Of a stretch of 62,183 nucleotides of DNA, positions 1 to 62,183 are shown one piece after another; within the stretch, counting starts at the first letter, position 1; every line of letters starts with the position of its first letter. The translations under genes were made by a program, and so were the position numbers. Source of the stretch: a virus (Duplodnaviria > Caudoviricetes); IMG/VR virus record IMGVR_UViG_3300025141_016207, positions 1 to 62,183 of that record, one strand, 5' to 3'. Under the pieces are notes generated by a model that was not told where the DNA came from, ran no database searches, and saw nothing but the letters and a program-made list of their open reading frames with translations.

Positions 1-1617
1 ACCACCACCCAAAGAGATGTGTGCAACAACCGTCAACGTCACCGCATTTATCTTTGCAATAGTGCTTGTTGAGTCCAAAGCCACATAGACATGACCATCG
101 TTGCTCGTCGCAACGCCGCGTGAACGCTTGTTGTGGCTGACCGAATTCCACGCTCCGGTAATCGGGTCATAACGAGAAGTATATGTGTTTGTATTCGCAA
201 TCCAGATTTTACCAAACATATCAACATTAATTCCATACGGTGAACCTTTTCCGTTGCCCACTTTGGTCACAGCCTTGGTTTTCGGGTCAACTCTAACAAG
301 AGAACTACAACCCCGACCAGAAACCCAAATAATTCCTTTTTGATCAATGACCAAACCATAAGGATTGCAGTTGATATTGATCATATCAGTAGAAGCTCCC
401 GTCAGGGGGTGCAATCGGCGTAGACGTTTGGAGTTCCAGAACCCCATCCAAGCGTAGTTATCTTTGTCAACGCCTGCGGCTCGCGCAACTGTGGCTCCAT
501 CAGGATAGACAATAAACTTTACGCATTCGTCTTGCTGATAAGGGAGCATTTCATTCGATTCAATTTGTTTATTATTGTTTGTATCCTGCGAAGTTTGAAT
601 CGAGCCATTATTATTTTTATCAATGCATTTGTTCTTTTCGTTAATAATTTTAACAACGCCGCCATCAGAGCGGCAACCCACCCAAACATCACCATTTAGA
701 TCCACAGATGTGCGGGAAGGGCTTCCGCAGACTCGATATCTGCCGACCTCGTTACCAGTTTTAGTATTTAATTTTGAAATAGTCTTTTCAGAAGAGTTTG
801 CGATCCAGATGTGATTCAGATCAACGTTAGACTTGCCAATGTCTAGCTCAATGTAACCGCTCTTATTCTTTTTAATTCCCTTGGAGCTTCCAATGTCAAA
901 CGGAGTTCCAAAATCAGGACCAATCTTTTGCTGAGTGCAAGACAAATCGCACGTCCCACAACTAGAAAGCACGCCTTCATCAATTAAAGCATCACAATCG
1001 TCGTCTTTGCCATTGCAAATCTCTGGGGTCGGGAGTGTTTCACCCTTGCAATCGCCCCAATAGCCACCCTTGCAGAGTTGAACACCGGCTTGACACACTC
1101 CTTTACCGATCCATTGAGGATTTCCGGTATAACAATTGGCAGCAACCCCCTTGCAAGCACACCCAACATAATTTTTCTTGGTGCAGTCGGGACAGACCAC
1201 GGCGAAGTTGGGATTAGAGTCATCGCAGTCTGGTCCAGCATCACAATTTATGCCAAAGCCGTCCTTGTCTTTGTCAATGCAAATAAGTTTCGGTGGTCCA
1301 GTATCTTTTTTTGTTGTATCGGTAGCACTCTGTGTGTCAGAAGAGGACGACGATGTGTCAGATTGTGCAACCTCGGATAAAAAGGTATCCACTTGGCTTG
1401 TAGTGGAGGAATCACTATCCACGATGGCAGTTGCATCGCCGCTAAGAGCAACAGAGTCAGCCGTAGTTGATGAAGTGTCTGATGGTATTAACGTTTGTGC
1501 GTCAGGCGTGTTATAGCCAATAGGAGTTTTAAAATCTTGACCCTTTTGTGAATCGGAACAACCGATCAATAAGGCAAGTATTAAAACTATCTTATTTTGA
1601 AGCCTGAACTGCTGCAT
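1..1617 (-). CDS. Lipoprotein with Ser/Thr/Asp-rich linker, Cys-rich 'putative metal-binding motif' (MopE-related) repeats and a Vgb/NHL-like beta-propeller; truncated by the window edge
   Basis: Not in the ORF track because it has no stop in the window. Hand translation from ATG 1617: MQQFRLQNKIVLILALLIG|CSDSQ (lipobox-like LIGC), then CIDKDKDGFGINCDAGPDCDDSNP, PTPEICNGKDDDCDALIDEG, and IWIANSSEKTISKLNTKTGNEVGRY..SPSRTSVDLNGDVWVGCR with repeated PYG-x-x-x-D-x-x-G-x-IW blades; open to position 1. Confidence 0.8.
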   Translation of the reverse strand, partial: MQQFRLQNKIVLILALLIGCSDSQKGQDFKTPIGYNTPDAQTLIPSDTSSTTADSVALSGDATAIVDSDSSTTSQVDTFLSEVAQSDTSSSSSDTQSATDTTKKDTGPPKLICIDKDKDGFGINCDAGPDCDDSNPNFAVVCPDCTKKNYVGCACKGVAANCYTGNPQWIGKGVCQAGVQLCKGGYWGDCKGETLPTPEICNGKDDDCDALIDEGVLSSCGTCDLSCTQQKIGPDFGTPFDIGSSKGIKKNKSGYIELDIGKSNVDLNHIWIANSSEKTISKLNTKTGNEVGRYRVCGSPSRTSVDLNGDVWVGCRSDGGVVKIINEKNKCIDKNNNGSIQTSQDTNNNKQIESNEMLPYQQDECVKFIVYPDGATVARAAGVDKDNYAWMGFWNSKRLRRLHPLTGASTDMININCNPYGLVIDQKGIIWVSGRGCSSLVRVDPKTKAVTKVGNGKGSPYGINVDMFGKIWIANTNTYTSRYDPITGAWNSVSHNKRSRGVATSNDGHVYVALDSTSTIAKINAVTLTVVAHISLGGG

Positions 1618-2035
1618 AAAAAATCCCCAACGACATGGCTACACCACTAAGAACACCACCAGCAAACCACCAATGGTTGTGGGAGTTGGGCTGGTTCATC
1701 GCAATCTTTTGAAGGCGTTCAATCTCATCGGTTTTGATACTGAGGATTGAATTATATTTCTTTTCGGCGGCATCCAATGACACTTTAACCGTAGAAGTCA
1801 ACATATCGCACTTGGCTTTCTCTTTAGCCAAAGTGTGCTTAAGTTGAAGAGAGCACTCTAACTGACCCTTCTCTTTTGCGGCAAGCAAAACTGCGTTCGC
1901 TTCATAATCATATAAAATACCATTGTAAGGGGCTTTCTGCCCCGCTTTGATCTCTGCTACTTTCGGATTGGCATAAATGTTTGCAGGGATTAACACAATT
2001 AAAAAAACTAAAATTAAACTAATCAGCCTAACCAT
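1592..2035 (-). CDS. Exported coiled-coil membrane protein (possible spanin-like lysis accessory)
   Basis: 147 aa; N-terminal hydrophobic signal, central coiled coil, C-terminal hydrophobic Gly-rich helix WWFAGGVLSGVAMSLGIFY; overlaps both neighbours. Confidence 0.5.
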   Translation of the reverse strand: MVRLISLILVFLIVLIPANIYANPKVAEIKAGQKAPYNGILYDYEANAVLLAAKEKGQLECSLQLKHTLAKEKAKCDMLTSTVKVSLDAAEKKYNSILSIKTDEIERLQKIAMNQPNSHNHWWFAGGVLSGVAMSLGIFYAAVQASK

Positions 2036-2447
2036 CCGCCATCACCAATTCAAAGCCAAACTCTTCAGAAATCTTTTTAGCTCTGCCCTCTGGATCATTA
2101 TGCGTCTCTTCTACAATTTTTTTAATCTTTTTCTTTTCCCATTCGTGAAGTTTGAGATTTTGCTTCTTGTATTCATCATCAAGCTTCATAATGGTTGCAT
2201 GGTAATCATCGATGATCTTGTCTCTCTTCGCTAGCTCTTCTGTGTGGGCATTGTTGATTGCTTCAATTTCTTTTTTATGAGAATCTTTTGAAGCTTTAAA
2301 AGCGGCTTTAATGTTGTCAACATTTTTCTTATCGCGCAGCAAAACAACGACGACAATCGTATACAAAGCCAAAGCAACATATTGCCAATATTTATAACCG
2401 AGTGCCCAAGCCTTTTTGAAAAATGTTTTAACTGCTAGCCAAGTCAT
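2028..2447 (-). CDS. N-terminally anchored coiled-coil membrane protein (i-spanin-like)
   Basis: 139 aa; TM segment YVALALYTIVVVVLL followed by a long charged helical region. Confidence 0.5.
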   Translation of the reverse strand: MTWLAVKTFFKKAWALGYKYWQYVALALYTIVVVVLLRDKKNVDNIKAAFKASKDSHKKEIEAINNAHTEELAKRDKIIDDYHATIMKLDDEYKKQNLKLHEWEKKKIKKIVEETHNDPEGRAKKISEEFGFELVMADG

Positions 2448-2657
2448 TTAGCCCTTCTTTAACAACTGACCCGACTTCCAAGCTGTCGCAATATCTGCTA
2501 GCCCTTGCGATCCAATATAAGCTAACGCAATCGCTACCCACTGGTCGTTATTAACATAATCTGTTAACAATAAACACGTCGTTGTTAGCCACACCAGTAG
2601 CTTTCTCGACATAAATCTTTCTAAATGTTTATCTGCAAATGCTTTAATTCTTGACAT
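2448..2657 (-). CDS. Small two-TM membrane protein, holin-like
   Basis: 69 aa; SRKLLVW.. helix and QWVAIALAYIGSQGLAD helix; basic C-terminus. Confidence 0.5.
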   Translation of the reverse strand: MSRIKAFADKHLERFMSRKLLVWLTTTCLLLTDYVNNDQWVAIALAYIGSQGLADIATAWKSGQLLKKG

Positions 2658-2666
2658 TTTTTATCC

Positions 2667-5600
2667 TTATTGGTTAACATAGGCATAACCCTCTTCAGAC
2701 TTTATAATATCAATTGTTGTATCTACCGAGTCTTTCAGGTTATCTATATGTGTAATTAGTAATGTAGTCTTGAAATGTTCTTTTAAGATCTCCAAGATCC
2801 TCGTAAAGCCTTCCATATTATCTGCATCAAGCGCTGTTCCTGGCTCGTCAAGAATAAAAACATCCGGCTTGGGCATATTGCTCACATTGAGAAGCGCAAT
2901 CCGAATTGCCATAGCAGCCAAAGTTTTTTCTGCACCAGAGCCAAGCTCTAATGGTCGATGAGGATATCGAGGATGTTTAATATTAATATCTAACTTGTTT
3001 CCCCTCTCTTCAAAAAATACTTCAAAGTCTACCACATTGGCTAGAATTTCTGAAATGGCTTCATTAATAAATGGAAGCTTCTTCTTGATAATATCAAAAG
3101 CAATTCCGCTTGAATGAAAACATTTCATAAAAAGATCATACGCTGAGAACTCAGTTTGTAGGGCGACAAGTTCAGTTTTCTTTTCTCGGATATTTTCCAC
3201 CTTTTGTTGGAGGGATCCTTCGCCTTTTACGAGTTCGAAGATCTTTTCGGTACACTCAACAAGCGAGTCTTCTAGCTTAATTTTCTGCGTGGCACAAAGT
3301 GTCTGCTGCCACATTAATCTTTCTGCATTGTCAATGGTGTCTTTATGCTCTTTATAGTAATCGAACTCGGCTTGTAGATCTTGGATTTCTTCGTGACGAG
3401 TGGCAAGCTCTTTCTTGTTTTTTTCAAGGAAAAGCTTGTTGCGAGATATTTTTGTTTTTGCCTCGGAAACCTTAAGGATCAGGTTTCGATACTGGCTAAT
3501 AACATTGTCCATGTTATCATCGGTCAAGGTCTCTTCCGCAGCCTTCGCAATTTTCTTCTTGCCCCCAATAGCCAAATCCACATCTTTAATCTGACTTTTA
3601 GCCAAAAACGCATTTTTGATGAATCGACATGATTGAGCATAAACATCACCGCACGGAACCGAATCTAAAATTTTAGCTGATCTCTTTAAGTGGATCAATT
3701 CTGTTTCGCCTTTTTTGATTTCAACAAGAACTTTACCTAACTCTTCCCTCTTGAGGGCAAAATTTTCACGCCTTTTAATTAGTTCTTCAAGGCACATGCT
3801 GTCTAAAGTTTCTTCTGACTTTTCTATAAAAAGTTGTTGATTTTCAATTTCCAGCCTTAAGGCTTCATTGCGATTTTCGCAACGCTCGACAGACTTCTTT
3901 TTAGCTCCAATTTTTTCCTTGACTTTTTTAGGATTAATGATACGATCAGGAATCGCTTCTAACGCCTCTTTAATATTCCGAAGCTCCGTTGCCTTGTTTA
4001 TTATTTTACCCTCGATATCACGACACTCTTGGCGCTTTAATACAAGGTTTTCTTTAACTTTGTCAAATTCTATTTGCGCTTCGGATTCTTCTGTGGTATA
4101 ATCCACGCTTTCCATCCGACGAAGAATTGCCTTCACTTCGGCACACTCATTTTTAGCCAGCTTGAACTTGGTATCAAAGAATTCTAGATCAAGAAATTTG
4201 GCTAACAATTCCTTTCGGCGGGTGGAACCCTCGTTAATAAAATTCATAGCTCCCATCTGAGAAGACATCGAGGTAACGAGGAAATCTTCAAGGGTGCCAA
4301 ATGTGCGTCGGATAGCAGCATCGGTCGCCTTGCGGTCTATGCCATCAAGCGTTTCTTCTTCTCCAGTAACGAGGTCTTTAACCACAAACTTCACATCGGT
4401 TCTTGCTTCAATTGTCACTTCGCCGTGCAATTTGCGTTCATACTTCTCTGATATTCTCTCAATTGTATAAAGCTTTTCCCCCACTTGAATAGTGACCTTG
4501 CCCGATCCCTTGTCTTTGTTTTGGTTAATGATGTTAACATTTTTACGAATATTCTTTGACGTTGAGTTAAACAACGCATAAAGCATCGAATCAACAATAC
4601 TAGACTTACCAGAAAAATTCTTTCCAAAGATGCCGGCAGTTCCGCTCAGTTTATCAAAGTCTACTGAGTTGTTCTCTCCGTAGTTAAAAAGATTATTCCA
4701 CTCTAGCTTCTTGATAGCCCAATTTACATTTCGCACAACGTCTTCTTTTTCCTCTGCTTCGCGATTAAGACGAGTGTTTAATCGATAGACTTCCCTTAAA
4801 AGCTCTTCGCTTGGCTCATAATCCTTGAGGTAATCTTTTATAAACGATTCCTGCACCGCAATATCACGAAGGTTCTTTTCGATGAGAAGCTGGTTCTCGT
4901 TGACAAACGCTTGTCCCTTATAGCGATTAAGATATGTAACACTCTCAGGGCGGAAGCGAGTCTTGACAGCTTCGGTTGCTCTACGAATTTTATCATAAGG
5001 TAGGCGAGCATTGGCTACAACACGAATCCTCGCACCCTGTGGGGCGGTGATATTCTTTGGAAGTCTGCCGCTTGGCGTCAATTCAATTGTAACGAAAGGT
5101 TTTGGATTCTTAAACGAACACATCCTTACATCAAACTTATCTTTGTCCTCGATCTCCCAGATCAAAAACCCCTTGTCGTCTGTCTCGGCAAAGTTCTGTT
5201 GAAGCGTCGAACCACAATAACGCACTCGACCTTCAATGTCAAGCTCTTGATTGGTTTTATGAATGTCGCCCAACATGGCGTAATCGTGTCCCTTGAAAAT
5301 AACCAAATCATGATCGGCATTATCCATCTTCCAGCCCAAATCTGTTTCACAACCCGACACCGCACCGTGATAAAGCGCAATATTGATCTTAGAGTCATCA
5401 GATGGTTTAACCCAATTATCGGTATCAAACACGGATAACACATTGAAACAAACAGAACCAAGGACAAATTCTCCAGACTGCTTTAAATAATGAATATTGG
5501 AATGATTCAAGGCTTTAACAATCGGGGTGATCGCATCCTGCCTTGTAGACGTTCGTAAATTACCATCATGATTGCCGGGGATAATAACAAGCGGCGCAAT

Positions 5601-5810
5601 GTCAGCTAAATTCTTAAGGAAGCCTGATGCAACATCAAAATATTCTGGAGATAAATTAGTCTTAGTGTGCGCCAAGTCACCGCAGTGAACAATAATGTCC
5701 ACCTCTTCTTCTCGGAGCTTTTTATACATTTGATCGAAAACGATCTTATATTGTTTAAGGTATTTTAAATTCCTGACGTGAGTGTCAGATGAGTGAGCTA
5801 TTTTAATCAT
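2667..5810 (-). CDS. Fused SbcD/Mre11 metallophosphoesterase nuclease and SbcC/Rad50 ABC-ATPase (T4 gp47-gp46-like)
   Basis: N-terminal SDTH, GDLAH, GNHD, LYHG, LGDIH motifs; Walker A GKNFSGKS; long coiled coil with central VPCGDVYAQSC; signature LGSGAEK; Walker B VFILDEP; H-loop LITH. Confidence 0.92.
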   Translation of the reverse strand: MIKIAHSSDTHVRNLKYLKQYKIVFDQMYKKLREEEVDIIVHCGDLAHTKTNLSPEYFDVASGFLKNLADIAPLVIIPGNHDGNLRTSTRQDAITPIVKALNHSNIHYLKQSGEFVLGSVCFNVLSVFDTDNWVKPSDDSKINIALYHGAVSGCETDLGWKMDNADHDLVIFKGHDYAMLGDIHKTNQELDIEGRVRYCGSTLQQNFAETDDKGFLIWEIEDKDKFDVRMCSFKNPKPFVTIELTPSGRLPKNITAPQGARIRVVANARLPYDKIRRATEAVKTRFRPESVTYLNRYKGQAFVNENQLLIEKNLRDIAVQESFIKDYLKDYEPSEELLREVYRLNTRLNREAEEKEDVVRNVNWAIKKLEWNNLFNYGENNSVDFDKLSGTAGIFGKNFSGKSSIVDSMLYALFNSTSKNIRKNVNIINQNKDKGSGKVTIQVGEKLYTIERISEKYERKLHGEVTIEARTDVKFVVKDLVTGEEETLDGIDRKATDAAIRRTFGTLEDFLVTSMSSQMGAMNFINEGSTRRKELLAKFLDLEFFDTKFKLAKNECAEVKAILRRMESVDYTTEESEAQIEFDKVKENLVLKRQECRDIEGKIINKATELRNIKEALEAIPDRIINPKKVKEKIGAKKKSVERCENRNEALRLEIENQQLFIEKSEETLDSMCLEELIKRRENFALKREELGKVLVEIKKGETELIHLKRSAKILDSVPCGDVYAQSCRFIKNAFLAKSQIKDVDLAIGGKKKIAKAAEETLTDDNMDNVISQYRNLILKVSEAKTKISRNKLFLEKNKKELATRHEEIQDLQAEFDYYKEHKDTIDNAERLMWQQTLCATQKIKLEDSLVECTEKIFELVKGEGSLQQKVENIREKKTELVALQTEFSAYDLFMKCFHSSGIAFDIIKKKLPFINEAISEILANVVDFEVFFEERGNKLDINIKHPRYPHRPLELGSGAEKTLAAMAIRIALLNVSNMPKPDVFILDEPGTALDADNMEGFTRILEILKEHFKTTLLITHIDNLKDSVDTTIDIIKSEEGYAYVNQ

Positions 5811-6739
5811 ATGTTTGCCACCTGCATATCGAAGAGCGTGTCAGGGTTGACCCAAGTTGCTGCCGCCTTCCTCTCTAGAAATTGACCTCGCGTCATTTCT
5901 CCCACATCTTCAAATCCAGAGATGTCTACTTTGTAAACTTCTACATCATATTGTAGCATCTTTTGAATGATGTGGCAAGCTTTTTTTTCCGCATCAGGAT
6001 CGAGAGCCATGTAAACTGCGGTATCATTCTGAACGATACTTTGAAAGAGTTTTCCTTCTTCGTTTAACGTCGAGCCTAAAATTGGAACGGCATTCTCTCC
6101 TGCCTTGATGGCATCGAAAACACCCTCAACCAATACGAGATCTTCATCAAAGTCAACGTAAAGGTCATTAAAGATAACATCCTTGCTGACCTTCGGGTTT
6201 TTGTATTTCATCCAACCCCCCTTGTAGGAGCGAGCTATAAAATAGTTGGGGTCTCCATTGCTGTTAAAAGAAGGAATAACGATGCGCCTGCTGTATGGAC
6301 CATTGGCGCAATAACCAATCTTCCAGAACAAGATGTCATCCATTGTAATCCCGCGTTCAGCAAGATACCTGCGCGGTTCTAGAGATGACATTGGCAGACC
6401 CCCGTTGCCAAGAAAAACATAATCCTCTGGCAAGTCAACTACCTGCTCCCACTCACTATCTTCTTTGCCCTGCAAAAATTCTTCAAACCTGCTCAGATCT
6501 AGATCGGGAATGAACTCGCGCCACTTGCGTTGGTGTAGGAAAGAGCCAAAGCGCCTGATAATGCGATACAAGGATCTTCCTGCGTATCCACAATGCCAGC
6601 ATTGAAACTTGTCTTTTTCGATGTTAATTGAAAGTTTGTTTTTGGAATGTTTGCAAGCTGGACAATGAAAAAGGCGTTCGGATCCCGTGACGCGGAAATC
6701 TCCTAAGACGCCTCTAAGAATTCTGACTTTTGCTTCCAT
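5807..6739 (-). CDS. DNA primase (zinc-binding domain plus TOPRIM)
   Basis: CPAC..H and CWHC zinc ligands, YLAERGI, RIVIP, KYKNP, VLVEGVFDAI, ALDPDA; start placed at MEAKVRIL (6739), although the ORF is open to 6769. Confidence 0.9.
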   Translation of the reverse strand: MEAKVRILRGVLGDFRVTGSERLFHCPACKHSKNKLSINIEKDKFQCWHCGYAGRSLYRIIRRFGSFLHQRKWREFIPDLDLSRFEEFLQGKEDSEWEQVVDLPEDYVFLGNGGLPMSSLEPRRYLAERGITMDDILFWKIGYCANGPYSRRIVIPSFNSNGDPNYFIARSYKGGWMKYKNPKVSKDVIFNDLYVDFDEDLVLVEGVFDAIKAGENAVPILGSTLNEEGKLFQSIVQNDTAVYMALDPDAEKKACHIIQKMLQYDVEVYKVDISGFEDVGEMTRGQFLERKAAATWVNPDTLFDMQVANI

Positions 6740-7242
6740 TCTTGCCAGCCTGCTTTTGCGAGAATCCAACTATCTGCTCGGTCATAGACACCGGGCTTTG
6801 GGTTACCATACTTTGTATATTGTACACTGAAAGTGGGGTCTTTGTCAAGAACAAATTGCAAAACAACTGGTTTTGCTTTTTGACCTCTGGGAATCTTCAA
6901 TCCCACTAGCTTTCTAGCTTGACCAGCAGTGAGATACATTGGCTCAGAAGAAAACTGCTCAAGGCACAACCAACTCACAATCCCATTAAAGCGTTGTAAT
7001 ATTGCCATTGTTTTTGCCGAAGAGCCACCCGAGTTAAAAAACATAAAGGGCTGCTCGATATAAACACGCTCGATAGGAAATGTATTAAAAATGTTTGCTA
7101 ATTCGATTTTTACTTTTTGTGCCTTGTCGAAGACGCCTTGGTTCTTTCTCAAGTCCCAGGCTTCACAAAAAACAATGCCGCCATCCTGATCAATGACAGA
7201 TGCTCCGGTTATACTTGTAGAAATGTCGAGGGCTAAAATCAC
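6703..7242 (-). CDS. RuvC-like Holliday junction resolvase
   Basis: MILALDISTSITG (catalytic D), VYIEQP (E), YDRADSW (D/D); 179 aa. Confidence 0.8.
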   Translation of the reverse strand: MILALDISTSITGASVIDQDGGIVFCEAWDLRKNQGVFDKAQKVKIELANIFNTFPIERVYIEQPFMFFNSGGSSAKTMAILQRFNGIVSWLCLEQFSSEPMYLTAGQARKLVGLKIPRGQKAKPVVLQFVLDKDPTFSVQYTKYGNPKPGVYDRADSWILAKAGWQEWKQKSEFLEAS

Positions 7243-8339
7243 AGATCTATCGCTAACTTAAAAATATAAGAATCTTTTTCTTCTTTTCGAACAGGGGTGG
7301 CTAACTTTGCAATACCTATTAGATTTCTATTTTGATCAAAAAGTCCTATTTGGGAAATATAGGTTGTTTTCTTAAAACTGGCACTATGGTTAGTATACGA
7401 GCTTTTGACAACATTTTTAATTGTTTTATTTCTATATTCCGAATAAGATGTAGACCCCGTGTTTGAAACTTTATTATCATCAATATCGATAAACGTGGGG
7501 TTCGTAGAATAATTAAATTCATTAACATCGGCTATGGCAAACATCGTCATAACCGGAGTATTTGTTGTGCCACTAAAAGCGAGCCTCCATATGGACGCAG
7601 AAACATTTGAACTTATATCTCCAAAGTTCAACCACGATGCATTGCCTGCGCCACGCGAATAAGCGTCATAGGCTCCTGGCTGGATGGTTGTGCTGCCCGT
7701 GAGAATAATAAAACCCTCATTGTATAAAACAAGACCAACAGGTTCTCCGGTTATATTGCCTGTTGTTTGATAAAGAATTCCATCTTCATCTTTATCTTGG
7801 GCTCTTCCAACCAAGCTGCCAGTAAAGACTAAATCTAATTTAACCGACCCTTTTTTAATATGAGAACTATAAAAAATTGACGGAATGCTTAGTAAATTTG
7901 TTTCAACTCCCTCAATATACGCAGCGTAGTCAAAATATTTAGAATAATATCTATAATAATCTACCGCGACTCGGAGGGCTTTAAGATGAGTTGTATCAGT
8001 GCCAAGCTCCTGATGAATGGTAGATGTCAAAGGGTAAGAAGACGTGAATTCCTCGCCGAAAGCTGACGATACATAATCATCAGTATTTGTGATAGTGAAC
8101 GAATTTTTCGCGCCGTCTTTCGAAATAAAAGCGTAATAGGGAGCATCATCGCCGCCGTAGATGGCGAGACGATCAACACTCATGCCGTAAAGACTAACAT
8201 TGCCATCAGGCACATCAGGATTAGAACTGGAGATATTATTTAATAATATTCTTCCGTTACCAAAAACAAATTCAGTTTTTGGATGGGCTTTGAGGGTGTT
8301 TACTAATACCTCGCCTTTCTTGAATTCCTTTAAATACAT
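7239..8339 (-). CDS. Virion/baseplate structural protein
   Basis: C-terminal FNYSTNPT..YISQIGLFDQNRNLIGIAKLATPVRK domain shared with the neighbouring 342-aa protein; lies in the tail block. Confidence 0.6.
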   Translation of the reverse strand: MYLKEFKKGEVLVNTLKAHPKTEFVFGNGRILLNNISSSNPDVPDGNVSLYGMSVDRLAIYGGDDAPYYAFISKDGAKNSFTITNTDDYVSSAFGEEFTSSYPLTSTIHQELGTDTTHLKALRVAVDYYRYYSKYFDYAAYIEGVETNLLSIPSIFYSSHIKKGSVKLDLVFTGSLVGRAQDKDEDGILYQTTGNITGEPVGLVLYNEGFIILTGSTTIQPGAYDAYSRGAGNASWLNFGDISSNVSASIWRLAFSGTTNTPVMTMFAIADVNEFNYSTNPTFIDIDDNKVSNTGSTSYSEYRNKTIKNVVKSSYTNHSASFKKTTYISQIGLFDQNRNLIGIAKLATPVRKEEKDSYIFKLAIDL

Positions 8340-8345
8340 TCTTCA

Positions 8346-9374
8346 TCAATAATCAAGTCTAACCCTCAATGTCAACTCCGATGCCGGTGTTTTCTTAATG
8401 GGTTCTGATAGCTTTGCAACTGCGAGCAATTCATTATCTGCTCCATACAAACCTACCGTCGTTGGATAAGTTTGTGGCTGATCGGCAGCTACGTTTTTTA
8501 CCATAATCTTGCTCCCAGTAACATAAGTGGGATTGCTACTATAATTAAAATCATTATTATTGGCTCGACAAAAATAAACGGTAGAATTTAGCTCTGTTGT
8601 GTTATTAAACTGAATGTTTCTCGTTCGATGTCTAACTGCCTGCGTAATCGTGTCGATCGAAGCAGAGACCATCATGTCAGACATGTTATCATTGTTTGTT
8701 GGATCCATGCTTGTAGCGGCATCAAAAAGCGAAGAAGTTAGCACTACAACGCCTGCCTGATAATAAACAAGCCCGAGCGCGTTCGCTAAATCTGCCGAGC
8801 CGTCCTTGTAAAGAATGCCATATTCTCCTGCCGGTGAATTAACCTTTGAAGAAGTGGCAGCGCCGACATCAGTAAGAGTAACGTTTTGAGTGGGGCTAGC
8901 ATATGTGCCGCCCGTATCAAACGATAACTGAACGGTGCCTTTTTGAATTTCATCCTTGCTCAACAATCGAGCAAAATTAAAGAAAAGACAATTGTCTAGT
9001 TTAGTACCCCCTGCCGCAATGTCACCATCTTGGTCAAACCGCTCCAAGGTGCCGGTCATATCAAATCCGACCAAAACTTGAGCCATCATATTATACATGT
9101 TGATCTTTTTATCTTGCATGTTGGTGCCGGTGTGAGTAGCTGACATCTCTGAATGCGTTGAATATCCCGCCGACATATCAAAAATATGGTTAGCCGAAGA
9201 GCTTAAATACGGATAATCGTATACCGATACAAACATTCCATGACCATACGTCTTTATGTTATTATCGGCATAAGTTCCACTGACAATTGTTCCTGTGATT
9301 GGAATTGCTTCATGCAAAAGCGTCTTCGTTGAAGTAACATCATTTGAGGTTAAAGTTTTAAAAATACTAGCCAT
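8346..9374 (-). CDS. Virion/baseplate structural protein (paralog of 7239-8339)
   Basis: FNYSSNPT..YPTTVGLYGADNELLAVAKLSEPIKK..VRLDY; GLVYYQAG matches GLVLYNEG in the paralog. Confidence 0.6.
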   Translation of the reverse strand: MASIFKTLTSNDVTSTKTLLHEAIPITGTIVSGTYADNNIKTYGHGMFVSVYDYPYLSSSANHIFDMSAGYSTHSEMSATHTGTNMQDKKINMYNMMAQVLVGFDMTGTLERFDQDGDIAAGGTKLDNCLFFNFARLLSKDEIQKGTVQLSFDTGGTYASPTQNVTLTDVGAATSSKVNSPAGEYGILYKDGSADLANALGLVYYQAGVVVLTSSLFDAATSMDPTNNDNMSDMMVSASIDTITQAVRHRTRNIQFNNTTELNSTVYFCRANNNDFNYSSNPTYVTGSKIMVKNVAADQPQTYPTTVGLYGADNELLAVAKLSEPIKKTPASELTLRVRLDY

Positions 9375-9390
9375 TGTTCATCCTTTTAGT

Positions 9391-10317
9391 TTATACCTTT
9401 TTCATATATCGAATGGGCACATCCACTGAATATCCCATCGTTGCACCAATTACTCGCACTGAGGTGTCAATGAAGCGATAATCGATAGCATTCAAAGTTA
9501 CAGTGCTGCCAAATTTGGTGAATAAGTGTGTAGACGATTGTAGATCCAAGCTTGCCTGAACCATAAATTTATAACTTCCCTGGCGCGGACCAGCAATAAC
9601 AAAGTCGCCTTTACCGCCACCGGGCTTGACCGCCACGGCAGGAGCAATGGGATTAATCAAAAAATACGTCGCTACCTGATCATCGTCTAAGAATGAGATG
9701 TTCTGGGCAACGCCAGGGAGATGTAGCAAGTTGCCCAAGCGATTATCCATCTGTACCATTAATTGAGTTTCGCGCAAGCTATTATCAAACTGCGCGGCTG
9801 GTGGGAGATCCGTTGTATCCAAGCCAAAGTCTACCCTGCAATATTTTGAACCTTCACCGATATTTTGTCCATATAAGACGCCCCTTTGCCCCACCAGGGA
9901 CTTCTCAGTATCCTGATCCACTGCAACCAATTGGATCAGAAGAGTCTCGTTTCGGACAGAGTTCTCGTCGCCGTTGTTGTCACCGCTAACTCCAACATTG
10001 TTAACCTTTGCAACGGGTAAATACAAAATATCCGTTCTTGGAATCGACAGAAGATTATACTTCATCACAGAAGTGTTATTCGTAAACGCTTCGAAAACAG
10101 GAGTTTGCAAGATTGACAAATCATAATAAGCAGAGCCCGAAGCGTGAACGCCACTTGGATTGTTTTCATTCTCGTATAAACGATAATTGATTTCGTCATC
10201 GCCCAGAGCAAATTTAACAATTTTAAAGCTGCCATCACCCTTTGCCATCCTAAATCGTCCGGTATCGGTGAGCACCGCATCTAAAATTATGTCTCCAGAA
10301 TTATCTAAAAAAGCCAT
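9391..10317 (-). CDS. Virion/baseplate structural protein
   Basis: N-terminus MAFLDNSGDIILDAVLTDTGR..KFALGDDEINY resembles the tail-collar (DUF3751-like) N-terminus; GGAG SD upstream. Confidence 0.55.
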   Translation of the reverse strand: MAFLDNSGDIILDAVLTDTGRFRMAKGDGSFKIVKFALGDDEINYRLYENENNPSGVHASGSAYYDLSILQTPVFEAFTNNTSVMKYNLLSIPRTDILYLPVAKVNNVGVSGDNNGDENSVRNETLLIQLVAVDQDTEKSLVGQRGVLYGQNIGEGSKYCRVDFGLDTTDLPPAAQFDNSLRETQLMVQMDNRLGNLLHLPGVAQNISFLDDDQVATYFLINPIAPAVAVKPGGGKGDFVIAGPRQGSYKFMVQASLDLQSSTHLFTKFGSTVTLNAIDYRFIDTSVRVIGATMGYSVDVPIRYMKKV

Positions 10318-10326
10318 TTCTTACTC

Positions 10327-13300
10327 CTAATCATCTTCTTTGTTTCTCAATTTTTCAAAATTCTCTATTAACGATAGAACCGCGAGTTTATCCAAACCCT
10401 TGTGTTCAAGCATATCACTCAATTTATTAATTAATTTTGGTGAAACGCCATAATCATCGTAATCTCTAGTAAATAGTTCATTTGTAGATTTAAAGTTCAA
10501 ATCAAAATATTTTTTGATGTCCTGTTGATCCCCAAAGCTTAAATCGCCAAATTTTTCCAAACTAAAACCCTGCACGGGGGGTAAGGTATAATTAAGAGTT
10601 TCCAAAGTGGGAATTAAATTGATGTCCACTACTTTGCCAGTAGATTTGGAAGTAAGTCTTAATTTGATATACTTATTTTTACCCTTTTTCTTGTTGGTAA
10701 ATAAATTAGTCTTTTGAGACGCTGTTCCATCTGACAACGCCAGAGTTGTAGCATCGGCTGAATTTGCCTTTGACACGTCTGTCACCATCATTTGTTCTGG
10801 AGAGAGGGCTATGTGCAATAACGAATTAAATTCATACACTTCTTTTCTCTTTGGCGATCTGAACTCAAAGAGTTTAATCTGTGGGAGTCTGACGGCATCA
10901 TGTTCTATCAGTTCGACCTGATAAATGGCAGTTGGGTTAGAAACCAAGCCATGCCAGTTAACGGTTCTAAAGGTATACCAATATTTTTTATTTGTTTCCA
11001 CCTTGTCGATAAAACCCGTAGTTTGATCGAGATGGATTATTTGTAATTTGGCATCTTCAAAATCTGCATATTCTTTTGGCTCCTCGTCGAGCCTAAACAT
11101 TTCTACTTTTGTTAAATCTGATATTGTCGCAAACTCCAAATTATAACCCTGTTTCGAAGATTGACCAACCCACGAGTACATGCTCGCAGCCATCTGCTTG
11201 GTAACTTCCCAAGCTTCCCGAGATTTTGCCTCGCCTTCCATTGCTTTTTGGTTAACTCTTGCCTTCGCAAACAAAGCCTCATCTTTTTTGAAAATTGCGA
11301 TTGGCTCTGCTTTGAGCCTATCGGAATTATTTTGGAAAAGAAAACCTACTTCATTGGGCTTATCCTTGTAGGGAATTGCCCTAATAACGGGAAACACAGG
11401 TGGTCTATCATAAATATTGATCACGTTAGACTGACCAACTTGCACCTTGAACATTCTTAAATCAGGATAAGAAACACAAGCAAATTTCAGCTTGGTTTTG
11501 GACGCATTTGTAATCGGGGCTCCATTCTGACCAATCGTTTCAAATCCCAAAAACTGATGGTACGCTGTTGCCACTCCCAAACTGGCAACATGATAATAAA
11601 ATTTATAATAATAATCTGTATCATAATAAACGTCGGAATCAACAATATTAAGTGCCTGCTCGGCATCTATATCAATAGGGAAAAACATTTCTTTTTCGAC
11701 CTGTTGTTGTTCATCGCCTTGCTCTTCAGCAATGCGAACTCGCTGAATCGAATAGCCGACCACTTCTGCATAAGTACGCTTGCCTTTTAGAGAATCCCAA
11801 AAAGTAAGCTGGTTATCTTTAACAATTTGACTAAATTTATTTACCATTAACGCTTTAAATAATTTGCTCTTTTGAGGCTCGCCGCCAGTTGTTTTGTTAT
11901 GCCTGGATATAAAGTTGCGATATTTTAAATTTTTAGCGATATCGGCGAGAATCATAAGATTCGTTCCTTTGACAAGAGGTATTGTGGGTTTTTTACCCTT
12001 CGATGGCTCAACTGTATTGTCTTTTCCGTAAAAAGGATTGGTTACAAACATTTCTACGGGTTCGGCTTCGGCGGGGGTGAGGTTGAAGCCCTCCTGTTGC
12101 ACTTGGTAGGGTCGAGCGTGTGCTATTTTCTTTACCCAACGATCTGCCAATGCATTTAAGGTGTTTGGTTCTAAAAATCCTGCATTTTTATTTAATATAG
12201 CGGGATTAGTCGCGCCGTCCGTAAAGAAAAATTTAAGATATTCGCCTAAACGATCACCGGATTTAACAACATTCAAATGTGAATCAGGTGAAAGTTGCAG
12301 ACCGGCAACTTCAAATGGTCCCGCATACGTTTCCTTGCCCGAGATGAAGGGCGCATCATCTTTGTCCGCAGAGAATAAAATTTTTGGATTGAAGGAGGCG
12401 TCCTCAAGTGAATCCCCGCGCAATAAACCTCCAACTTCTGATGCGTCATTATATGAGGAAACAGAATTAAACAAAAACGTATCTCTTAATTTGAACTCTT
12501 CTAAAGCCTTTGAAAAAGATGGTTCGGCAATAAGAGAATTCGATCGCTCAAATGAACAATAAATTTCATTATAAAAGGGCAAATAATTACGATTGGCATA
12601 AACATCTTTTAAAAATGGGTCATCTCGCACAAAATAATAATCGCTATTACGCACCATAATATTATATGCGCCCATGGGGTCTCCAGGCGTTGGATCCACC
12701 TCGTTAACAACTTTAGCCTTAAAAGTCTTTTCGAACTTTTCTACCGGGCTTGGTCCGACAGCAGGGGCACTGCCGCCGATGCCGCCAACCTTGCCGCCCT
12801 TGTTGCCACCGACGTTGCCGTCGTTGATGTTGGGCACGGCATTGAACCAAGGCGATAAATAATTTTGATAAAACCCCTTATCCTGCACCCAATCGTTGGG
12901 GTTTTGGCTAGCCCGACTAAGCAAATCAAACTTCCAATTATATGAACCTTTTTGAACAACATCTCCAGCATCCTTGCCGATGCCAATCTGTTTCTGATGA
13001 AACTTTGCAATTTTATAAGCATAGTAAGATGACGGTCGAATTACGCTATCAATTAGATTGGGGGAACTGGCAGTAAAAAACGAATCTCTAAGCTCCAAAG
13101 CTTTTACAAGATAATTGTATCTTCCAAAAGTATCAAATTTCGTCCTATCCTCTTGGGTGGGTCTAAACTGATCAATCGCCAAATCGGGGCTAAGTGGATC
13201 AGGGGGAGAAGCATCAGCCAAGAAAGCTGGTGTTGGTAATTCAAAATAATGGTAGTGAGATGGCGGTGTTTCAGAAAGGACGTGAGTTGGGGCAACGGCA

Positions 13301-14193
13301 TCACCATGAGGTTTGATATCAAATAATTGAAACAAGGATCCCCACAAAAAACCTTGAGGAGGCTTGGGGTTATCTGGGTGAGGGTCCGCTGGCTTGATAT
13401 CGGGACCGACCCACATATCCCAACCCGCAGCAGCCTCTGGATCCGTCAATGGATTTGGAGGAGTTGGCGAGATGGCGTTGGGTGACGTAGCGATCATGTT
13501 TAAAACACTATTGTTGCTTTCTACTATTTCACGAATTTTATATTGTAAAGCGGTGTCCTCAAAAAGAACCTGCTGCAAATAACCGCCAGATTTCTTATCC
13601 AAAAAGTAGCCATCGGTTTTGTCAACATTATTATCTTGTTTAAGCGTATCAAAAGAGGCGACGAACACCCCCTCCTTCTTGCCTTTGGAATCTCGCTTAA
13701 ATGGCTCATATCTCTCTAGTTGCACCTTGGTGTCGGCAGGGGTTATAACGTTGCCGCCGCCATCGTGAACCGTGGCTTGCACAGCAAACTCAACATCAAC
13801 AATTTCAACATAGGCATCGCCTAGCCAGTAATTGGGATCGAACTCTCTCAAACGAGCGGCGGCCTTTGGGGGCAGTTTCATTTTCCACCGCTTTGAAATG
13901 GGAGGCGGTTTTCCTGTTCTAGTGTCAATTGAAAATAACGAATCTTTATAATCGGTACTTCCTGAAAATAATTGATTTCCAAATGTTACCTCAGATCGAT
14001 ATATAGTCGAATTATCATCCCCTAGTCGTTCCGTATTCAATTGTGGATAACGACCCAAAAGCTTGGCGAGGGGATTGATATTGTCCACCTGAATAAAGTC
14101 GGCATCGGTGATGGTGGCGTCGTCTGGACCTTGCGCCATGGCAGCACGCGAGACGTTTATGTGGTTTCTAAATGTATATTTCTTCGTCTTCAT
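10327..14193 (-). CDS. Large putative virion protein (1288 aa) with FN3-like segments in the C-terminal third
   Basis: Long ORF in the structural block; IVDSDVYYDTDYYYKF and FIDKVETNKKYWYTFRTVNWHGLVSNPT are FN3-like strands; Gly-rich linker GNVGGNKGGKVGGIGG. Confidence 0.5.
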   Translation of the reverse strand: MKTKKYTFRNHINVSRAAMAQGPDDATITDADFIQVDNINPLAKLLGRYPQLNTERLGDDNSTIYRSEVTFGNQLFSGSTDYKDSLFSIDTRTGKPPPISKRWKMKLPPKAAARLREFDPNYWLGDAYVEIVDVEFAVQATVHDGGGNVITPADTKVQLERYEPFKRDSKGKKEGVFVASFDTLKQDNNVDKTDGYFLDKKSGGYLQQVLFEDTALQYKIREIVESNNSVLNMIATSPNAISPTPPNPLTDPEAAAGWDMWVGPDIKPADPHPDNPKPPQGFLWGSLFQLFDIKPHGDAVAPTHVLSETPPSHYHYFELPTPAFLADASPPDPLSPDLAIDQFRPTQEDRTKFDTFGRYNYLVKALELRDSFFTASSPNLIDSVIRPSSYYAYKIAKFHQKQIGIGKDAGDVVQKGSYNWKFDLLSRASQNPNDWVQDKGFYQNYLSPWFNAVPNINDGNVGGNKGGKVGGIGGSAPAVGPSPVEKFEKTFKAKVVNEVDPTPGDPMGAYNIMVRNSDYYFVRDDPFLKDVYANRNYLPFYNEIYCSFERSNSLIAEPSFSKALEEFKLRDTFLFNSVSSYNDASEVGGLLRGDSLEDASFNPKILFSADKDDAPFISGKETYAGPFEVAGLQLSPDSHLNVVKSGDRLGEYLKFFFTDGATNPAILNKNAGFLEPNTLNALADRWVKKIAHARPYQVQQEGFNLTPAEAEPVEMFVTNPFYGKDNTVEPSKGKKPTIPLVKGTNLMILADIAKNLKYRNFISRHNKTTGGEPQKSKLFKALMVNKFSQIVKDNQLTFWDSLKGKRTYAEVVGYSIQRVRIAEEQGDEQQQVEKEMFFPIDIDAEQALNIVDSDVYYDTDYYYKFYYHVASLGVATAYHQFLGFETIGQNGAPITNASKTKLKFACVSYPDLRMFKVQVGQSNVINIYDRPPVFPVIRAIPYKDKPNEVGFLFQNNSDRLKAEPIAIFKKDEALFAKARVNQKAMEGEAKSREAWEVTKQMAASMYSWVGQSSKQGYNLEFATISDLTKVEMFRLDEEPKEYADFEDAKLQIIHLDQTTGFIDKVETNKKYWYTFRTVNWHGLVSNPTAIYQVELIEHDAVRLPQIKLFEFRSPKRKEVYEFNSLLHIALSPEQMMVTDVSKANSADATTLALSDGTASQKTNLFTNKKKGKNKYIKLRLTSKSTGKVVDINLIPTLETLNYTLPPVQGFSLEKFGDLSFGDQQDIKKYFDLNFKSTNELFTRDYDDYGVSPKLINKLSDMLEHKGLDKLAVLSLIENFEKLRNKEDD

Positions 14194-14205
14194 CTTAAAT
14201 TCCTA

Positions 14206-17200
14206 TCACACATACATCCCGCCATCAGGATGCTCTGGATCTTCCATCCACTGTTGCCCAGGCTCTGGTGGGGCACCCGTTGCTGGATCAATCGGCGGTG
14301 GACCATTGCCCACGCCGCCACCCGGCATGGGTGGCGGTGGTGCAGCAGCTTGTTTTTTCTGAGCCTCAAGAAATTCTTTAGGCGAAGCACAAACCTGCCA
14401 AGTACCGTCCTTCAACTTATGAGCGCCCTTACATCCCCAAACCGCAACTGCTTGGTTGGCGGCTTCTTTTGCAGACGTATAGGTAGCGTATTCAGGTGGC
14501 GGCGCTTCAACTGCGAAAATCTCAGGGAGGTTGCCATAAAGCTTTACCTTTTCACCCTTAATTATGACCTCAAACCCAAAACTGACTGATGGTATGTCTA
14601 TAACTCCAGTTTTCTGATACTTATCCGATACAATCAGAAAAAATTCATCTTCAACATCAAATCCCAAATTTGTAAAAGATGCAACCGAAAGAGTACCATT
14701 TGAAGAGGGCGCAAACCGAGCAAGGAAGTTTTCTTTCCCAATCCTTTTTGTAATATCACCAAGAGATAATGGCTTCCATTGCCCGTCTTTATAATCCCAA
14801 ACTTCAATCCTTCGCGTGTTTTGCACCGCAAGTAGGTAAGTTGGCACGGCTGCTCTGGTCATCCCAAACCTATTTTCTTTAAATTCAAAATCCGTACCCG
14901 AGACAGAATTGGTCGAATCCACTGATTTCAATAAGATCGACTTATAAAAAGGTGGCAGCTTGTTTAGCCAATCCATTACCAGCCCTTGAATCGAGGGGTG
15001 GAAAGAATTTACAACAAAATCATTTGCTGTCGCATTAAAAACGTTGGCATTTAGAGAAAAAAGATAATGGAATGGAAAAAGTGCATATAATCCCCAGAAA
15101 AAAGAATAAACTGAGAAATCTTGAACGGCAGCTTCTTGCGTTTGCTGACCCTGAAGATAACTCTGTAATGCCTTTTTGTTGACTTTCTGCTGTTTGCCAG
15201 TAAATAATTTTTTGTCTTTATTGGAAAGCATCAAGGCGTCTTTTTGCGTAACAATTTGTACATCGGTTATGTCAATAAAGCTTTCAAACAATTCTTGTTC
15301 CAGATTGGTAGCGTCAAGCGTCTCAGAGCCCCTGAAGAATTTGCTAGAGGCTTTTTGGAAAAATTCATTAAGGTTATCATAGTTTTTAAAGGTTAATTTA
15401 TTGTTACCATCTAAACAATTTACCCGTGGTTCTTTAGCCCCCAATTTCAGAGAATACGGGGTAAAATATAGCCCATCGTTATTTATATTCAATTTGGCGG
15501 TGGCGTCAACATCCATCCCGGCTGCGCCCTGTTGAAACAATGAAACCTCTACATTCTGAGAGAAAAAGAATTTTTCCATTTCAAAATCTGAAAACTCTTT
15601 TAGATCGGCTGGCGTCATCATTAACATTGGAGATGATTTGTATGGAAGCGCACCGAATGGATCCTGTGGCTTCGCTACGCTTTCTTCTGGAAAAAACTGT
15701 AGATGAGGAACATTGTCAAATTTTATTATATTCTTAATATCATATGACTTTATACCAACACTTATCGATGCAGTTTTACTGGAAACGTTGACAGCGTTAA
15801 AAAGATATTGAGGAAACTTAACAAGCTTACGAACTGAATTCAATAACGCTTCTAACATGTCGTTGGTAAATGAAAGATAATTGGGATCCGTGTTCTCAAG
15901 ATCTAACGAATTACCAGCCTGAAGACCTATTTTCTTTAAACCTTCAAGCAAGTGCCAGCGCGGATCGTCCTCCACAAGCTTTACAGAGAAAACAAACCTT
16001 AAATAAGAGATAAAATCGTTTGTAAACTTCTTTACCTCTTCGGCATCTTTCCAAAAGTCAGTAAAAAATTGTGACCGCATTCTGTTAATTGACTTATCAT
16101 AATATTGTGGCAAAATACTTGCGGCAACGAGGCTTTGCATTTTTGTAGACCAAATTGACTCGTATTTCATAACAAACTTTTTAAGATCCTCAAGCTGTGT
16201 CGATATATAAGATACTTCTAAACGATATTTATATTCTCTCCCCAACGCGGCAGTCTTATCGACAAACGCAATATATTCCATATTGGAGTCATTAAGCGTC
16301 ACCTTATTAGCAGTAATTAAATCAGTATTGGAGCTATCCACCTTATCAGGCTCCTTTGATTTGCCGACCTTCTTGTCAGCGGCAGGGGCTCCAATCGGGG
16401 GAAGACCCGGTGCGGTTAAGTCTTGCCAATCAATAGTTCCCAAAAGTTCCTCGGGAATAGTTTTATCATAGGTTATATCTGCACTCGTCTGTTGCTTTCT
16501 GTAAATACTCAACGCCGTAATTGTCATGCCTGGGTTAAATCCCTTGTAAATAAAGCTATTCTTCTTAAACTTCTCAGTGTCAAATACGACTCCATTAACA
16601 ATATTATAATCCGCATTTACATAAGAATAAAATTGAGAAAACGGGCTGCCGTCGAGACCGAGTTCCGACTCGATCCAGCCAGCAGGCATTAGCTCCTTGA
16701 AGGGAGAGGGGCTTAATTCTTTTTGTAAAAAATCTTCAACCACTGATACATTAAGGTCTATTGTCCCTAGTGACAGATTTCGTATATCTTTAATCTGCGA
16801 TGTTCTGTCCACCCTTTGATAGAGCAAGGCATCGTTTTTGTTGTCGGCACTCCCACCATATTTAACATATCTTACATGTGGCATTTGATTTATAGCTAAA
16901 CGATAGCCATCTACGCCGACACCGTTTGGACCCCATATCATTAAGTTCTTTTTTTCGTTTTCCCAATCGGGCTTGTCAGTTATAACCCTAGTGCTCTCCC
17001 CAATCCAATATTTTAAACCGGTCGTTAAAACCGCGTCATATTGTAAAACGGGGTTGCCGTTTTTAAAAATATCGTAAAAGCAAACGCGGGAAATATTTAA
17101 ATCGTTAGATGCAATACCAAAATCCCCCAATGCACCATCCACATCTATGGTCACTTCTAAAACACACATCGCTTCCAGCGGATTATAAAACCATCCTGTA

Positions 17201-17934
17201 GCATCATCGGAGAGGTCGCCATGAGAAGTGTGATAAAACTCAAGCTCATCAAATTTATACTCCATGAAATATTTCTGATAGGAGTCCAAGCCAGTGGTGA
17301 CAATTGGTTGCAGTTTAAAACCGGGATTGACGCTTATAACGTCTTGACCCTTCCATTTTGATGTAGTTTCATAATCACTAAATCCTTTGGATATCTTCCT
17401 CACTGCCTTTTTGCGAAACTGATGCTGGTAGGCTAACTTCGACCACTCCACGTTGCCCTTGCCCGTGGACCAAACCTTCGCCGACTTGTGCCAAAGGGCT
17501 TTCTCGGTAGCTAATGTGTCGAGGGATTGAGCAAAAGTGGGAGCAACCTTCTGACTGCCAGGAGTATCGTACACGGCTCCTTCAAACTCAAAACTGCCGC
17601 CTTGCGGTGTTAGCCCGTGTAAAAATGGGTTAAGCTTCAAAGACCTGATCATTTCGGGATCAGTTATAACATAGGCGTTGATTGATAACAAATTTTTAAA
17701 TTGTTCAATATCCAACAAATCACCCTCAAGAAGATCTAGAAGTGCCACTCTGAATGAGACGTTTACTGCCTGAGAGTTTGGACTATTGTTAAGTGGAGCA
17801 CCCAAATCCTCCATACTTTTAGGAGAGGCTTGAATCACCCCCTTATCGACCCTGGTCACCATCATGTCGGTCAGGATAGGATGAGGAATCAATTGACTCT
17901 TTACGGAATTTAAATCTATTTTTTTAATATCCAT
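14206..17934 (-). CDS. Large putative virion protein (1242 aa) with a C-terminal Cys/His motif and Pro-rich tail
   Basis: Long ORF in the structural block; FVDKTAALGREYKYRLEV FN3-like strand; C-terminal GCKGAHKLKDGTWQVC and APPPPMPGGG..PPP. Confidence 0.5.
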   Translation of the reverse strand: MDIKKIDLNSVKSQLIPHPILTDMMVTRVDKGVIQASPKSMEDLGAPLNNSPNSQAVNVSFRVALLDLLEGDLLDIEQFKNLLSINAYVITDPEMIRSLKLNPFLHGLTPQGGSFEFEGAVYDTPGSQKVAPTFAQSLDTLATEKALWHKSAKVWSTGKGNVEWSKLAYQHQFRKKAVRKISKGFSDYETTSKWKGQDVISVNPGFKLQPIVTTGLDSYQKYFMEYKFDELEFYHTSHGDLSDDATGWFYNPLEAMCVLEVTIDVDGALGDFGIASNDLNISRVCFYDIFKNGNPVLQYDAVLTTGLKYWIGESTRVITDKPDWENEKKNLMIWGPNGVGVDGYRLAINQMPHVRYVKYGGSADNKNDALLYQRVDRTSQIKDIRNLSLGTIDLNVSVVEDFLQKELSPSPFKELMPAGWIESELGLDGSPFSQFYSYVNADYNIVNGVVFDTEKFKKNSFIYKGFNPGMTITALSIYRKQQTSADITYDKTIPEELLGTIDWQDLTAPGLPPIGAPAADKKVGKSKEPDKVDSSNTDLITANKVTLNDSNMEYIAFVDKTAALGREYKYRLEVSYISTQLEDLKKFVMKYESIWSTKMQSLVAASILPQYYDKSINRMRSQFFTDFWKDAEEVKKFTNDFISYLRFVFSVKLVEDDPRWHLLEGLKKIGLQAGNSLDLENTDPNYLSFTNDMLEALLNSVRKLVKFPQYLFNAVNVSSKTASISVGIKSYDIKNIIKFDNVPHLQFFPEESVAKPQDPFGALPYKSSPMLMMTPADLKEFSDFEMEKFFFSQNVEVSLFQQGAAGMDVDATAKLNINNDGLYFTPYSLKLGAKEPRVNCLDGNNKLTFKNYDNLNEFFQKASSKFFRGSETLDATNLEQELFESFIDITDVQIVTQKDALMLSNKDKKLFTGKQQKVNKKALQSYLQGQQTQEAAVQDFSVYSFFWGLYALFPFHYLFSLNANVFNATANDFVVNSFHPSIQGLVMDWLNKLPPFYKSILLKSVDSTNSVSGTDFEFKENRFGMTRAAVPTYLLAVQNTRRIEVWDYKDGQWKPLSLGDITKRIGKENFLARFAPSSNGTLSVASFTNLGFDVEDEFFLIVSDKYQKTGVIDIPSVSFGFEVIIKGEKVKLYGNLPEIFAVEAPPPEYATYTSAKEAANQAVAVWGCKGAHKLKDGTWQVCASPKEFLEAQKKQAAAPPPPMPGGGVGNGPPPIDPATGAPPEPGQQWMEDPEHPDGGMYV

Positions 17935-17937
17935 TTA

Positions 17938-18852
17938 TTAGTCCTCGCAGAAATCTTCCTCGATCTGTGGCAGGTTATCATAAATGCTCGTTGTTGCTTG
18001 TGGGGGCTCTTTCTCTGGAATGGAAACGTCGAAATCACTTTCGATAGAAAGAAAGTGAAAAACACTATTTGGCACATCTTCCTCAAAATATAATTTTTCT
18101 GGCGTTATCACCGTTTTGTCTTCTCCGGTGGCTTTGTTTGTTACTTTTTCTTCTGTGACCAAAAAAGCCTCCATCTCAAAATTTGAACTAAACTCTCTAG
18201 AGTTAAATTCAGTGAATAAAGCTACAATATTATTGCGAGCAACTTTCAACACCGTTTTATCATCATATACCTTAATTATTTTTTCTCCAGCGTCCTCTAT
18301 AGTAGTAAAATTAAATGACCCACCCGCTTTTTCAATCGGCATAAATAAATCAAACATTTCATCATCAAGAACATCAGCCACGGTAAGCCCCTTAAGTTCG
18401 ATGTCTAATTGAGGAATTGTCATTTCTCCATATGATGAAGACAGAGTTCCTGATGAGGATGAAATCTCGCTTTTTAACATTAATATGTTAAGAGCCGGGG
18501 CATTCTGCACTCCAATTTCTGAGTTGGCGAGAAAGCAATTGTTATTAACAATATCCAGCCTTGTCGGATTTTCCAATCTACAACCCTCGGCATTGCTAGA
18601 AAAAATCTTGGAATTTGTTGTATCGACGCCGACTATATTAAACAAGGGGCTCTGGCGTGCAGTTTCGTCTTTAATCCTGGGAAGTATGTCGTTCTGATAG
18701 TTTGTCAAACCCGCATATCGACCATCATAAATAATATCATTATCGTAAAAGGCGTAAAACGCAGGCATCAAGGTGCCCTGTGAAAGTAATTTTCGACCAT
18801 ATGGTGTCAAAACCACTTCTACCACTTGTTCTTTTTTATCTAAAAAGCTCAT
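17938..18852 (-). CDS. Virion/baseplate structural protein, N-terminus paralogous to 9391-10317
   Basis: MSFLDKKEQVVEVVLTPYGRKLLSQG..YAFYDNDIIY aligns with MAFLDNSGDIILDAVLTDTGRFRMAKG..FALGDDEINY. Confidence 0.55.
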   Translation of the reverse strand: MSFLDKKEQVVEVVLTPYGRKLLSQGTLMPAFYAFYDNDIIYDGRYAGLTNYQNDILPRIKDETARQSPLFNIVGVDTTNSKIFSSNAEGCRLENPTRLDIVNNNCFLANSEIGVQNAPALNILMLKSEISSSSGTLSSSYGEMTIPQLDIELKGLTVADVLDDEMFDLFMPIEKAGGSFNFTTIEDAGEKIIKVYDDKTVLKVARNNIVALFTEFNSREFSSNFEMEAFLVTEEKVTNKATGEDKTVITPEKLYFEEDVPNSVFHFLSIESDFDVSIPEKEPPQATTSIYDNLPQIEEDFCED

Positions 18853-18887
18853 ATATTAAATAGCCATTGTGAATATAAGTTTATCAT

Positions 18888-21800
18888 TTACGAACCGGGC
18901 TTTTTCATGTTCTCCTCCACCGATTCAAGGAGGTTGTCCAGGGCCGGATTTAACTTCTTGCCCTTCTTCTTTTTCCCAAAGTCTCCCTTGCCCAAGCCTC
19001 CAGATAACTGCTTATCTTTTAGCTTTTGCACTGCGCCCTTTACTCCCGTTTCCAAGGTGACCTTGGATACCTTGTTAATTGATTCTTGATTGTTGATGTT
19101 AATTTTATCAGGGTCTATTATCAATTTATCGGCGGCAACAATTTTCATAGCCCCATCAATAGCCTCTGCTGCTGTGGTTTGAACAGCAACATCAATCTTG
19201 GCGCTTTCGACCACCGAGCAATAATCATAAGGCCAATTATAGGAAGCTGGTTTTTGGACAAATTTATTAGCACCAAGAAGGGGATCAAAATCAAATTTAT
19301 TTTCTGAGCCACCATCGGCTAACAGAGAGAAATAATTATTTTTAGCAATCTGCTTCACTTTAAAAACCATCCATTGAACGTCGGTATCAAGAAGGGTCAG
19401 ATCATACTCAGGTCGATCTTGAAGCATTTCCGAAGTTTTTAAATTAATAACCCGACTTTTATTTCGGACTAACGTATCATATATGGCAGTTGGGGGGAGC
19501 CCTTGCCACATTAATCCCAAATCAGTTCGATCTAATTCGACACTAAATTCAAACATAATCATTCCAATGGCATCTCTCTGGAGATCAAGAGGATCATTAA
19601 TAAAATCAAAACGAGGCGGCATTTTAAACCTTTTCAATTGTTTGTCCAAAAATGACCACTCATTTTCAACTCCCGTCTTTGCAGCTTGATTAACGAATCC
19701 ATCATACAACTTTCTGCGAAGAGTGAAAAATTGGTCTTCTCCGTTTCTTACGGCATATGGAACACACACCAACGCTTCTTCAATTTTTTGGTCGTCCCTT
19801 ATTGTGCCCACTCGCTTCCTGTCTTCAAACCCGAGCATGTCCTTTAGAGAAACCTTGCCTTCCATATCTCTAATCTGTATATAAAGCCCCTCACCCGTGC
19901 CAGCGTCGGGGGCATTCAATAAAGTGTTCCATATGCCTCTGCCGTCTGATTCACCTGTATTGCCAACAACATCATTCGATTGAGTAAAATATGTCGGATC
20001 TGCCGTGTACTCATCACTTATTGACAAATAAGGAGTTTCCCACCTGGGTTGTATTGCCCAAACGGTAAACGAATCATCAGCGGGGTCTATTGCTTTTTCT
20101 TGCTCTCCTGTAATTGCATTGTATTCCATTCTTTTAAGTTCTGCCGTTTGGACCACATTCACTGAAGCTGTAACACTACTGAGATTTTCTATAGCTAAGG
20201 CTGTAAGCTCGCGCTCTGACGGGAACGAAGAAGTAAATGACATCGTAAGTGCTTCTTGGATGTCTGCTACCACATATTTCTTTGTATCGCCAGGATTAAA
20301 TTCTAGAAAAACGGATGCGCTACCAAAAAACCAAGGTGGGGCATATGGTATACATGTGGCATGGCGAGCCGAAGCCAAATCACCAGCCTCGGCAACACCA
20401 TCCATCATTGGTCCCCAAGTACGTTCATTTTCATACATAAGCGGTTGGCTAGCCGAAGAAGATACTAATGAAACAACAACCTCCATTCCGTAACTCTTGC
20501 CAGAGCCAAATGCTTCTATTTTTTTCTGAGGCTTGGAAAGGAATGTTGTCATCCTGCCCTCTGCCAAAAAGAAGTCTACAGTAGAAGCCAAAAAGTTATT
20601 TACAGCTAAACCATATTGCGGATTATAAAAGCCATTCCACGAAGCGGTTGAGTTCATGGACATTGATTGATGAGGAAAAAGATCTACCAAGCGCATATCT
20701 TTCGCTGCAAGGCGATCGGGATTTAACAATTGTTCAAAGGGGAGCTTCTGACTAAACGTTTCGTCAAAAACCTGATCATAGCCAACCAAACGAGCCGATG
20801 GAACTGACTGCGTTACAAGATCAAGATCATAACTGCTGGTAAAAATGCCATAATCCATAGCAAGCCCAGCTTTAATAGAATTATAAAGAATTCCTGGCAT
20901 AAAGAAAGGCTGCATAAACGTTCTAAATGTTGGTTCGTTTCCTTCCAGCGCAACATAAGGGGAGTAAGATTGGGAAAACAAGGTCGCTATCTGAACCGTG
21001 CGGTCTGCTGGATAAAATCCATCGTAAGGCAGCAGCTTAAGCACCGCCTCGGCAGAGATTGTAACTTTCCAAGGTTCTGCAAATTTAGCGTGCTCTTCTT
21101 TAATTTGTTTCACCTCAAAAATGCGATCAGAATTCAAATATCTTTTGACAAAATCTTGTTCCAAAGACGACGACACAACTGAGCCCGTGATTTCCAAATA
21201 ATTAAATTCAGAATCAAAAACGCTCTTTTTCTTTAATGCATCGTCAACGTGATTACTGCTGATATACTCGGGAACAATGGTATATGCTTTTCCAAAAATC
21301 CTTGTTTTCTCTGCAAAGTGGTCATAGTCCCTATAAAAAGGCGAGCGCTTATCCGCACTTGAATCCTTGTATTGGGTTAGAGCATTGTTAATAAACAAGC
21401 CATCTAAATAAACTTTGCCTTTTTTACAAATATCATCAATGCAATTGTCATTAGCCGATCCGCTGGTTATAGTCAAAGCGTATGGCATTGCCAAAAGAGG
21501 ACCATAAGAGTGAGTGGGGCAAAGGGCGATGTTTAGTGATGCACTATTGAGTGCGCCAGTGGGATCTGTGCAAAGGGGGGCTCCTTGAGCGTGATTCTGT
21601 GTGGCATCGGCTATATAACGAGGTATGACGCTTTTTGGATCTTTTAAAATACCGTAAGAAAAAGCATTAGCCACCCTTGGATCAAATGGAGATCCATAGG
21701 AACAAGCGGTGTCGGCGACCGATTTGGCATTGGGTGGATAAAAGTTTAAATTTCTTAAATCTACATATTTGTCGCCAGCGATAACTTTAACATTCGCATT

Positions 21801-24800
21801 AATTTCGGGCTTTTCTATGTTGGGATCCGAATAAGCTATATCCGCATCTGTTACCCAACGGCTTGGACCGGGGCGCGGGATTAAAAGAAAATCTGAATCA
21901 TCTGGACCCTTGTTTGCGTTCGCCCAAGCATCTATATTAAAATTAAACCACTCTGTGCCGCCGCGAGTTCCGACTGCAACAGCCGAACAACTTGGGGCAA
22001 GAGTAGGATTATCAGCCAAGAAGGACGCCTCCGAGTAGGTTCCCTTATAGTTCAAGTCGAACCCCATGGAATTTGGCGTCGGAGGTGCATCAGATCGTTC
22101 TTTTCTCGTATCTCTCCAAAATTGATTCAAGAAATTATCGCGTTGGCGGGAAGAACTTAAATAAGTGTAAGTTACTCGGGGATAAATGGATTGTTTATAA
22201 TCCATGTTAATAAATGAATCTGGATCTATTACAGACTGCAACGAGGGATCGGAATAGAAATTCATCAGTTTTTCGGCTGGTGATGTTCCCTCGACCACGC
22301 TCTTTTGAAGCTCTACATCATTACCATTCGTTAAATACTTATTGATATCCAAATTTAACATCGCTGTCTTATCATTAAGATAAGTTGCGCGAAATTGAGT
22401 GAAAGCTTCTTTGCCATCCCCCTCAAAGTCAACATTAAGTCGAATATCTGCGGGGTAATTTAAAGTCAAAGGTGGAATAACATATTTTCTAATTGTGTCT
22501 TTGGTAACTTCATTTTGCTGTCCGGTTGATACTCCATCTTTTTTAATACCTATCACGTTATTTCTTCTTTGATAGGCTAAAATAGGATGGTAAAACTTGT
22601 GTAGCTGTTTAAACGAAGGATAACCATATGGTCCTTCATTAATTTTGAGATGATAGACGGTAGTGTAAGCTCCTTCGAACCCGCCGCCAGCGGTGGCGAG
22701 CGTGGACCATAGCTGTGAATTATGCTCAATGCGATTATTGGCGAAATCACATTGATATATTGGTTCAGCATCGTTAACGGAAATTCCTTCATTGTAGCTA
22801 GTGTTGAAATAATTAAATGCTACGGGCTCTTGTTCGTTGACCCCCTCACCTTGAGTTGGAATTACGATCATCGTTCCAGTCGGAAGTTGAATCTGATCCG
22901 AAGCCGTTTGATAGCCCATGATAGAATTCAGGCGATCATAAAATGTTGTATCTCCCGCAGATGCTGTTCCCTTCATCGATGCGGAAATCCATGCATAATC
23001 TGCAACGCTGCCGGGAACACACTCTTGGAAAAAGTAGTTGTTGTATAAAGTTGCCGTCGCGATGGTATCGCCACTAGAATAGTTCAACCTTCGTTGGTAT
23101 CCTCTAGGTGTTTTGTGGAAAGAGGCGCTATCTTGATCGCTATCAACGATATAACCGCCCCAAGCCATCGGCTCCAAGGACATGCTGTTTAGAGCCTGTC
23201 GCACTATTAAATTGCGATAATTTAAGTCATTGTAAACAGAAAACTGCCCAGAATATGTATCTAAAAAACCGCCCGCAGTATCTGGACCACCAGGGGCATT
23301 AAAAATTTCAGCAATAACCGAATCCGATCCAGAGTTTCGCAAAGGAAGTTCATAATCCAACACGCCGCTTACAAAAAAATTCTCGGCATCATCAAGATTC
23401 CATTGTGCGTGAACAAATTGAATATTGTTAATATTGCGACCGCTTGTTTGCACAATTTCGTAATTTTTAGAATAATTTCCTACCGCCGGGACAGTTCCTG
23501 TGGTTGTTTTTATATTTTTAATACTGAGTGGTGCCTTCGCATAGGGCTCGGAAATCCATCTCTGTTGCGGGTTGTGAATAGTAACCTTGCCCAACGCAAG
23601 TTGGTCGTCGTCGGTAACATAAATATCATACAATTCAGCACGATTTTGGCGATGCGAAGAGCCAGAATTTAAAGGCGTTTTCCCAATTACCTTCGAACCA
23701 CCAATGTGTCTTGCCGTCCATACACCTTGAAGTGGTACATAGTTGTTTTCACCATAGCCATCAATATGAATATTGGTAATTGCAATACCGGGAAATTCGT
23801 TATTAAAGCTATTATTTCTATAACCGGCGACCGAATTAAAGGAAGAAGTTATGAGACTAAAGGGGAGCAACATCTTGGAAGAACCCAAAAATTCTCCGGC
23901 ATTATTGGTAACAGCAGCCCTTACATGAGCTTTTTTAAGTTCGGGGTGAATAAGGTTATCGTCGCAATATTGATCTGCGGCGATTCCGCTAGCAGTGACT
24001 ATCAAATCAGAGTGCGGTAAAGCTGGCTTCCAATAATCTGTGTTCTTGTTAACGGGGAAATTAGCACCACCGTGGAATTGATCACTAAAGGACATATCAA
24101 ATCTATAAGGAGTTGTCCATGCCCTCCGAAATGATCCAGACTTTACATCAAATATTTTTTGTTTGTCCACATTCACATCTGCATCGCCACTCGTTATAGA
24201 TTGAGTAGTGGCAAAATGTGCCCACCAAAAACAATTGGTGTTCTCTTTTTCGTTGAGAGGGGCATGTGAAAATTTCCAATTTATTAAAGACTTGTTGATT
24301 CCCTCTATGCCAATTTCGGGGTCCGTGCGACGGAACTCTAATGTTGGAAATTTATGATCATATTTACTTCTTTCTAAAACGTGGCTCTCCACTACGTTTG
24401 ACACAAGGCGACCGGAGTCCAAGCTAGCAGGCGTTACATTCAACAAGATTTGATTTAAGGAATTGTCAATCCAGTTATAATAATCAAAAAATTTGTTTAT
24501 ATCCGTTAAGGTGCTAACCTTTCTAAAATATGTTTGAGCCAATTTTCGCAAATCTTTATAATGAAGTCTATATTTATTTACCGGATCTCCTATTAATTCA
24601 TTAAATCCACTAACCCCGGCAAAAAATTTCAAAATATCTCTAGAAATAACATGATAAAGACTTTTTTCAAAAGTTATTGTACTCACTTCAGGCTTCTGAT
24701 TAAGTTGGAATGCCTCCATATCTACATCTAATATTTTAATATTCTCAGCAGTAGAAAACTGGAGAGGTTGTTTTTGTGAAACTACATTTAAATAACGTGT

Positions 24801-27758
24801 ATTATAGATGTTAGAATTGTCGGACTGAAATCCATACCCAAGCCCGTCATGTTGGGCTCCCACAATGTCTCCGTACCAAGAGGGCTTCCAATAATTATCG
24901 GTTTGAAATGACCCCGAAGACAAATCGGTGACAATGAATTGACCGCTGTCGTCGGAAGATGATAAATTATAAGTTCCCCAGTTCAGTAACAAAGTATTAA
25001 TACGAGATACATAAGAACCCGACATTCTGGGTGAATTTCCAAATTCACTACTGAAAGGATCATCTAGACCCAAATTATTAGGAGTAAACGCATGGGAATT
25101 TATTTCGTTAGCTTTTAGATCTGTGGTCCACACACGCGCCGACAATATATCCACATCCGATGACTTAAGAACAGACCCTGTAAAATTAGTCCTGTGGGCA
25201 CCAATAAACAACTTCCGTGGTTGAGATAAGATTCTTACGGCGCGTTCATAGTTTATAGAGGCTGTTTGGCTAAAGGAGTCAATTATTGTATTGCCAATGG
25301 CGTGAACGCCATAAAATATCAAACGATACCTGTCTACGTCTGTGAGCTTGTCGTCTTCAAGACCAAGGGCGTCATTTATAGAGCCATATGGATAAGATTC
25401 GGGCTTGATCTTTACCGCTAATTGCCATGTGCTATTATCATAAAGTTTGGAATAATAATCTGTTTCTATCTCTGGAAATTCTAGATTTCCAGTGCTTACG
25501 TTAGTGGTGGTGAGAACAAATTTGGCTTTGGAGCTATAGTGCTGATCCCTAACTGCATAAACTTGAAAATTGGCGTAATCATCACCGGAAGCAAAAGTAT
25601 CTGTGCTATCTTGGGGATCGGTTGGGTTTACCGCATGGATACCAAAAACGGAAGAGGATACACTTGTTAGCGCAAAGGAGCCCGTGTTATATAAGGCTTT
25701 TTGTTTTTTAAAAAATGCATTAACTTCGTAAGTATTGGCAAAAGTTGCTTCTTCGGGCAGATCGCCTCCTGATTGGGGGTCGGTATTCCCTGAAACGTAA
25801 GTACCCGAAATATAAGGTCTTTTATTAGAGCCATTATTGTTAATATACACCGTAGCATTAACATTAGGTTCGTCTGAAAATGGAAAAAATTTATTTTTCT
25901 CGGTGAATGTTTCAAAGCGGTCTTCCAGATCTACTTCTGAAAGGTTGTAATAGGTGTTGATGGAGATAAGGTCGGTGTCAACGCCAAAACATCTCATAAT
26001 GTTTCTAAAAGATTCTTCGGTTCCTTTTGTTTTCAGGATCTCCATCAGGTTGTTGTTAAGGTTGTTATAGATGGTGCTTTTAATTTCTTCTATATTTTTA
26101 GTAAAAATAACCTTTTCAGTGCGACCTAATAAGTTGGTAATCTCGGAAATATCGTCTAAAATTGGACCAACAACGAACCCTTTAGAATTTAATGCTGCCC
26201 GCACTAGTGCAGCCTTAGGTTGCTTTACGTCGTCCTGATAATACTCGATATTAGCGACAGAAGGAAAGCTTTTAATCTCTAAATAAATCTCGTCCAGCAC
26301 AGAACCCAATATCTGAGCAAGGGCTCGAAGTTCCAGATCCGCGTTCTCATCTTCTTCCCTGATCCAACCGGGAAACTTATTTATAACGCTATTATGATTT
26401 TCGCGATCGTATATAGACCCTGATAAAACTTTATCCTCATAGTATGCCTTTACCTCGGGATGAAAAGAGTAGAGAATCGGATCTTTTGTTTCTTTGGTGG
26501 CTTTGCCAGACTGAACAATAGCGGAGCCGGTACTACGAGCATTTGCCGTATATCCTTCCCACGACCCGTTATTAACCCGACCCGAATAATCCAAAACCCC
26601 CTGGTCTACAGAAGCTGTCTCGGTTATGCCCTCGTTAAATTTATAATATACGCCCAGATAACGATTAACACTTTCAATGTCATCGCCGCCAGCACCAACT
26701 GGCTGAATATAAAAACGACCAATTTGTTGCGGATTTCTCACCTTTTTCCAAAAGCGGAACTCATCCAGAGAACCAGAAAGTTTACCCCAACCAATACGAG
26801 TGTTAGAAGAACCAGATTGTTGGGTTACAAGCGAACCAACGCTGCCGACGAATGCTCCGGTAACTGCACCGATCGTTGCGCCGGCATCCGTGAAGAGAGA
26901 TGTTTCTGAATCAAAATCTCCATCTACATATAATTTAGCTGTGTAAACATCTGAAGTGTCTGCGGAGGAAGTTAAAGTAATGGCGTAATGATGCCATTCG
27001 TCATCTGCAATACTGGCTGTTGTAACTGCGCCAAATGTTTCATGGTCAATCCTGGCAGTTCCCGAATTGTAGACAAGGAAAAACGGCGCGGTGCCGTCTG
27101 AGCTAGCTGTCAGACCGAGAGTTAATCTACCATAAGCGCCACCGCCGTCGCCTATGGTTCCACTATTCCAAATATCAAAAATAACTTCTTTTTCGGTTAA
27201 AGTGGGCAAGAATTCTGATTTTTTCAACCAAAATTCAATTGTAGAACCAGAAACATTTCCAAACTCTAAGTTGTAACCAAGCCCTTCATCCTCATCGATG
27301 ATATTATTAATGTTTACTGCGCCATCTAATAAAATATATTCTTTAGTTGTTGGCTCGCCGTAACCATCCTGTTCGTCTGTTTGAGCAGTCCAGCCATCGG
27401 GGGAAAATACACCCCAACCAGTGGTGCGAGGATATTCATTGTCAAAAATATAATTCTCAACAAATGAGGAACTATAATGCCACAATTCTTTATCGTAAGG
27501 AGTTCCATCATATGGATAGGTATTATAAACTCTCTTTATGGCATTTTTATAATATTCTTCTGCTAACCCGTAAAAAGCAAAATTGCTTGCTGAAGAGAAA
27601 TCAAAGGGTGGAACAAAGCGTTGTTGATTTTTAGACCAAATGTCATAAAACTTTCCAGAATCGTACTGATCCCCCACATCATTAAGACTTTTTCTAATGA
27701 TGGAGTGGGTCTTAATTTCTTTATTTCTTAACTTTTCAAGATATTTTTGAAAATCCAT
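18888..27758 (-). CDS. Giant tail/baseplate protein (2956 aa) with LamG/concanavalin-like domain(s)
   Basis: TIEFWLK..WHHYAIT..KLYVDG..GSLDEFRFWK LamG motif set; second LamG-like stretch WQLAVK..LFIGA..ARVW; ILKTKGTEESFRNIMRCFG resembles the baseplate-wedge KGT motif. Confidence 0.7.
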   Translation of the reverse strand: MDFQKYLEKLRNKEIKTHSIIRKSLNDVGDQYDSGKFYDIWSKNQQRFVPPFDFSSASNFAFYGLAEEYYKNAIKRVYNTYPYDGTPYDKELWHYSSSFVENYIFDNEYPRTTGWGVFSPDGWTAQTDEQDGYGEPTTKEYILLDGAVNINNIIDEDEGLGYNLEFGNVSGSTIEFWLKKSEFLPTLTEKEVIFDIWNSGTIGDGGGAYGRLTLGLTASSDGTAPFFLVYNSGTARIDHETFGAVTTASIADDEWHHYAITLTSSADTSDVYTAKLYVDGDFDSETSLFTDAGATIGAVTGAFVGSVGSLVTQQSGSSNTRIGWGKLSGSLDEFRFWKKVRNPQQIGRFYIQPVGAGGDDIESVNRYLGVYYKFNEGITETASVDQGVLDYSGRVNNGSWEGYTANARSTGSAIVQSGKATKETKDPILYSFHPEVKAYYEDKVLSGSIYDRENHNSVINKFPGWIREEDENADLELRALAQILGSVLDEIYLEIKSFPSVANIEYYQDDVKQPKAALVRAALNSKGFVVGPILDDISEITNLLGRTEKVIFTKNIEEIKSTIYNNLNNNLMEILKTKGTEESFRNIMRCFGVDTDLISINTYYNLSEVDLEDRFETFTEKNKFFPFSDEPNVNATVYINNNGSNKRPYISGTYVSGNTDPQSGGDLPEEATFANTYEVNAFFKKQKALYNTGSFALTSVSSSVFGIHAVNPTDPQDSTDTFASGDDYANFQVYAVRDQHYSSKAKFVLTTTNVSTGNLEFPEIETDYYSKLYDNSTWQLAVKIKPESYPYGSINDALGLEDDKLTDVDRYRLIFYGVHAIGNTIIDSFSQTASINYERAVRILSQPRKLFIGAHRTNFTGSVLKSSDVDILSARVWTTDLKANEINSHAFTPNNLGLDDPFSSEFGNSPRMSGSYVSRINTLLLNWGTYNLSSSDDSGQFIVTDLSSGSFQTDNYWKPSWYGDIVGAQHDGLGYGFQSDNSNIYNTRYLNVVSQKQPLQFSTAENIKILDVDMEAFQLNQKPEVSTITFEKSLYHVISRDILKFFAGVSGFNELIGDPVNKYRLHYKDLRKLAQTYFRKVSTLTDINKFFDYYNWIDNSLNQILLNVTPASLDSGRLVSNVVESHVLERSKYDHKFPTLEFRRTDPEIGIEGINKSLINWKFSHAPLNEKENTNCFWWAHFATTQSITSGDADVNVDKQKIFDVKSGSFRRAWTTPYRFDMSFSDQFHGGANFPVNKNTDYWKPALPHSDLIVTASGIAADQYCDDNLIHPELKKAHVRAAVTNNAGEFLGSSKMLLPFSLITSSFNSVAGYRNNSFNNEFPGIAITNIHIDGYGENNYVPLQGVWTARHIGGSKVIGKTPLNSGSSHRQNRAELYDIYVTDDDQLALGKVTIHNPQQRWISEPYAKAPLSIKNIKTTTGTVPAVGNYSKNYEIVQTSGRNINNIQFVHAQWNLDDAENFFVSGVLDYELPLRNSGSDSVIAEIFNAPGGPDTAGGFLDTYSGQFSVYNDLNYRNLIVRQALNSMSLEPMAWGGYIVDSDQDSASFHKTPRGYQRRLNYSSGDTIATATLYNNYFFQECVPGSVADYAWISASMKGTASAGDTTFYDRLNSIMGYQTASDQIQLPTGTMIVIPTQGEGVNEQEPVAFNYFNTSYNEGISVNDAEPIYQCDFANNRIEHNSQLWSTLATAGGGFEGAYTTVYHLKINEGPYGYPSFKQLHKFYHPILAYQRRNNVIGIKKDGVSTGQQNEVTKDTIRKYVIPPLTLNYPADIRLNVDFEGDGKEAFTQFRATYLNDKTAMLNLDINKYLTNGNDVELQKSVVEGTSPAEKLMNFYSDPSLQSVIDPDSFINMDYKQSIYPRVTYTYLSSSRQRDNFLNQFWRDTRKERSDAPPTPNSMGFDLNYKGTYSEASFLADNPTLAPSCSAVAVGTRGGTEWFNFNIDAWANANKGPDDSDFLLIPRPGPSRWVTDADIAYSDPNIEKPEINANVKVIAGDKYVDLRNLNFYPPNAKSVADTACSYGSPFDPRVANAFSYGILKDPKSVIPRYIADATQNHAQGAPLCTDPTGALNSASLNIALCPTHSYGPLLAMPYALTITSGSANDNCIDDICKKGKVYLDGLFINNALTQYKDSSADKRSPFYRDYDHFAEKTRIFGKAYTIVPEYISSNHVDDALKKKSVFDSEFNYLEITGSVVSSSLEQDFVKRYLNSDRIFEVKQIKEEHAKFAEPWKVTISAEAVLKLLPYDGFYPADRTVQIATLFSQSYSPYVALEGNEPTFRTFMQPFFMPGILYNSIKAGLAMDYGIFTSSYDLDLVTQSVPSARLVGYDQVFDETFSQKLPFEQLLNPDRLAAKDMRLVDLFPHQSMSMNSTASWNGFYNPQYGLAVNNFLASTVDFFLAEGRMTTFLSKPQKKIEAFGSGKSYGMEVVVSLVSSSASQPLMYENERTWGPMMDGVAEAGDLASARHATCIPYAPPWFFGSASVFLEFNPGDTKKYVVADIQEALTMSFTSSFPSERELTALAIENLSSVTASVNVVQTAELKRMEYNAITGEQEKAIDPADDSFTVWAIQPRWETPYLSISDEYTADPTYFTQSNDVVGNTGESDGRGIWNTLLNAPDAGTGEGLYIQIRDMEGKVSLKDMLGFEDRKRVGTIRDDQKIEEALVCVPYAVRNGEDQFFTLRRKLYDGFVNQAAKTGVENEWSFLDKQLKRFKMPPRFDFINDPLDLQRDAIGMIMFEFSVELDRTDLGLMWQGLPPTAIYDTLVRNKSRVINLKTSEMLQDRPEYDLTLLDTDVQWMVFKVKQIAKNNYFSLLADGGSENKFDFDPLLGANKFVQKPASYNWPYDYCSVVESAKIDVAVQTTAAEAIDGAMKIVAADKLIIDPDKININNQESINKVSKVTLETGVKGAVQKLKDKQLSGGLGKGDFGKKKKGKKLNPALDNLLESVEENMKKPGS

Positions 27759-27762
27759 TTAA

Positions 27763-29217
27763 CTACTCTACTCGGAAAACAAACGTGTCTGGTTGCTCTC
27801 TCAATTGTCCACTTTCTTTTATTATGAAAGAAATCTCATATTGATAATCCGCTGCAAAACTAGTAAAGTCTAAATCAAAATAATTGCCGCTTAAATCATA
27901 TGATAATTTAGACCAAGCATCAGCACCAGTTCCTGTTCCATAATGAATAACAATATAATCATCTATAGTGCGCTTTACCTGATAGTAAACTAGCTCCTTG
28001 GTTAAAGTCTGCGGTGTTGCCGATGCCACATTGTAAATGTTGGGGGACCAATTTGCCGGTCGGATATACAAACGCAGCCTTGTTTTTTCGTTCTTCCTGT
28101 AGGGAGAGTTCAAATTACTCAATGCTAAATAATATGTGGTCGACAATTGTGAATACTGCTGCTTCAATGCCGATGCTGTTACAACAGACCCTGTATAATA
28201 TTCCGTTGATCCAGTATGCCACACCGGATAGATATATTTAATGGCACTACTAGTGTAAGCAAAAGTTGCGGAATAGATCCCCGTCCCAACCCAGCCGCCA
28301 GTAACATTTGTATCACCGGATGTCTCAATGCCGCCACCTGTTGGCATCCCGATAGCATCACCGGTTGGCTCATCATCACTAGAACCAGAATAAATACTTA
28401 CAAAAATCTCACCCGTAGATACATCGGGAATATTTTTCAATTCTCCGCGAATATAGTTGTACAAATAAATTGTATTTAAATTATCGGCGGCAGGAGCGAG
28501 AGAACTAGATATTACAAAATTAGCTGAATTGTCATCCAGTGAATCGTCCCACCGCGCCTCAAGGGCGGGTCTCTTGAGTTCATACTGACTTGTTCGCGCA
28601 TAAAACTTCTTATCAAAATAAGTCACAGTGCCCGTTTCAATAGAAGCTGTCATTCGGATCAAGAACCCATAATTTATAATCGTACTATCAAGCCATTTTT
28701 CTACAATATCACTTACATCTACTTCTAGATTTTCCGTTCCGGTGGGGAAATTATAAGAGGCTGTATGCCCTTCATGGAAATCGCCGCCAGCTTTAGTCCA
28801 ATTAACGGTGTCGGTTGCCTTATCCCAATTCGACGCATCAGAATCTGAATAATCATCCATATCCATGCCAACGCCTTCGTCCCACCCCCGCTCAATAGGA
28901 TATATCTGCAAATCAAAATTACTAGGAACGCTGTATGGGGTTTCAGCATTGGTAAGATTTAAAATCCACTTTACACTTCCGCTATCACCGATAGCGCCAG
29001 CAGTTCGGTCGGTATTGATGTCGTCTGTATTGAATTTAATTAAAATTCTAGATTTTTCATTGCCGCCAGCGCTGGCTGTCACTTGCCCATAAATTGTAAA
29101 GACCTCAAGCGCATCTGCTGCGCCCATATTTGAGCCAGTAGCCCGCGTGTTCAAACCCGGCTTATAAGCATTTGTGATGGTGTTGTCTTTAACTGCTCTA
29201 TATTTTTTAATAGCCAT
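27763..29217 (-). CDS. Virion protein with a DNRLRE/disaggregatase-related domain
   Basis: KDNTI..SRILIKF..WDEG..W..GGD..LEVDVSDIVEKWL..NYGFLI..KFYAR..RPALE motif order typical of DNRLRE domains. Confidence 0.65.
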   Translation of the reverse strand: MAIKKYRAVKDNTITNAYKPGLNTRATGSNMGAADALEVFTIYGQVTASAGGNEKSRILIKFNTDDINTDRTAGAIGDSGSVKWILNLTNAETPYSVPSNFDLQIYPIERGWDEGVGMDMDDYSDSDASNWDKATDTVNWTKAGGDFHEGHTASYNFPTGTENLEVDVSDIVEKWLDSTIINYGFLIRMTASIETGTVTYFDKKFYARTSQYELKRPALEARWDDSLDDNSANFVISSSLAPAADNLNTIYLYNYIRGELKNIPDVSTGEIFVSIYSGSSDDEPTGDAIGMPTGGGIETSGDTNVTGGWVGTGIYSATFAYTSSAIKYIYPVWHTGSTEYYTGSVVTASALKQQYSQLSTTYYLALSNLNSPYRKNEKTRLRLYIRPANWSPNIYNVASATPQTLTKELVYYQVKRTIDDYIVIHYGTGTGADAWSKLSYDLSGNYFDLDFTSFAADYQYEISFIIKESGQLREQPDTFVFRVE

Positions 29218-31010
29218 TACAATACCGTCCCCACAAAGTCATCCGAAGGAAATTTAATTTCAAATGCAACGTCCTCCGGTGGACTAAGCACCCGACCATC
29301 AGTGGACATATTGCCGGGGATGGCAAAAAATGTGTCCGCATAGAGTCCTCCGTTTTTAACGTCGGGATCGATTCTCAACACATCGAGCACCCCCGTAGTG
29401 TCTCTCAGCTTCCGATACGCATCATTGATAAATAATGGTTCACCAATATTAAAAGCAACATCATAAAGGTCCATCAAATCTGATATGCAGTTTTGCAATA
29501 CGTCAAACTTATTAAATCCTGGGTCTGCTTGAACACTAAAAACTAACCCAATGTTGACAATTTTAGCATCAAGAATATCAATTGTATCGGAAATCATCTT
29601 ATGCCGAGAAATCCAAGTTTTCAAATTTTTCTTGATTATGGCGTTTGCATTTGTAAAATCTCCAAACACGTCTTCGCCCAGAACATAAAGATTAAGATTT
29701 GTTTTCATTGAATCTTTATCTCTGGCAACTCTAGCTCTCTTAATTGCTCCAAATTGGCTTGGCATCGCATAACACAAGGAAACATAATCTTGCGCCGTTA
29801 CTGCTCTTTTTTGCGTGGCAAATTGAGAAGTTGCCCTTATTCTCAATTCGTCAGAATCGGGCACGGCTAGATCTCCCGTTATCGCTTCGTCATTATTAAT
29901 TACAATTGATGTCCTTACATATTCTTCAACATTTGTCGCATTGTCGAGACCGGGAAAATTTAAAGACATGTCTACCACCCTATTAATGGAATTTCGACCC
30001 GCATTAACATTGTTAAATGTATTCTTTATATATGCAATTGTCAAAGTAGTATTCGAAGGAGCTACGCCAAATTTATCATTACTAATCAAGTTTGTGGGGT
30101 CAAAGCTAGTAGAAGAAACATAATCTCTACCATATTTTTGAATAGCAACATTTTCTGGTCTACCATATTTATCGGTTGTAAAATTTTGTTCGGAGCCATA
30201 CCCAAACTGCAATACCGTTCGGTCTGAAAAGCGATCTGTTGTAAACCTTCTGGTTACCAAAAGAGGCTTTATAATAGATTTAACGCGATCTGTCGCAGAA
30301 TTTGGGTTTGTTAAGTCTTTATAAATCACGTTTTGTGATAAATGGTCTACTTCAAAATATTCATTCCCGTCAGAATCCTCAACGCTCAAAATTTCCGTTA
30401 TAAAAGGCTCGTTAACTGCTACCTGTAAAAACCGCTCAAAATCTGCAATGACGCTGGTGGCAATATTAATTTCACCGGAAGCGACCTTGCCATACGCCTT
30501 AACCGCATAATAGCTCGGCAAACCAGTTGTATCGTCAATAACGGCGGGCTGGCGCTCCAGTGAATTATCTGCAAAATTAACATCTTCCATTAAAATAAAA
30601 CTTGCATCATTTAAATTAGAAAAAACCGTTCCTTTTCTTATTGTGGGAGCATAATCTCCATCAAGTTCTAAAGGTTGTGAAGTCGACGCCGGAATTGATA
30701 AAAATATTGTAACGGTGCCATGAGATGCATAATCATATTTAAATTTATATCCCAAAGTTTTAGCTAATCTAATAACATTATCAAACTCAAGCGCAGTATC
30801 TAAGTAAGTTTCATTGGCTTGGTAATCCAGATAAAATGAAAGGATGTCGCCGATATACGCGACCATATCCGTTGTAAGCGCCCCAAAGCCAGCAACGCTA
30901 AAATCCTTATATGTGTCGGGATAATATCTCTTAGCATAGCTAACTAGTGATTTTTTAATGCTATCAAAATCTCGATCAGTATACTTTACAACATTGTCTT
31001 TTCTTGGCAT
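29217..31010 (-). CDS. Baseplate wedge protein (T4 gp6 / baseplate J-like)
   Basis: YTDRDFDSIKKSL..YYPDTYKDF..MVAYIGDILSFYLDYQANETYLDTA..LAKTLGYK; QKRAVTAQDY. Confidence 0.9.
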   Translation of the reverse strand: MPRKDNVVKYTDRDFDSIKKSLVSYAKRYYPDTYKDFSVAGFGALTTDMVAYIGDILSFYLDYQANETYLDTALEFDNVIRLAKTLGYKFKYDYASHGTVTIFLSIPASTSQPLELDGDYAPTIRKGTVFSNLNDASFILMEDVNFADNSLERQPAVIDDTTGLPSYYAVKAYGKVASGEINIATSVIADFERFLQVAVNEPFITEILSVEDSDGNEYFEVDHLSQNVIYKDLTNPNSATDRVKSIIKPLLVTRRFTTDRFSDRTVLQFGYGSEQNFTTDKYGRPENVAIQKYGRDYVSSTSFDPTNLISNDKFGVAPSNTTLTIAYIKNTFNNVNAGRNSINRVVDMSLNFPGLDNATNVEEYVRTSIVINNDEAITGDLAVPDSDELRIRATSQFATQKRAVTAQDYVSLCYAMPSQFGAIKRARVARDKDSMKTNLNLYVLGEDVFGDFTNANAIIKKNLKTWISRHKMISDTIDILDAKIVNIGLVFSVQADPGFNKFDVLQNCISDLMDLYDVAFNIGEPLFINDAYRKLRDTTGVLDVLRIDPDVKNGGLYADTFFAIPGNMSTDGRVLSPPEDVAFEIKFPSDDFVGTVL

Positions 31011-31032
31011 GATTTATCCTCTTCGTAAATAG

Positions 31033-31395
31033 TTAAGTTTTAACGATTATTTGAATACTATCCTGAACACCTAAAGTAAATATCAAGTAATCCACTTTTA
31101 CAGCCAGCACTTGGTCATCAATTTTTGTTTGCACGTCTAAAAGCTGGACGCCCTCCAAATATTTGTCAAATTGAGTTTCAATGGTTTCCTTCACCAACTC
31201 GGACTTTCCACTATTTTCAGGTTCAAATAAAAACCTCCTCAAGCCACACCCAAAATCTTCAATCATAATACGTTCGCCGGGTGAGGTTAACAAAAGGTTT
31301 TTCACGCGCTGCTTGATCATGCCCTGTCTGGTTTCAATCTGTTCATAAGTTAAGTTGTTACTCTGGGCTAATGGTAATTTTACGGTAAAGGACAT
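31033..31395 (-). CDS. Baseplate wedge protein, gp25/GPW-like
   Basis: IKQRVKNLLLTSPGERIMIEDFGCGLRRFLFEP; 120 aa. Confidence 0.92.
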   Translation of the reverse strand: MSFTVKLPLAQSNNLTYEQIETRQGMIKQRVKNLLLTSPGERIMIEDFGCGLRRFLFEPENSGKSELVKETIETQFDKYLEGVQLLDVQTKIDDQVLAVKVDYLIFTLGVQDSIQIIVKT

Positions 31396-34300
31396 TTTAA
31401 TTTCTCCAATTGTTGTTGCTTCTTGAACTGCTGTGCTGCTGCCGACTGCGGATATTTTGCCGCTTGATCACTCGCCATTTCTTTTTCTTTGCCCTTGAGA
31501 TATGTATCTGCTGCACCCAGAAGGTCTGCTTCGTCCGACCCAGCTAAATCCAAACCAAGTGATTCAAGAGTTTTAAGTAAGAAATACACGATTGGAACTT
31601 GCATAAAAAGATAAGTTTCAATTATTGATTTGATTCCCGCGATAATTATTTTAGGAATTAACATCAAAATCATAATCCACAGAGGCGTACTATTCATCTC
31701 TAGGGATAAACTACCTGCGCCCATCTTCAATTCATTAAGGGCAAATTTTAATTGATCTTTGGTCGCGCCATATGCATTTTCTTTATTAAACGGAATCCCG
31801 CCAATAAACTCGACCAACGTAGCTTTAAACTTCTGAAAGATGTTTAATTTTTGTTCCTTTGTAAATACGTCGTTTAAAGCATCAAAAGTTTCTAGCTTAA
31901 TCGCCGTAGCCATTTCATTAGCATCAAATGACGGAGCAAGAGTGGGCGGTGGAGGAGTATTGGGAGCCGATACTATCGAAACCGAGGGGTAATTGCTGCT
32001 AAGGGGTGCCTGCATGGATTTAACGTCGGTGGCGTTGATGTTGGCATTACCTTTAAACACCTCCTCCGGCCACAGGTGCGAATTACCGGAAGACCCCATA
32101 TAATAAGCATAATATTCCTTTGTTGCAAGGTGCCATTTCAACCAGACTTCATCCTTTCCCTTAAAGACAACATTCGTTGAGTGGGTTGGTGGTTCAAATA
32201 TAATGTCTGCCTCTTTCGAAAAAAGCCGAACGGAATCTCCTCCAACAGGAGCTTGTACAATGATTGAGTCATCGGCTCCTACCAAAACATTCGTAAAAAA
32301 CTTATGAAACAGATCTCCGCTACCGAAGTTCCACAAAGGACCAAGCTTTGTATGGGCTAGTTTATATTCATTATATTGCCCGAGAGTTTTAAGAGTAACG
32401 TATTGCTTAAAATTGATTCCAAAGTTGGTAAGCATTTCAGGAACGATGTCGTTGCCAGCAACGGTGCCGATCGGGTTGGTCCATTTAACCTCATTAATCT
32501 TCTTGCCGGTTGATTTCGATATAAACGCGCTGTCTTCGGTGCTAAAAAAAGTGTTCTTCTGTTCGAAAAGATCTTTTAGAAAAATGTTTAAACTCTTGAT
32601 CAAAAACCAATAAACAAGGTTGAGATTTTCGTCGGCAACATCGAATTCAACCGATAGAGATTCGGATAAAGTATTAGAATCTGCGGGTGGCTTCGGCGGC
32701 ACAAGGGAAGTGAAAGCAAGAATAATGTTGCCAGCGTCCTGCCATTGTTTGCTCATAGCTTCGTGTTGCGGAGATTTTAAAACTTTGTCCCAATCTCTCC
32801 AAACAGGGTTATAAAGACTCACCATCCAATCGAAAAAGCCCAACTTCTCTTTACCATATGGATTGTGCCATACCATATCATGCAAATAAAAAGTTTGTAT
32901 TTCTGGTTTTTTGTAGTTGCTCGACTGAAGATCGCCCTTATAGAGTGGTTGCGTGCCAGGAGGGATTTTAGCATTAATAGGGTTAGTGGCTTGTGCTCCT
33001 AGCGTCTGGGGATTTACGGTCATCTTGAAGGGATCGCCGACCTGGCCACCAGTTAAAAAAATTAAACCGCCCAAGTTCTTCAATCGAGACTTCACCCAAT
33101 CGGCTGGGGGTTGTGGGGAGCCCTTTGCAGAAGCATATCCTTTTTCGCCTGAGAGCCGTGATTTAATTAATTTTGTTTCGTCGAGCACCAGCTTTTCCAC
33201 AGTGAGTTTGTTTCCGTTTGAATCCACGCTATCACAAAGGATTTGATTAAATGGAATAATCAGATTATGGTTCTTGATAAATTTCTTAAACTCAGGTACG
33301 ATTTCCTGCGTTTCTACCATAGCGAAACTGCTATCGTAAGGAATCATCTCTTCAGCTAAGAAAATGGGCAAAGAATTTTCTATCATAAAAACGTAAACAA
33401 GCGACTTCAACGCTTCTAGGTCTAATAAGTAATCTTCATTGTATAACACTTTATTGCTTTGTTCTTTGCTTTCTTTTAAGTCACAAAGCTTTTTCTGTAA
33501 GTGGTCTATGCGATCCTTGCCGAAATAGGGAAGTGATTTGAGAATGGACGAAACACTGGGTTGCTTGTCGTACTTTTTATAGAAGCCCTCGATGGCTTCC
33601 TTGTAAATTTGAAAATAGATATCCTTATAAATGGCAAAACACGTCTCCCACCATACTTTGTCCATGGCGGCAGGCTGATTCACAAACCCTTTTAAAAATG
33701 CATCCTCATGGGGAGTTCCCTTCATTGATTCTTTTAAAACATTGCTAATATTAAGAAGAGAGTCTGGCCATTGACCTTTTACCGGCACGGCATTAGTATC
33801 AAAAACTGCGCCATCTTTAGCAAGCTTCTCCTTTTCAGCTAACTTTTTTAAACCAGCATCTGCCATTATATACTTTTTATGTTGTTTCTGCTTAGCATCG
33901 CGAAAAGTTTCCACTTGAAAATTGTCAAAATCTAAAATCATGGATGAATTAGCATGATTGAGAGACGAGTTTTTTAAAAATACTGATTGCCCAATAACGC
34001 TTTCCATCGACGGAAGTGGAGGAAGTTTGTCCACTAAAGCTAAAGCTTTTACTTGTGGATTAGCTTGAAGCTTTTTAAGCTCGCCCTGATCGAGCGATGG
34101 CGAGTCGGCGTCGGGAAATGCCTTGGCAATCGCTTGAGCGCCCTGTTTAATTCCCACGGTGGGGTTAGCGTCCGCAAGTTTGCCGAGACCTTTTAAATCT
34201 TCATTAAACACACCCTCCCAGGTGGGGATTACTTTCTTAATTCTTGTCCAAATTGGATCATAAAATGGACCCATCTCGATGGAGGGGTATGAGGAAGCAA

Positions 34301-36089
34301 AAGGATCCTCGCCAGAAAGAAACTGTTCTAAAAGATTTGCTGTATTTAACAAGTCTTCATTCCTCTGTTTGGACAGATTTTGTAAAAGATCATCAGGAAC
34401 TTTATTACGCAATTGTTCAGTAAAAGGATCAAGTTTTCCCGTATCACAATATAAGGGGTCGCCCATTGCTAAAGGAGCAGCCATCATTAAATCTTCACAA
34501 ATGGTCAAATTACTCAGTTTACCGAGGGCAAGGAAGAAACTTTTAACATCAGCATAACCCTTAAATTTAGGATATTTATAATTTTCGGCAAAACTAAAAA
34601 CAAAAGCAACAAGTTTTGGCTCGGGTGAGCCTAAAAACAACCTACATAATTCTTTGGGCGTTAAAGTTTCAAAAACATCTGCAATGAATCTTTTAATGTT
34701 GTTTTTTTGATTTTCGTCTCCTCCATCACCCATTTGTGCGAGAGTGACACCCAAGTCACGATTCAATGCCACATCAAATGAGTTCGAAGGGTCGTAAGGG
34801 CTGGTATTAAAGCTTTGTCCAAATGATTCCCCCGGTGACAAAGCTCCGAAATCAAAATCAGAAGCTGGTTGTTCAGAGGCTAATTCCTCAAGACAAGCTG
34901 CCAACGCCATTTGCACTATTTGACGTAACGCTTCTTTTAACATTCCCACAAATGCTTCCTTGATCTCCTCTTCTAGATCAAATTCTTGAGTTGCCATCAT
35001 GCGGGCGATGAAAGCAGCAACCATTTCGTCCACTTCTTGAAGTTGAGCTTTAAACATTTTATAACTTTCTAACAATTCTTCGGCTTGCTCTATTAATTTC
35101 TGTGCCACCACAATATAACCCGCTAGGGAAAGTTTCTCGGCAGTGAGAGCAATTAAACATTCCAATAAGCCAGTAAGCCCCCATTTGTTCAAAAATACAA
35201 CAATTTTGTTTAATTCTTTGGCGGCGGCGGCAGATGCGTTCTGTGCTTTCTTGAGAGCCTCTTGAGTTCCACTGGTATCTATAATCCAATAGTCGGCGTC
35301 GTCGACTACTTCCTCTACATCACCCAGAAAATCCGGCATTTGATCAAAAAAGAAATCACCTACAAAATCTACCGCTTGCAAACTTTCGTTATAATTTCCT
35401 GCAAGGGTTGATGGATTGCGGGCAGAAGACATTCTAGCCAGATTGTCCGCTGCTGTTTCAGGTGGATTTTGAAACCTGCCCAAAATGCCTGCGGTTTTAG
35501 AAATATATTTTTGGTTTGTAGAGAGTTTTCTCTTAAAATATTTATTTAATTCATCTATTTTTCCGACACCTTTAAGGAGATCATCTTGGAGATCTTTATT
35601 GCTAGTCTCCCACCACCCATCTTGACCAAAACGAGGCTTGCGTGGTGGCTTAAGAAATTCGGCATTCTCCCTGGCGCGTAAATATTCCACCTTTTTCAAA
35701 TTAATATACTTAGCAGGGATAGAATATAAAATCTTTAATTTTGCCCCAGGTCGAGGTGCAATATAAAATCGTTCTGGTGTGATGTGTTCGGGCAGCGGGA
35801 GTAAGTTACTGGTGGCACTGGCTGACTCTGGTCCGCAATACCCGACTTCGGTCAAGGTTTGGGGATCTAAAATCAATTCATTGGTTGTAAAAAGCTTTAA
35901 GGTTTTAAAAGCCTCTATGACATTCTTCCGGTTACCCGACGACAGGTCGGTTAATTCTTTTGTGGTAAACGACGAAACCTGTGTGTGGTATACCCAATAA
36001 ACCCTATTATCTCCTTTATTATAAAAAGGTGCCCGCGACACAACCCATGTGCTTTTTAAAAAATTATTAGATAGAAGATCGGATGCCAT
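31380..36089 (-). CDS. Large hypothetical virion-associated protein (1569 aa)
   Basis: Long, mostly helical ORF between the spike-like gene and gp25; hydrophobic stretch near the C-terminus (LWIMILMLIPKIIIAG). Confidence 0.45.
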   Translation of the reverse strand: MASDLLSNNFLKSTWVVSRAPFYNKGDNRVYWVYHTQVSSFTTKELTDLSSGNRKNVIEAFKTLKLFTTNELILDPQTLTEVGYCGPESASATSNLLPLPEHITPERFYIAPRPGAKLKILYSIPAKYINLKKVEYLRARENAEFLKPPRKPRFGQDGWWETSNKDLQDDLLKGVGKIDELNKYFKRKLSTNQKYISKTAGILGRFQNPPETAADNLARMSSARNPSTLAGNYNESLQAVDFVGDFFFDQMPDFLGDVEEVVDDADYWIIDTSGTQEALKKAQNASAAAAKELNKIVVFLNKWGLTGLLECLIALTAEKLSLAGYIVVAQKLIEQAEELLESYKMFKAQLQEVDEMVAAFIARMMATQEFDLEEEIKEAFVGMLKEALRQIVQMALAACLEELASEQPASDFDFGALSPGESFGQSFNTSPYDPSNSFDVALNRDLGVTLAQMGDGGDENQKNNIKRFIADVFETLTPKELCRLFLGSPEPKLVAFVFSFAENYKYPKFKGYADVKSFFLALGKLSNLTICEDLMMAAPLAMGDPLYCDTGKLDPFTEQLRNKVPDDLLQNLSKQRNEDLLNTANLLEQFLSGEDPFASSYPSIEMGPFYDPIWTRIKKVIPTWEGVFNEDLKGLGKLADANPTVGIKQGAQAIAKAFPDADSPSLDQGELKKLQANPQVKALALVDKLPPLPSMESVIGQSVFLKNSSLNHANSSMILDFDNFQVETFRDAKQKQHKKYIMADAGLKKLAEKEKLAKDGAVFDTNAVPVKGQWPDSLLNISNVLKESMKGTPHEDAFLKGFVNQPAAMDKVWWETCFAIYKDIYFQIYKEAIEGFYKKYDKQPSVSSILKSLPYFGKDRIDHLQKKLCDLKESKEQSNKVLYNEDYLLDLEALKSLVYVFMIENSLPIFLAEEMIPYDSSFAMVETQEIVPEFKKFIKNHNLIIPFNQILCDSVDSNGNKLTVEKLVLDETKLIKSRLSGEKGYASAKGSPQPPADWVKSRLKNLGGLIFLTGGQVGDPFKMTVNPQTLGAQATNPINAKIPPGTQPLYKGDLQSSNYKKPEIQTFYLHDMVWHNPYGKEKLGFFDWMVSLYNPVWRDWDKVLKSPQHEAMSKQWQDAGNIILAFTSLVPPKPPADSNTLSESLSVEFDVADENLNLVYWFLIKSLNIFLKDLFEQKNTFFSTEDSAFISKSTGKKINEVKWTNPIGTVAGNDIVPEMLTNFGINFKQYVTLKTLGQYNEYKLAHTKLGPLWNFGSGDLFHKFFTNVLVGADDSIIVQAPVGGDSVRLFSKEADIIFEPPTHSTNVVFKGKDEVWLKWHLATKEYYAYYMGSSGNSHLWPEEVFKGNANINATDVKSMQAPLSSNYPSVSIVSAPNTPPPPTLAPSFDANEMATAIKLETFDALNDVFTKEQKLNIFQKFKATLVEFIGGIPFNKENAYGATKDQLKFALNELKMGAGSLSLEMNSTPLWIMILMLIPKIIIAGIKSIIETYLFMQVPIVYFLLKTLESLGLDLAGSDEADLLGAADTYLKGKEKEMASDQAAKYPQSAAAQQFKKQQQLEKLKCPLP

Positions 36090-36090
36090 G

Positions 36091-37068
36091 TTAATTCGTA
36101 TTATTAAACTTGCTAAGAATATAGTGGTCGGGCTTTACACCGCTCATATATTTAAAATAATCACTTGCAATTGCTGCTTGGAAAAGCCCCATGTTCATCT
36201 TTAATTCAAGATGTTTCTTTTCATGTACCGGCGCTTTCAGCATGAGATCGGGAGAAATAGAGTTTGGTCCCCACAAAGGGGCTACATGGATATGAGATCT
36301 CAAATCCTGCTCTAAGCTGGACACCCCTTTTGCAAATGCGGATACCATTGTCCCCAAGTTCTTCATCTGCTTGTAAATAGCTTCAATGCACTCGATGAGG
36401 TTGTCGCCTTTGGGGATCGGCTGCAAGTCTGGATCTTTCCAGTTGCCCGCAATCAAATCTATCCCCTTGATTGATGCCAATGATCCATCGCGGGAATTTT
36501 TTTGTTGGATCTGTGCTCCTTCGCCTGTAACTAATTTGATTCCTTCTCTGCCAATAATCCTAACGGCATCTGCCTTGATGGCGATTGCCGATCGGGCTCT
36601 CGGGCTCCCTACCTTGCCATCGACCAAACGAAAATTGTAATCGACATTGGTTTTTTGAGCGATATAAATCCTCGCGGCATCATTAAAAAAGTTAGGAGGA
36701 GTGCTTACTTTCTTACCGGCAGCGTTTTCCACATTAAATGCGCTCTGTCTCCCTGCAACGAGATCAATTATCCAACAATTATCTCCAGGCATTGAACCGT
36801 AGCCAGTGTCTCTAGTGACCGGCTTCTTATCTGATTTTTCTGTCTGTTCTCCTGTCCGGTCGCGACCGAATACCATCCAAGAATTTCCCTTTCCATATGC
36901 CTTCTCAAGAGGATCTTTGGAGTAATTTTTATAAGCACCTACGGGATCTTGGATATTAGAAGCACCACTATTCCTGGCTTTCCACTTTTTAGTGGCATCT
37001 TTGAGAATCCTTTGTTTTTCTTTTGATAAGCCTTTTATGTTGGGCTTGTTGCCTTTATATTGAGTCAT
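36091..37068 (-). CDS. Baseplate central spike protein (gp5 C-terminal-like)
   Basis: DAARIYI..SAIAIKADAVRIIGREGIKLVT beta-strand repeats, PIPKGDNL, and an HxH tip motif (SHIH). Confidence 0.6.
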   Translation of the reverse strand: MTQYKGNKPNIKGLSKEKQRILKDATKKWKARNSGASNIQDPVGAYKNYSKDPLEKAYGKGNSWMVFGRDRTGEQTEKSDKKPVTRDTGYGSMPGDNCWIIDLVAGRQSAFNVENAAGKKVSTPPNFFNDAARIYIAQKTNVDYNFRLVDGKVGSPRARSAIAIKADAVRIIGREGIKLVTGEGAQIQQKNSRDGSLASIKGIDLIAGNWKDPDLQPIPKGDNLIECIEAIYKQMKNLGTMVSAFAKGVSSLEQDLRSHIHVAPLWGPNSISPDLMLKAPVHEKKHLELKMNMGLFQAAIASDYFKYMSGVKPDHYILSKFNNTN

Positions 37069-37083
37069 TACATTATTTCCTGC

Positions 37084-38355
37084 TTAAAATTTCAGCACCT
37101 TGTTAATTTTTGCCGAAGGAACTCCTGCTTTGGCGGCTGCGTTAATAATCGCTTTGTCTGGCTGACCCTTTAGGGCAATTGCTCCATCAATAATATTTTC
37201 ATAATATTTTCTTCTGGTCTTCTTCGAAGAAATAACTTTATCAACTTTTTTAAAGCCTGCTGCCCCACCACACTTGCCCATCACAGCCTTCTTTTTCCTT
37301 TCGCCGCCCTTCTTGGTGCCAGCATAACCTCTCAAGCCCCATGTAAGATCACCCTTGGCAATGACTTTCCCAACAATAACATGAGCTACCGATTTATAAC
37401 CATATTTAAGGGGGTCTGAGATCTCCCAATGTGCGGCGCGTAGGGCAAAATTAACCCCAAGTGATAAATATGTACTTGCAACTACCTGACCAACGCCGAG
37501 TGCTGATGAGTTTGCCTTGTTCGCTGCGGCTATACTGGGCTTTTCGCTGAATAACCCTTGACCAAAGATTCCCACCGGTCTGCCGCCGCCGGACTCAGCT
37601 TTCATAATCCCATGTAATATACAAACAGGAATTCCATACATCTTGGCGGCTGCCTCTATTGCCTTTATGGCGACCTGGGGGATGCCTGACTTGCCATAGA
37701 TCTTCCTCAAACGTGGCTGGCGAGATTTGAACGTTTCCCAATTTCTCGTATTATATTTTCCGAATGGCTTTGGACCCAATCCTAGTATTTTATACATCGC
37801 TTTTACCGAAGTAATTCTAGCCAAGTTGTTAGCTTTTCCGGGGGGAAACTTGGGGGCTGTTCCTGGGACATAATCTTCTACAACATCGACCGCGTTCTGA
37901 GCAGAAGTCGAAACAACAATGCCATAAGTAAACGCTTCAGTGTTATTAAACTGGACCGTGACGTGAGTGCCTACGCAAATATCTTCAGATATTGGTGCCA
38001 CACAAAGAGAATACTCCTCAATAACAGGGTCGTCGTCAGTGGCTGGTAGTGGCAAAGAGGAATGAGCTTCGGGAACTCTGACGTAGCATTGTTGCAAATT
38101 CTCATAATTTAAAATCCCGGCGTTTTTAATGGCATCTAATAACCCACCAGGGATTGGTGCGGTCTCGGTGGGTAAAATTTTAAAAACTTTACCTATAAAG
38201 GTATTCGTTTTGTCAATGGAGTTAACATTGGTTTGACTTCGAACAACTCGGGATAAGCCTTCAAGATTATAAGACTCATAATCAAACCTAATTTTACAGT
38301 AACTTGATTGTATGAAATTCTGATTTGTATACCCAAATTTTTCTGTTTTTGACAT
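37084..38355 (-). CDS. Baseplate hub protein with N-terminal OB-like region and C-terminal SLT lytic transglycosylase domain
   Basis: YVRVPE..VGTHVTVQF (gp5/VgrG OB-like); AIEAAAKMYGIP..LHGIMKAESGG (catalytic Glu) and SALGVGQVV (GxxQ motif). Confidence 0.7.
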   Translation of the reverse strand: MSKTEKFGYTNQNFIQSSYCKIRFDYESYNLEGLSRVVRSQTNVNSIDKTNTFIGKVFKILPTETAPIPGGLLDAIKNAGILNYENLQQCYVRVPEAHSSLPLPATDDDPVIEEYSLCVAPISEDICVGTHVTVQFNNTEAFTYGIVVSTSAQNAVDVVEDYVPGTAPKFPPGKANNLARITSVKAMYKILGLGPKPFGKYNTRNWETFKSRQPRLRKIYGKSGIPQVAIKAIEAAAKMYGIPVCILHGIMKAESGGGRPVGIFGQGLFSEKPSIAAANKANSSALGVGQVVASTYLSLGVNFALRAAHWEISDPLKYGYKSVAHVIVGKVIAKGDLTWGLRGYAGTKKGGERKKKAVMGKCGGAAGFKKVDKVISSKKTRRKYYENIIDGAIALKGQPDKAIINAAAKAGVPSAKINKVLKF

Positions 38356-38645
38356 TAAGCATCATGCTCCGATGAAATTTTACTATAGATATTTTCTATT
38401 TCTTCTGTCGAGATTCTTTCAGATTGTTGTCTCGTTTTGTTTTTTAAAGCCAATAGCTTCACCAATTGTTCGTTCGAACGTTGAAGAGTTTCTAAATATT
38501 TCGCGATGACCATGCCGCTTTGATGATGGGTGGTCTTGCCTTGGTGTACGTCCTGCACAATCTCATCTAAGGCGGCATTAGCGGTGTCTCTGTCACCCCT
38601 AATATTGCCTATGGCTTCCCTAAACAACTTCTCAAATTTCTCCAT
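38355..38645 (-). CDS. Hypothetical helical protein
   Basis: 96 aa, coiled-coil character (AKYLETLQRSNEQLVKL); coupled to both neighbours. Confidence 0.5.
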   Translation of the reverse strand: MEKFEKLFREAIGNIRGDRDTANAALDEIVQDVHQGKTTHHQSGMVIAKYLETLQRSNEQLVKLLALKNKTRQQSERISTEEIENIYSKISSEHDA

Positions 38646-39327
38646 CGTCCCAGCTTCTCCTAAACTCTCTATATTTTATTTTAAATCTTGAAAGAGATGA
38701 CGCTATTTGTTTTGTATTAAGATCTGTTATCTCTCTCATATACAAGTAAATAGCTTTTTTGTTGAAAATTTCGATTTGTTCAGAATGCTCAAAAAGCATT
38801 TTAATTGCTTTTAAAAGCTTGATATCGTTTGGGCGGTCGGCTTCTTCAAGCCAATTGTCTAATTGCCCGTTTAAATAAAGAAAAAATTCGGCATGTTCTC
38901 TTTTATCATCAACCTCATTTTCAACTATAACAGCAGACTCGACCCTGGTCATATCAGCCAAAGGGGTCTCTGTTTTCATTCGTTTTGTGGTTTTTTTAAC
39001 TTTATGAATAAACCAATTCTTAGTAATAACTGAAAAATAAGAAAAGGCTTTAGAACCTTTCGATTGATCATACTTGTCAAGAATGGTAACGAGCCAAGAT
39101 TTGCACTCCTCTCTTAAAAAATCAATATTGGGGAGCGTTGTAAACTTGTAAGTAAAAACTATTTTGTCGACCATTTCATCGAGGGCGGGTTGTATAAGAT
39201 CTTTATATAAGACTTCTTTTCTTCTCTGATCCTGTGTTTTGCAATATTCAATTATTGCATCTTCGTGAATTTGAGTAAAATATAGTCTTTTAGTTTTCTT
39301 GCGTCTCTTTTTCGTCATCTGAATCAT
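38632..39327 (-). CDS. Phage RNA polymerase sigma factor, T4 gp55-like (late)
   Basis: YFTQIHEDAIIEY and KYDQSKGSKAFSYFSVITKNWF resemble sigma region 2; sits immediately upstream of the structural block. Confidence 0.65.
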   Translation of the reverse strand: MIQMTKKRRKKTKRLYFTQIHEDAIIEYCKTQDQRRKEVLYKDLIQPALDEMVDKIVFTYKFTTLPNIDFLREECKSWLVTILDKYDQSKGSKAFSYFSVITKNWFIHKVKKTTKRMKTETPLADMTRVESAVIVENEVDDKREHAEFFLYLNGQLDNWLEEADRPNDIKLLKAIKMLFEHSEQIEIFNKKAIYLYMREITDLNTKQIASSLSRFKIKYREFRRSWDDGEI

Positions 39328-39610
39328 AATCCTCTTCTATGCCAAACAATTGTTTTTCGATATCCCTTACAGCCTGGAGTGATGCTTTTAATTGGTTTGA
39401 AAGGGTTGCCAATTCTTCGATAGTGGGGTCGCCATAATAAGTTGTTTTAGAGTTCAACTCAGTCACAAAAATATCATATTCGTCTGCTAGATCTGCCACT
39501 TCTTGAATCATTGTTTGTATATTTTTAACAGTCAATAGCAAATTTCTAATATATAATATCGCGATAGCAATACACACAAATTGTATTATAATAATAAAAA
39601 CTTCAATCAT
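39290..39610 (-). CDS. Membrane-anchored coiled-coil hypothetical protein
   Basis: N-terminal TM VFIIIIQFVCIAIAILYI, then a helical region with YYGDPTIEEL. Confidence 0.55.
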   Translation of the reverse strand: MIEVFIIIIQFVCIAIAILYIRNLLLTVKNIQTMIQEVADLADEYDIFVTELNSKTTYYGDPTIEELATLSNQLKASLQAVRDIEKQLFGIEEDYDSDDEKETQEN

Positions 39611-39866
39611 TGTGTTCGTATGTCCTCTCTTCTAAGTTTTGTTGATAAGTTCGAAGTTCTTGCTTCGAATCTTCTATAAATTCCTTTGTCATTTCTCCGA
39701 CTTTTTTCTTTTGTGGATCTTTTTTTTCGATCTTTAGCGCGAAACTAGACGGCAAACGCTCAAAATCCATCGAACCGCACGGACAGTTGGCAGGAGATTC
39801 ACTCATCCCATGCCACTCTCCCCACTCATCCCCACAATCATTACAGTGGTAAAAATACTTGGGCAT
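39603..39866 (-). CDS. FmdB-family zinc ribbon protein
   Basis: MPKYFYHCNDCG..H.MSE..CPCGS; ATG overlaps the upstream TGA. Confidence 0.85.
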   Translation of the reverse strand: MPKYFYHCNDCGDEWGEWHGMSESPANCPCGSMDFERLPSSFALKIEKKDPQKKKVGEMTKEFIEDSKQELRTYQQNLEERTYEHND

Positions 39867-40054
39867 CAATCGCTTTCTTCGTCATCAGCGCCGATTTTAA
39901 ACACGGGAGGATTCGCAACCATTAATTCATCCTGTGATTCGCCATTAATAACGAAATCAAATGCCCTTAAAATGGGAACAATATCAGTTTGCTCATATAA
40001 TGATTTTTGTAGTGCCATCATCAGTGCTCCCATCGCTTGATCAGATAATTTCAT
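39866..40054 (-). CDS. Small hypothetical protein
   Basis: 62 aa, AAGGAG SD, ATGA coupling with the upstream gene. Confidence 0.6.
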   Translation of the reverse strand: MKLSDQAMGALMMALQKSLYEQTDIVPILRAFDFVINGESQDELMVANPPVFKIGADDEESD

Positions 40055-40392
40055 TGTTTCTTCTCCTTAAAGTTAATATTGGGGGCAGTCATCTGCTGCT
40101 CAAAAAACATATCTGAATTGATGTTTTTATCGTCAATAAACAAATCATAATTTGGCTTTCCAAATTTAAGATCATGGTATTTGACACCCCATTTTTTAAA
40201 TTGTTTAGTAGTTGTCTCGGACCAGTCTATGCCCGACCCAGAGCCCCTAGCTGTCCAGTAAATAATTGTATTGCCATCATCATAAAGCTGATTTATTTTT
40301 TTGATTCTATTTGCCATAGGGACCGCCTCTGCATAATTGCGAGATGGGGGTGATTGGCAAATCGTTTCATCAATGTCAACATAAATAACCAT
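40051..40392 (-). CDS. Capless HAD-superfamily phosphatase (capsule-biosynthesis type)
   Basis: YVDIDETI (motif I), YWTARG (motif II), GKP.YDLFIDDK (motifs III/IV); 113 aa. Confidence 0.85.
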   Translation of the reverse strand: MVIYVDIDETICQSPPSRNYAEAVPMANRIKKINQLYDDGNTIIYWTARGSGSGIDWSETTTKQFKKWGVKYHDLKFGKPNYDLFIDDKNINSDMFFEQQMTAPNINFKEKKQ

Positions 40393-40395
40393 GAT

Positions 40396-41319
40396 TTAAT
40401 CCTTGCCTACAACTGAATGATTGGCAAATCTTTCCATCAATTGTTTTAAATCTTCGTTCTCTAGTTCTACATGCAAAATCTTTTTCTCCCAACGCAACTC
40501 GGTCGCAACTGGATCAATTCCCATGATATCATACCTGATTTTTAAATTTAACGTATCGCCCGAAAGAGGGAGAGGACTCTCAACCACCTGTTGCTTAATG
40601 CCCTGATTTACCATGTTTTTAATGATATTGGATTCGTGATCGAATGATCCAGTTCTAGCTCTCTCTAACAACCCTATAATTTCAGATGCTTTTCTATAAC
40701 CCCACTTTACATATTCTTTTTGGAGAAGCTTCTCATCATAAATGCGTTCACCAAGCGACGACATATCTTGAGCCGACCATACATAAATGTGATGCCCAAA
40801 ATCCTTTGCACCGGCAACCAAATTTAAAGATTGCGCCAAACTTTTTCCGCATTTTGCACCATGAATTTCACAATATAACTTATCAATATACCTTAAAGTG
40901 CCATCATTATATAATTTTTGCAACACCTCGTATTCGGCTCCTTCAATATCAAGCTTTAAAATAATTGTGTCACTTTCTAAAAAATTATCCTTTATCCAAG
41001 AACTTAAATCAAAAGATTCTGCCTTTCTTGGATTATGCGCGTATTTGTCTTTTATAACACTAGAACCTTCGTCTGCGTCGTCATACCACGTTATAGTTCC
41101 ATCTTTTACCCACACAGCTTTAGTATCCCATACCGCACTTTTAATATTTTTTTCCAAAACAAGTCTGGACATAATTTTTAAACCAGCTTGTTTAAACATG
41201 CGGCGATCTGAAATCTCAAAACAATAAGCCTCATATTCGCCGCTATCTGCATAGAGACTCGAAAAGGCTTCTAGAGATTCGCCTTTGTGTGCTCCACAGT
41301 CTATAAAAACTTTTTTCAT
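40396..41319 (-). CDS. FkbM-family methyltransferase with C-terminal extension
   Basis: VFIDCGAHKG, ILKLDIEGAEYEVL, CEIH. Confidence 0.85.
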   Translation of the reverse strand: MKKVFIDCGAHKGESLEAFSSLYADSGEYEAYCFEISDRRMFKQAGLKIMSRLVLEKNIKSAVWDTKAVWVKDGTITWYDDADEGSSVIKDKYAHNPRKAESFDLSSWIKDNFLESDTIILKLDIEGAEYEVLQKLYNDGTLRYIDKLYCEIHGAKCGKSLAQSLNLVAGAKDFGHHIYVWSAQDMSSLGERIYDEKLLQKEYVKWGYRKASEIIGLLERARTGSFDHESNIIKNMVNQGIKQQVVESPLPLSGDTLNLKIRYDIMGIDPVATELRWEKKILHVELENEDLKQLMERFANHSVVGKD

Positions 41320-41325
41320 AATCTG

Positions 41326-42012
41326 TTAATCCAACATAAATACTGATAGGATCTCTTCGCCATTAGCGACTTGACCTCTCTTGGTTTTCAGTATCATTTT
41401 ACACTTGAACTCCGGTTCCATTAGCTTCCTCAAAGATTTTTCAGAAAAATAGTGATAATGTCCATCGAATGGTTCCTTACTGTGTAATGTCCGGTTTACT
41501 GGAACTTGTATAATTGCCTTGCCTGTTTTATTAAGCAACTTTAATAATTTATTCTTATAATGTTTTGGGTCGTAAAAATGTTCCAGAACATCAAAAGAAA
41601 TAATAACATCGTATTTAGAATTCTCCGGTATATTTTGCATCGAACATCCAAATACCTTTATACCCTTGTTTTTTGCAGCAGAAGAGAGATTTTCATCTAT
41701 TTCACATGCATGATAATTTTCTAAACCAAATTTTTCTTTAAAAATATCACAAAAATGTCCATACCCTAAGCCGATTTCCAACACCCTATCAGCGGCGCAT
41801 ACATAGTCCCCTATCAAGCTGAGTTTGGTTGCTCCTCTGGCTTTTATGGGCGCGGTTTGAACCGCAGGTGTTATTTTTTGCCTATAAAGATTTGTGTAAT
41901 AATCTTTCAAATCTATTGCGGAATAATTTCTGAAGACATGTTCACATTCATCGCACTTACAGACCTTTTCTCTTATATTTTCAATTGTGTTCTCACAAAT
42001 TATACATTTCAT
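41326..42012 (-). CDS. Class I SAM methyltransferase with N-terminal Zn ribbon
   Basis: CIIC..CDEC, VLEIGLGYG, FDVLEHFYDP, IQVP..GHYHYFS. Confidence 0.85.
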   Translation of the reverse strand: MKCIICENTIENIREKVCKCDECEHVFRNYSAIDLKDYYTNLYRQKITPAVQTAPIKARGATKLSLIGDYVCAADRVLEIGLGYGHFCDIFKEKFGLENYHACEIDENLSSAAKNKGIKVFGCSMQNIPENSKYDVIISFDVLEHFYDPKHYKNKLLKLLNKTGKAIIQVPVNRTLHSKEPFDGHYHYFSEKSLRKLMEPEFKCKMILKTKRGQVANGEEILSVFMLD

Positions 42013-42025
42013 AAAATCAAATTTT

Positions 42026-42895
42026 TTACTCCTTTAATAAAAAATCACACACAGGCTTTTTCCAATCGGGCAACGAATCATAAAAACTTTTTTTAATTTT
42101 AAACGAAATGGATTGTTCTTTGCCATCGGCAAGTTCTGGATGCACCACGAAGTTTATAGTAAACATGAGGCGTGAGCCTTGGCGAACCTTCTGCCCCTTG
42201 TGCCAGCCGTTGGTCCAGCCCATAAGCAAATCTCCTGCTTTCGCAGTGCAGCGTTTTATGCTTTGCTTGCTATAGGCATTTTCTAGTTCAGCATCCATCC
42301 AACGTTGTTTGGCGTCCCACCCGCTAAACATTTTTGCATTACTTCCTTCGACGTAGGTAAAGGGACCAGTATGAATATCTACATCATTTAAATAAGCAAA
42401 AAACTTTATTATCCTTACACTATTAAAATCACGATGAAACAAATTGGTAGTTCTTGAAGGGAGATTGTTGGCATAGCTTTTACGCAAATTGCATGTGCCA
42501 ATTGCCGGTAAACAGCCATAAAACGAAGCCGCCATCTCTATAATTCTGTCGTCAAAGGCAATTTGAGCGGCACCCTCTATATTGTACAGGGGCTGTGCAA
42601 TCATCGAATGTTCTTCATTATGAATCTTTAAAGATTGTCCTGTCTTTATTAAATTCTCCGTGTCTTCACGCATTTTATCGATAAACTCTTTGTCAAAAAA
42701 GTTCTCTATTTTCGTGTAGCCTTTTTGTTTTAAATCATTAACATATGGCTCATATTTTGAACTAGCACTATGGGGATGCTGCGCGGTGCGATCGACATAT
42801 TTTTGATTATAATACTCTACTGCCTCTCTGCCATTTTTTAAAAGCCAATGCCCATAAAAGTTCGCTTGATTCGGTTGTATCCAAGATGTCGTCAT
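42026..42895 (-). CDS. PhyH-like Fe(II)/2-oxoglutarate dioxygenase (type B')
   Basis: LFHRD (HxD), FAYLNDV, GPFTYVEGS, WHKG, distal Arg (SRLM). Confidence 0.8.
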   Translation of the reverse strand: MTTSWIQPNQANFYGHWLLKNGREAVEYYNQKYVDRTAQHPHSASSKYEPYVNDLKQKGYTKIENFFDKEFIDKMREDTENLIKTGQSLKIHNEEHSMIAQPLYNIEGAAQIAFDDRIIEMAASFYGCLPAIGTCNLRKSYANNLPSRTTNLFHRDFNSVRIIKFFAYLNDVDIHTGPFTYVEGSNAKMFSGWDAKQRWMDAELENAYSKQSIKRCTAKAGDLLMGWTNGWHKGQKVRQGSRLMFTINFVVHPELADGKEQSISFKIKKSFYDSLPDWKKPVCDFLLKE

Positions 42896-42903
42896 TAAAT
42901 CTC

Positions 42904-43713
42904 CTAATCTAAATTATAAACTTTAACATTTTTCTTCGGCAAAATCGTGCGAGTGCGGTGATTAAAATAAGAGTCCATTTTTTGTAGGCTTGGGCGTATA
43001 AAAAGAAAAAGACAATCTCTGGGAGCAGTGTGTGATTGGGGAATTGTTGCGCGATGCATGATATTAGGAGTCAACATTCCGTAAGTGCCGGGGGGACCAA
43101 TTAGGCTTTGTTGCCGACCTCCTTTCTTGCAAATTTCATCAATAACCTTTGGTGGGATGCGAGAGCCTTTGTAAAGTTGCTGTCCGATACCCATGTGAGG
43201 CGTATGCCGAGAGGAAGGAACAATCGGTGCATTATTTTTTTCATCCACCATAAACTGAAAACAACCGTTTTCTTCCGTCACCTCATTTAAATAAACCACA
43301 AATTTTAAAAATTCTCTTGGGCAATCATCATAATGCCACAGCCAGGATGCGGCTGGCTTCTCTTTGGTAGGATTGTTGCGATAAGGCATCACAAATTCAA
43401 CTTGTATTCCACAATGAAAAATTTCTCTCTCTACTTGCGGCGCAACATGATTTACAAACGCTTTAAGGCTTTCTATTTCCAAACAATCATTTACATAGCG
43501 AGCAAAGGAAGAACCATTATAGCATCCTAAATTATTATCTAGTCGGTATCTTATGTCTTTTGCCAGTTCCTCTACCAAAGAAAAATATCTTTCGTCTGTG
43601 GCGAGAAAATCGGCATCAATAGACAAATCATACAAAGAATCATATTTATCCCCCGAGGAAGTGACCGGATTGATTTCTAAACATCTTTTATAATGTTCGG
43701 CATAGGTTTTCAT
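42904..43713 (-). CDS. PhyH-like Fe(II)/2-oxoglutarate dioxygenase (type A')
   Basis: WLWHYDD, KFVVYLNEV..NGCF, IMHRAT, PRD; start placed at MKTY (ATGA overlap), although the ORF is open to 43734. Confidence 0.75.
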   Translation of the reverse strand: MKTYAEHYKRCLEINPVTSSGDKYDSLYDLSIDADFLATDERYFSLVEELAKDIRYRLDNNLGCYNGSSFARYVNDCLEIESLKAFVNHVAPQVEREIFHCGIQVEFVMPYRNNPTKEKPAASWLWHYDDCPREFLKFVVYLNEVTEENGCFQFMVDEKNNAPIVPSSRHTPHMGIGQQLYKGSRIPPKVIDEICKKGGRQQSLIGPPGTYGMLTPNIMHRATIPQSHTAPRDCLFLFIRPSLQKMDSYFNHRTRTILPKKNVKVYNLD

Positions 43714-44423
43714 TTTCTCTTCTCCCATACACACAACATTTCTTCGCCTCTAGCCAAAGAGCCCCTATTACCAAAATAAATTTGCAAAGCTTTAAAATCA
43801 CTCTCAAATAGATTAAGTATTGAGTCTTTAGAAAAATAATGAGAGTGACCATCAAAAATCGGGTTTGGGGGCACCATTGTTCGATTTATAGGAACCTGTA
43901 ATATCAAAAACTTATTAACAATTTCTGCCATCTTTTCTTTAAACTTTTGGATATCCAAAACATGCTCTAACACATCCATCCCGATAACCACATCAAACCC
44001 TTGATCAATTTCTAAAACACTTTTATTAATAACCTCAAAGCCCAAATTGGCGCACTTATCGGTCATTTTTGTATCGATATCGGAACACATAATTGTTTTT
44101 ACATAGTCTTGTGCCTTTACCGCAAACAAGCCGTCGCCAGAGCCAATTTCCAATACCTTAAACTCTTCACTTAAAAAATCCTTCGTAGCGTTTAAAAACG
44201 TATCAATATACTTATATCTTTCTTTAGAAGAATACATGGCATACCCCTCTTCTCCCTTAATCCGATACTTTTCTCTATGGTATTCTTCAACATCGCCTTT
44301 AAAATATCTAAAAATGTGATCGCAAAGTTTACACTGATGGGTATCTGATATGAGGTTGTTCTGCCAATAATAATTGGAGTTATAAGACTTTTCGGCGCGG
44401 CAAGCGTGACATCTATCCAACAT
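43710..44423 (-). CDS. Class I SAM methyltransferase with N-terminal Zn ribbon (paralog of 41326-42012)
   Basis: CHAC..CKLC, VLEIGSGDG, MDVLEH, LQVPINRT..FDGHSHYFS. Confidence 0.85.
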   Translation of the reverse strand: MLDRCHACRAEKSYNSNYYWQNNLISDTHQCKLCDHIFRYFKGDVEEYHREKYRIKGEEGYAMYSSKERYKYIDTFLNATKDFLSEEFKVLEIGSGDGLFAVKAQDYVKTIMCSDIDTKMTDKCANLGFEVINKSVLEIDQGFDVVIGMDVLEHVLDIQKFKEKMAEIVNKFLILQVPINRTMVPPNPIFDGHSHYFSKDSILNLFESDFKALQIYFGNRGSLARGEEMLCVWEKRK

Positions 44424-45523
44424 TACGCGGCACCTATTTTTCTCTTGATGGTATCAGGCAACGGGCACAAAGTTCTAGAGACGGTGGCAAGCGTATTGTA
44501 TTTCTTTTCTTCTCCTAAGTTATAAATATTAAATTCATATTTGTGCTTCAAGTGAAAAATGTAATCCCAAAATATTAAATTTTGGCGGGCTTGAAATCTG
44601 TCTCCATGCAAGTTGTACCACTTTGGAACCCGCTTTTTGCTGTTAAAGGCGTGCAGTAATTTACCGTCTTTTTCTACCTTATTCCGACCATCAACCCCAA
44701 CAAAATAAACATCCTTAGCACCACTAAAAATAGCCAGGGCAATCATTCGCACTCCCGTGCCAATAACCGACGAATATCTGGTATACCAATGACAAGAGTT
44801 GGAGGGGTATCTTTCTACAAAGGACTTCACAGGATCTAGTGGAACCTGATCATATAAATAAGTCACGAGGGGGAAAGAAATTATCGGGGCGTCACGCCTC
44901 ATTATATCATTTAATTCTTTATTATCAAGGTCAACCACTGAAGCAAGCGCTGCAAAATCAATTTTTACATCTTGTAATTTGTCATTTTTGTAAAATTCAT
45001 TACAGGTCCATAAATAATCATAATCCACAGCTTGCCAATCCACTTCGTTAGCGGAAGGACCGCCGCACACGATCATTATCTTCTTGCCTGTATATCGATT
45101 AAAATGATTATCAACATTCGAAATGAAAAACTCTCCTGCGTCATCGAAGACAAGTTCCTGTGTCTTGAAGACATCTATTTTGTCAACGATTGTGGAATTA
45201 TATTCTTCCAGTATATTTTCAAAATATTTATTCTGTGCTGGTACAAAAAAATGCTGTTCTTTTTTCGCATTTTTAAGCGTCACATATTGGGCATCACTGA
45301 AAAATTGATTATCCCTGGTGTCGAGCCACACGCTTCTTGGCGGCGGCGCTTCGTCACCACATATATCCAGAACATGCTTATGAACTCTCTTAATGTTAAT
45401 GCTACGGTTGTTGTTAATATACACCGTAGCATTTTCATGAAGTTCTTTATCTATGCCCGACCAGAAAGAACCTTCGTCATAAAGCAGAGTGCAATCATCT
45501 AAATGTGTTCCTAACTCTATCAC
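44423..45523 (-). CDS. Sialyltransferase-fold protein (Cst/GT42- or Maf/DUF115-like nonulosonate transferase)
   Basis: IMIVCGGPSANEVDW..WTCNEFY and GTGVRMIALAIFSGAKDVYFVGVDG resemble recalled Cst-II motifs (IAGNGPSL..RCNQFY; SGVYM..ALGYKEIYLSGID). Confidence 0.65.
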   Translation of the reverse strand: MIELGTHLDDCTLLYDEGSFWSGIDKELHENATVYINNNRSINIKRVHKHVLDICGDEAPPPRSVWLDTRDNQFFSDAQYVTLKNAKKEQHFFVPAQNKYFENILEEYNSTIVDKIDVFKTQELVFDDAGEFFISNVDNHFNRYTGKKIMIVCGGPSANEVDWQAVDYDYLWTCNEFYKNDKLQDVKIDFAALASVVDLDNKELNDIMRRDAPIISFPLVTYLYDQVPLDPVKSFVERYPSNSCHWYTRYSSVIGTGVRMIALAIFSGAKDVYFVGVDGRNKVEKDGKLLHAFNSKKRVPKWYNLHGDRFQARQNLIFWDYIFHLKHKYEFNIYNLGEEKKYNTLATVSRTLCPLPDTIKRKIGAA

Positions 45524-46206
45524 TTGGTAGGCACCCCTTTATACAAAGCTTCACAAAGTTTAAATTGCCATTCATAATCAATATCAAAGACCTCTTCTTC
45601 TTTTACCACAAAAAGCTCTGGCTCGGGAGGCACCTTTGTATCCATCCAACAACCACCTTTAACAATATCAAGCCTGCTAGCATATAAACAATGCGCGGCT
45701 TCGTAAGTTATGTTCATGGTTTTTGTGTTCATTAGTTTTTGGTCTTCAGGCCACGGACTAATCATCTTCCCGGTGGCGTCCCAAAAATATTGCTTTTTGG
45801 CTATTACAGCAAACATGCCATCATCCGAGGAAGAAAGATAACTTCTCATAAAGTTATCAATGGTCTCCGTGGTTAATAGCGGAGTACAAGCACTTATCAA
45901 CACAACATATTTATAATCCAACTTATCGTGCCACTCATAGATATCCGTAATGCTGTTTTCTGCCATAGCAGATTTTTCACTTCTATGAAAAATATTAACG
46001 CCGTGCTTTTCGCCTATCTCGACCAATTCTGGTTCGTAAACCGACAAATAAAAGTTTTCCTTTGGAATGACTGAGGAATTCAAAACATTCACAACCCCTA
46101 TATCTGTCAATGTTGTCCCGGCGAAAGGGCGAGTCATTTTTTTAGGAACACGCTCCGAATTTAAACGAGCTTGTATCACCACACACACATCTTTAATATC
46201 CTTCAC
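45520..46206 (-). CDS. neuA: Acylneuraminate/nonulosonate cytidylyltransferase (CMP-sugar synthetase)
   Basis: VIQARLNSERVPKKM..FAG, CTPLL, FDIDYEWQF; GTG start with GAGG SD. Confidence 0.85.
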   Translation of the reverse strand: MKDIKDVCVVIQARLNSERVPKKMTRPFAGTTLTDIGVVNVLNSSVIPKENFYLSVYEPELVEIGEKHGVNIFHRSEKSAMAENSITDIYEWHDKLDYKYVVLISACTPLLTTETIDNFMRSYLSSSDDGMFAVIAKKQYFWDATGKMISPWPEDQKLMNTKTMNITYEAAHCLYASRLDIVKGGCWMDTKVPPEPELFVVKEEEVFDIDYEWQFKLCEALYKGVPTK

Positions 46207-46218
46207 GCTAATATCCTC

Positions 46219-46256
46219 AAAAAAAAAATAATGGACCCACTTAGTGAATCCATTAT
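46219..46256 (-). terminator. Intrinsic terminator upstream of neuA
   Basis: Minus strand ATAATGGATTCAC-TAA-GTGGGTCCATTAT (13-bp stem, two G-U pairs) running into a T-tract (A10 at 46219-46228 on +). Confidence 0.7.
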
Positions 46257-46280
46257 AACTTGTTAAAAAATAAAAGTTAA
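46252..46280 (-). promoter_or_regulatory. Sigma70-like promoter for neuA onward
   Basis: TTAACT-17 nt-TATAAT in an AT-rich intergenic gap. Confidence 0.55.
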
Positions 46281-46298
46281 TCCCAAAATATCAATCGT

Positions 46299-47237
46299 TT
46301 AAACCTTCCATAAAAAATCTGCGGTGGGCTTTTTCCAATCTGGAAAAGCTTCAACATCTTCTTTTCTTATACAATGACGCTCATCAAGGGGCACCTCAGA
46401 CTTGTGGTTATAACCACCCAACTCAGGATGGATCAAATAAGTAAAATGGATTGCAGTTCTTTCAGCCTTCGTCGGTTTTTGTCCCTTATGAAAACCATAG
46501 GTATCAGCCATCAATAAATCGCCAAATTTTGCTGTTATTGGTAAAATACTATCTTTACCATAAAGAGCCTCGACCATTTCATCAGTGGGGTAATGATGAT
46601 TCCACCATCCATTAAACATTTTTCTATTGCTTCCGGCGACATATGTAAATGGTCCACCACCCTCCTCAACATCATTCAAGTAAATAACAAATTTCATCAT
46701 TTTGACCAAACTATTATAATCACGATGATAATTTTGGTTGGTCAGAGGGGGAGCATCATTCACAAAACTTCTCCTTACGGCAACTGACCCCATGGCTGGT
46801 CGACAACCATAATAAGCTGTCGCAATATTGATCAATCTATCATCAAATAAAATTTCTGGAAGCGATGTTAAATTTAACAAAGGCTTATTAATATAGATCA
46901 TCTGCTCGCTAGGGTATTTTAGATTTGTATTGGTATCAATGCTGCTTTGAATCTCCTCTCTAATGTTTTGCAAAATTTTCATTTGTTCTTCATTAAAAAA
47001 ACTTTCAATCTTGGAATAACCTAAGTTTTTCAAATTTTCAGCATGTGGCTTCGCAACAGAATCAATTTCAAATGAATATTTTTCCTTTCTATTCTGAAAA
47101 TTTTCATTCCAATATCGAATAGCCTCTACGCGGGCTTTCTGGTGATCCTGCGCCGGGGCGTCACAAGTGTGAAAACCATAAAAATTAGCATCTTCTGGAT
47201 AAATCCAACTGAGTCCTTGAGTTTCTATATTAATCAT
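46299..47237 (-). CDS. PhyH-like Fe(II)/2-oxoglutarate dioxygenase (type B)
   Basis: NYHRD, VIYLNDV..GPFTYVAGS, GFHKGQK, ERTA; C-terminus PDWKKPTADFL matches PDWKKPVCDFL of 42026-42895. Confidence 0.8.
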   Translation of the reverse strand: MINIETQGLSWIYPEDANFYGFHTCDAPAQDHQKARVEAIRYWNENFQNRKEKYSFEIDSVAKPHAENLKNLGYSKIESFFNEEQMKILQNIREEIQSSIDTNTNLKYPSEQMIYINKPLLNLTSLPEILFDDRLINIATAYYGCRPAMGSVAVRRSFVNDAPPLTNQNYHRDYNSLVKMMKFVIYLNDVEEGGGPFTYVAGSNRKMFNGWWNHHYPTDEMVEALYGKDSILPITAKFGDLLMADTYGFHKGQKPTKAERTAIHFTYLIHPELGGYNHKSEVPLDERHCIRKEDVEAFPDWKKPTADFLWKV

Positions 47238-47246
47238 TTTATTTTC

Positions 47247-48053
47247 CTAATTTAAATCATAAACCTTAACATTTCGACCTGACGCAATGGAATAAGTGTT
47301 CTCGTTAATATAAGATTCGCGATTCGCAAGCGATGGTCTAATAAAAAAGAACACACAATCTCTTGGAATAGTCCCAACTTTGGGAACGGTAGCGCGATGG
47401 TAAATGTTAGGTGTAATTATTGCATATGTGCCGGGGGGTCCAACTAAATCTCTTATGTGACCGCCCTCTTCTACTTTTTCTTGAATAACTGATGCCGGGA
47501 TTCGCGAGCCAGCATAAAGTTGCTTTGGAGTGCCCCCAGTGGGAGAAACGCGACGAGAAGGAATTACAGGAATGCTGCCGTCAGCAGCTTCTAAATACCG
47601 AAAACATCCATTATCTTCATCAACTTCATTTAAATAAACCACAAATTTCAAAAATTCATTTGGGCAATCATCATAATGCCAAAGCCAGGACGCCACTGGT
47701 GGTGCGCCGGGAATATTCCGGTAAGGGGCGACAAACTCGATTTGTGCGTTACAATGAAAAATTTCTGCCTCGATACGGGGCATAATGTGTTCCGCAAGTT
47801 CTGAAATTTCGGGAATGTCTCTCCACTTATCGAGATAGAGAGCCGTGGCTCTTTTTACGCAGCCCTCATTATTATCAAACTTGTCGGCGAGCTTGGGAGC
47901 CAATCTTTTAATTATATCACGATATGCCGGATCGTCGCCAAGGAAGGTGCCATCAACAGTAAGATCATAAAGAGATTTATATTTTGATTCTGGCGTTGCA
48001 GGTAGAGCGGCGCTTTCTAAGCTTTTTTGATAATGTTCTTTATATGTCAACAT
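47247..48053 (-). CDS. PhyH-like Fe(II)/2-oxoglutarate dioxygenase (type A)
   Basis: WLWHYDDCP.EFLKFVVYLNEV, IYHRAT, PRDC; AAGGAG SD. Confidence 0.75.
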   Translation of the reverse strand: MLTYKEHYQKSLESAALPATPESKYKSLYDLTVDGTFLGDDPAYRDIIKRLAPKLADKFDNNEGCVKRATALYLDKWRDIPEISELAEHIMPRIEAEIFHCNAQIEFVAPYRNIPGAPPVASWLWHYDDCPNEFLKFVVYLNEVDEDNGCFRYLEAADGSIPVIPSRRVSPTGGTPKQLYAGSRIPASVIQEKVEEGGHIRDLVGPPGTYAIITPNIYHRATVPKVGTIPRDCVFFFIRPSLANRESYINENTYSIASGRNVKVYDLN

Positions 48054-48089
48054 TGTACGATCTCCTTTAAAGCATTGTCACATATAACA

Positions 48090-48117
48090 ATTATAAAAGC
48101 CTTTTAAACAATGTTAA
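48090..48117 (-). promoter_or_regulatory. Sigma70-like promoter for the dioxygenase pair
   Basis: TTAACA-16 nt-TATAAT in an 84-nt intergenic gap. Confidence 0.5.
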
Positions 48118-48137
48118 GAACCCTTTTTTGATTTGCG

Positions 48138-49025
48138 TCAATTATATTTACCAAGTGCCCTTTTTATATCACGAGCGACAACTTCTTTAAAAAATTTAAG
48201 GTCTGCCTTTAGAGTTGAAATCTCATCAGAAATGTCGCTAATTCTAATCCTTAATTCAATAATTTGTTGATGGTCTCGACTTGTCAACTGAGATATAATC
48301 TTTTCTTGTTGTTCCTTCAAACTCATTTTTTCTCCTTGGGTTGTTTTCGCTTCAAGTGGCGAACTACAAAAAACCATATTATCTTTTTGCACAAAATTTT
48401 TGTAGTTAGATTTTAACATAGAAATTAACCGATCATATTCGGGAGCGATCCTGCTTTTGGAGGGTTTCCCGTGTATCTCCATAGAAAGGGTGTGGATACG
48501 CGGAAACAAACCCATTTTTTCAGCATGAAATAAAATTTCATATTCCGATCCCTCCACGTCCATTTTTAGGAAATCAATAAAATCAATCTGTTGTTCTTCG
48601 AAAAGCTCATTTAAAGAAAGTGAATCAATTTGTCGTGGGGTCCATTCTTGACCAAATCTATCTTTTCCACGATAACTTTTATTGTTGTCATAAATACAAG
48701 TATTGCCGCCAGGGTTGCGCGAGAAGGCGATGCCAATTGGTTCACTATTGCCAATCAAAGCCTTATTGTAACAAAGAATATCTACATCATCATCAATTAC
48801 ATTTTCCTTCAAAACCTCAAATATATCCCCCAATGGTTCAAAACTAAAAATTTTGCACTCAGGATATAAACTGGCAGCAAGAATAGTAAAAACGCCCATA
48901 TTTGCGCCAGCGTCCACAATAAATCGTGGAGTTCTAATTGGCTTCCACTGATTCACAAAACCATAACAATCCTTTGTCCATACCTCTTTCACCAATTCAC
49001 GAAAGAAATATTCTTTATCTCTCAC
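48138..49025 (-). CDS. FkbM-family methyltransferase with C-terminal coiled-coil extension
   Basis: IVDAGANMGVF, FSFEP, IDFLKMDVEGSEYEIL, MEIH. Confidence 0.85.
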   Translation of the reverse strand: MRDKEYFFRELVKEVWTKDCYGFVNQWKPIRTPRFIVDAGANMGVFTILAASLYPECKIFSFEPLGDIFEVLKENVIDDDVDILCYNKALIGNSEPIGIAFSRNPGGNTCIYDNNKSYRGKDRFGQEWTPRQIDSLSLNELFEEQQIDFIDFLKMDVEGSEYEILFHAEKMGLFPRIHTLSMEIHGKPSKSRIAPEYDRLISMLKSNYKNFVQKDNMVFCSSPLEAKTTQGEKMSLKEQQEKIISQLTSRDHQQIIELRIRISDISDEISTLKADLKFFKEVVARDIKRALGKYN

Positions 49026-49026
49026 G

Positions 49027-49395
49027 TTAATCTCCCTTTGTCACACGATAACTATCTTCATCGAAATGCTGAGTGGAAAACTCAAACAACTCTGAATCTT
49101 CAAGGGCGTGCATTTGATGCCTCAAACCAGCGGGAACATAAAAGTTCTGCCCAGGCTCAAGAAGTATTTTATTGGCGAGTTCGGGATTATCCTCGGCGCT
49201 ATATTTAACAATTAATTTGCCGGATTGAAGATAAAATACTTCATCTTTAATTTTGTGGTAATGCCAAGAGCATCGCCTTCCCCCTTCAAAGAAGAGCAGT
49301 TTCCCACAATATTCTGATTTATTAACAATCCACTTTTCATAACCCCATCCCTTTTTCACATATTTCATAGGAATGTGAATTTGTTTATTTACCAT
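49027..49395 (-). CDS. Cupin, mannose-6-phosphate isomerase / sugar isomerase-like
   Basis: VKKGWGYEKW, SWHYHKIKDEVFY (HxHxxxxE), PAGLRH. Confidence 0.8.
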   Translation of the reverse strand: MVNKQIHIPMKYVKKGWGYEKWIVNKSEYCGKLLFFEGGRRCSWHYHKIKDEVFYLQSGKLIVKYSAEDNPELANKILLEPGQNFYVPAGLRHQMHALEDSELFEFSTQHFDEDSYRVTKGD

Positions 49396-50210
49396 ACTGA
49401 TTTTCCCCCATCAATAACAACGTTTTCACCCGTCATATAAGAACTAGCATCCGAACACATAAAAGCAATTACACCCTTATATTCGTCAATATCAGACATT
49501 CTCCCCATAGGAATAAGATTAGTAAGCTTGTTCACAAAATCTTCGGGATGATCATTATACACCGCAGTTGGACTGATGCAATTAACACGGATACCCTGTT
49601 GGGCATAATAAACTGCTAAATACTTAGTCATCCCCACAATTGCCCATTTTGCTGCGGAATAGGTTACAGGTTTAACATTCTGCATGTCTTCGGCTAGCCC
49701 ATCTTTACGATAAATTCTCTGATCAGGTGCAATCACCCCCAAGTCGGACGCAATATTTAAAATCACACCACCATCGTTCTTCAACATTCTTTTGGCTGCT
49801 GCCTGCGAGCAGAAAAAAGTACCGTTCATCGCGGCGTCGACGCCCTCATACCAATACTCTGGAGTCATCGTTTCAAAGCGGCTGTCGGGCGTTAAGCCGC
49901 CGTTCTTTTTAACCTTCGGGTCTTTAGCCGCATTATTAATTAAGATGTCTACAGCGCCACAGACCGCAAACACGGCACTAACTGATTCGGGATCGGTAAC
50001 ATCCATATGATGGGCTACCGCGCAGTCTTTTCCATATTTTTTATTTAGTTCTTTAGCCTTCGCTTCGACCCGATCTAAATGATGATCTGTCAAAACAACG
50101 GACCCCCCAAACTCAATTATAGCCTCGGCGTGCTTCGGACCTAAAAGCCCTCCTGCGCCCGTGATTAACGCCGTTTTTCCCGTTAAATCAAACATATCAC
50201 GCGCATTCAT
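49389..50210 (-). CDS. SDR oxidoreductase (PtmA/flagellin-modification-like)
   Basis: ITGAGGLLG, LINNAA, YSAAK (YxxxK), IPMGRM, VIDGG; start at MNAR after a GAGGAG SD, although the ORF is open to 50225. Confidence 0.9.
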   Translation of the reverse strand: MNARDMFDLTGKTALITGAGGLLGPKHAEAIIEFGGSVVLTDHHLDRVEAKAKELNKKYGKDCAVAHHMDVTDPESVSAVFAVCGAVDILINNAAKDPKVKKNGGLTPDSRFETMTPEYWYEGVDAAMNGTFFCSQAAAKRMLKNDGGVILNIASDLGVIAPDQRIYRKDGLAEDMQNVKPVTYSAAKWAIVGMTKYLAVYYAQQGIRVNCISPTAVYNDHPEDFVNKLTNLIPMGRMSDIDEYKGVIAFMCSDASSYMTGENVVIDGGKSVW

Positions 50211-50964
50211 TATAAATCTCCTCAAACAATTGTTTATGTTTAGTAATGGTTTTCACTTCTTGTCCGTATTCTTCTCGGGCAGTTTGAAGTGTAAAAACGC
50301 CATCATACCCGCTAGAAACTAGATTTTTAAAAATTAAATTAAAATCTGTATCTCCCGTGCCGGGTTCTACCGTTTTCGCTGAAAATGTCCGGTCTTTAAG
50401 ATGAACATTGCTTATCTTTTCTTTAAAGATACGAATATAGTCTTCATGATCGATTCCGCATGATGTAATATTGCCGGTATCATAGGTGACCAAAATATTA
50501 TCTCCCAATTCTAATAGCTCAAGCAGCTTGCTCGGCTCTAGCTCTGCCTCAATGGAAAAAGTGAGTTGAGGATATTTTTGTGCCAATTCTCGCATCAACC
50601 CACAAAACAGCTTTCTTCTAAAATTGTCCTTTACGTCACTATCCTCTAACAATGGTATTGTAACATTCTTTATGGCGTTTTTTAACGCTGCAACGCAAAT
50701 AGGTTCCAAATTTTCGAAAAAGAAATCCCTTTGAATAATTCTACTATCCACAATGTTATCGGCACAAATGGAATTTATTGAATACCCTGAAACGTCCTCG
50801 GAAAAGATAGGATTACTTTTAAAAGAATTTTTGGTTACTATCCACTCCACATGATTCAATCTTAGTTCTTTTAATAGTTCGAATTCGCGACGCCAATTAG
50901 ATGGACACTCCTGAAAACCATTGGTTGGGGTGGAAAGTCTTCCCTGAATTATTCCCATTTTCAT
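50197..50964 (-). CDS. Sugar phosphate isomerase/epimerase (xylose-isomerase-like TIM barrel)
   Basis: GIIQGRLS, SIEAE, YDTGN, VHLKDR, GTGDTDF, FTLQTAR. Confidence 0.85.
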   Translation of the reverse strand: MKMGIIQGRLSTPTNGFQECPSNWRREFELLKELRLNHVEWIVTKNSFKSNPIFSEDVSGYSINSICADNIVDSRIIQRDFFFENLEPICVAALKNAIKNVTIPLLEDSDVKDNFRRKLFCGLMRELAQKYPQLTFSIEAELEPSKLLELLELGDNILVTYDTGNITSCGIDHEDYIRIFKEKISNVHLKDRTFSAKTVEPGTGDTDFNLIFKNLVSSGYDGVFTLQTAREEYGQEVKTITKHKQLFEEIYNECA

Positions 50965-51689
50965 TGTACGTTAACCCTGTTCAGCCTCACCTCTTCAGAG
51001 ATCATATCTTCATTGAAAGATACCATAAAGACTATATATTCGGCAATTTCTCTCGGATCAATAAAGGTTTCATAAAGCTGTCCCTTTACTTGCTTTCCCA
51101 TCTCGGTTTTAATAGAACCCGGCGAAAAACAAAAAGTTCTTACATTGTGATGTTTTAGTTCATCGTGCAACGAACGAGACAAGCCCAACAATGCATGTTT
51201 TGAAGCGCAATAAATGGAAGTATTTTTAAAACCACTATAGGAGGAGGAGGAGCCAATGTTAATTATTCGACCCCACTTGTTTGCCACCATATCTTTTATG
51301 AATTCTTGACAGAAAATGAATGGCGCACGAACATTAACATTAAAACAATTATCGAAATCTTCAATTGAAGTGGCATTTAGTGCGGACACCATAAACTCCC
51401 CAGCGCAATTAACCAAAACATCAATTTGACCCAAGGTCTTCCTGGCTTCTTCAATCAAAAAAGCTATATCGTCCAGACTTCTCAAATCCCCCACTTGACA
51501 AGTAGCCGAGACATCGTAATTAGATTCCTCTATTTGACCAATAATGTTTTTTAACTTTTCTGTGTCTCGACCAGTTAAATATAAATTACAACCACGCTTC
51601 GCAAATTCTAATGCAATCTGCTCGCCCAAACCACCCGAAGCCCCCGTAATGAAAACATTCTTGTTTTTCAATATTTGGATTCTATGCAT
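50961..51689 (-). CDS. SDR oxidoreductase
   Basis: ITGASGGLG, VNCAG, YCASK, PGSIKT. Confidence 0.9.
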   Translation of the reverse strand: MHRIQILKNKNVFITGASGGLGEQIALEFAKRGCNLYLTGRDTEKLKNIIGQIEESNYDVSATCQVGDLRSLDDIAFLIEEARKTLGQIDVLVNCAGEFMVSALNATSIEDFDNCFNVNVRAPFIFCQEFIKDMVANKWGRIINIGSSSSYSGFKNTSIYCASKHALLGLSRSLHDELKHHNVRTFCFSPGSIKTEMGKQVKGQLYETFIDPREIAEYIVFMVSFNEDMISEEVRLNRVNVQ

Positions 51690-52542
51690 TAAAATAACGA
51701 AGCTTTTGAGAGACTACCTTTTCGGTTGGTAAAATAGTTTTTTTACCGGAACCCATGATCCTTTGAACTTTTGTAATTTGCTTAACAAGTTCTCTAAGCT
51801 CTTCGGGCTCCAAAGAGGCTGATTGATCTGAACCATACATGTTCTTATCCAGGGTTATATGTCTTTCAATTGCAAGCGCACCTTCTGCTACCGCCATCAA
51901 CGTGGGCAACATATGTGCCTCGTGTCCGCTATACCCAACCGGGCATGTATAACGCTGCTTCAATTTATTAATCATACTAATGTTACAATTTTCATCCACA
52001 CACGGATAAATTGAGACACAATGAAGGAGTGTAAAGGGGCATGGGTATTTATAAAAAATTTCCAATGCCGCATCAATTTCTTCATATGTGCTCATTCCAG
52101 TTGAGATAAAAGTGTGCTTTTTTTCTTGTGCAATCTTTTCCAATAAGGGCAAGTGGGTAAGCATCGCTGAAGCTACCTTATTAAACTCTAAATCATATTG
52201 TTGTAAAAACTCTTGACTAGGTTCGTCCCACGCTGATGCTGTCCAAAGGATGTTTCTTTCTTTGCAATAAGAATCGATTACATCGTATTCTTCCTTGCCA
52301 AATTCCAAGCCCTCCTTTTGAGCACGTTGGGTTGTTCCCCATGTGCTCTCTCTTTCTCCAGCAAGATATTCTTGAGTATAAACAACGTCAACATTTCTTT
52401 TTTGAAACTTGACGGCATCGCAGCCAGCCTCAACTGCTGCATCGATTAATTTTTTAGCTACTTCTAAATCACCATTGTGATTAATGCCAATTTCAGCAAT
52501 AATAAAGGGAATTTGTTCCGCTAATTCATATGGGTTAAGCAT
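51682..52542 (-). CDS. neuB: N-acetylneuraminate (nonulosonate) synthase, short form without the C-terminal SAF/antifreeze domain
   Basis: IIAEIGINHNGD, AVKFQKR, ISTGMS, LHCVSIYP, GYSGHE, IERHITLD..GSDQ; start after an AAGGAGG SD at 52542, although the ORF is open to 52563. Confidence 0.92.
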   Translation of the reverse strand: MLNPYELAEQIPFIIAEIGINHNGDLEVAKKLIDAAVEAGCDAVKFQKRNVDVVYTQEYLAGERESTWGTTQRAQKEGLEFGKEEYDVIDSYCKERNILWTASAWDEPSQEFLQQYDLEFNKVASAMLTHLPLLEKIAQEKKHTFISTGMSTYEEIDAALEIFYKYPCPFTLLHCVSIYPCVDENCNISMINKLKQRYTCPVGYSGHEAHMLPTLMAVAEGALAIERHITLDKNMYGSDQSASLEPEELRELVKQITKVQRIMGSGKKTILPTEKVVSQKLRYFNA

Positions 52543-52559
52543 AAACCCCTCCTTGTTAA

Positions 52560-53573
52560 TCACAGTATAGCATGATTTTGAGGGATTTGAAGAGGAAATT
52601 CTTGCTTTGAAATATCAGTTGATTGATTCGCTCGGTGACCTTCACCAAGATTTTGATATTCTACTTTGTTATTTTCTAAAGTGTTTAATAAATAATCCCA
52701 CAACAAAACATACTGTTGCCGGTATCTGTCATATGAAAATGTCCTGCCTTGATGATCTGTTTTGTGAATCCCCTCATACGCATGTTGATGCTTGGTTCCA
52801 TCCTTGCCCATATCACCATCCATACCTACAAAATAAATCTTTTTAGCTTTTAAAAATGTAGCCAAGCAAATTAACCTCGCTATGGTGCCAACTTTGGAAA
52901 AATAACGCAAATGGTAATAAGCCACTTGCTCAGAGAAAGAAGACTTGAGTTCTTCAAATTCTTCTGACTTCCTAAAAGGAGATATGCCGGCTTCAAAAAC
53001 ACACAATGTTTTATGTCGTTTGACATAATCATTAAATTCTGAAGATTTTAAGTCTACCGTAGGACCGACAGACAACAAAGAAGCTGCCAGTTCGTCCGAG
53101 TCCGATTTCATAAAAAAATTATTACAAGCCCAAATATGATCATATTCTAGATTCATATTTTTCCAATTTATATCGTTTGTGCTGGGACCGGCTCCAATGA
53201 TTAAGATTGTTTTATCTTCAAATTTTTTAAAATGTTTGGAATCTTGTATCATGAACTCCGTCGTTGTCTTAATGTTGGATCCGAAAAACTTGCCGAAATA
53301 CTCTGTGACGTGTTCATATCCCCACTGTGGATTGGATAAAAAATCCTCTTTTTGGGCAAAAAAGGAAAAATCCCCAGGATTTTTATAAAAATCTTGCTCT
53401 GGTCCAAAACAATTTCCTGTTTTCATATCATACCACACATTAAGTTGTGGCTCCCTAAGAATAACATTCTGGTAACGACGAAAGGAATTAAAAATATCAG
53501 CGCCAATATCTATATTATCGGTAAAATCACCATCTTTATAAATTTCAACACAATCATTCCAAGTAATCACCAT
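52560..53573 (-). CDS. Sialyltransferase-fold protein (Cst/GT42- or Maf-like), paralog of 44423-45523
   Basis: ILIIGAGPSTNDINW..WACNNFF, KIYFVGMDG, HAY, LWDYL..YQNLGE. Confidence 0.65.
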   Translation of the reverse strand: MVITWNDCVEIYKDGDFTDNIDIGADIFNSFRRYQNVILREPQLNVWYDMKTGNCFGPEQDFYKNPGDFSFFAQKEDFLSNPQWGYEHVTEYFGKFFGSNIKTTTEFMIQDSKHFKKFEDKTILIIGAGPSTNDINWKNMNLEYDHIWACNNFFMKSDSDELAASLLSVGPTVDLKSSEFNDYVKRHKTLCVFEAGISPFRKSEEFEELKSSFSEQVAYYHLRYFSKVGTIARLICLATFLKAKKIYFVGMDGDMGKDGTKHQHAYEGIHKTDHQGRTFSYDRYRQQYVLLWDYLLNTLENNKVEYQNLGEGHRANQSTDISKQEFPLQIPQNHAIL

Positions 53574-53575
53574 TC

Positions 53576-54400
53576 CTAACCTCTTAGTTTTTTTCGAACC
53601 TGTTTTTCTTGATCTGTGATCTGCTTATAGCCATCCCCAGCGGCAATTTCCAATTCTCTGATCCCTCTGACCAGCTTGATCATGCCTTGTGGCTCAACTG
53701 AACAAAGCTGATCAGTGCCCCACATAGTTCTATCTAACGTTATATGTCTCTCGATTATATTTGCACCCAAGTATACTGCGGCGACTGAAGTTCCCAAACG
53801 AAATTCATGACCACTATAACCAACCTCGCAGTTATAACGTTCTTTTAACGTTTGTATGCATTTCAAATTTAAATCTTCTAATGGTGCTGGATAAGATGAA
53901 TTACAATGCATCATCACAATCTCACAACCCTTAAGCCACTCAACAACTTGATCAATTTCTTGATAAGTGCTCATGCCCGTAGAAAAAATAATCTTTTTTC
54001 CGGTTGCGGCGGTGGCTTTCACCAAAGGTTCGTTGGCGATCATAGCTGATGGGATTTTGATCCAAGGAATATCGTAGCGCAATAAAAACTTAAGGCTGTC
54101 TAAATCCCATGGGGAAGCAGACCATTCAATACCCTTTTCTTTACAATATTTATTTATCTCGTCATACTCGGCTTTTTCAAACTCTACCTTGTATTTGTAA
54201 TCAAGATATGTCATTTGTCCCCATGGGGTTTCTTTCATGACATTCTTTTGATGGTCTGGGACACAAGCGGCAGGATTTCTTTTTTGAAATTTAACTGCAT
54301 CACAGCCAGCGACAGAAGCAATATCGATTAGCTTCTTTGCCGTATGAATATCTCCATTATGATTAATTCCAATTTCAGCTATGATGTATGTCTTTCGCAT
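53576..54400 (-). CDS. neuB: N-acetylneuraminate (nonulosonate) synthase, short form
   Basis: IIAEIGINHNGD, VKFQKR, ETPWGQMTYLDY, STGMS, MHCNSSYP, GYSGHE, IERHITLDRTMWGTDQ. Confidence 0.92.
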   Translation of the reverse strand: MRKTYIIAEIGINHNGDIHTAKKLIDIASVAGCDAVKFQKRNPAACVPDHQKNVMKETPWGQMTYLDYKYKVEFEKAEYDEINKYCKEKGIEWSASPWDLDSLKFLLRYDIPWIKIPSAMIANEPLVKATAATGKKIIFSTGMSTYQEIDQVVEWLKGCEIVMMHCNSSYPAPLEDLNLKCIQTLKERYNCEVGYSGHEFRLGTSVAAVYLGANIIERHITLDRTMWGTDQLCSVEPQGMIKLVRGIRELEIAAGDGYKQITDQEKQVRKKLRG

Positions 54401-55192
54401 TTATTTTTTTACCAAAACTGCAATGTATTTTTTGTATGGGCGATGCAATTCAAGGCTTTTCGGTTTTAAAATTTTCCATTCTCCCTGTCCAGCCAGTTTA
54501 ACAATCTCAGTAAATACTGTCTCGGTACACTGAAAACAATCAGCTTGAGTATCCTTGTTATTCTTCACGTTTAAAGACGTATCCAACGACATTGGTGTTT
54601 TGTTGGGGCGATCATCATACCCTCTTTGAATGTAAATTCTGCCTCCCGGTTTAATACAACTCATCCATGCCTTTAAACATGTGATGGGATCATACGAGTG
54701 GTCCAACGAGTTACTAAAGATGAAACACACATTCCCTAGCCATTCTTCTTTTATGTTGTGAAAATCCCATTCAATAGTATCGGAAAACTCAGTTGCAGTA
54801 TAGGAGATTTCTGTTCCAATAACTTCAACCCCCAAAGCCTTTCGAAAACGGGATTGTTCGTGACCTCGACGTGTGCCGTGACACAATCCAAATTTCAAAT
54901 CAGGAATATTTTTTTTGATATCTTGGGAAATTTTTGCAATACGTTTAGCGTCTGGACCGGGGAAATCTATTTTTTTTAAATTGATGTAAGTCTGTGATTC
55001 TACATACGCTTCATAATCAAAAGTGCCATCCGCAAATTCATATCTAAAAAGCTGGGCTGTTGATTCGGAGTGATGTTTAAAAGGTTTAAAATCTATACCT
55101 GCTTTGTTATATTTATCTAAGATTTTGATATAATTTTTATTATCAGCGGTGGCGGCTTTCAAGATAGCTGATTTTTGTTTAATTTTCTTCAT
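54401..55192 (-). CDS. Putative class I SAM-dependent methyltransferase
   Basis: GLCHGTRRG, VIGTEIS, WDFH, FSNSLDHSYDP..W..CIKPGG. Confidence 0.6.
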   Translation of the reverse strand: MKKIKQKSAILKAATADNKNYIKILDKYNKAGIDFKPFKHHSESTAQLFRYEFADGTFDYEAYVESQTYINLKKIDFPGPDAKRIAKISQDIKKNIPDLKFGLCHGTRRGHEQSRFRKALGVEVIGTEISYTATEFSDTIEWDFHNIKEEWLGNVCFIFSNSLDHSYDPITCLKAWMSCIKPGGRIYIQRGYDDRPNKTPMSLDTSLNVKNNKDTQADCFQCTETVFTEIVKLAGQGEWKILKPKSLELHRPYKKYIAVLVKK

Positions 55193-57225
55193 AAAGACAC
55201 TCTTGGAATCCCTTCAAATAGGGCGCTTTCCGAAGACGCCAATTCCAACTGAACGCCACGGTTTAACAACCAATTATAAATTTCTTCTGTTGCGTCCACA
55301 TGGGCTTTAACCTCCCACGGTAGGACATCAGCCCTATTAAAAAGTTTATCAGTCTCTCCATAAAAGTGTTTATGATCGCTCTGCTTCTTGGGGTTATCTT
55401 TTGATAAATCATAACCGATCGCGACTATTTTAGAGACGCCAAGATGTACAGCCATGTGAAGAACCGTTTCTAACACAATGCCAGGACCGCAGGGGCGGTC
55501 GATGGAATTTTCCAGACAATACTTTTCAAACTCCTTTGTAAACACAAGAAACTTATTCGCTATTTCAGTTCTAATGGGAATTTTAAAAAACAGATCTACT
55601 TCTTGTTGCGGAGCAAAGCGCTTTTCCAAATCATAATTGCTACTAACCACACTAATTGGATCAGACTCATCATAAGGATAATGTACGTCTGGTCGAGGGT
55701 GAGGCAAGTTTGAACAATTAAAAAAATGAAAATCGGCAATTTCTGGACAATAATCATAAGCCTGCTTAACAGAAAGCACCAATTTATCAGCCAACAGACT
55801 CTTTAAATGAGAAACGGAGTTTTTCTTTAAAGAAGGTCCGCAACTGAGTAAATAACACGTCTCTCCTTTATACGCATCTTTCAATAAATCAACTTTTTGT
55901 TGTAAATTGTTTACTAATTGAAGTTCCCTTTTTAGTTCCTGTGTTTTGTGTTTAATTTTGTTTGTAGGGGTGTTTAAGTCAGAGCAGGATTCAAACTTTA
56001 AAGAATCTTTCAAAATCTTGCTGATGTTAGTGCTAGAACAATGTGCTGACAGCTTTTTATGATTTAATTTTGTTACCTTGTCGAACGCCGCAATGTTTTG
56101 TTTCTTTACATTATATGCCGACCTCATTTTTGACATCAAATCTAGAATATTCGGTTCATAATAGTTCATATCACAAAGGTAATTTTGGACATTATAACAT
56201 GGAGATTTATAGCACTCAAAAAGAAACTCGTTATCATGTAAATAATCTATATGACCACCCTTGTTGGGCACAATAACCGGCATTTTACGCGCAACGGCGT
56301 CGGCTATAGTTAGACCAAAACCTTCTCCCCGCGTGGGGAGAATAAAACAATCTGAAACATCATAAAGGTGACTAATCTCCGAAGGAGAGATAATCTCGTT
56401 GATAAGAATAACAGGAGCGGTCGGGTGATTGTTAGAATCATCAATATATACCTGTGATTTTATAGTATTAATGTGATTAGCAATAATCTTATATTGTTCT
56501 TCGGGCGTAGCAGTTTGAACGCTCATATTATCAATATAGGTTTTTATAATTAAAGCAACATCTTGCCGATCTTTAAATTCTGAAAAATATGCTCTTAAAA
56601 GCACCTCAAACGCTTTTCGGTGATTCCATTGGGATATCGCTAAAAATGTGAATTTATCTTCTAAATTCGGAAGAGGGAATGGATCACTTTTAAATTTTCT
56701 AACATCAATGGGAATATAATGAGGCAACAATTTAGTTTTCACATTGGCTTTGTTGTATGTTTCCTCATTCCAACGACAGGGCACAAAACAAAATTCGGTT
56801 TTCAATCGAGACAATACCTTGACCCAAAAATCTGGAATTTTGTCAGCTTCCCAAGTTGAAATATTAATATTTTCGTTGGAGGATGACAGCAGCCTTTTCG
56901 CTCTTATAAAAACCTTTCTCATGTGAATGGGCAAATTATTTGCCGACTCAATCCATGATATTACTGCGGGGGGAATGTGCCATATTAAAGTGTATTTTTC
57001 TTGAAGTAGTTGATTTAGGTGTGCTTCCCCTTTTATATGATGTTTATCAATCAATTTTTGATCAGAATCTTTTAACCGATGAGGTTTTTCAAAGGGCAAA
57101 TTAAAAATGTGAAATTTAAACCCCACCTCAGAAGCCAATTGATCCAAAACATGCAAATACCCACGGGCAGCAGATGCATAACCGGAGGCGTCAGTAAACT
57201 GCGCTAAATAAATTAATCTCTTCAT
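55189..57225 (-). CDS. Fusion of a GT4 glycosyltransferase and a Maf/DUF115 (sialyltransferase-fold) domain
   Basis: N-terminal part: SGYASAARG, WEAD, RKAFEVLL, PTRGEGFGLTIADA; C-terminal part: YKGETCYLLSCGPSL..HMAVHLGVSKIVAIGYDL..HFY. Confidence 0.8.
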   Translation of the reverse strand: MKRLIYLAQFTDASGYASAARGYLHVLDQLASEVGFKFHIFNLPFEKPHRLKDSDQKLIDKHHIKGEAHLNQLLQEKYTLIWHIPPAVISWIESANNLPIHMRKVFIRAKRLLSSSNENINISTWEADKIPDFWVKVLSRLKTEFCFVPCRWNEETYNKANVKTKLLPHYIPIDVRKFKSDPFPLPNLEDKFTFLAISQWNHRKAFEVLLRAYFSEFKDRQDVALIIKTYIDNMSVQTATPEEQYKIIANHINTIKSQVYIDDSNNHPTAPVILINEIISPSEISHLYDVSDCFILPTRGEGFGLTIADAVARKMPVIVPNKGGHIDYLHDNEFLFECYKSPCYNVQNYLCDMNYYEPNILDLMSKMRSAYNVKKQNIAAFDKVTKLNHKKLSAHCSSTNISKILKDSLKFESCSDLNTPTNKIKHKTQELKRELQLVNNLQQKVDLLKDAYKGETCYLLSCGPSLKKNSVSHLKSLLADKLVLSVKQAYDYCPEIADFHFFNCSNLPHPRPDVHYPYDESDPISVVSSNYDLEKRFAPQQEVDLFFKIPIRTEIANKFLVFTKEFEKYCLENSIDRPCGPGIVLETVLHMAVHLGVSKIVAIGYDLSKDNPKKQSDHKHFYGETDKLFNRADVLPWEVKAHVDATEEIYNWLLNRGVQLELASSESALFEGIPRVSL

Positions 57226-57229
57226 TTAT

Positions 57230-58471
57230 CTACAAAACCATTACTCTTGGTTCGTTGGCAATATCCTGCGCGGGGGTGATAACATTGATAAACTTTTCAT
57301 ATTGATTTTCCTCGGAATGAGTTTTTAAAATATGTTTTTGAAGTCGTTTGGCAGTTGCTTTAAACCTTCCATAATCTTTTTGGAACTCCCTTAGCTTCAT
57401 TTTAAAGGATCCCTCTTTGGGGAATGCCCACATTGACTCCTTCTGAAGGACTCCCTTCCAAATCGCCTCTTTTTGAATGGGCTGAAGATCATAATCAACT
57501 TTGCAAAAATGTGGTTTTATTTTTGTCAAACCTTTTTTGCTCTTTTTAGCTGCATAAAGGTAGTCTACCTGACCAGACCAATCGGTGGTAATTACTGGTA
57601 GCCCATGATACGCCGCTTCAAAGATCGGCAAGCCAAACCCCTCACCGTGAGAAAGGTTAATCAATCCCTTTATCTTCGAATTGGTATAAATTGAATTCAT
57701 TTGTTTTTCAGTGAGATATCCATGTAACAAGTACACCTTGCACAGCCTATCCTTATAGCCTGCCAACATCGACTTGAATGCCTTTAGAGTTAAATCACGG
57801 TCAATTTGACAATTTTTTGCTAAATTGGTTTTTACAACTAAACCAACATTCTTATCAATATTTTCTTCGACAAACCATCTTATAGTATTATGAAGATTTT
57901 TTCGTGGTCCCCATTGCGAAATAGTTAAAAAGTTGAAATCTGTACTTAAATTTAAATCTATACTATCAACTTGTGTTCTGTGTGAACGAACGGGAAAATT
58001 TACAACTTCAATTGGCTTTCCAATTTTAATCACTTGACCGGTTTGTTGGTTGGTATAAAAACTGCTCTCAAAAACATTCTTTGAGTGGTTGGAAGGAACG
58101 ATCAGTTTATCTACTATTTGATTGGATTTTAAAATCCATTCGGGAGCGACCTTGGTACTTTCAATGCCAGCAGTATATCCAATATCCCGCAGTGCCATCT
58201 TTTCAAATTCATTGGGGATGGTAATCTGAATAGAGATATCAAACCTTCCTTGTTGTTTGATATATTGCATGGTTTTTGAAAGAAGTTCGTCATACCATGC
58301 GCGTTCTTCATTGTCTTCGATTATATGATTGGTTTTACCCCACCCAATATTAATTAAAAATATATCAAAAAGGTCTTGACGACTTTTAAGCGCTCTTAGA
58401 GCAAAACGAGTTTGTTCGCCATAGCCGCTTTGTGATAATGCCGGTCCCTTAACAATTACCTTTTGTTTCAT
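57230..58471 (-). CDS. GT4-family glycosyltransferase
   Basis: SQSGYGEQTR, QWGPRKN, SHGEGFGLPIFEAAYHGLPVITTDWSG. Confidence 0.9.
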   Translation of the reverse strand: MKQKVIVKGPALSQSGYGEQTRFALRALKSRQDLFDIFLINIGWGKTNHIIEDNEERAWYDELLSKTMQYIKQQGRFDISIQITIPNEFEKMALRDIGYTAGIESTKVAPEWILKSNQIVDKLIVPSNHSKNVFESSFYTNQQTGQVIKIGKPIEVVNFPVRSHRTQVDSIDLNLSTDFNFLTISQWGPRKNLHNTIRWFVEENIDKNVGLVVKTNLAKNCQIDRDLTLKAFKSMLAGYKDRLCKVYLLHGYLTEKQMNSIYTNSKIKGLINLSHGEGFGLPIFEAAYHGLPVITTDWSGQVDYLYAAKKSKKGLTKIKPHFCKVDYDLQPIQKEAIWKGVLQKESMWAFPKEGSFKMKLREFQKDYGRFKATAKRLQKHILKTHSEENQYEKFINVITPAQDIANEPRVMVL

Positions 58472-59784
58472 AGTTCAAATATTCCCCAAGATTTATAATT
58501 CTTTCTCGTATCCCACGCACCATTTTCTTCTACCACTTCATCAACAAATTCAACCCAAGCAGCATTAAAAACTTCAAAACCATAATTTTTCTTCACATGC
58601 TCTCTGCCTTGTTGACCTATTTGTTGTCTTTTTTCAGAAGACATCTTAAACATTTTTAACAATGCATTAACGACATCATCTTCATTAAGTCTTTCTTCGC
58701 GAATAAAAGGAATGTCTTGTGAGCCAATAATCGCTCGCGAAGCAGGTTCGATTCCAATGCCGAACCACTTCTCACCATCTGTGACCTGTTCCTGAAGACC
58801 ACCCGTCATAGAAACAATAATAGGAGTGCCGCACGATAATGCCTCAAGAGTTGCCAAGCCGAACCCTTCTGCGTCAGAAATGTTTATTACAACATCGGCA
58901 GCGTTATACAGCAACGCCAACGCATGTGGTGGAACTTTTTCGCGTGAAAATTTGACTTGCCCGTCTGTAAGCCCAAGTTCTGTAATTATTGCATCCAAGT
59001 CCTGACCATTGGGATCTTTAGTATCTGTATGCATAACGAGGAGAGCTTTATCATGTCCAACTTTATCTAGAAACTTTTTAAACCAAAATATTAAACTGCC
59101 GGATTGTTTTCGTCGTGCATTTCTATTGTTCCACACAACAATAAACTTGTCCACATCTTCCTTAAAATTATCTTGCTTAAACTGTGTAATTACATTGGGA
59201 GGGAGTGGCTTAAAAAGTTCCTCGGGAACAGCGTGAGGAATGCGGAGGTGTTTTACTTCAGGAGCAACCTTTGTTACAATATCCGCAGTTACTTTACTAA
59301 TGCTGGCAATGGCATCATTTGATTGATAAAACTTTTTATTAAAAGTTGGATAAGGATAATTATCCCAAACATGATAATATATCAAGGGACAATGATATCT
59401 AATTTCTTCTTCTATCTCCCACAACCAGTGCCAGAAACGAGGATCCGTCATAATCCAAACTGCGGCTGGGCGCTCTGTGCGAACTGCTTGTCTGATTAAA
59501 TCTGGCGTTCCATACCCATCGATTGGAATAACAAGTAAATCATCCTCATACTCTTGTGTTTTTACGGGAGTATAATCTTTATGTTTAACGGCACCGCCGA
59601 GACAGATAAATTTATATCTTCCCGTATTAAGGAGGGCCTCAATAAAATATTTTGTTTGTGTGCCAACTCCGCTGGGTGAAAAGGGATGATCAGAAATTAC
59701 AAGAATTTTTTTCTTGGCGATGGCTGGAGTATCTTTTTGTGTTTCCGAAAAATCCTTGGAAAGGGGTAATAATTCAATTGTCAT
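58468..59784 (-). CDS. GT4-family glycosyltransferase
   Basis: ISDHP..PSGVGTQ, NRNARRKQ, SDAEGFGLATLEALSCGTPII..TGGLQEQV. Confidence 0.9.
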   Translation of the reverse strand: MTIELLPLSKDFSETQKDTPAIAKKKILVISDHPFSPSGVGTQTKYFIEALLNTGRYKFICLGGAVKHKDYTPVKTQEYEDDLLVIPIDGYGTPDLIRQAVRTERPAAVWIMTDPRFWHWLWEIEEEIRYHCPLIYYHVWDNYPYPTFNKKFYQSNDAIASISKVTADIVTKVAPEVKHLRIPHAVPEELFKPLPPNVITQFKQDNFKEDVDKFIVVWNNRNARRKQSGSLIFWFKKFLDKVGHDKALLVMHTDTKDPNGQDLDAIITELGLTDGQVKFSREKVPPHALALLYNAADVVINISDAEGFGLATLEALSCGTPIIVSMTGGLQEQVTDGEKWFGIGIEPASRAIIGSQDIPFIREERLNEDDVVNALLKMFKMSSEKRQQIGQQGREHVKKNYGFEVFNAAWVEFVDEVVEENGAWDTRKNYKSWGIFEL

Positions 59785-59791
59785 CTAATAC

Positions 59792-60574
59792 CTATGGGCA
59801 ATGTTCCGTTCGATGGAACTCACACTTGGAACAAGAAATGCGATTCTTAACGTGATTTCCACGATTTATATTGTACAAAGCTTTTTTCATTAAGTTAAGG
59901 GCATTTTTTGTTTTTTTCGCACCACTCGTGACGCGAAATAGCTCAACACGATCTCCAGGCTTTCCAGTGCGCTTTAAAAGACAAAAATGGGTTTCCACAT
60001 CTTGCGGGTCGCAGCCAACCTTCTGTGCCCAATAGTGTTTATAAAGTGTAAGCTGGTATGTGACCATCGGGTCCGACCGCTTCTTCATGTCCCAGCCCCA
60101 CGAACAAGATTTATAATCAATAACGTGGCACTTGCCGTCAGGCGTCTGAACAACCAGATCAATAAAGCCCTTGAACTTGTAATCATTCTCAGTGAATTCG
60201 GTAATGCTTTCCATCAAAGTGTCTTCAGCTTTTACAAATTTGAAATCATGCCCAAAATAATCCGTAAAAGAATCATCAAGCTCGGTTAAAATTTCAAGAC
60301 CCTGTTGGTAAAAGTCTTTAATCTTTTTACCATCGACAAAAATATTCTTCTTCTCTAGAGATTTTAGTTCTTTACGCAGAACCTCTCCAAAGAAAAAGTC
60401 TTTGTCAATCTCCTTGTTCGTTTCGAAATACTTTTCACACACAGCGTGAATAGCAAGCCCGAAAGCCGTAAAAACGTTTCCTTGAAAATTACGAATACGA
60501 TCCTCATATGCGAGTTTTCTCGCATAGGGACAGAAATTCCACTTCGCCAACTCTGAAAAAGAAATGTGAGACAT
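59792..60574 (-). CDS. PD-(D/E)XK exonuclease, Cas4/AddB-like with a putative Fe-S cluster
   Basis: ISFSEL..FCP, FGLAIH, GFIDLV..VIDYKS, YQLTLY, C-terminal CSKCEF....HCP (1+3 Cys). Confidence 0.85.
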   Translation of the reverse strand: MSHISFSELAKWNFCPYARKLAYEDRIRNFQGNVFTAFGLAIHAVCEKYFETNKEIDKDFFFGEVLRKELKSLEKKNIFVDGKKIKDFYQQGLEILTELDDSFTDYFGHDFKFVKAEDTLMESITEFTENDYKFKGFIDLVVQTPDGKCHVIDYKSCSWGWDMKKRSDPMVTYQLTLYKHYWAQKVGCDPQDVETHFCLLKRTGKPGDRVELFRVTSGAKKTKNALNLMKKALYNINRGNHVKNRISCSKCEFHRTEHCP

Positions 60575-60593
60575 TTACCCTCCTTATGACTCT

Positions 60594-60622
60594 ATTATAC
60601 CAACTTTTAAATTAAAAATCAA
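60594..60622 (-). promoter_or_regulatory. Sigma70-like promoter (extended -10) heading the nuclease-glycan operon
   Basis: TTGATT-17 nt-TATAAT with TG one base before the -10 box; followed by an AAGGAGG SD. Confidence 0.7.
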
Positions 60623-60888
60623 GCTTTTCTTGCTAATTCTGATTCATGAACGGCTTCTTCATAGCCTTTTATAAAATTTTCTTTGGCGATAACCAAAAGA
60701 AACTCGGGGAATTCTTCAGCGAAGACAGAAACAACGTCATCAACAGTGACCTCATTATTGTCGGGATTAATTTTTTCACCCACATATTCTATAACCATCT
60801 CTCTTAATTTAGAATCTGTTTTATTAATAATTAGATTTTTTGTATCGTCGAGAGATTGGAAATATTCTTTTTCTGTTATAGTTTTCAT
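60619..60888 (-). CDS. Hypothetical protein
   Basis: 89 aa, GAGG SD, fills the gap between the nuclease and phoH. Confidence 0.65.
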   Translation of the reverse strand: MKTITEKEYFQSLDDTKNLIINKTDSKLREMVIEYVGEKINPDNNEVTVDDVVSVFAEEFPEFLLVIAKENFIKGYEEAVHESELARKA

Positions 60889-60897
60889 TTTTTTTCC

Positions 60898-62183
60898 TCA
60901 AAGTATTTTGGCTGCCAGTGTTGCAACCTTTGAACGCTCACCTTTAATCAATTTGATATGACCTGACAGTTCATAAGGTTTTAATCTTTCAAAGGCGTGT
61001 GTCAAGCCGTTAGAGCGAGAATCTAAATAAATATTATCAATTTGTTCGATGTCGCCGGTCAAGACGATCTTCGTATTCTCGCCCACTCTGGTTATTATAG
61101 TCTTTAATTCGTGCGCTGTTAAATTTTGTGCTTCATCAATAATAATAAATGCATTACTGATAGAACGACCACGAATATAGGTAATAGCTTCTACCTCTAT
61201 CACCCCCTTAGAAAAATAAAGTGCCATCGCTTCTTTATCATCGTTCATGAGGAACTGGAGATTGTCTTTTATAGGCGCAATCCACGGAGACATTTTATCT
61301 TCCATAGTCCCCGGTAAATATCCCAAGTCTTTTCCCATTGGTTGAATGGGTCTGGAAATCAATACCTTTTTGTATCTCGGCTCAGACTTGCCCGATAAAT
61401 CTATTGTTTGTTGTAGTCCTGCTGCTATTGCTAAAAGAGTTTTGCCGCAGCCTGCTTGTCCAACCATAGAAACAATTTTGATAGCGGGATCTAATAACAA
61501 ATTCAGAGCAAAAGTCTGTTCCTTGTTGCGCGGCTGCACTTCCCAGATACCCCTTTTGTGGTCGATGACGCGGCGGAGGGGCTTGTTATAATTAATAAAC
61601 ATAGCCAAGGCTGTCTTCTTTTCGTTAGACGATGAGACAAGCATTACAAACTGATTTGGAAAAAACTTACCCTTGTCCTGTTCAATAAAAATCTCTTCGC
61701 CAGAATAAAATTGGTCAATAACTTCTTCGTCTACCAAGTGTTTTGTAAACCCAGAATAAAAAGCGGCTTTTTCTTTTATTACTTGGTTCTCGCTGTAATC
61801 TTGACAATCTAAGCCAATCGCATCACATCGAACACGGAGATTGATGTCCAGAGAAACAATCACCACCTTACGGAGTGGGGCACTTTTTTGTTCGCCAAGA
61901 GCAGCCGCAATAATAATATTGTCGGCGTCCCTTCGATCCATGTTAGATGGAAGTAGAGAAGTATCGCTGGAAACGGCTCTAATAATGCCAAGCCCCTTTC
62001 CAATACGGACACCTTTGTGAAGATTGCCCCTTGCTCTAAGCTCGTCTAAAAGACGTATAGCGTGGCGAGCATTTGCGCCAACTCCGTCTTGTCTCTTTTT
62101 GTGTTTGTCTATCTCTTCCAAAACCTTTATCGGAAGGATGATGTCATTTCTGCCAAATTTTTTAAAGCAATGAGCATCTGTTA
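60898..62183 (-). CDS. phoH: PIN-PhoH (PhoH2-type) protein; 5' end lies beyond the window
   Basis: Frame stays open to the edge (TDAHALKKFGRNDIILPIKVLEEID, PIN-like); ADNIII, SLDINLR; Walker A GQAGCGKT, LGYLPG, RGRS, IIDEAQN, GDIEQID. Confidence 0.92.
   Translation of the reverse strand, partial: TDAHCFKKFGRNDIILPIKVLEEIDKHKKRQDGVGANARHAIRLLDELRARGNLHKGVRIGKGLGIIRAVSSDTSLLPSNMDRRDADNIIIAAALGEQKSAPLRKVVIVSLDINLRVRCDAIGLDCQDYSENQVIKEKAAFYSGFTKHLVDEEVIDQFYSGEEIFIEQDKGKFFPNQFVMLVSSSNEKKTALAMFINYNKPLRRVIDHKRGIWEVQPRNKEQTFALNLLLDPAIKIVSMVGQAGCGKTLLAIAAGLQQTIDLSGKSEPRYKKVLISRPIQPMGKDLGYLPGTMEDKMSPWIAPIKDNLQFLMNDDKEAMALYFSKGVIEVEAITYIRGRSISNAFIIIDEAQNLTAHELKTIITRVGENTKIVLTGDIEQIDNIYLDSRSNGLTHAFERLKPYELSGHIKLIKGERSKVATLAAKIL

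Follow-up and report, generated by a model that had tools for sequence, protein, structure and literature searches.

In Prymnesium and Bacteroides, a Kdn-9-phosphate synthase is established that takes mannose-6-phosphate as substrate, with a phosphatase acting next (PMC6200933), and a Kdn polymer, often methylated, is described in the walls of Streptomyces (PMC11481543). Phage-encoded glycosylation of the virion has a precedent in mycobacteriophages (Freeman 2023, cited in PMC12619734), and the glycosyltransferase clusters of marine myophages have been read as favoring a change of the host surface (PMC7029224). A similar reading was given to viral neuABC (10.1101/655167), the one mention of viral neuA/B/C that we found. 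Here, we analyze a phage locus which, judged from its gene families, very probably makes and transfers a CMP-activated nonulosonate.

Gene content of the locus

The island comprises 22 ORFs at positions 40051 to 59784 of the window (the whole 62,183-nucleotide stretch of DNA that was analyzed), all on the minus strand and tightly packed, with 92 nt (46206-46299) and 84 nt (48053-48138) as the widest intergenic gaps (Table 1). The ORF listing thereby bears out the contiguous, co-oriented gene block described in a first-pass annotation of the sequence. The flanks agree with it as well: PIN-PhoH and PD-(D/E)XK nuclease genes lie on one side (Pfam), and a Zn-ribbon gene (Pfam, below cut-off) and baseplate wedge proteins on the other, with the baseplate and giant tail genes immediately downstream of the island. 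A "sigma" gene also listed among the flanking genes was not recovered, as 38632-39327 has no match in Pfam or PHROG. There is no enrichment of the T4 late-promoter word, with 9 matches where 5.0 +/- 1.9 would be expected.

Two NeuB synthases, one CMP-sugar synthetase, three GT42/Maf/MptE-fold domains, three GT4 domains, and one small HAD phosphatase are accompanied by tailoring genes for two SDRs, one TIM barrel, one cupin, five methyltransferases, and four Fe/2OG dioxygenases. Most of the earlier inventory (both NeuBs, NeuA, the HAD, the GT4 domains, SDRs, and cupin) holds, and other parts are qualified. The proposed epimerase is a xylose-isomerase-like TIM barrel by AP_endonuc_2, and its epimerase matches, to L-ribulose-5-phosphate 3-epimerase in NCBIfam, are weak. 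Four methyltransferases are recognized by Pfam (two FkbM, two class I); the fifth (54401-55192), with no match in Pfam, NCBIfam, or PDB, has look-alikes only in the ESM Atlas (feature score 0.98, TM 0.73 to Methyltransf_11 clusters). In run X7, one contig is without 48187-48981, inside an FkbM gene. Among the dioxygenases, 42026 matches PhyH above the cut-off and 46299 below it, at 40% identity to 42026 and with H-x-D...H...R invariant in their family (A2). The other pair was assigned by profile: the family of 42904 (A3) has invariant H134, D136, H227, and R239, its profile matches leucine hydroxylase (5nch, E 5.6e-5) and EctD (E 1.4e-4), and the 42904/47247 family aligns with that of the PhyH-like pair (hhalign 99.2%, E 7e-20).

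Table 1. Genes of the island, all on the minus strand, with presence of homologues counted over 82 related loci.
Position	Strand	Assignment	Evidence	Loci (of 82)
40051..40392	-	Small HAD-type phosphatase, core gene, putative nonulosonate-9-phosphate phosphatase	PDB 9iqw E 1.1e-11	
40396..41319	-	FkbM-family methyltransferase	Methyltransf_21 E 9e-6; fkbM_fam 50.3 bits vs 37.7	
41326..42012	-	Class I SAM methyltransferase	Methyltransf_23 E 3.4e-17	
42026..42895	-	PhyH-type Fe/2OG dioxygenase	PhyH E 9.3e-7, 29.8 bits vs 22	
42904..43734	-	Fe/2OG dioxygenase-like protein	Profile only; no Pfam match	
43710..44423	-	Class I SAM methyltransferase	Methyltransf_23 E 1.3e-8	
44423..45523	-	GT42-like transferase, paralogue of 52560	CST-I E 4.9e-5, below cut-off	
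45520..46206	-	NeuA, CMP-ulosonate synthetase, core gene, single copy in window	CTP_transf_3 E 1.7e-10, 41.5 bits vs cut-off 22.6	72
46299..47237	-	PhyH-type Fe/2OG dioxygenase	PhyH E 5.9e-4, below cut-off	
47247..48053	-	Fe/2OG dioxygenase-like protein, paralogue of 42904	50% identity to 42904	
48138..49025	-	FkbM-family methyltransferase	Methyltransf_21 E 2.5e-13; fkbM_fam 80 bits vs 37.7	
49027..49395	-	Cupin, accessory cassette	Cupin_2 E 4.9e-9	
49389..50225	-	SDR_a, short-chain dehydrogenase, accessory cassette	adh_short_C2 E 8.6e-43	6
50197..50964	-	Xylose-isomerase-like TIM barrel (sugar/sugar-phosphate epimerase/isomerase-like), accessory cassette	AP_endonuc_2 E 2.8e-9, 37.5 bits vs 31.1	3
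50961..51689	-	SDR_b, short-chain dehydrogenase, accessory cassette	adh_short E 3.7e-51	5
51682..52563	-	NeuB2, second SAF-less synthase, rare accessory cassette	NeuB E 4.6e-72	
52560..53573	-	GT42/Maf/MptE-fold transferase, extra N-terminal domain, putative CMP-nonulosonate transferase		
53576..54400	-	NeuB1, SAF-less nonulosonate (9-phosphate?) synthase, family core gene	NeuB PF03102 E 2.4e-78	
54401..55192	-	Probable class I SAM methyltransferase (lead only)	ESM Atlas	4
55189..57225	-	Fusion of N-terminal GT4 and C-terminal GT42/Maf/MptE-fold domain	Glycos_transf_1 E 1.2e-10 (residues 280-339); MptE-like E 1.3e-7 (residues 438-490), below cut-off	30
57230..58471	-	GT4_b glycosyltransferase, conserved core gene	Glycos_transf_1 E 1.6e-7	56
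58468..59784	-	GT4_c glycosyltransferase, conserved core gene	Glycos_transf_1 E 2e-16, 60.5 bits	56 (median identity 56%)

Synthases and the core sugar

Both NeuBs, 48% identical to each other, match the Neisseria enzyme in the alignment at its catalytic and metal-binding residues (in NeuB2, the matches to E25, K53, Q55, H215, E234, H236, and D247), stop short of the SAF/antifreeze-like domain, and stay under the equivalog cut-offs that NCBIfam sets for NeuB and PseI. For NeuB1, positions 1-274 of 329 align with TIGR03569 (276.6 bits, cut-off 399.65), and in PDB it is matched best by a short NeuB, 6ncs. Its orthologues occur in 80 IMG/VR loci at 67-81% identity, and phylogeny groups the phage NeuB1 sequences in a single clade (SH-like support 98) apart from cellular ones; the NeuB2-type clade has five rows in the tree. 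The nearest cellular relatives of NeuB1 (52-57% identity) are mostly from Streptomyces, one of them preceded by a gene for an 807-aa cytidylyltransferase-HAD fusion.

Over its full length, NeuA aligns to PseF with 36 bits, well short of that cut-off, and tblastn with it gave no matches in 50,697 deposited phage records. The HAD begins with D-x-D-x-T, its match 9iqw is annotated as a "capsule biosynthesis protein," and it matches BT0820/EcbF weakly. All 15 loci in which the downstream boundary was captured keep it, and in 11 of 80 it is no more than 60 nt away from NeuB1; in a 484-kb phage, the HAD and a NeuB1-like gene are about 4 kb apart or less, and in a Kyanoviridae-labeled marine virus they adjoin. 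Pfam detects no aminotransferase, acetyltransferase, or NeuC/UDP-GlcNAc 2-epimerase family among the 22 island proteins.

Since the NeuBs are without SAF domains, amino-sugar genes are missing, and the HAD linkage and one Streptomyces neighborhood point the same way, we give an even chance to the core sugar being a non-aminated, Kdn-like acid made via a 9-phosphate; it is probably not Neu5Ac, Pse, or Leg. The sialic-acid-like nonulosonate proposed earlier thus stands as regards the nonulosonate chain, and the identity of the sugar is revised toward Kdn on account of the short NeuBs and absent amino-sugar enzymes. The suggested chain of NeuB, HAD, and NeuA fits such a 9-phosphate route.

The virus-encoded succession of synthase, cytidylyltransferase, GT42/Maf-fold transferase, and tailoring enzymes is supported, and its core steps can be proposed from families and gene linkage. 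NeuB1 would combine a hexose phosphate of the host, for which mannose-6-phosphate is the likeliest candidate, with phosphoenolpyruvate into a Kdn-like nonulosonate 9-phosphate, from which the HAD would take off the phosphate. NeuA would then form the CMP-sugar for transfer by the three GT42/Maf-fold domains, and the three GT4 domains may add ordinary sugars from host nucleotide sugars. A second, unusual nonulosonate would come from NeuB2 together with the two SDRs, the TIM-barrel isomerase/epimerase, and the cupin, and either the individual sugars or the completed glycan would be modified by the five methyltransferases and four Fe/2OG hydroxylases. The glycan would be attached to a phage-particle protein in the cytoplasm, either ahead of assembly or while it proceeds. 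As a whole, this phage-owned cytoplasmic glycosylation locus with a virion-protein acceptor is our best explanation, held at slightly less than even confidence.

Transferases and the acceptor

All three GT42-like domains miss the Pfam gathering score (23.4 against 25, 24.7 against 34.6, and 32 against 34.6). Structure comparison places the GPS-motif proteins in the GT42/Maf/MptE fold, as had been predicted: of three claimed sialyltransferase-fold domains, the fold is confirmed for 52560-53573 and the C terminus of 55189-57225, while 44423-45523 is assigned by paralogy to 52560 (BLASTP E 8e-30) and weak matches to Cst-II chains spanning the GPS and G-x-D motifs (E 2.5e-4). The AF2 model of 52560-53573 (pLDDT 90.2) matches Cst-I (VIA Z 12.4; 200 residues at rmsd 3.8) and Cst-II (Z 12.3), and its family profile (A1) matches Cst-II, Cst-I, and the Pasteurella sialyltransferase (E 3e-8 to 2e-6). 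The model of fusion residues 400-678 (279 aa, pLDDT 86.7) retrieves HPPK 8sd5, Cst-II 1ro8, and Maf 5mu5 in Foldseek (E ~3e-5). No equivalent of the Cst-II catalytic histidine was identified in the island transferases. The archaeal pterin pyrophosphokinase MptE (HPPK) fits the fold of 52560-53573 equally well (Z 12.4).

We tentatively regard a virion protein as the most likely acceptor, because no membrane-spanning segment occurs in any of the 22 proteins, the transferases carry extra N-terminal domains or a GT4 fusion, and baseplate and tail genes adjoin. The first-pass annotation favored cytoplasmic protein glycosylation on account of a missing flippase, Wzy polymerase, and initiating transferase; these are indeed missing from the island, but the argument is weak, given that the best matches are lipooligosaccharide (LOS) sialyltransferases. 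Cst-I, Cst-II, and the Pasteurella enzyme act on lipid A-core acceptors at the inner membrane face, where flippase, Wzy, and initiating transferase are not needed. Their absence is therefore not decisive, as GT42 enzymes sialylate LOS without them.

The same pathway could instead serve a host envelope glycoconjugate (LOS/LPS core, a lipid-linked glycan for general protein O-glycosylation, or capsule), exported by host MsbA/Lpt or a host flippase and re-coating the infected cell, for example against superinfection by competing phages. We consider this possible, if somewhat doubtful. The best transferase matches in both structure and profile are LOS enzymes, and the resemblance of 52560-53573 to these (Z 12.2-12.4) exceeds that to the flagellin glycosyltransferase Maf (Z 9.7), which points, if anywhere, toward a lipid-linked acceptor. 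Soluble or peripheral GT4 and GT42 enzymes are enough for LOS-type assembly, and hypervariable tailoring is the expected outcome of a receptor arms race. However, the family looks lytic and T4-like, and re-coating an outer membrane within one infection would be slow; classic seroconversion is a temperate-phage trait. The N-terminal domains and GT4-GT42 fusion are not as in Cst-I and Cst-II, and neither the island nor the scanned variable regions of two relatives contain a lipid-carrier or export gene.

Other products and origins

A soluble or unanticipated product with a role in host takeover or defense evasion appears unlikely; it could be a free modified ulosonic acid or oligosaccharide, or else a glycan carried by a cytoplasmic host protein or a non-structural protein of the phage. 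In favor of such a product, the 22 proteins are all soluble, the abundance of methyltransferases and hydroxylases recalls natural-product tailoring, and the three GT4 domains have hits to "GT4 in conflict systems" in Pfam (E 2.3e-10 to 1.4e-4), but their ordinary Glycos_transf_1 matches are stronger. The presence of six transferase domains implies that an oligosaccharide is assembled on an acceptor, which counts against a soluble product, and we know of no soluble-product or conflict-type system that uses CMP-nonulosonate.

Phage sets of methyltransferase, dioxygenase, and glycosyltransferase are described as hypermodifying DNA (bioRxiv 10.1101/2023.12.21.572611). There are phages in which hydroxymethylated pyrimidines are glycosylated, and the methyltransferases and dioxygenases here might likewise prepare a base for the glycosyltransferases. 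This is very improbable, as the methyltransferases belong to the FkbM and small-molecule class I types rather than to the DNA cytosine methylases, and the dioxygenases are PhyH-type, with the hydroxylase relatives GriE and EctD, rather than TET/JBP. None of five long relatives (two 100% complete) has a thymidylate-synthase-family gene, where the control matched in 10 genomes; Tet_JBP gave no match in the five, in a search whose control also matched nowhere. To our knowledge, NeuB/NeuA chemistry has no role on DNA.

The island is viral and not a chimera. All 80 contigs examined among 228 IMG/VR relatives share the frame PhoH-nuclease-GT4-GT4-...-HAD-Zn-ribbon, one of them, a complete genome of 203,859 bp, has terminal repeats and a capsid gene of the T4 type, and all five long relatives carry Gp23; the carriers, uncultured T4-like phages from the sea, make up a large family. 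The public run X1 shows an even word depth (~34) over 39900-59242, and contigs bridge the junctions at 39.9-40.1 kb and 59.78-59.79 kb, so that the host chimera envisaged as a refutation of the first-pass reading was not found. Glycan loci are typical cellular islands and the GC content of this one (0.36-0.39) is a little lower than elsewhere in the contig (0.38-0.44), but with no composition step, three further marine runs containing it at 95-100% likeness, and a shared frame and separate NeuB1 clade across independent viral contigs, misassembled host DNA or a single, recent acquisition of a locus from a host is extremely improbable.

Comparison with known systems

Across the family, NeuB1, NeuA, a GT42-like gene, the HAD, and the GT4s form a conserved core around a hypervariable interior. 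Additional NeuBs fall into at least four clades other than that of NeuB1, and the variable genes of relatives include a dehydratase, reductase, NeuB with SAF, GNAT, PIG-L, and formyltransferase or, alternatively, a GT2, second cytidylyltransferase, sulfotransferase-like protein, and GT8. The core may thus have been passed on vertically while tailoring and second-sugar cassettes were exchanged, which would give each phage its own acidic glycan. In this variation of tailoring genes, the phages resemble bacterial surface-sugar loci.

Viral origin and relatives of the island

The first-pass annotation had read the island as phage-encoded and had named a host chimera as the danger to that reading. 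The island proved to be viral: the same frame recurs in relatives, word depth is even, both junctions are bridged, and GC content shows no step across the window. The record itself comprises 62,183 bases, is classed as linear, and is estimated to be 34% complete. Public marine metagenome runs contain the window's own sequence, and contigs of four runs were placed on 39900-59899. The likely source run has an even word depth of 33-40 across 39900-59242, with a single contig spanning the left junction and overlapping contigs, with zero differing letters, spanning the right; three further runs contain pieces covering 28-29 of the 30 bins, with a depth of 1-5. Over 59243-59899, where contigs fork at 59337-59379 and 59658-59667, the depth climbs to 145 from a level of about 34; the 5' part of the outermost glycosyltransferase gene, GT4_c, seems to be common, in nearly identical form, to several co-occurring relatives. 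Lying at the edge of the variable slot, this part may serve as an anchor for recombination.

A scan of IMG/VR with the synthase NeuB1 found a relative encoded on 228 contigs. The best 80 of the 228 (67-81% identity) were taken with up to 10 kb on each side and, together with stretches of two GenBank phages, were compared with the window proteins by tblastn, making 82 loci. Homologues were counted at a coverage of at least 50%, and the counts are lower bounds because many loci end at contig ends: NeuA 72, the GT42-like queries 71 and 73, GT4_b 56, GT4_c 56, PD-(D/E)XK 52, HAD 48, GT4-MptE 30, and the SDR/TIM/SDR genes 3 to 6. The common frame reads PhoH, a small ORF, PD-(D/E)XK, GT4_c, GT4_b, in some cases GT4-MptE, NeuB1, a variable stretch, HAD, a Zn-ribbon protein, and homologues of the ORFs at 38632, 38355, and 36091.

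A T4-type major capsid gene (PF07068) is present in all five long relatives, in which Terminase_6C gave no match. One of the five, G001, has a length of 203,859 bp, direct repeats at its termini, and a completeness rating of 100%. The capsid proteins most similar to that of G001 are those of a 484-kb uncultured phage, Microcystis phage Mel-JY01 (49%), Flavobacterium phage 'immuto' (45%), and Rhodothermus phage RM378 (43%); the family is thus a distant branch of the T4-like phages. Against 50,697 deposited phage records, neither Megablast of the island or the 20-40 kb region nor tblastn of NeuA gave a match, and a NeuB1-like gene occurs in three of the records only.

Gene content

All long ORFs of the window lie on the minus strand, and exactly 22 of them, tightly packed, occupy 40051-59784. 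ORFs are named here by their start coordinates.

Genes of the island in order of transcription, with assignments from family searches
Feature	Position	Strand	Remark
GT4 (GT4_c)	58468-59784	-	first in transcription order
GT4 (GT4_b)	57230-58471	-	second in transcription order
678-aa GT4 with C-terminal MptE-like stretch (GT4-MptE)	55189	-
263-aa protein without family assignment	54401	-
NeuB (NeuB1)	53576-54400	-
MptE-like protein	52560	-
NeuB (NeuB2)	51682-52563	-
SDR, xylose-isomerase-like TIM barrel, SDR, cupin (in that order)		-	directly after NeuB2 in transcription
FkbM methyltransferase	48138-49025	-	after the cupin
Protein without family assignment	47247	-
PhyH	46299	-
CTP_transf_3 cytidylyltransferase (NeuA)	45520-46206	-
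CST-I-like protein	44423	-
Class I methyltransferase	between 44423 and 42904	-
Protein without family assignment	42904	-
PhyH	42026	-
Class I methyltransferase, then FkbM methyltransferase	between 42026 and 40051	-
113-aa HAD-like protein (HAD)	40051-40392	-	last in transcription order

The earlier tally of domains, which had included five methyltransferases and four Fe/2OG dioxygenases, is right overall, with one methyltransferase and two dioxygenases known from profile or look-alike evidence only. The sigma factor that it had placed in the flank is not recovered, the protein at 38632-39327 having no Pfam or PHROG match. The flanks encode PIN-PhoH, a PD-(D/E)XK nuclease, baseplate wedge proteins, an SbcC-like nuclease, and a primase, and a PHROG search of 20 flanking proteins gave matches for 5 only. 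A tRNA scan of the window returned none. The T4 late-promoter word TATAAATA has 9 matches against 5.0 +/- 1.9 expected; the matches are intragenic, and the word does not inform on expression timing.

Several neighboring features were observed besides. PhoH (60898-62121) is fused to an N-terminal PIN domain; among deposited phages it is most similar to proteins of jumbo phages of Bacillus and Arthrobacter, with 31-39% identity. The region 10327-36089 contains very large ORFs (2956, 1569, 1288, and 1242 aa) beside gp6- and gp25-like baseplate wedge genes; none of these ORFs has a PHROG match at E 1e-5, and the 1569-aa ORF is strongly hydrophobic around residue 1472. A 106-aa protein encoded immediately downstream of the island (39290-39610) has a strongly hydrophobic N-terminal segment, with a Kyte-Doolittle value of 2.88 over 19 residues. 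No other membrane-type segment lies near the locus, and a homologue of this 106-aa protein is present in 2 of the 82 loci.

Synthases, phosphatase, and the predicted sugar

Both NeuB proteins are full NeuB TIM barrels above the PF03102 cut-off (242.8 and 263.4 bits against 22.1). In a printed alignment with the Neisseria enzyme 2wqp, NeuB2 matches all of E25, K53, Q55, H215, E234, H236, and D247 (Neisseria numbering), which we take to be the metal- and PEP-binding residues, and in NeuB1 the stretches K-F-Q, G-Y-S-G-H, and E-R-H were read in alignments to 6ncs and 8h2c. Both stay under the equivalog cut-offs for N-acetylneuraminate and pseudaminate synthases (TIGR03569, 260.9 and 276.6 bits against 399.65; TIGR03586, 187.7 and 202.4 against 340.25). 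They are 274 and 293 aa long, their alignments end at model position 272-274 of 329, family searches found no SAF domain in either, and the nearest solved relative of both is the short NeuB 6ncs (290 aa). In the Neisseria enzyme, the SAF, or antifreeze-like, domain provides the arginine that grips the N-acetyl (N-acyl) group. Family searches of the 22 island proteins found no aminotransferase, N-acetyltransferase, or UDP-GlcNAc 2-epimerase (NeuC).

NeuA scores 41.5 bits for CTP_transf_3 against a cut-off of 22.6 and misses the PseF and KdsB equivalog cut-offs. HAD starts with D-x-D-x-T and matches a solved 'capsule biosynthesis protein' (E 1.1e-11). It is genetically tied to the synthase, being present in all 15 loci whose downstream boundary is captured, being separated from NeuB1 by no more than 60 nt in 11 of the 80 loci, and standing adjacent to or near a NeuB1-like gene in two GenBank phages. 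One of these (LR756508.1, L083) is a huge uncultured phage of 484 kb with a SAF-less NeuB1-like gene at 50% identity and a small HAD nearby; the other (MH319754.1, L084) is a Kyanoviridae-labelled single-virus marine genome with a SAF-less NeuB1-like gene at 44% identity and a small HAD adjacent. The synthase-phosphatase pair is therefore not limited to one phage family.

The closest cellular homologues of NeuB1 (52-57% identity) are mostly from Streptomyces, with others from Chloroflexota, Planctomycetota, Myxococcota, and elsewhere. In the single annotated Streptomyces locus, the homologue directly follows an 807-aa CTP_transf_3 plus HAD protein, with a GT2 nearby; we do not equate this locus with SCO4873-4882, the cluster cited for the Streptomyces Kdn wall polymer, or teichulosonic acid (PMC13011467, in part). 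Streptomyces wall Kdn is described as often methylated (PMC11481543, in part). For Prymnesium and Bacteroides, the established pathway runs from a Kdn-9-P synthase, acting on Man-6-P and PEP, through a phosphatase to a CMP-Kdn synthetase (PMC6200933, in part).

The gene arrangement of a Kdn-9-phosphate pathway, a synthase linked to a HAD and a cytidylyltransferase without amino-sugar enzymes, is found in the island. Because the synthases lack SAF, amino-sugar enzymes are absent, the HAD is linked, the Streptomyces neighborhood is similar, and Kdn pathways have been published, we infer from gene content, linkage, and relatives a Kdn-like route that has about an even chance of being correct. NeuB1 would make a Kdn-like 9-phosphate from PEP and a host hexose-6-phosphate, HAD would convert this to the free acid, and NeuA would turn the free acid into the CMP-sugar. 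A different substrate can be conceived for NeuB2, which is grouped with the SDR, TIM barrel, SDR, and cupin genes in a five-gene block that recurs in two other loci (L038 and L041). As the TIM barrel has weak matches to sugar-phosphate epimerases, NeuB2 would probably use a sugar phosphate remodelled by the phage.

Putative transferases with the GT42/Maf fold

The earlier proposal that the proteins with a G-P-S motif take the GT42/Maf fold, the fold common to Cst-I/Cst-II sialyltransferases, Maf flagellin transferases, and the MptE pyrophosphokinase, agrees with the predicted structures. The AF2 model of 52560 (pLDDT 90.2) matches Cst-I (Z 12.4, 200 residues aligned, rmsd 3.8), Cst-II (Z 12.2-12.3), archaeal MptE pyrophosphokinase (Z 12.4), Maf (Z 9.7), and animal sialyltransferases (Z about 9). 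A model of the last 279 residues of 55189 (pLDDT 86.7) has the same set of structural matches, and Foldseek gave both models a probability of 1.00 for a GT42-type fold, a variant of GT-A. For the 55189 C terminus, hhalign as a single sequence against the family profile returned a probability of 7%; the fold search later decided.

The TRANSFERASES 44423 and 52560 form a paralogous pair (E 8e-30). The profile A1, built from 41 members of their family, matches only GT42 sialyltransferases among PDB entries (E 3e-8 to 2e-6; Cst-II E 3e-8), and the G-P-S, C-N-x-F, and G-x-D motifs align between the two groups. The modelled fold alone would suit either a transferase or a kinase; the sequence profile and the neighboring genes point to transfer of a CMP-nonulosonate as the predicted function. 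For CST-I (PF06002), 44423 reaches 23.4 bits and misses the gathering cut-off of 25, and no match was found for 52560 or 55189, which score 24.7 and 32.0 bits for the MptE-like family PF01973 (DUF115) against a cut-off of 34.6. An MptE-like copy in L040, the island of G001, lies above this cut-off at 53.6 bits. Since all three window proteins miss the Pfam cut-offs, we name them GT42/Maf-fold proteins and members of neither family.

These proteins have an extra N-terminal part, of about 100-140 residues or a whole GT4, that is absent from Cst-I/Cst-II. H264, the only near-invariant histidine after the G-D motif, aligns with Cst-II Tyr162 in the HMM alignment. In this sequence-based alignment, no counterpart of the Cst-II catalytic base His188 was found. 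Against 5.8 billion proteins, the A1 profile has 70 matches, all to unnamed metagenome proteins that give no clue to an acceptor.

Tailoring enzymes

The two unassigned proteins 42904 and 47247 are 50% identical to each other, and their family profile (A3) aligns with that of the PhyH-like pair 42026 and 46299 (A2) at an hhalign probability of 99.2% (E 7e-20). An invariant H-x-D...H facial triad with a 2OG-binding arginine is present in both families (H134, D136, H227, and R239 in A3; H154, D156, H232, and R242 in A2), and the A3 profile matches a leucine hydroxylase and an ectoine hydroxylase in the PDB. The 263-aa protein 54401 resembles class I methyltransferases (ESM Atlas features 0.98, structure TM 0.73) and is kept as a lead to this class because the likeness comes from ESM Atlas features and structure only. 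PDB sequence searches with 42904 alone and with 54401 alone gave only chance-level rows.

Variation in the slot

Within 10 kb on either side, 35 loci have one NeuB gene, 42 have two, and 3 have three, while free-standing GT42-like genes number zero in 5 loci, one in 56, two in 16, and three in 3. A FastTree phylogeny of 86 rows sampled every second viral locus, to which six chosen loci were added, and every fifth of the cellular loci; seven duplicates and hits of less than 80% coverage were removed. A single clade of 39 rows, with an SH-like support of 98, contains all NeuB1 orthologues and is separate from the 16 cellular rows; the NeuB2-type clade has 5 rows, and the remaining extra NeuBs fall into three further viral clades. 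As the cellular rows are the best matches to NeuB1, the tree is silent on a donor.

The variable stretch can differ in kind. By Pfam, that of L007 encodes a Polysacc_synt_2 dehydratase, an RmlD-like reductase, a 357-aa NeuB with SAF, a GNAT, a PIG-L deacetylase, and a formyltransferase, and this cassette is of the diamino-nonulosonate type. That of L040 encodes a GT2, a second cytidylyltransferase, the MptE-like copy above cut-off, a methyltransferase, and RuBisCO-like, sulfotransferase-like, and GT8 proteins. The last three stand in this order at L040:17153-20173, and the first of them resembles the RuBisCO large chain (PF00016, E 2.9e-33).

Variation is also seen for the window's own phage, tentatively and at a depth below 5. 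Identical loose ends at 41322 and 47636, in two independent marine runs, suggest a replaced cassette; one contig skips 48187-48981, whereby most of the FkbM gene 48138-49025 is gone; and the GT42-like 44423 shows a 45-nt in-frame skip at 45387-45433. The slot behaves like a bacterial O-antigen or flagellin-glycosylation island.

Acceptor of the sugar

A protein of the phage particle is a plausible acceptor, held with somewhat less than even confidence. All 22 island proteins are soluble, with no hydrophobic segment of the membrane-spanning type, the transferases carry extra domains or fusions, the locus adjoins baseplate and giant tail genes, and the family looks lytic. Mycobacteriophages also offer a precedent for phage-encoded virion glycosylation (Freeman et al. 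2023, cited in PMC12619734). The first-pass annotation had favored protein glycosylation on other grounds, namely that flippase, Wzy polymerase, and initiating transferase are missing, and the 22 proteins indeed include no Pfam family of a flippase, polymerase, chain-length regulator, or initiating polyprenol-phosphate transferase. LOS-type assembly is not known to require a flippase, polymerase, or initiating transferase, which removes this main argument. A host envelope glycoconjugate is only slightly less likely as the acceptor, as the nearest enzymes are LOS sialyltransferases and published readings take such genes as modifiers of the host surface (PMC7029224; 10.1101/655167; both in part).

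Other acceptors are improbable. Glycosyl-hypermodification of DNA is unlikely, as the thymidylate-synthase family PF00303 is found in none of the five long relatives while a positive control gave matches. For Tet_JBP (PF12851), neither the five relatives nor the control of the search gave a match.

In four of the five long relatives, the capsid protein aligns with the Gp23 model as two segments separated by about 150-180 additional residues. In the capsid protein of G001 (G001:C1:120664-122253, L165), this insertion has a Ser+Thr fraction of 0.20-0.30, compared with 0.10-0.17 for the other parts. This enrichment is too unspecific for the insertion to be called an acceptor.

Returning to the phage particle, it could be speculated, with some doubt, that this phage family coats its virions with a self-made, strain-specific, methylated, and hydroxylated acidic glycan built from Kdn-type and other nonulosonic acids.

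Significance and comparison with known systems

On cell surfaces, nonulosonic acids are the classic sugars of 'self' and of receptors. A bacterial virus that makes, activates, tailors, and transfers its own nonulosonate would bring a new class of viral surface chemistry or a means of re-coating the host. As the core synthase is present in at least 228 IMG/VR contigs and the window sequence itself in marine metagenomes from many studies, any influence on adsorption, grazing, the stickiness of particles, superinfection, or defence could be of importance in the ocean. If virions are coated, this would be the first 'sialylated' bacteriophage particle made wholly by viral enzymes. In abundant, globally distributed marine T4-like phages, the glycan would then be the viral equivalent of the bacterial O-antigen, varied by the exchange of cassettes in a fixed genomic slot. 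The fixed frame with swapped cassettes also gives a natural enzyme library: synthases without SAF, GT42-like transferases whose acceptor domains are new, and methyltransferases and hydroxylases for ulosonates. The core hypothesis, that NeuB1, HAD, and NeuA yield a CMP-Kdn-like sugar, is directly testable with three small proteins.

Virus-encoded glycosylation and bacterial nonulosonate pathways are both already known. In the accessible literature we found no account of a conserved phage nonulosonate glycosylation slot or island, of SAF-less synthases with a HAD partner, or of phage GT42-fold transferases; such genes might still appear in the gene tables that accompany PMC7029224, 10.1101/655167, and PMC12619734. 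The sole related mention found is of neuA, neuB, and neuC in one freshwater viral genome, LBVG_26 of Lake Biwa, a metagenome-assembled phage genome like ours, where one sentence reads them as host LPS or capsule modification (10.1101/655167, in part). The LBVG_26 cluster differs in having neuC, an aminotransferase, and an acyltransferase, and is therefore of the N-acyl or diamino type; the passage concerned describes no transferases, family-wide conservation, or cassette variation. Giant viruses of eukaryotes similarly encode both sugar-nucleotide synthesis and transferases, but with eukaryotic hosts and other sugars (PMC4691112, in part).

The island transferases resemble Cst-I/Cst-II and Maf (DUF115/MptE-like) in predicted fold (Z 12.2-12.4 and 9.7, respectively) and in the three shared motifs, but differ in their 12-19% identity, scores below Pfam cut-offs, and extra N-terminal domains or GT4 fusion. 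The Tyr162 position of Cst-II is occupied by a near-invariant histidine in the island family.

The mycobacteriophages known for virion glycosylation are not known to make a nonulosonate. Like the island, they carry phage glycosyltransferase genes beside structural genes and soluble cytoplasmic enzymes, but they use host nucleotide sugars, whereas the island virus also encodes sugar synthesis, activation, and tailoring.

The Kdn pathway of B. thetaiotaomicron, Prymnesium parvum, and the Streptomyces teichulosonic-acid cluster shares with the island a NeuB-family synthase, a HAD phosphatase, and a CTP_transf_3 protein without amino-sugar enzymes. The island is distinct in being virus-encoded, with two synthases and a substrate predicted from genes alone, and its phosphatase, of the capsule-phosphatase type, stands alone as a 113-aa protein instead of forming part of a cytidylyltransferase-HAD fusion. 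Where a GT2 lies beside the Streptomyces gene, the island has transferases of the predicted GT42/Maf fold.
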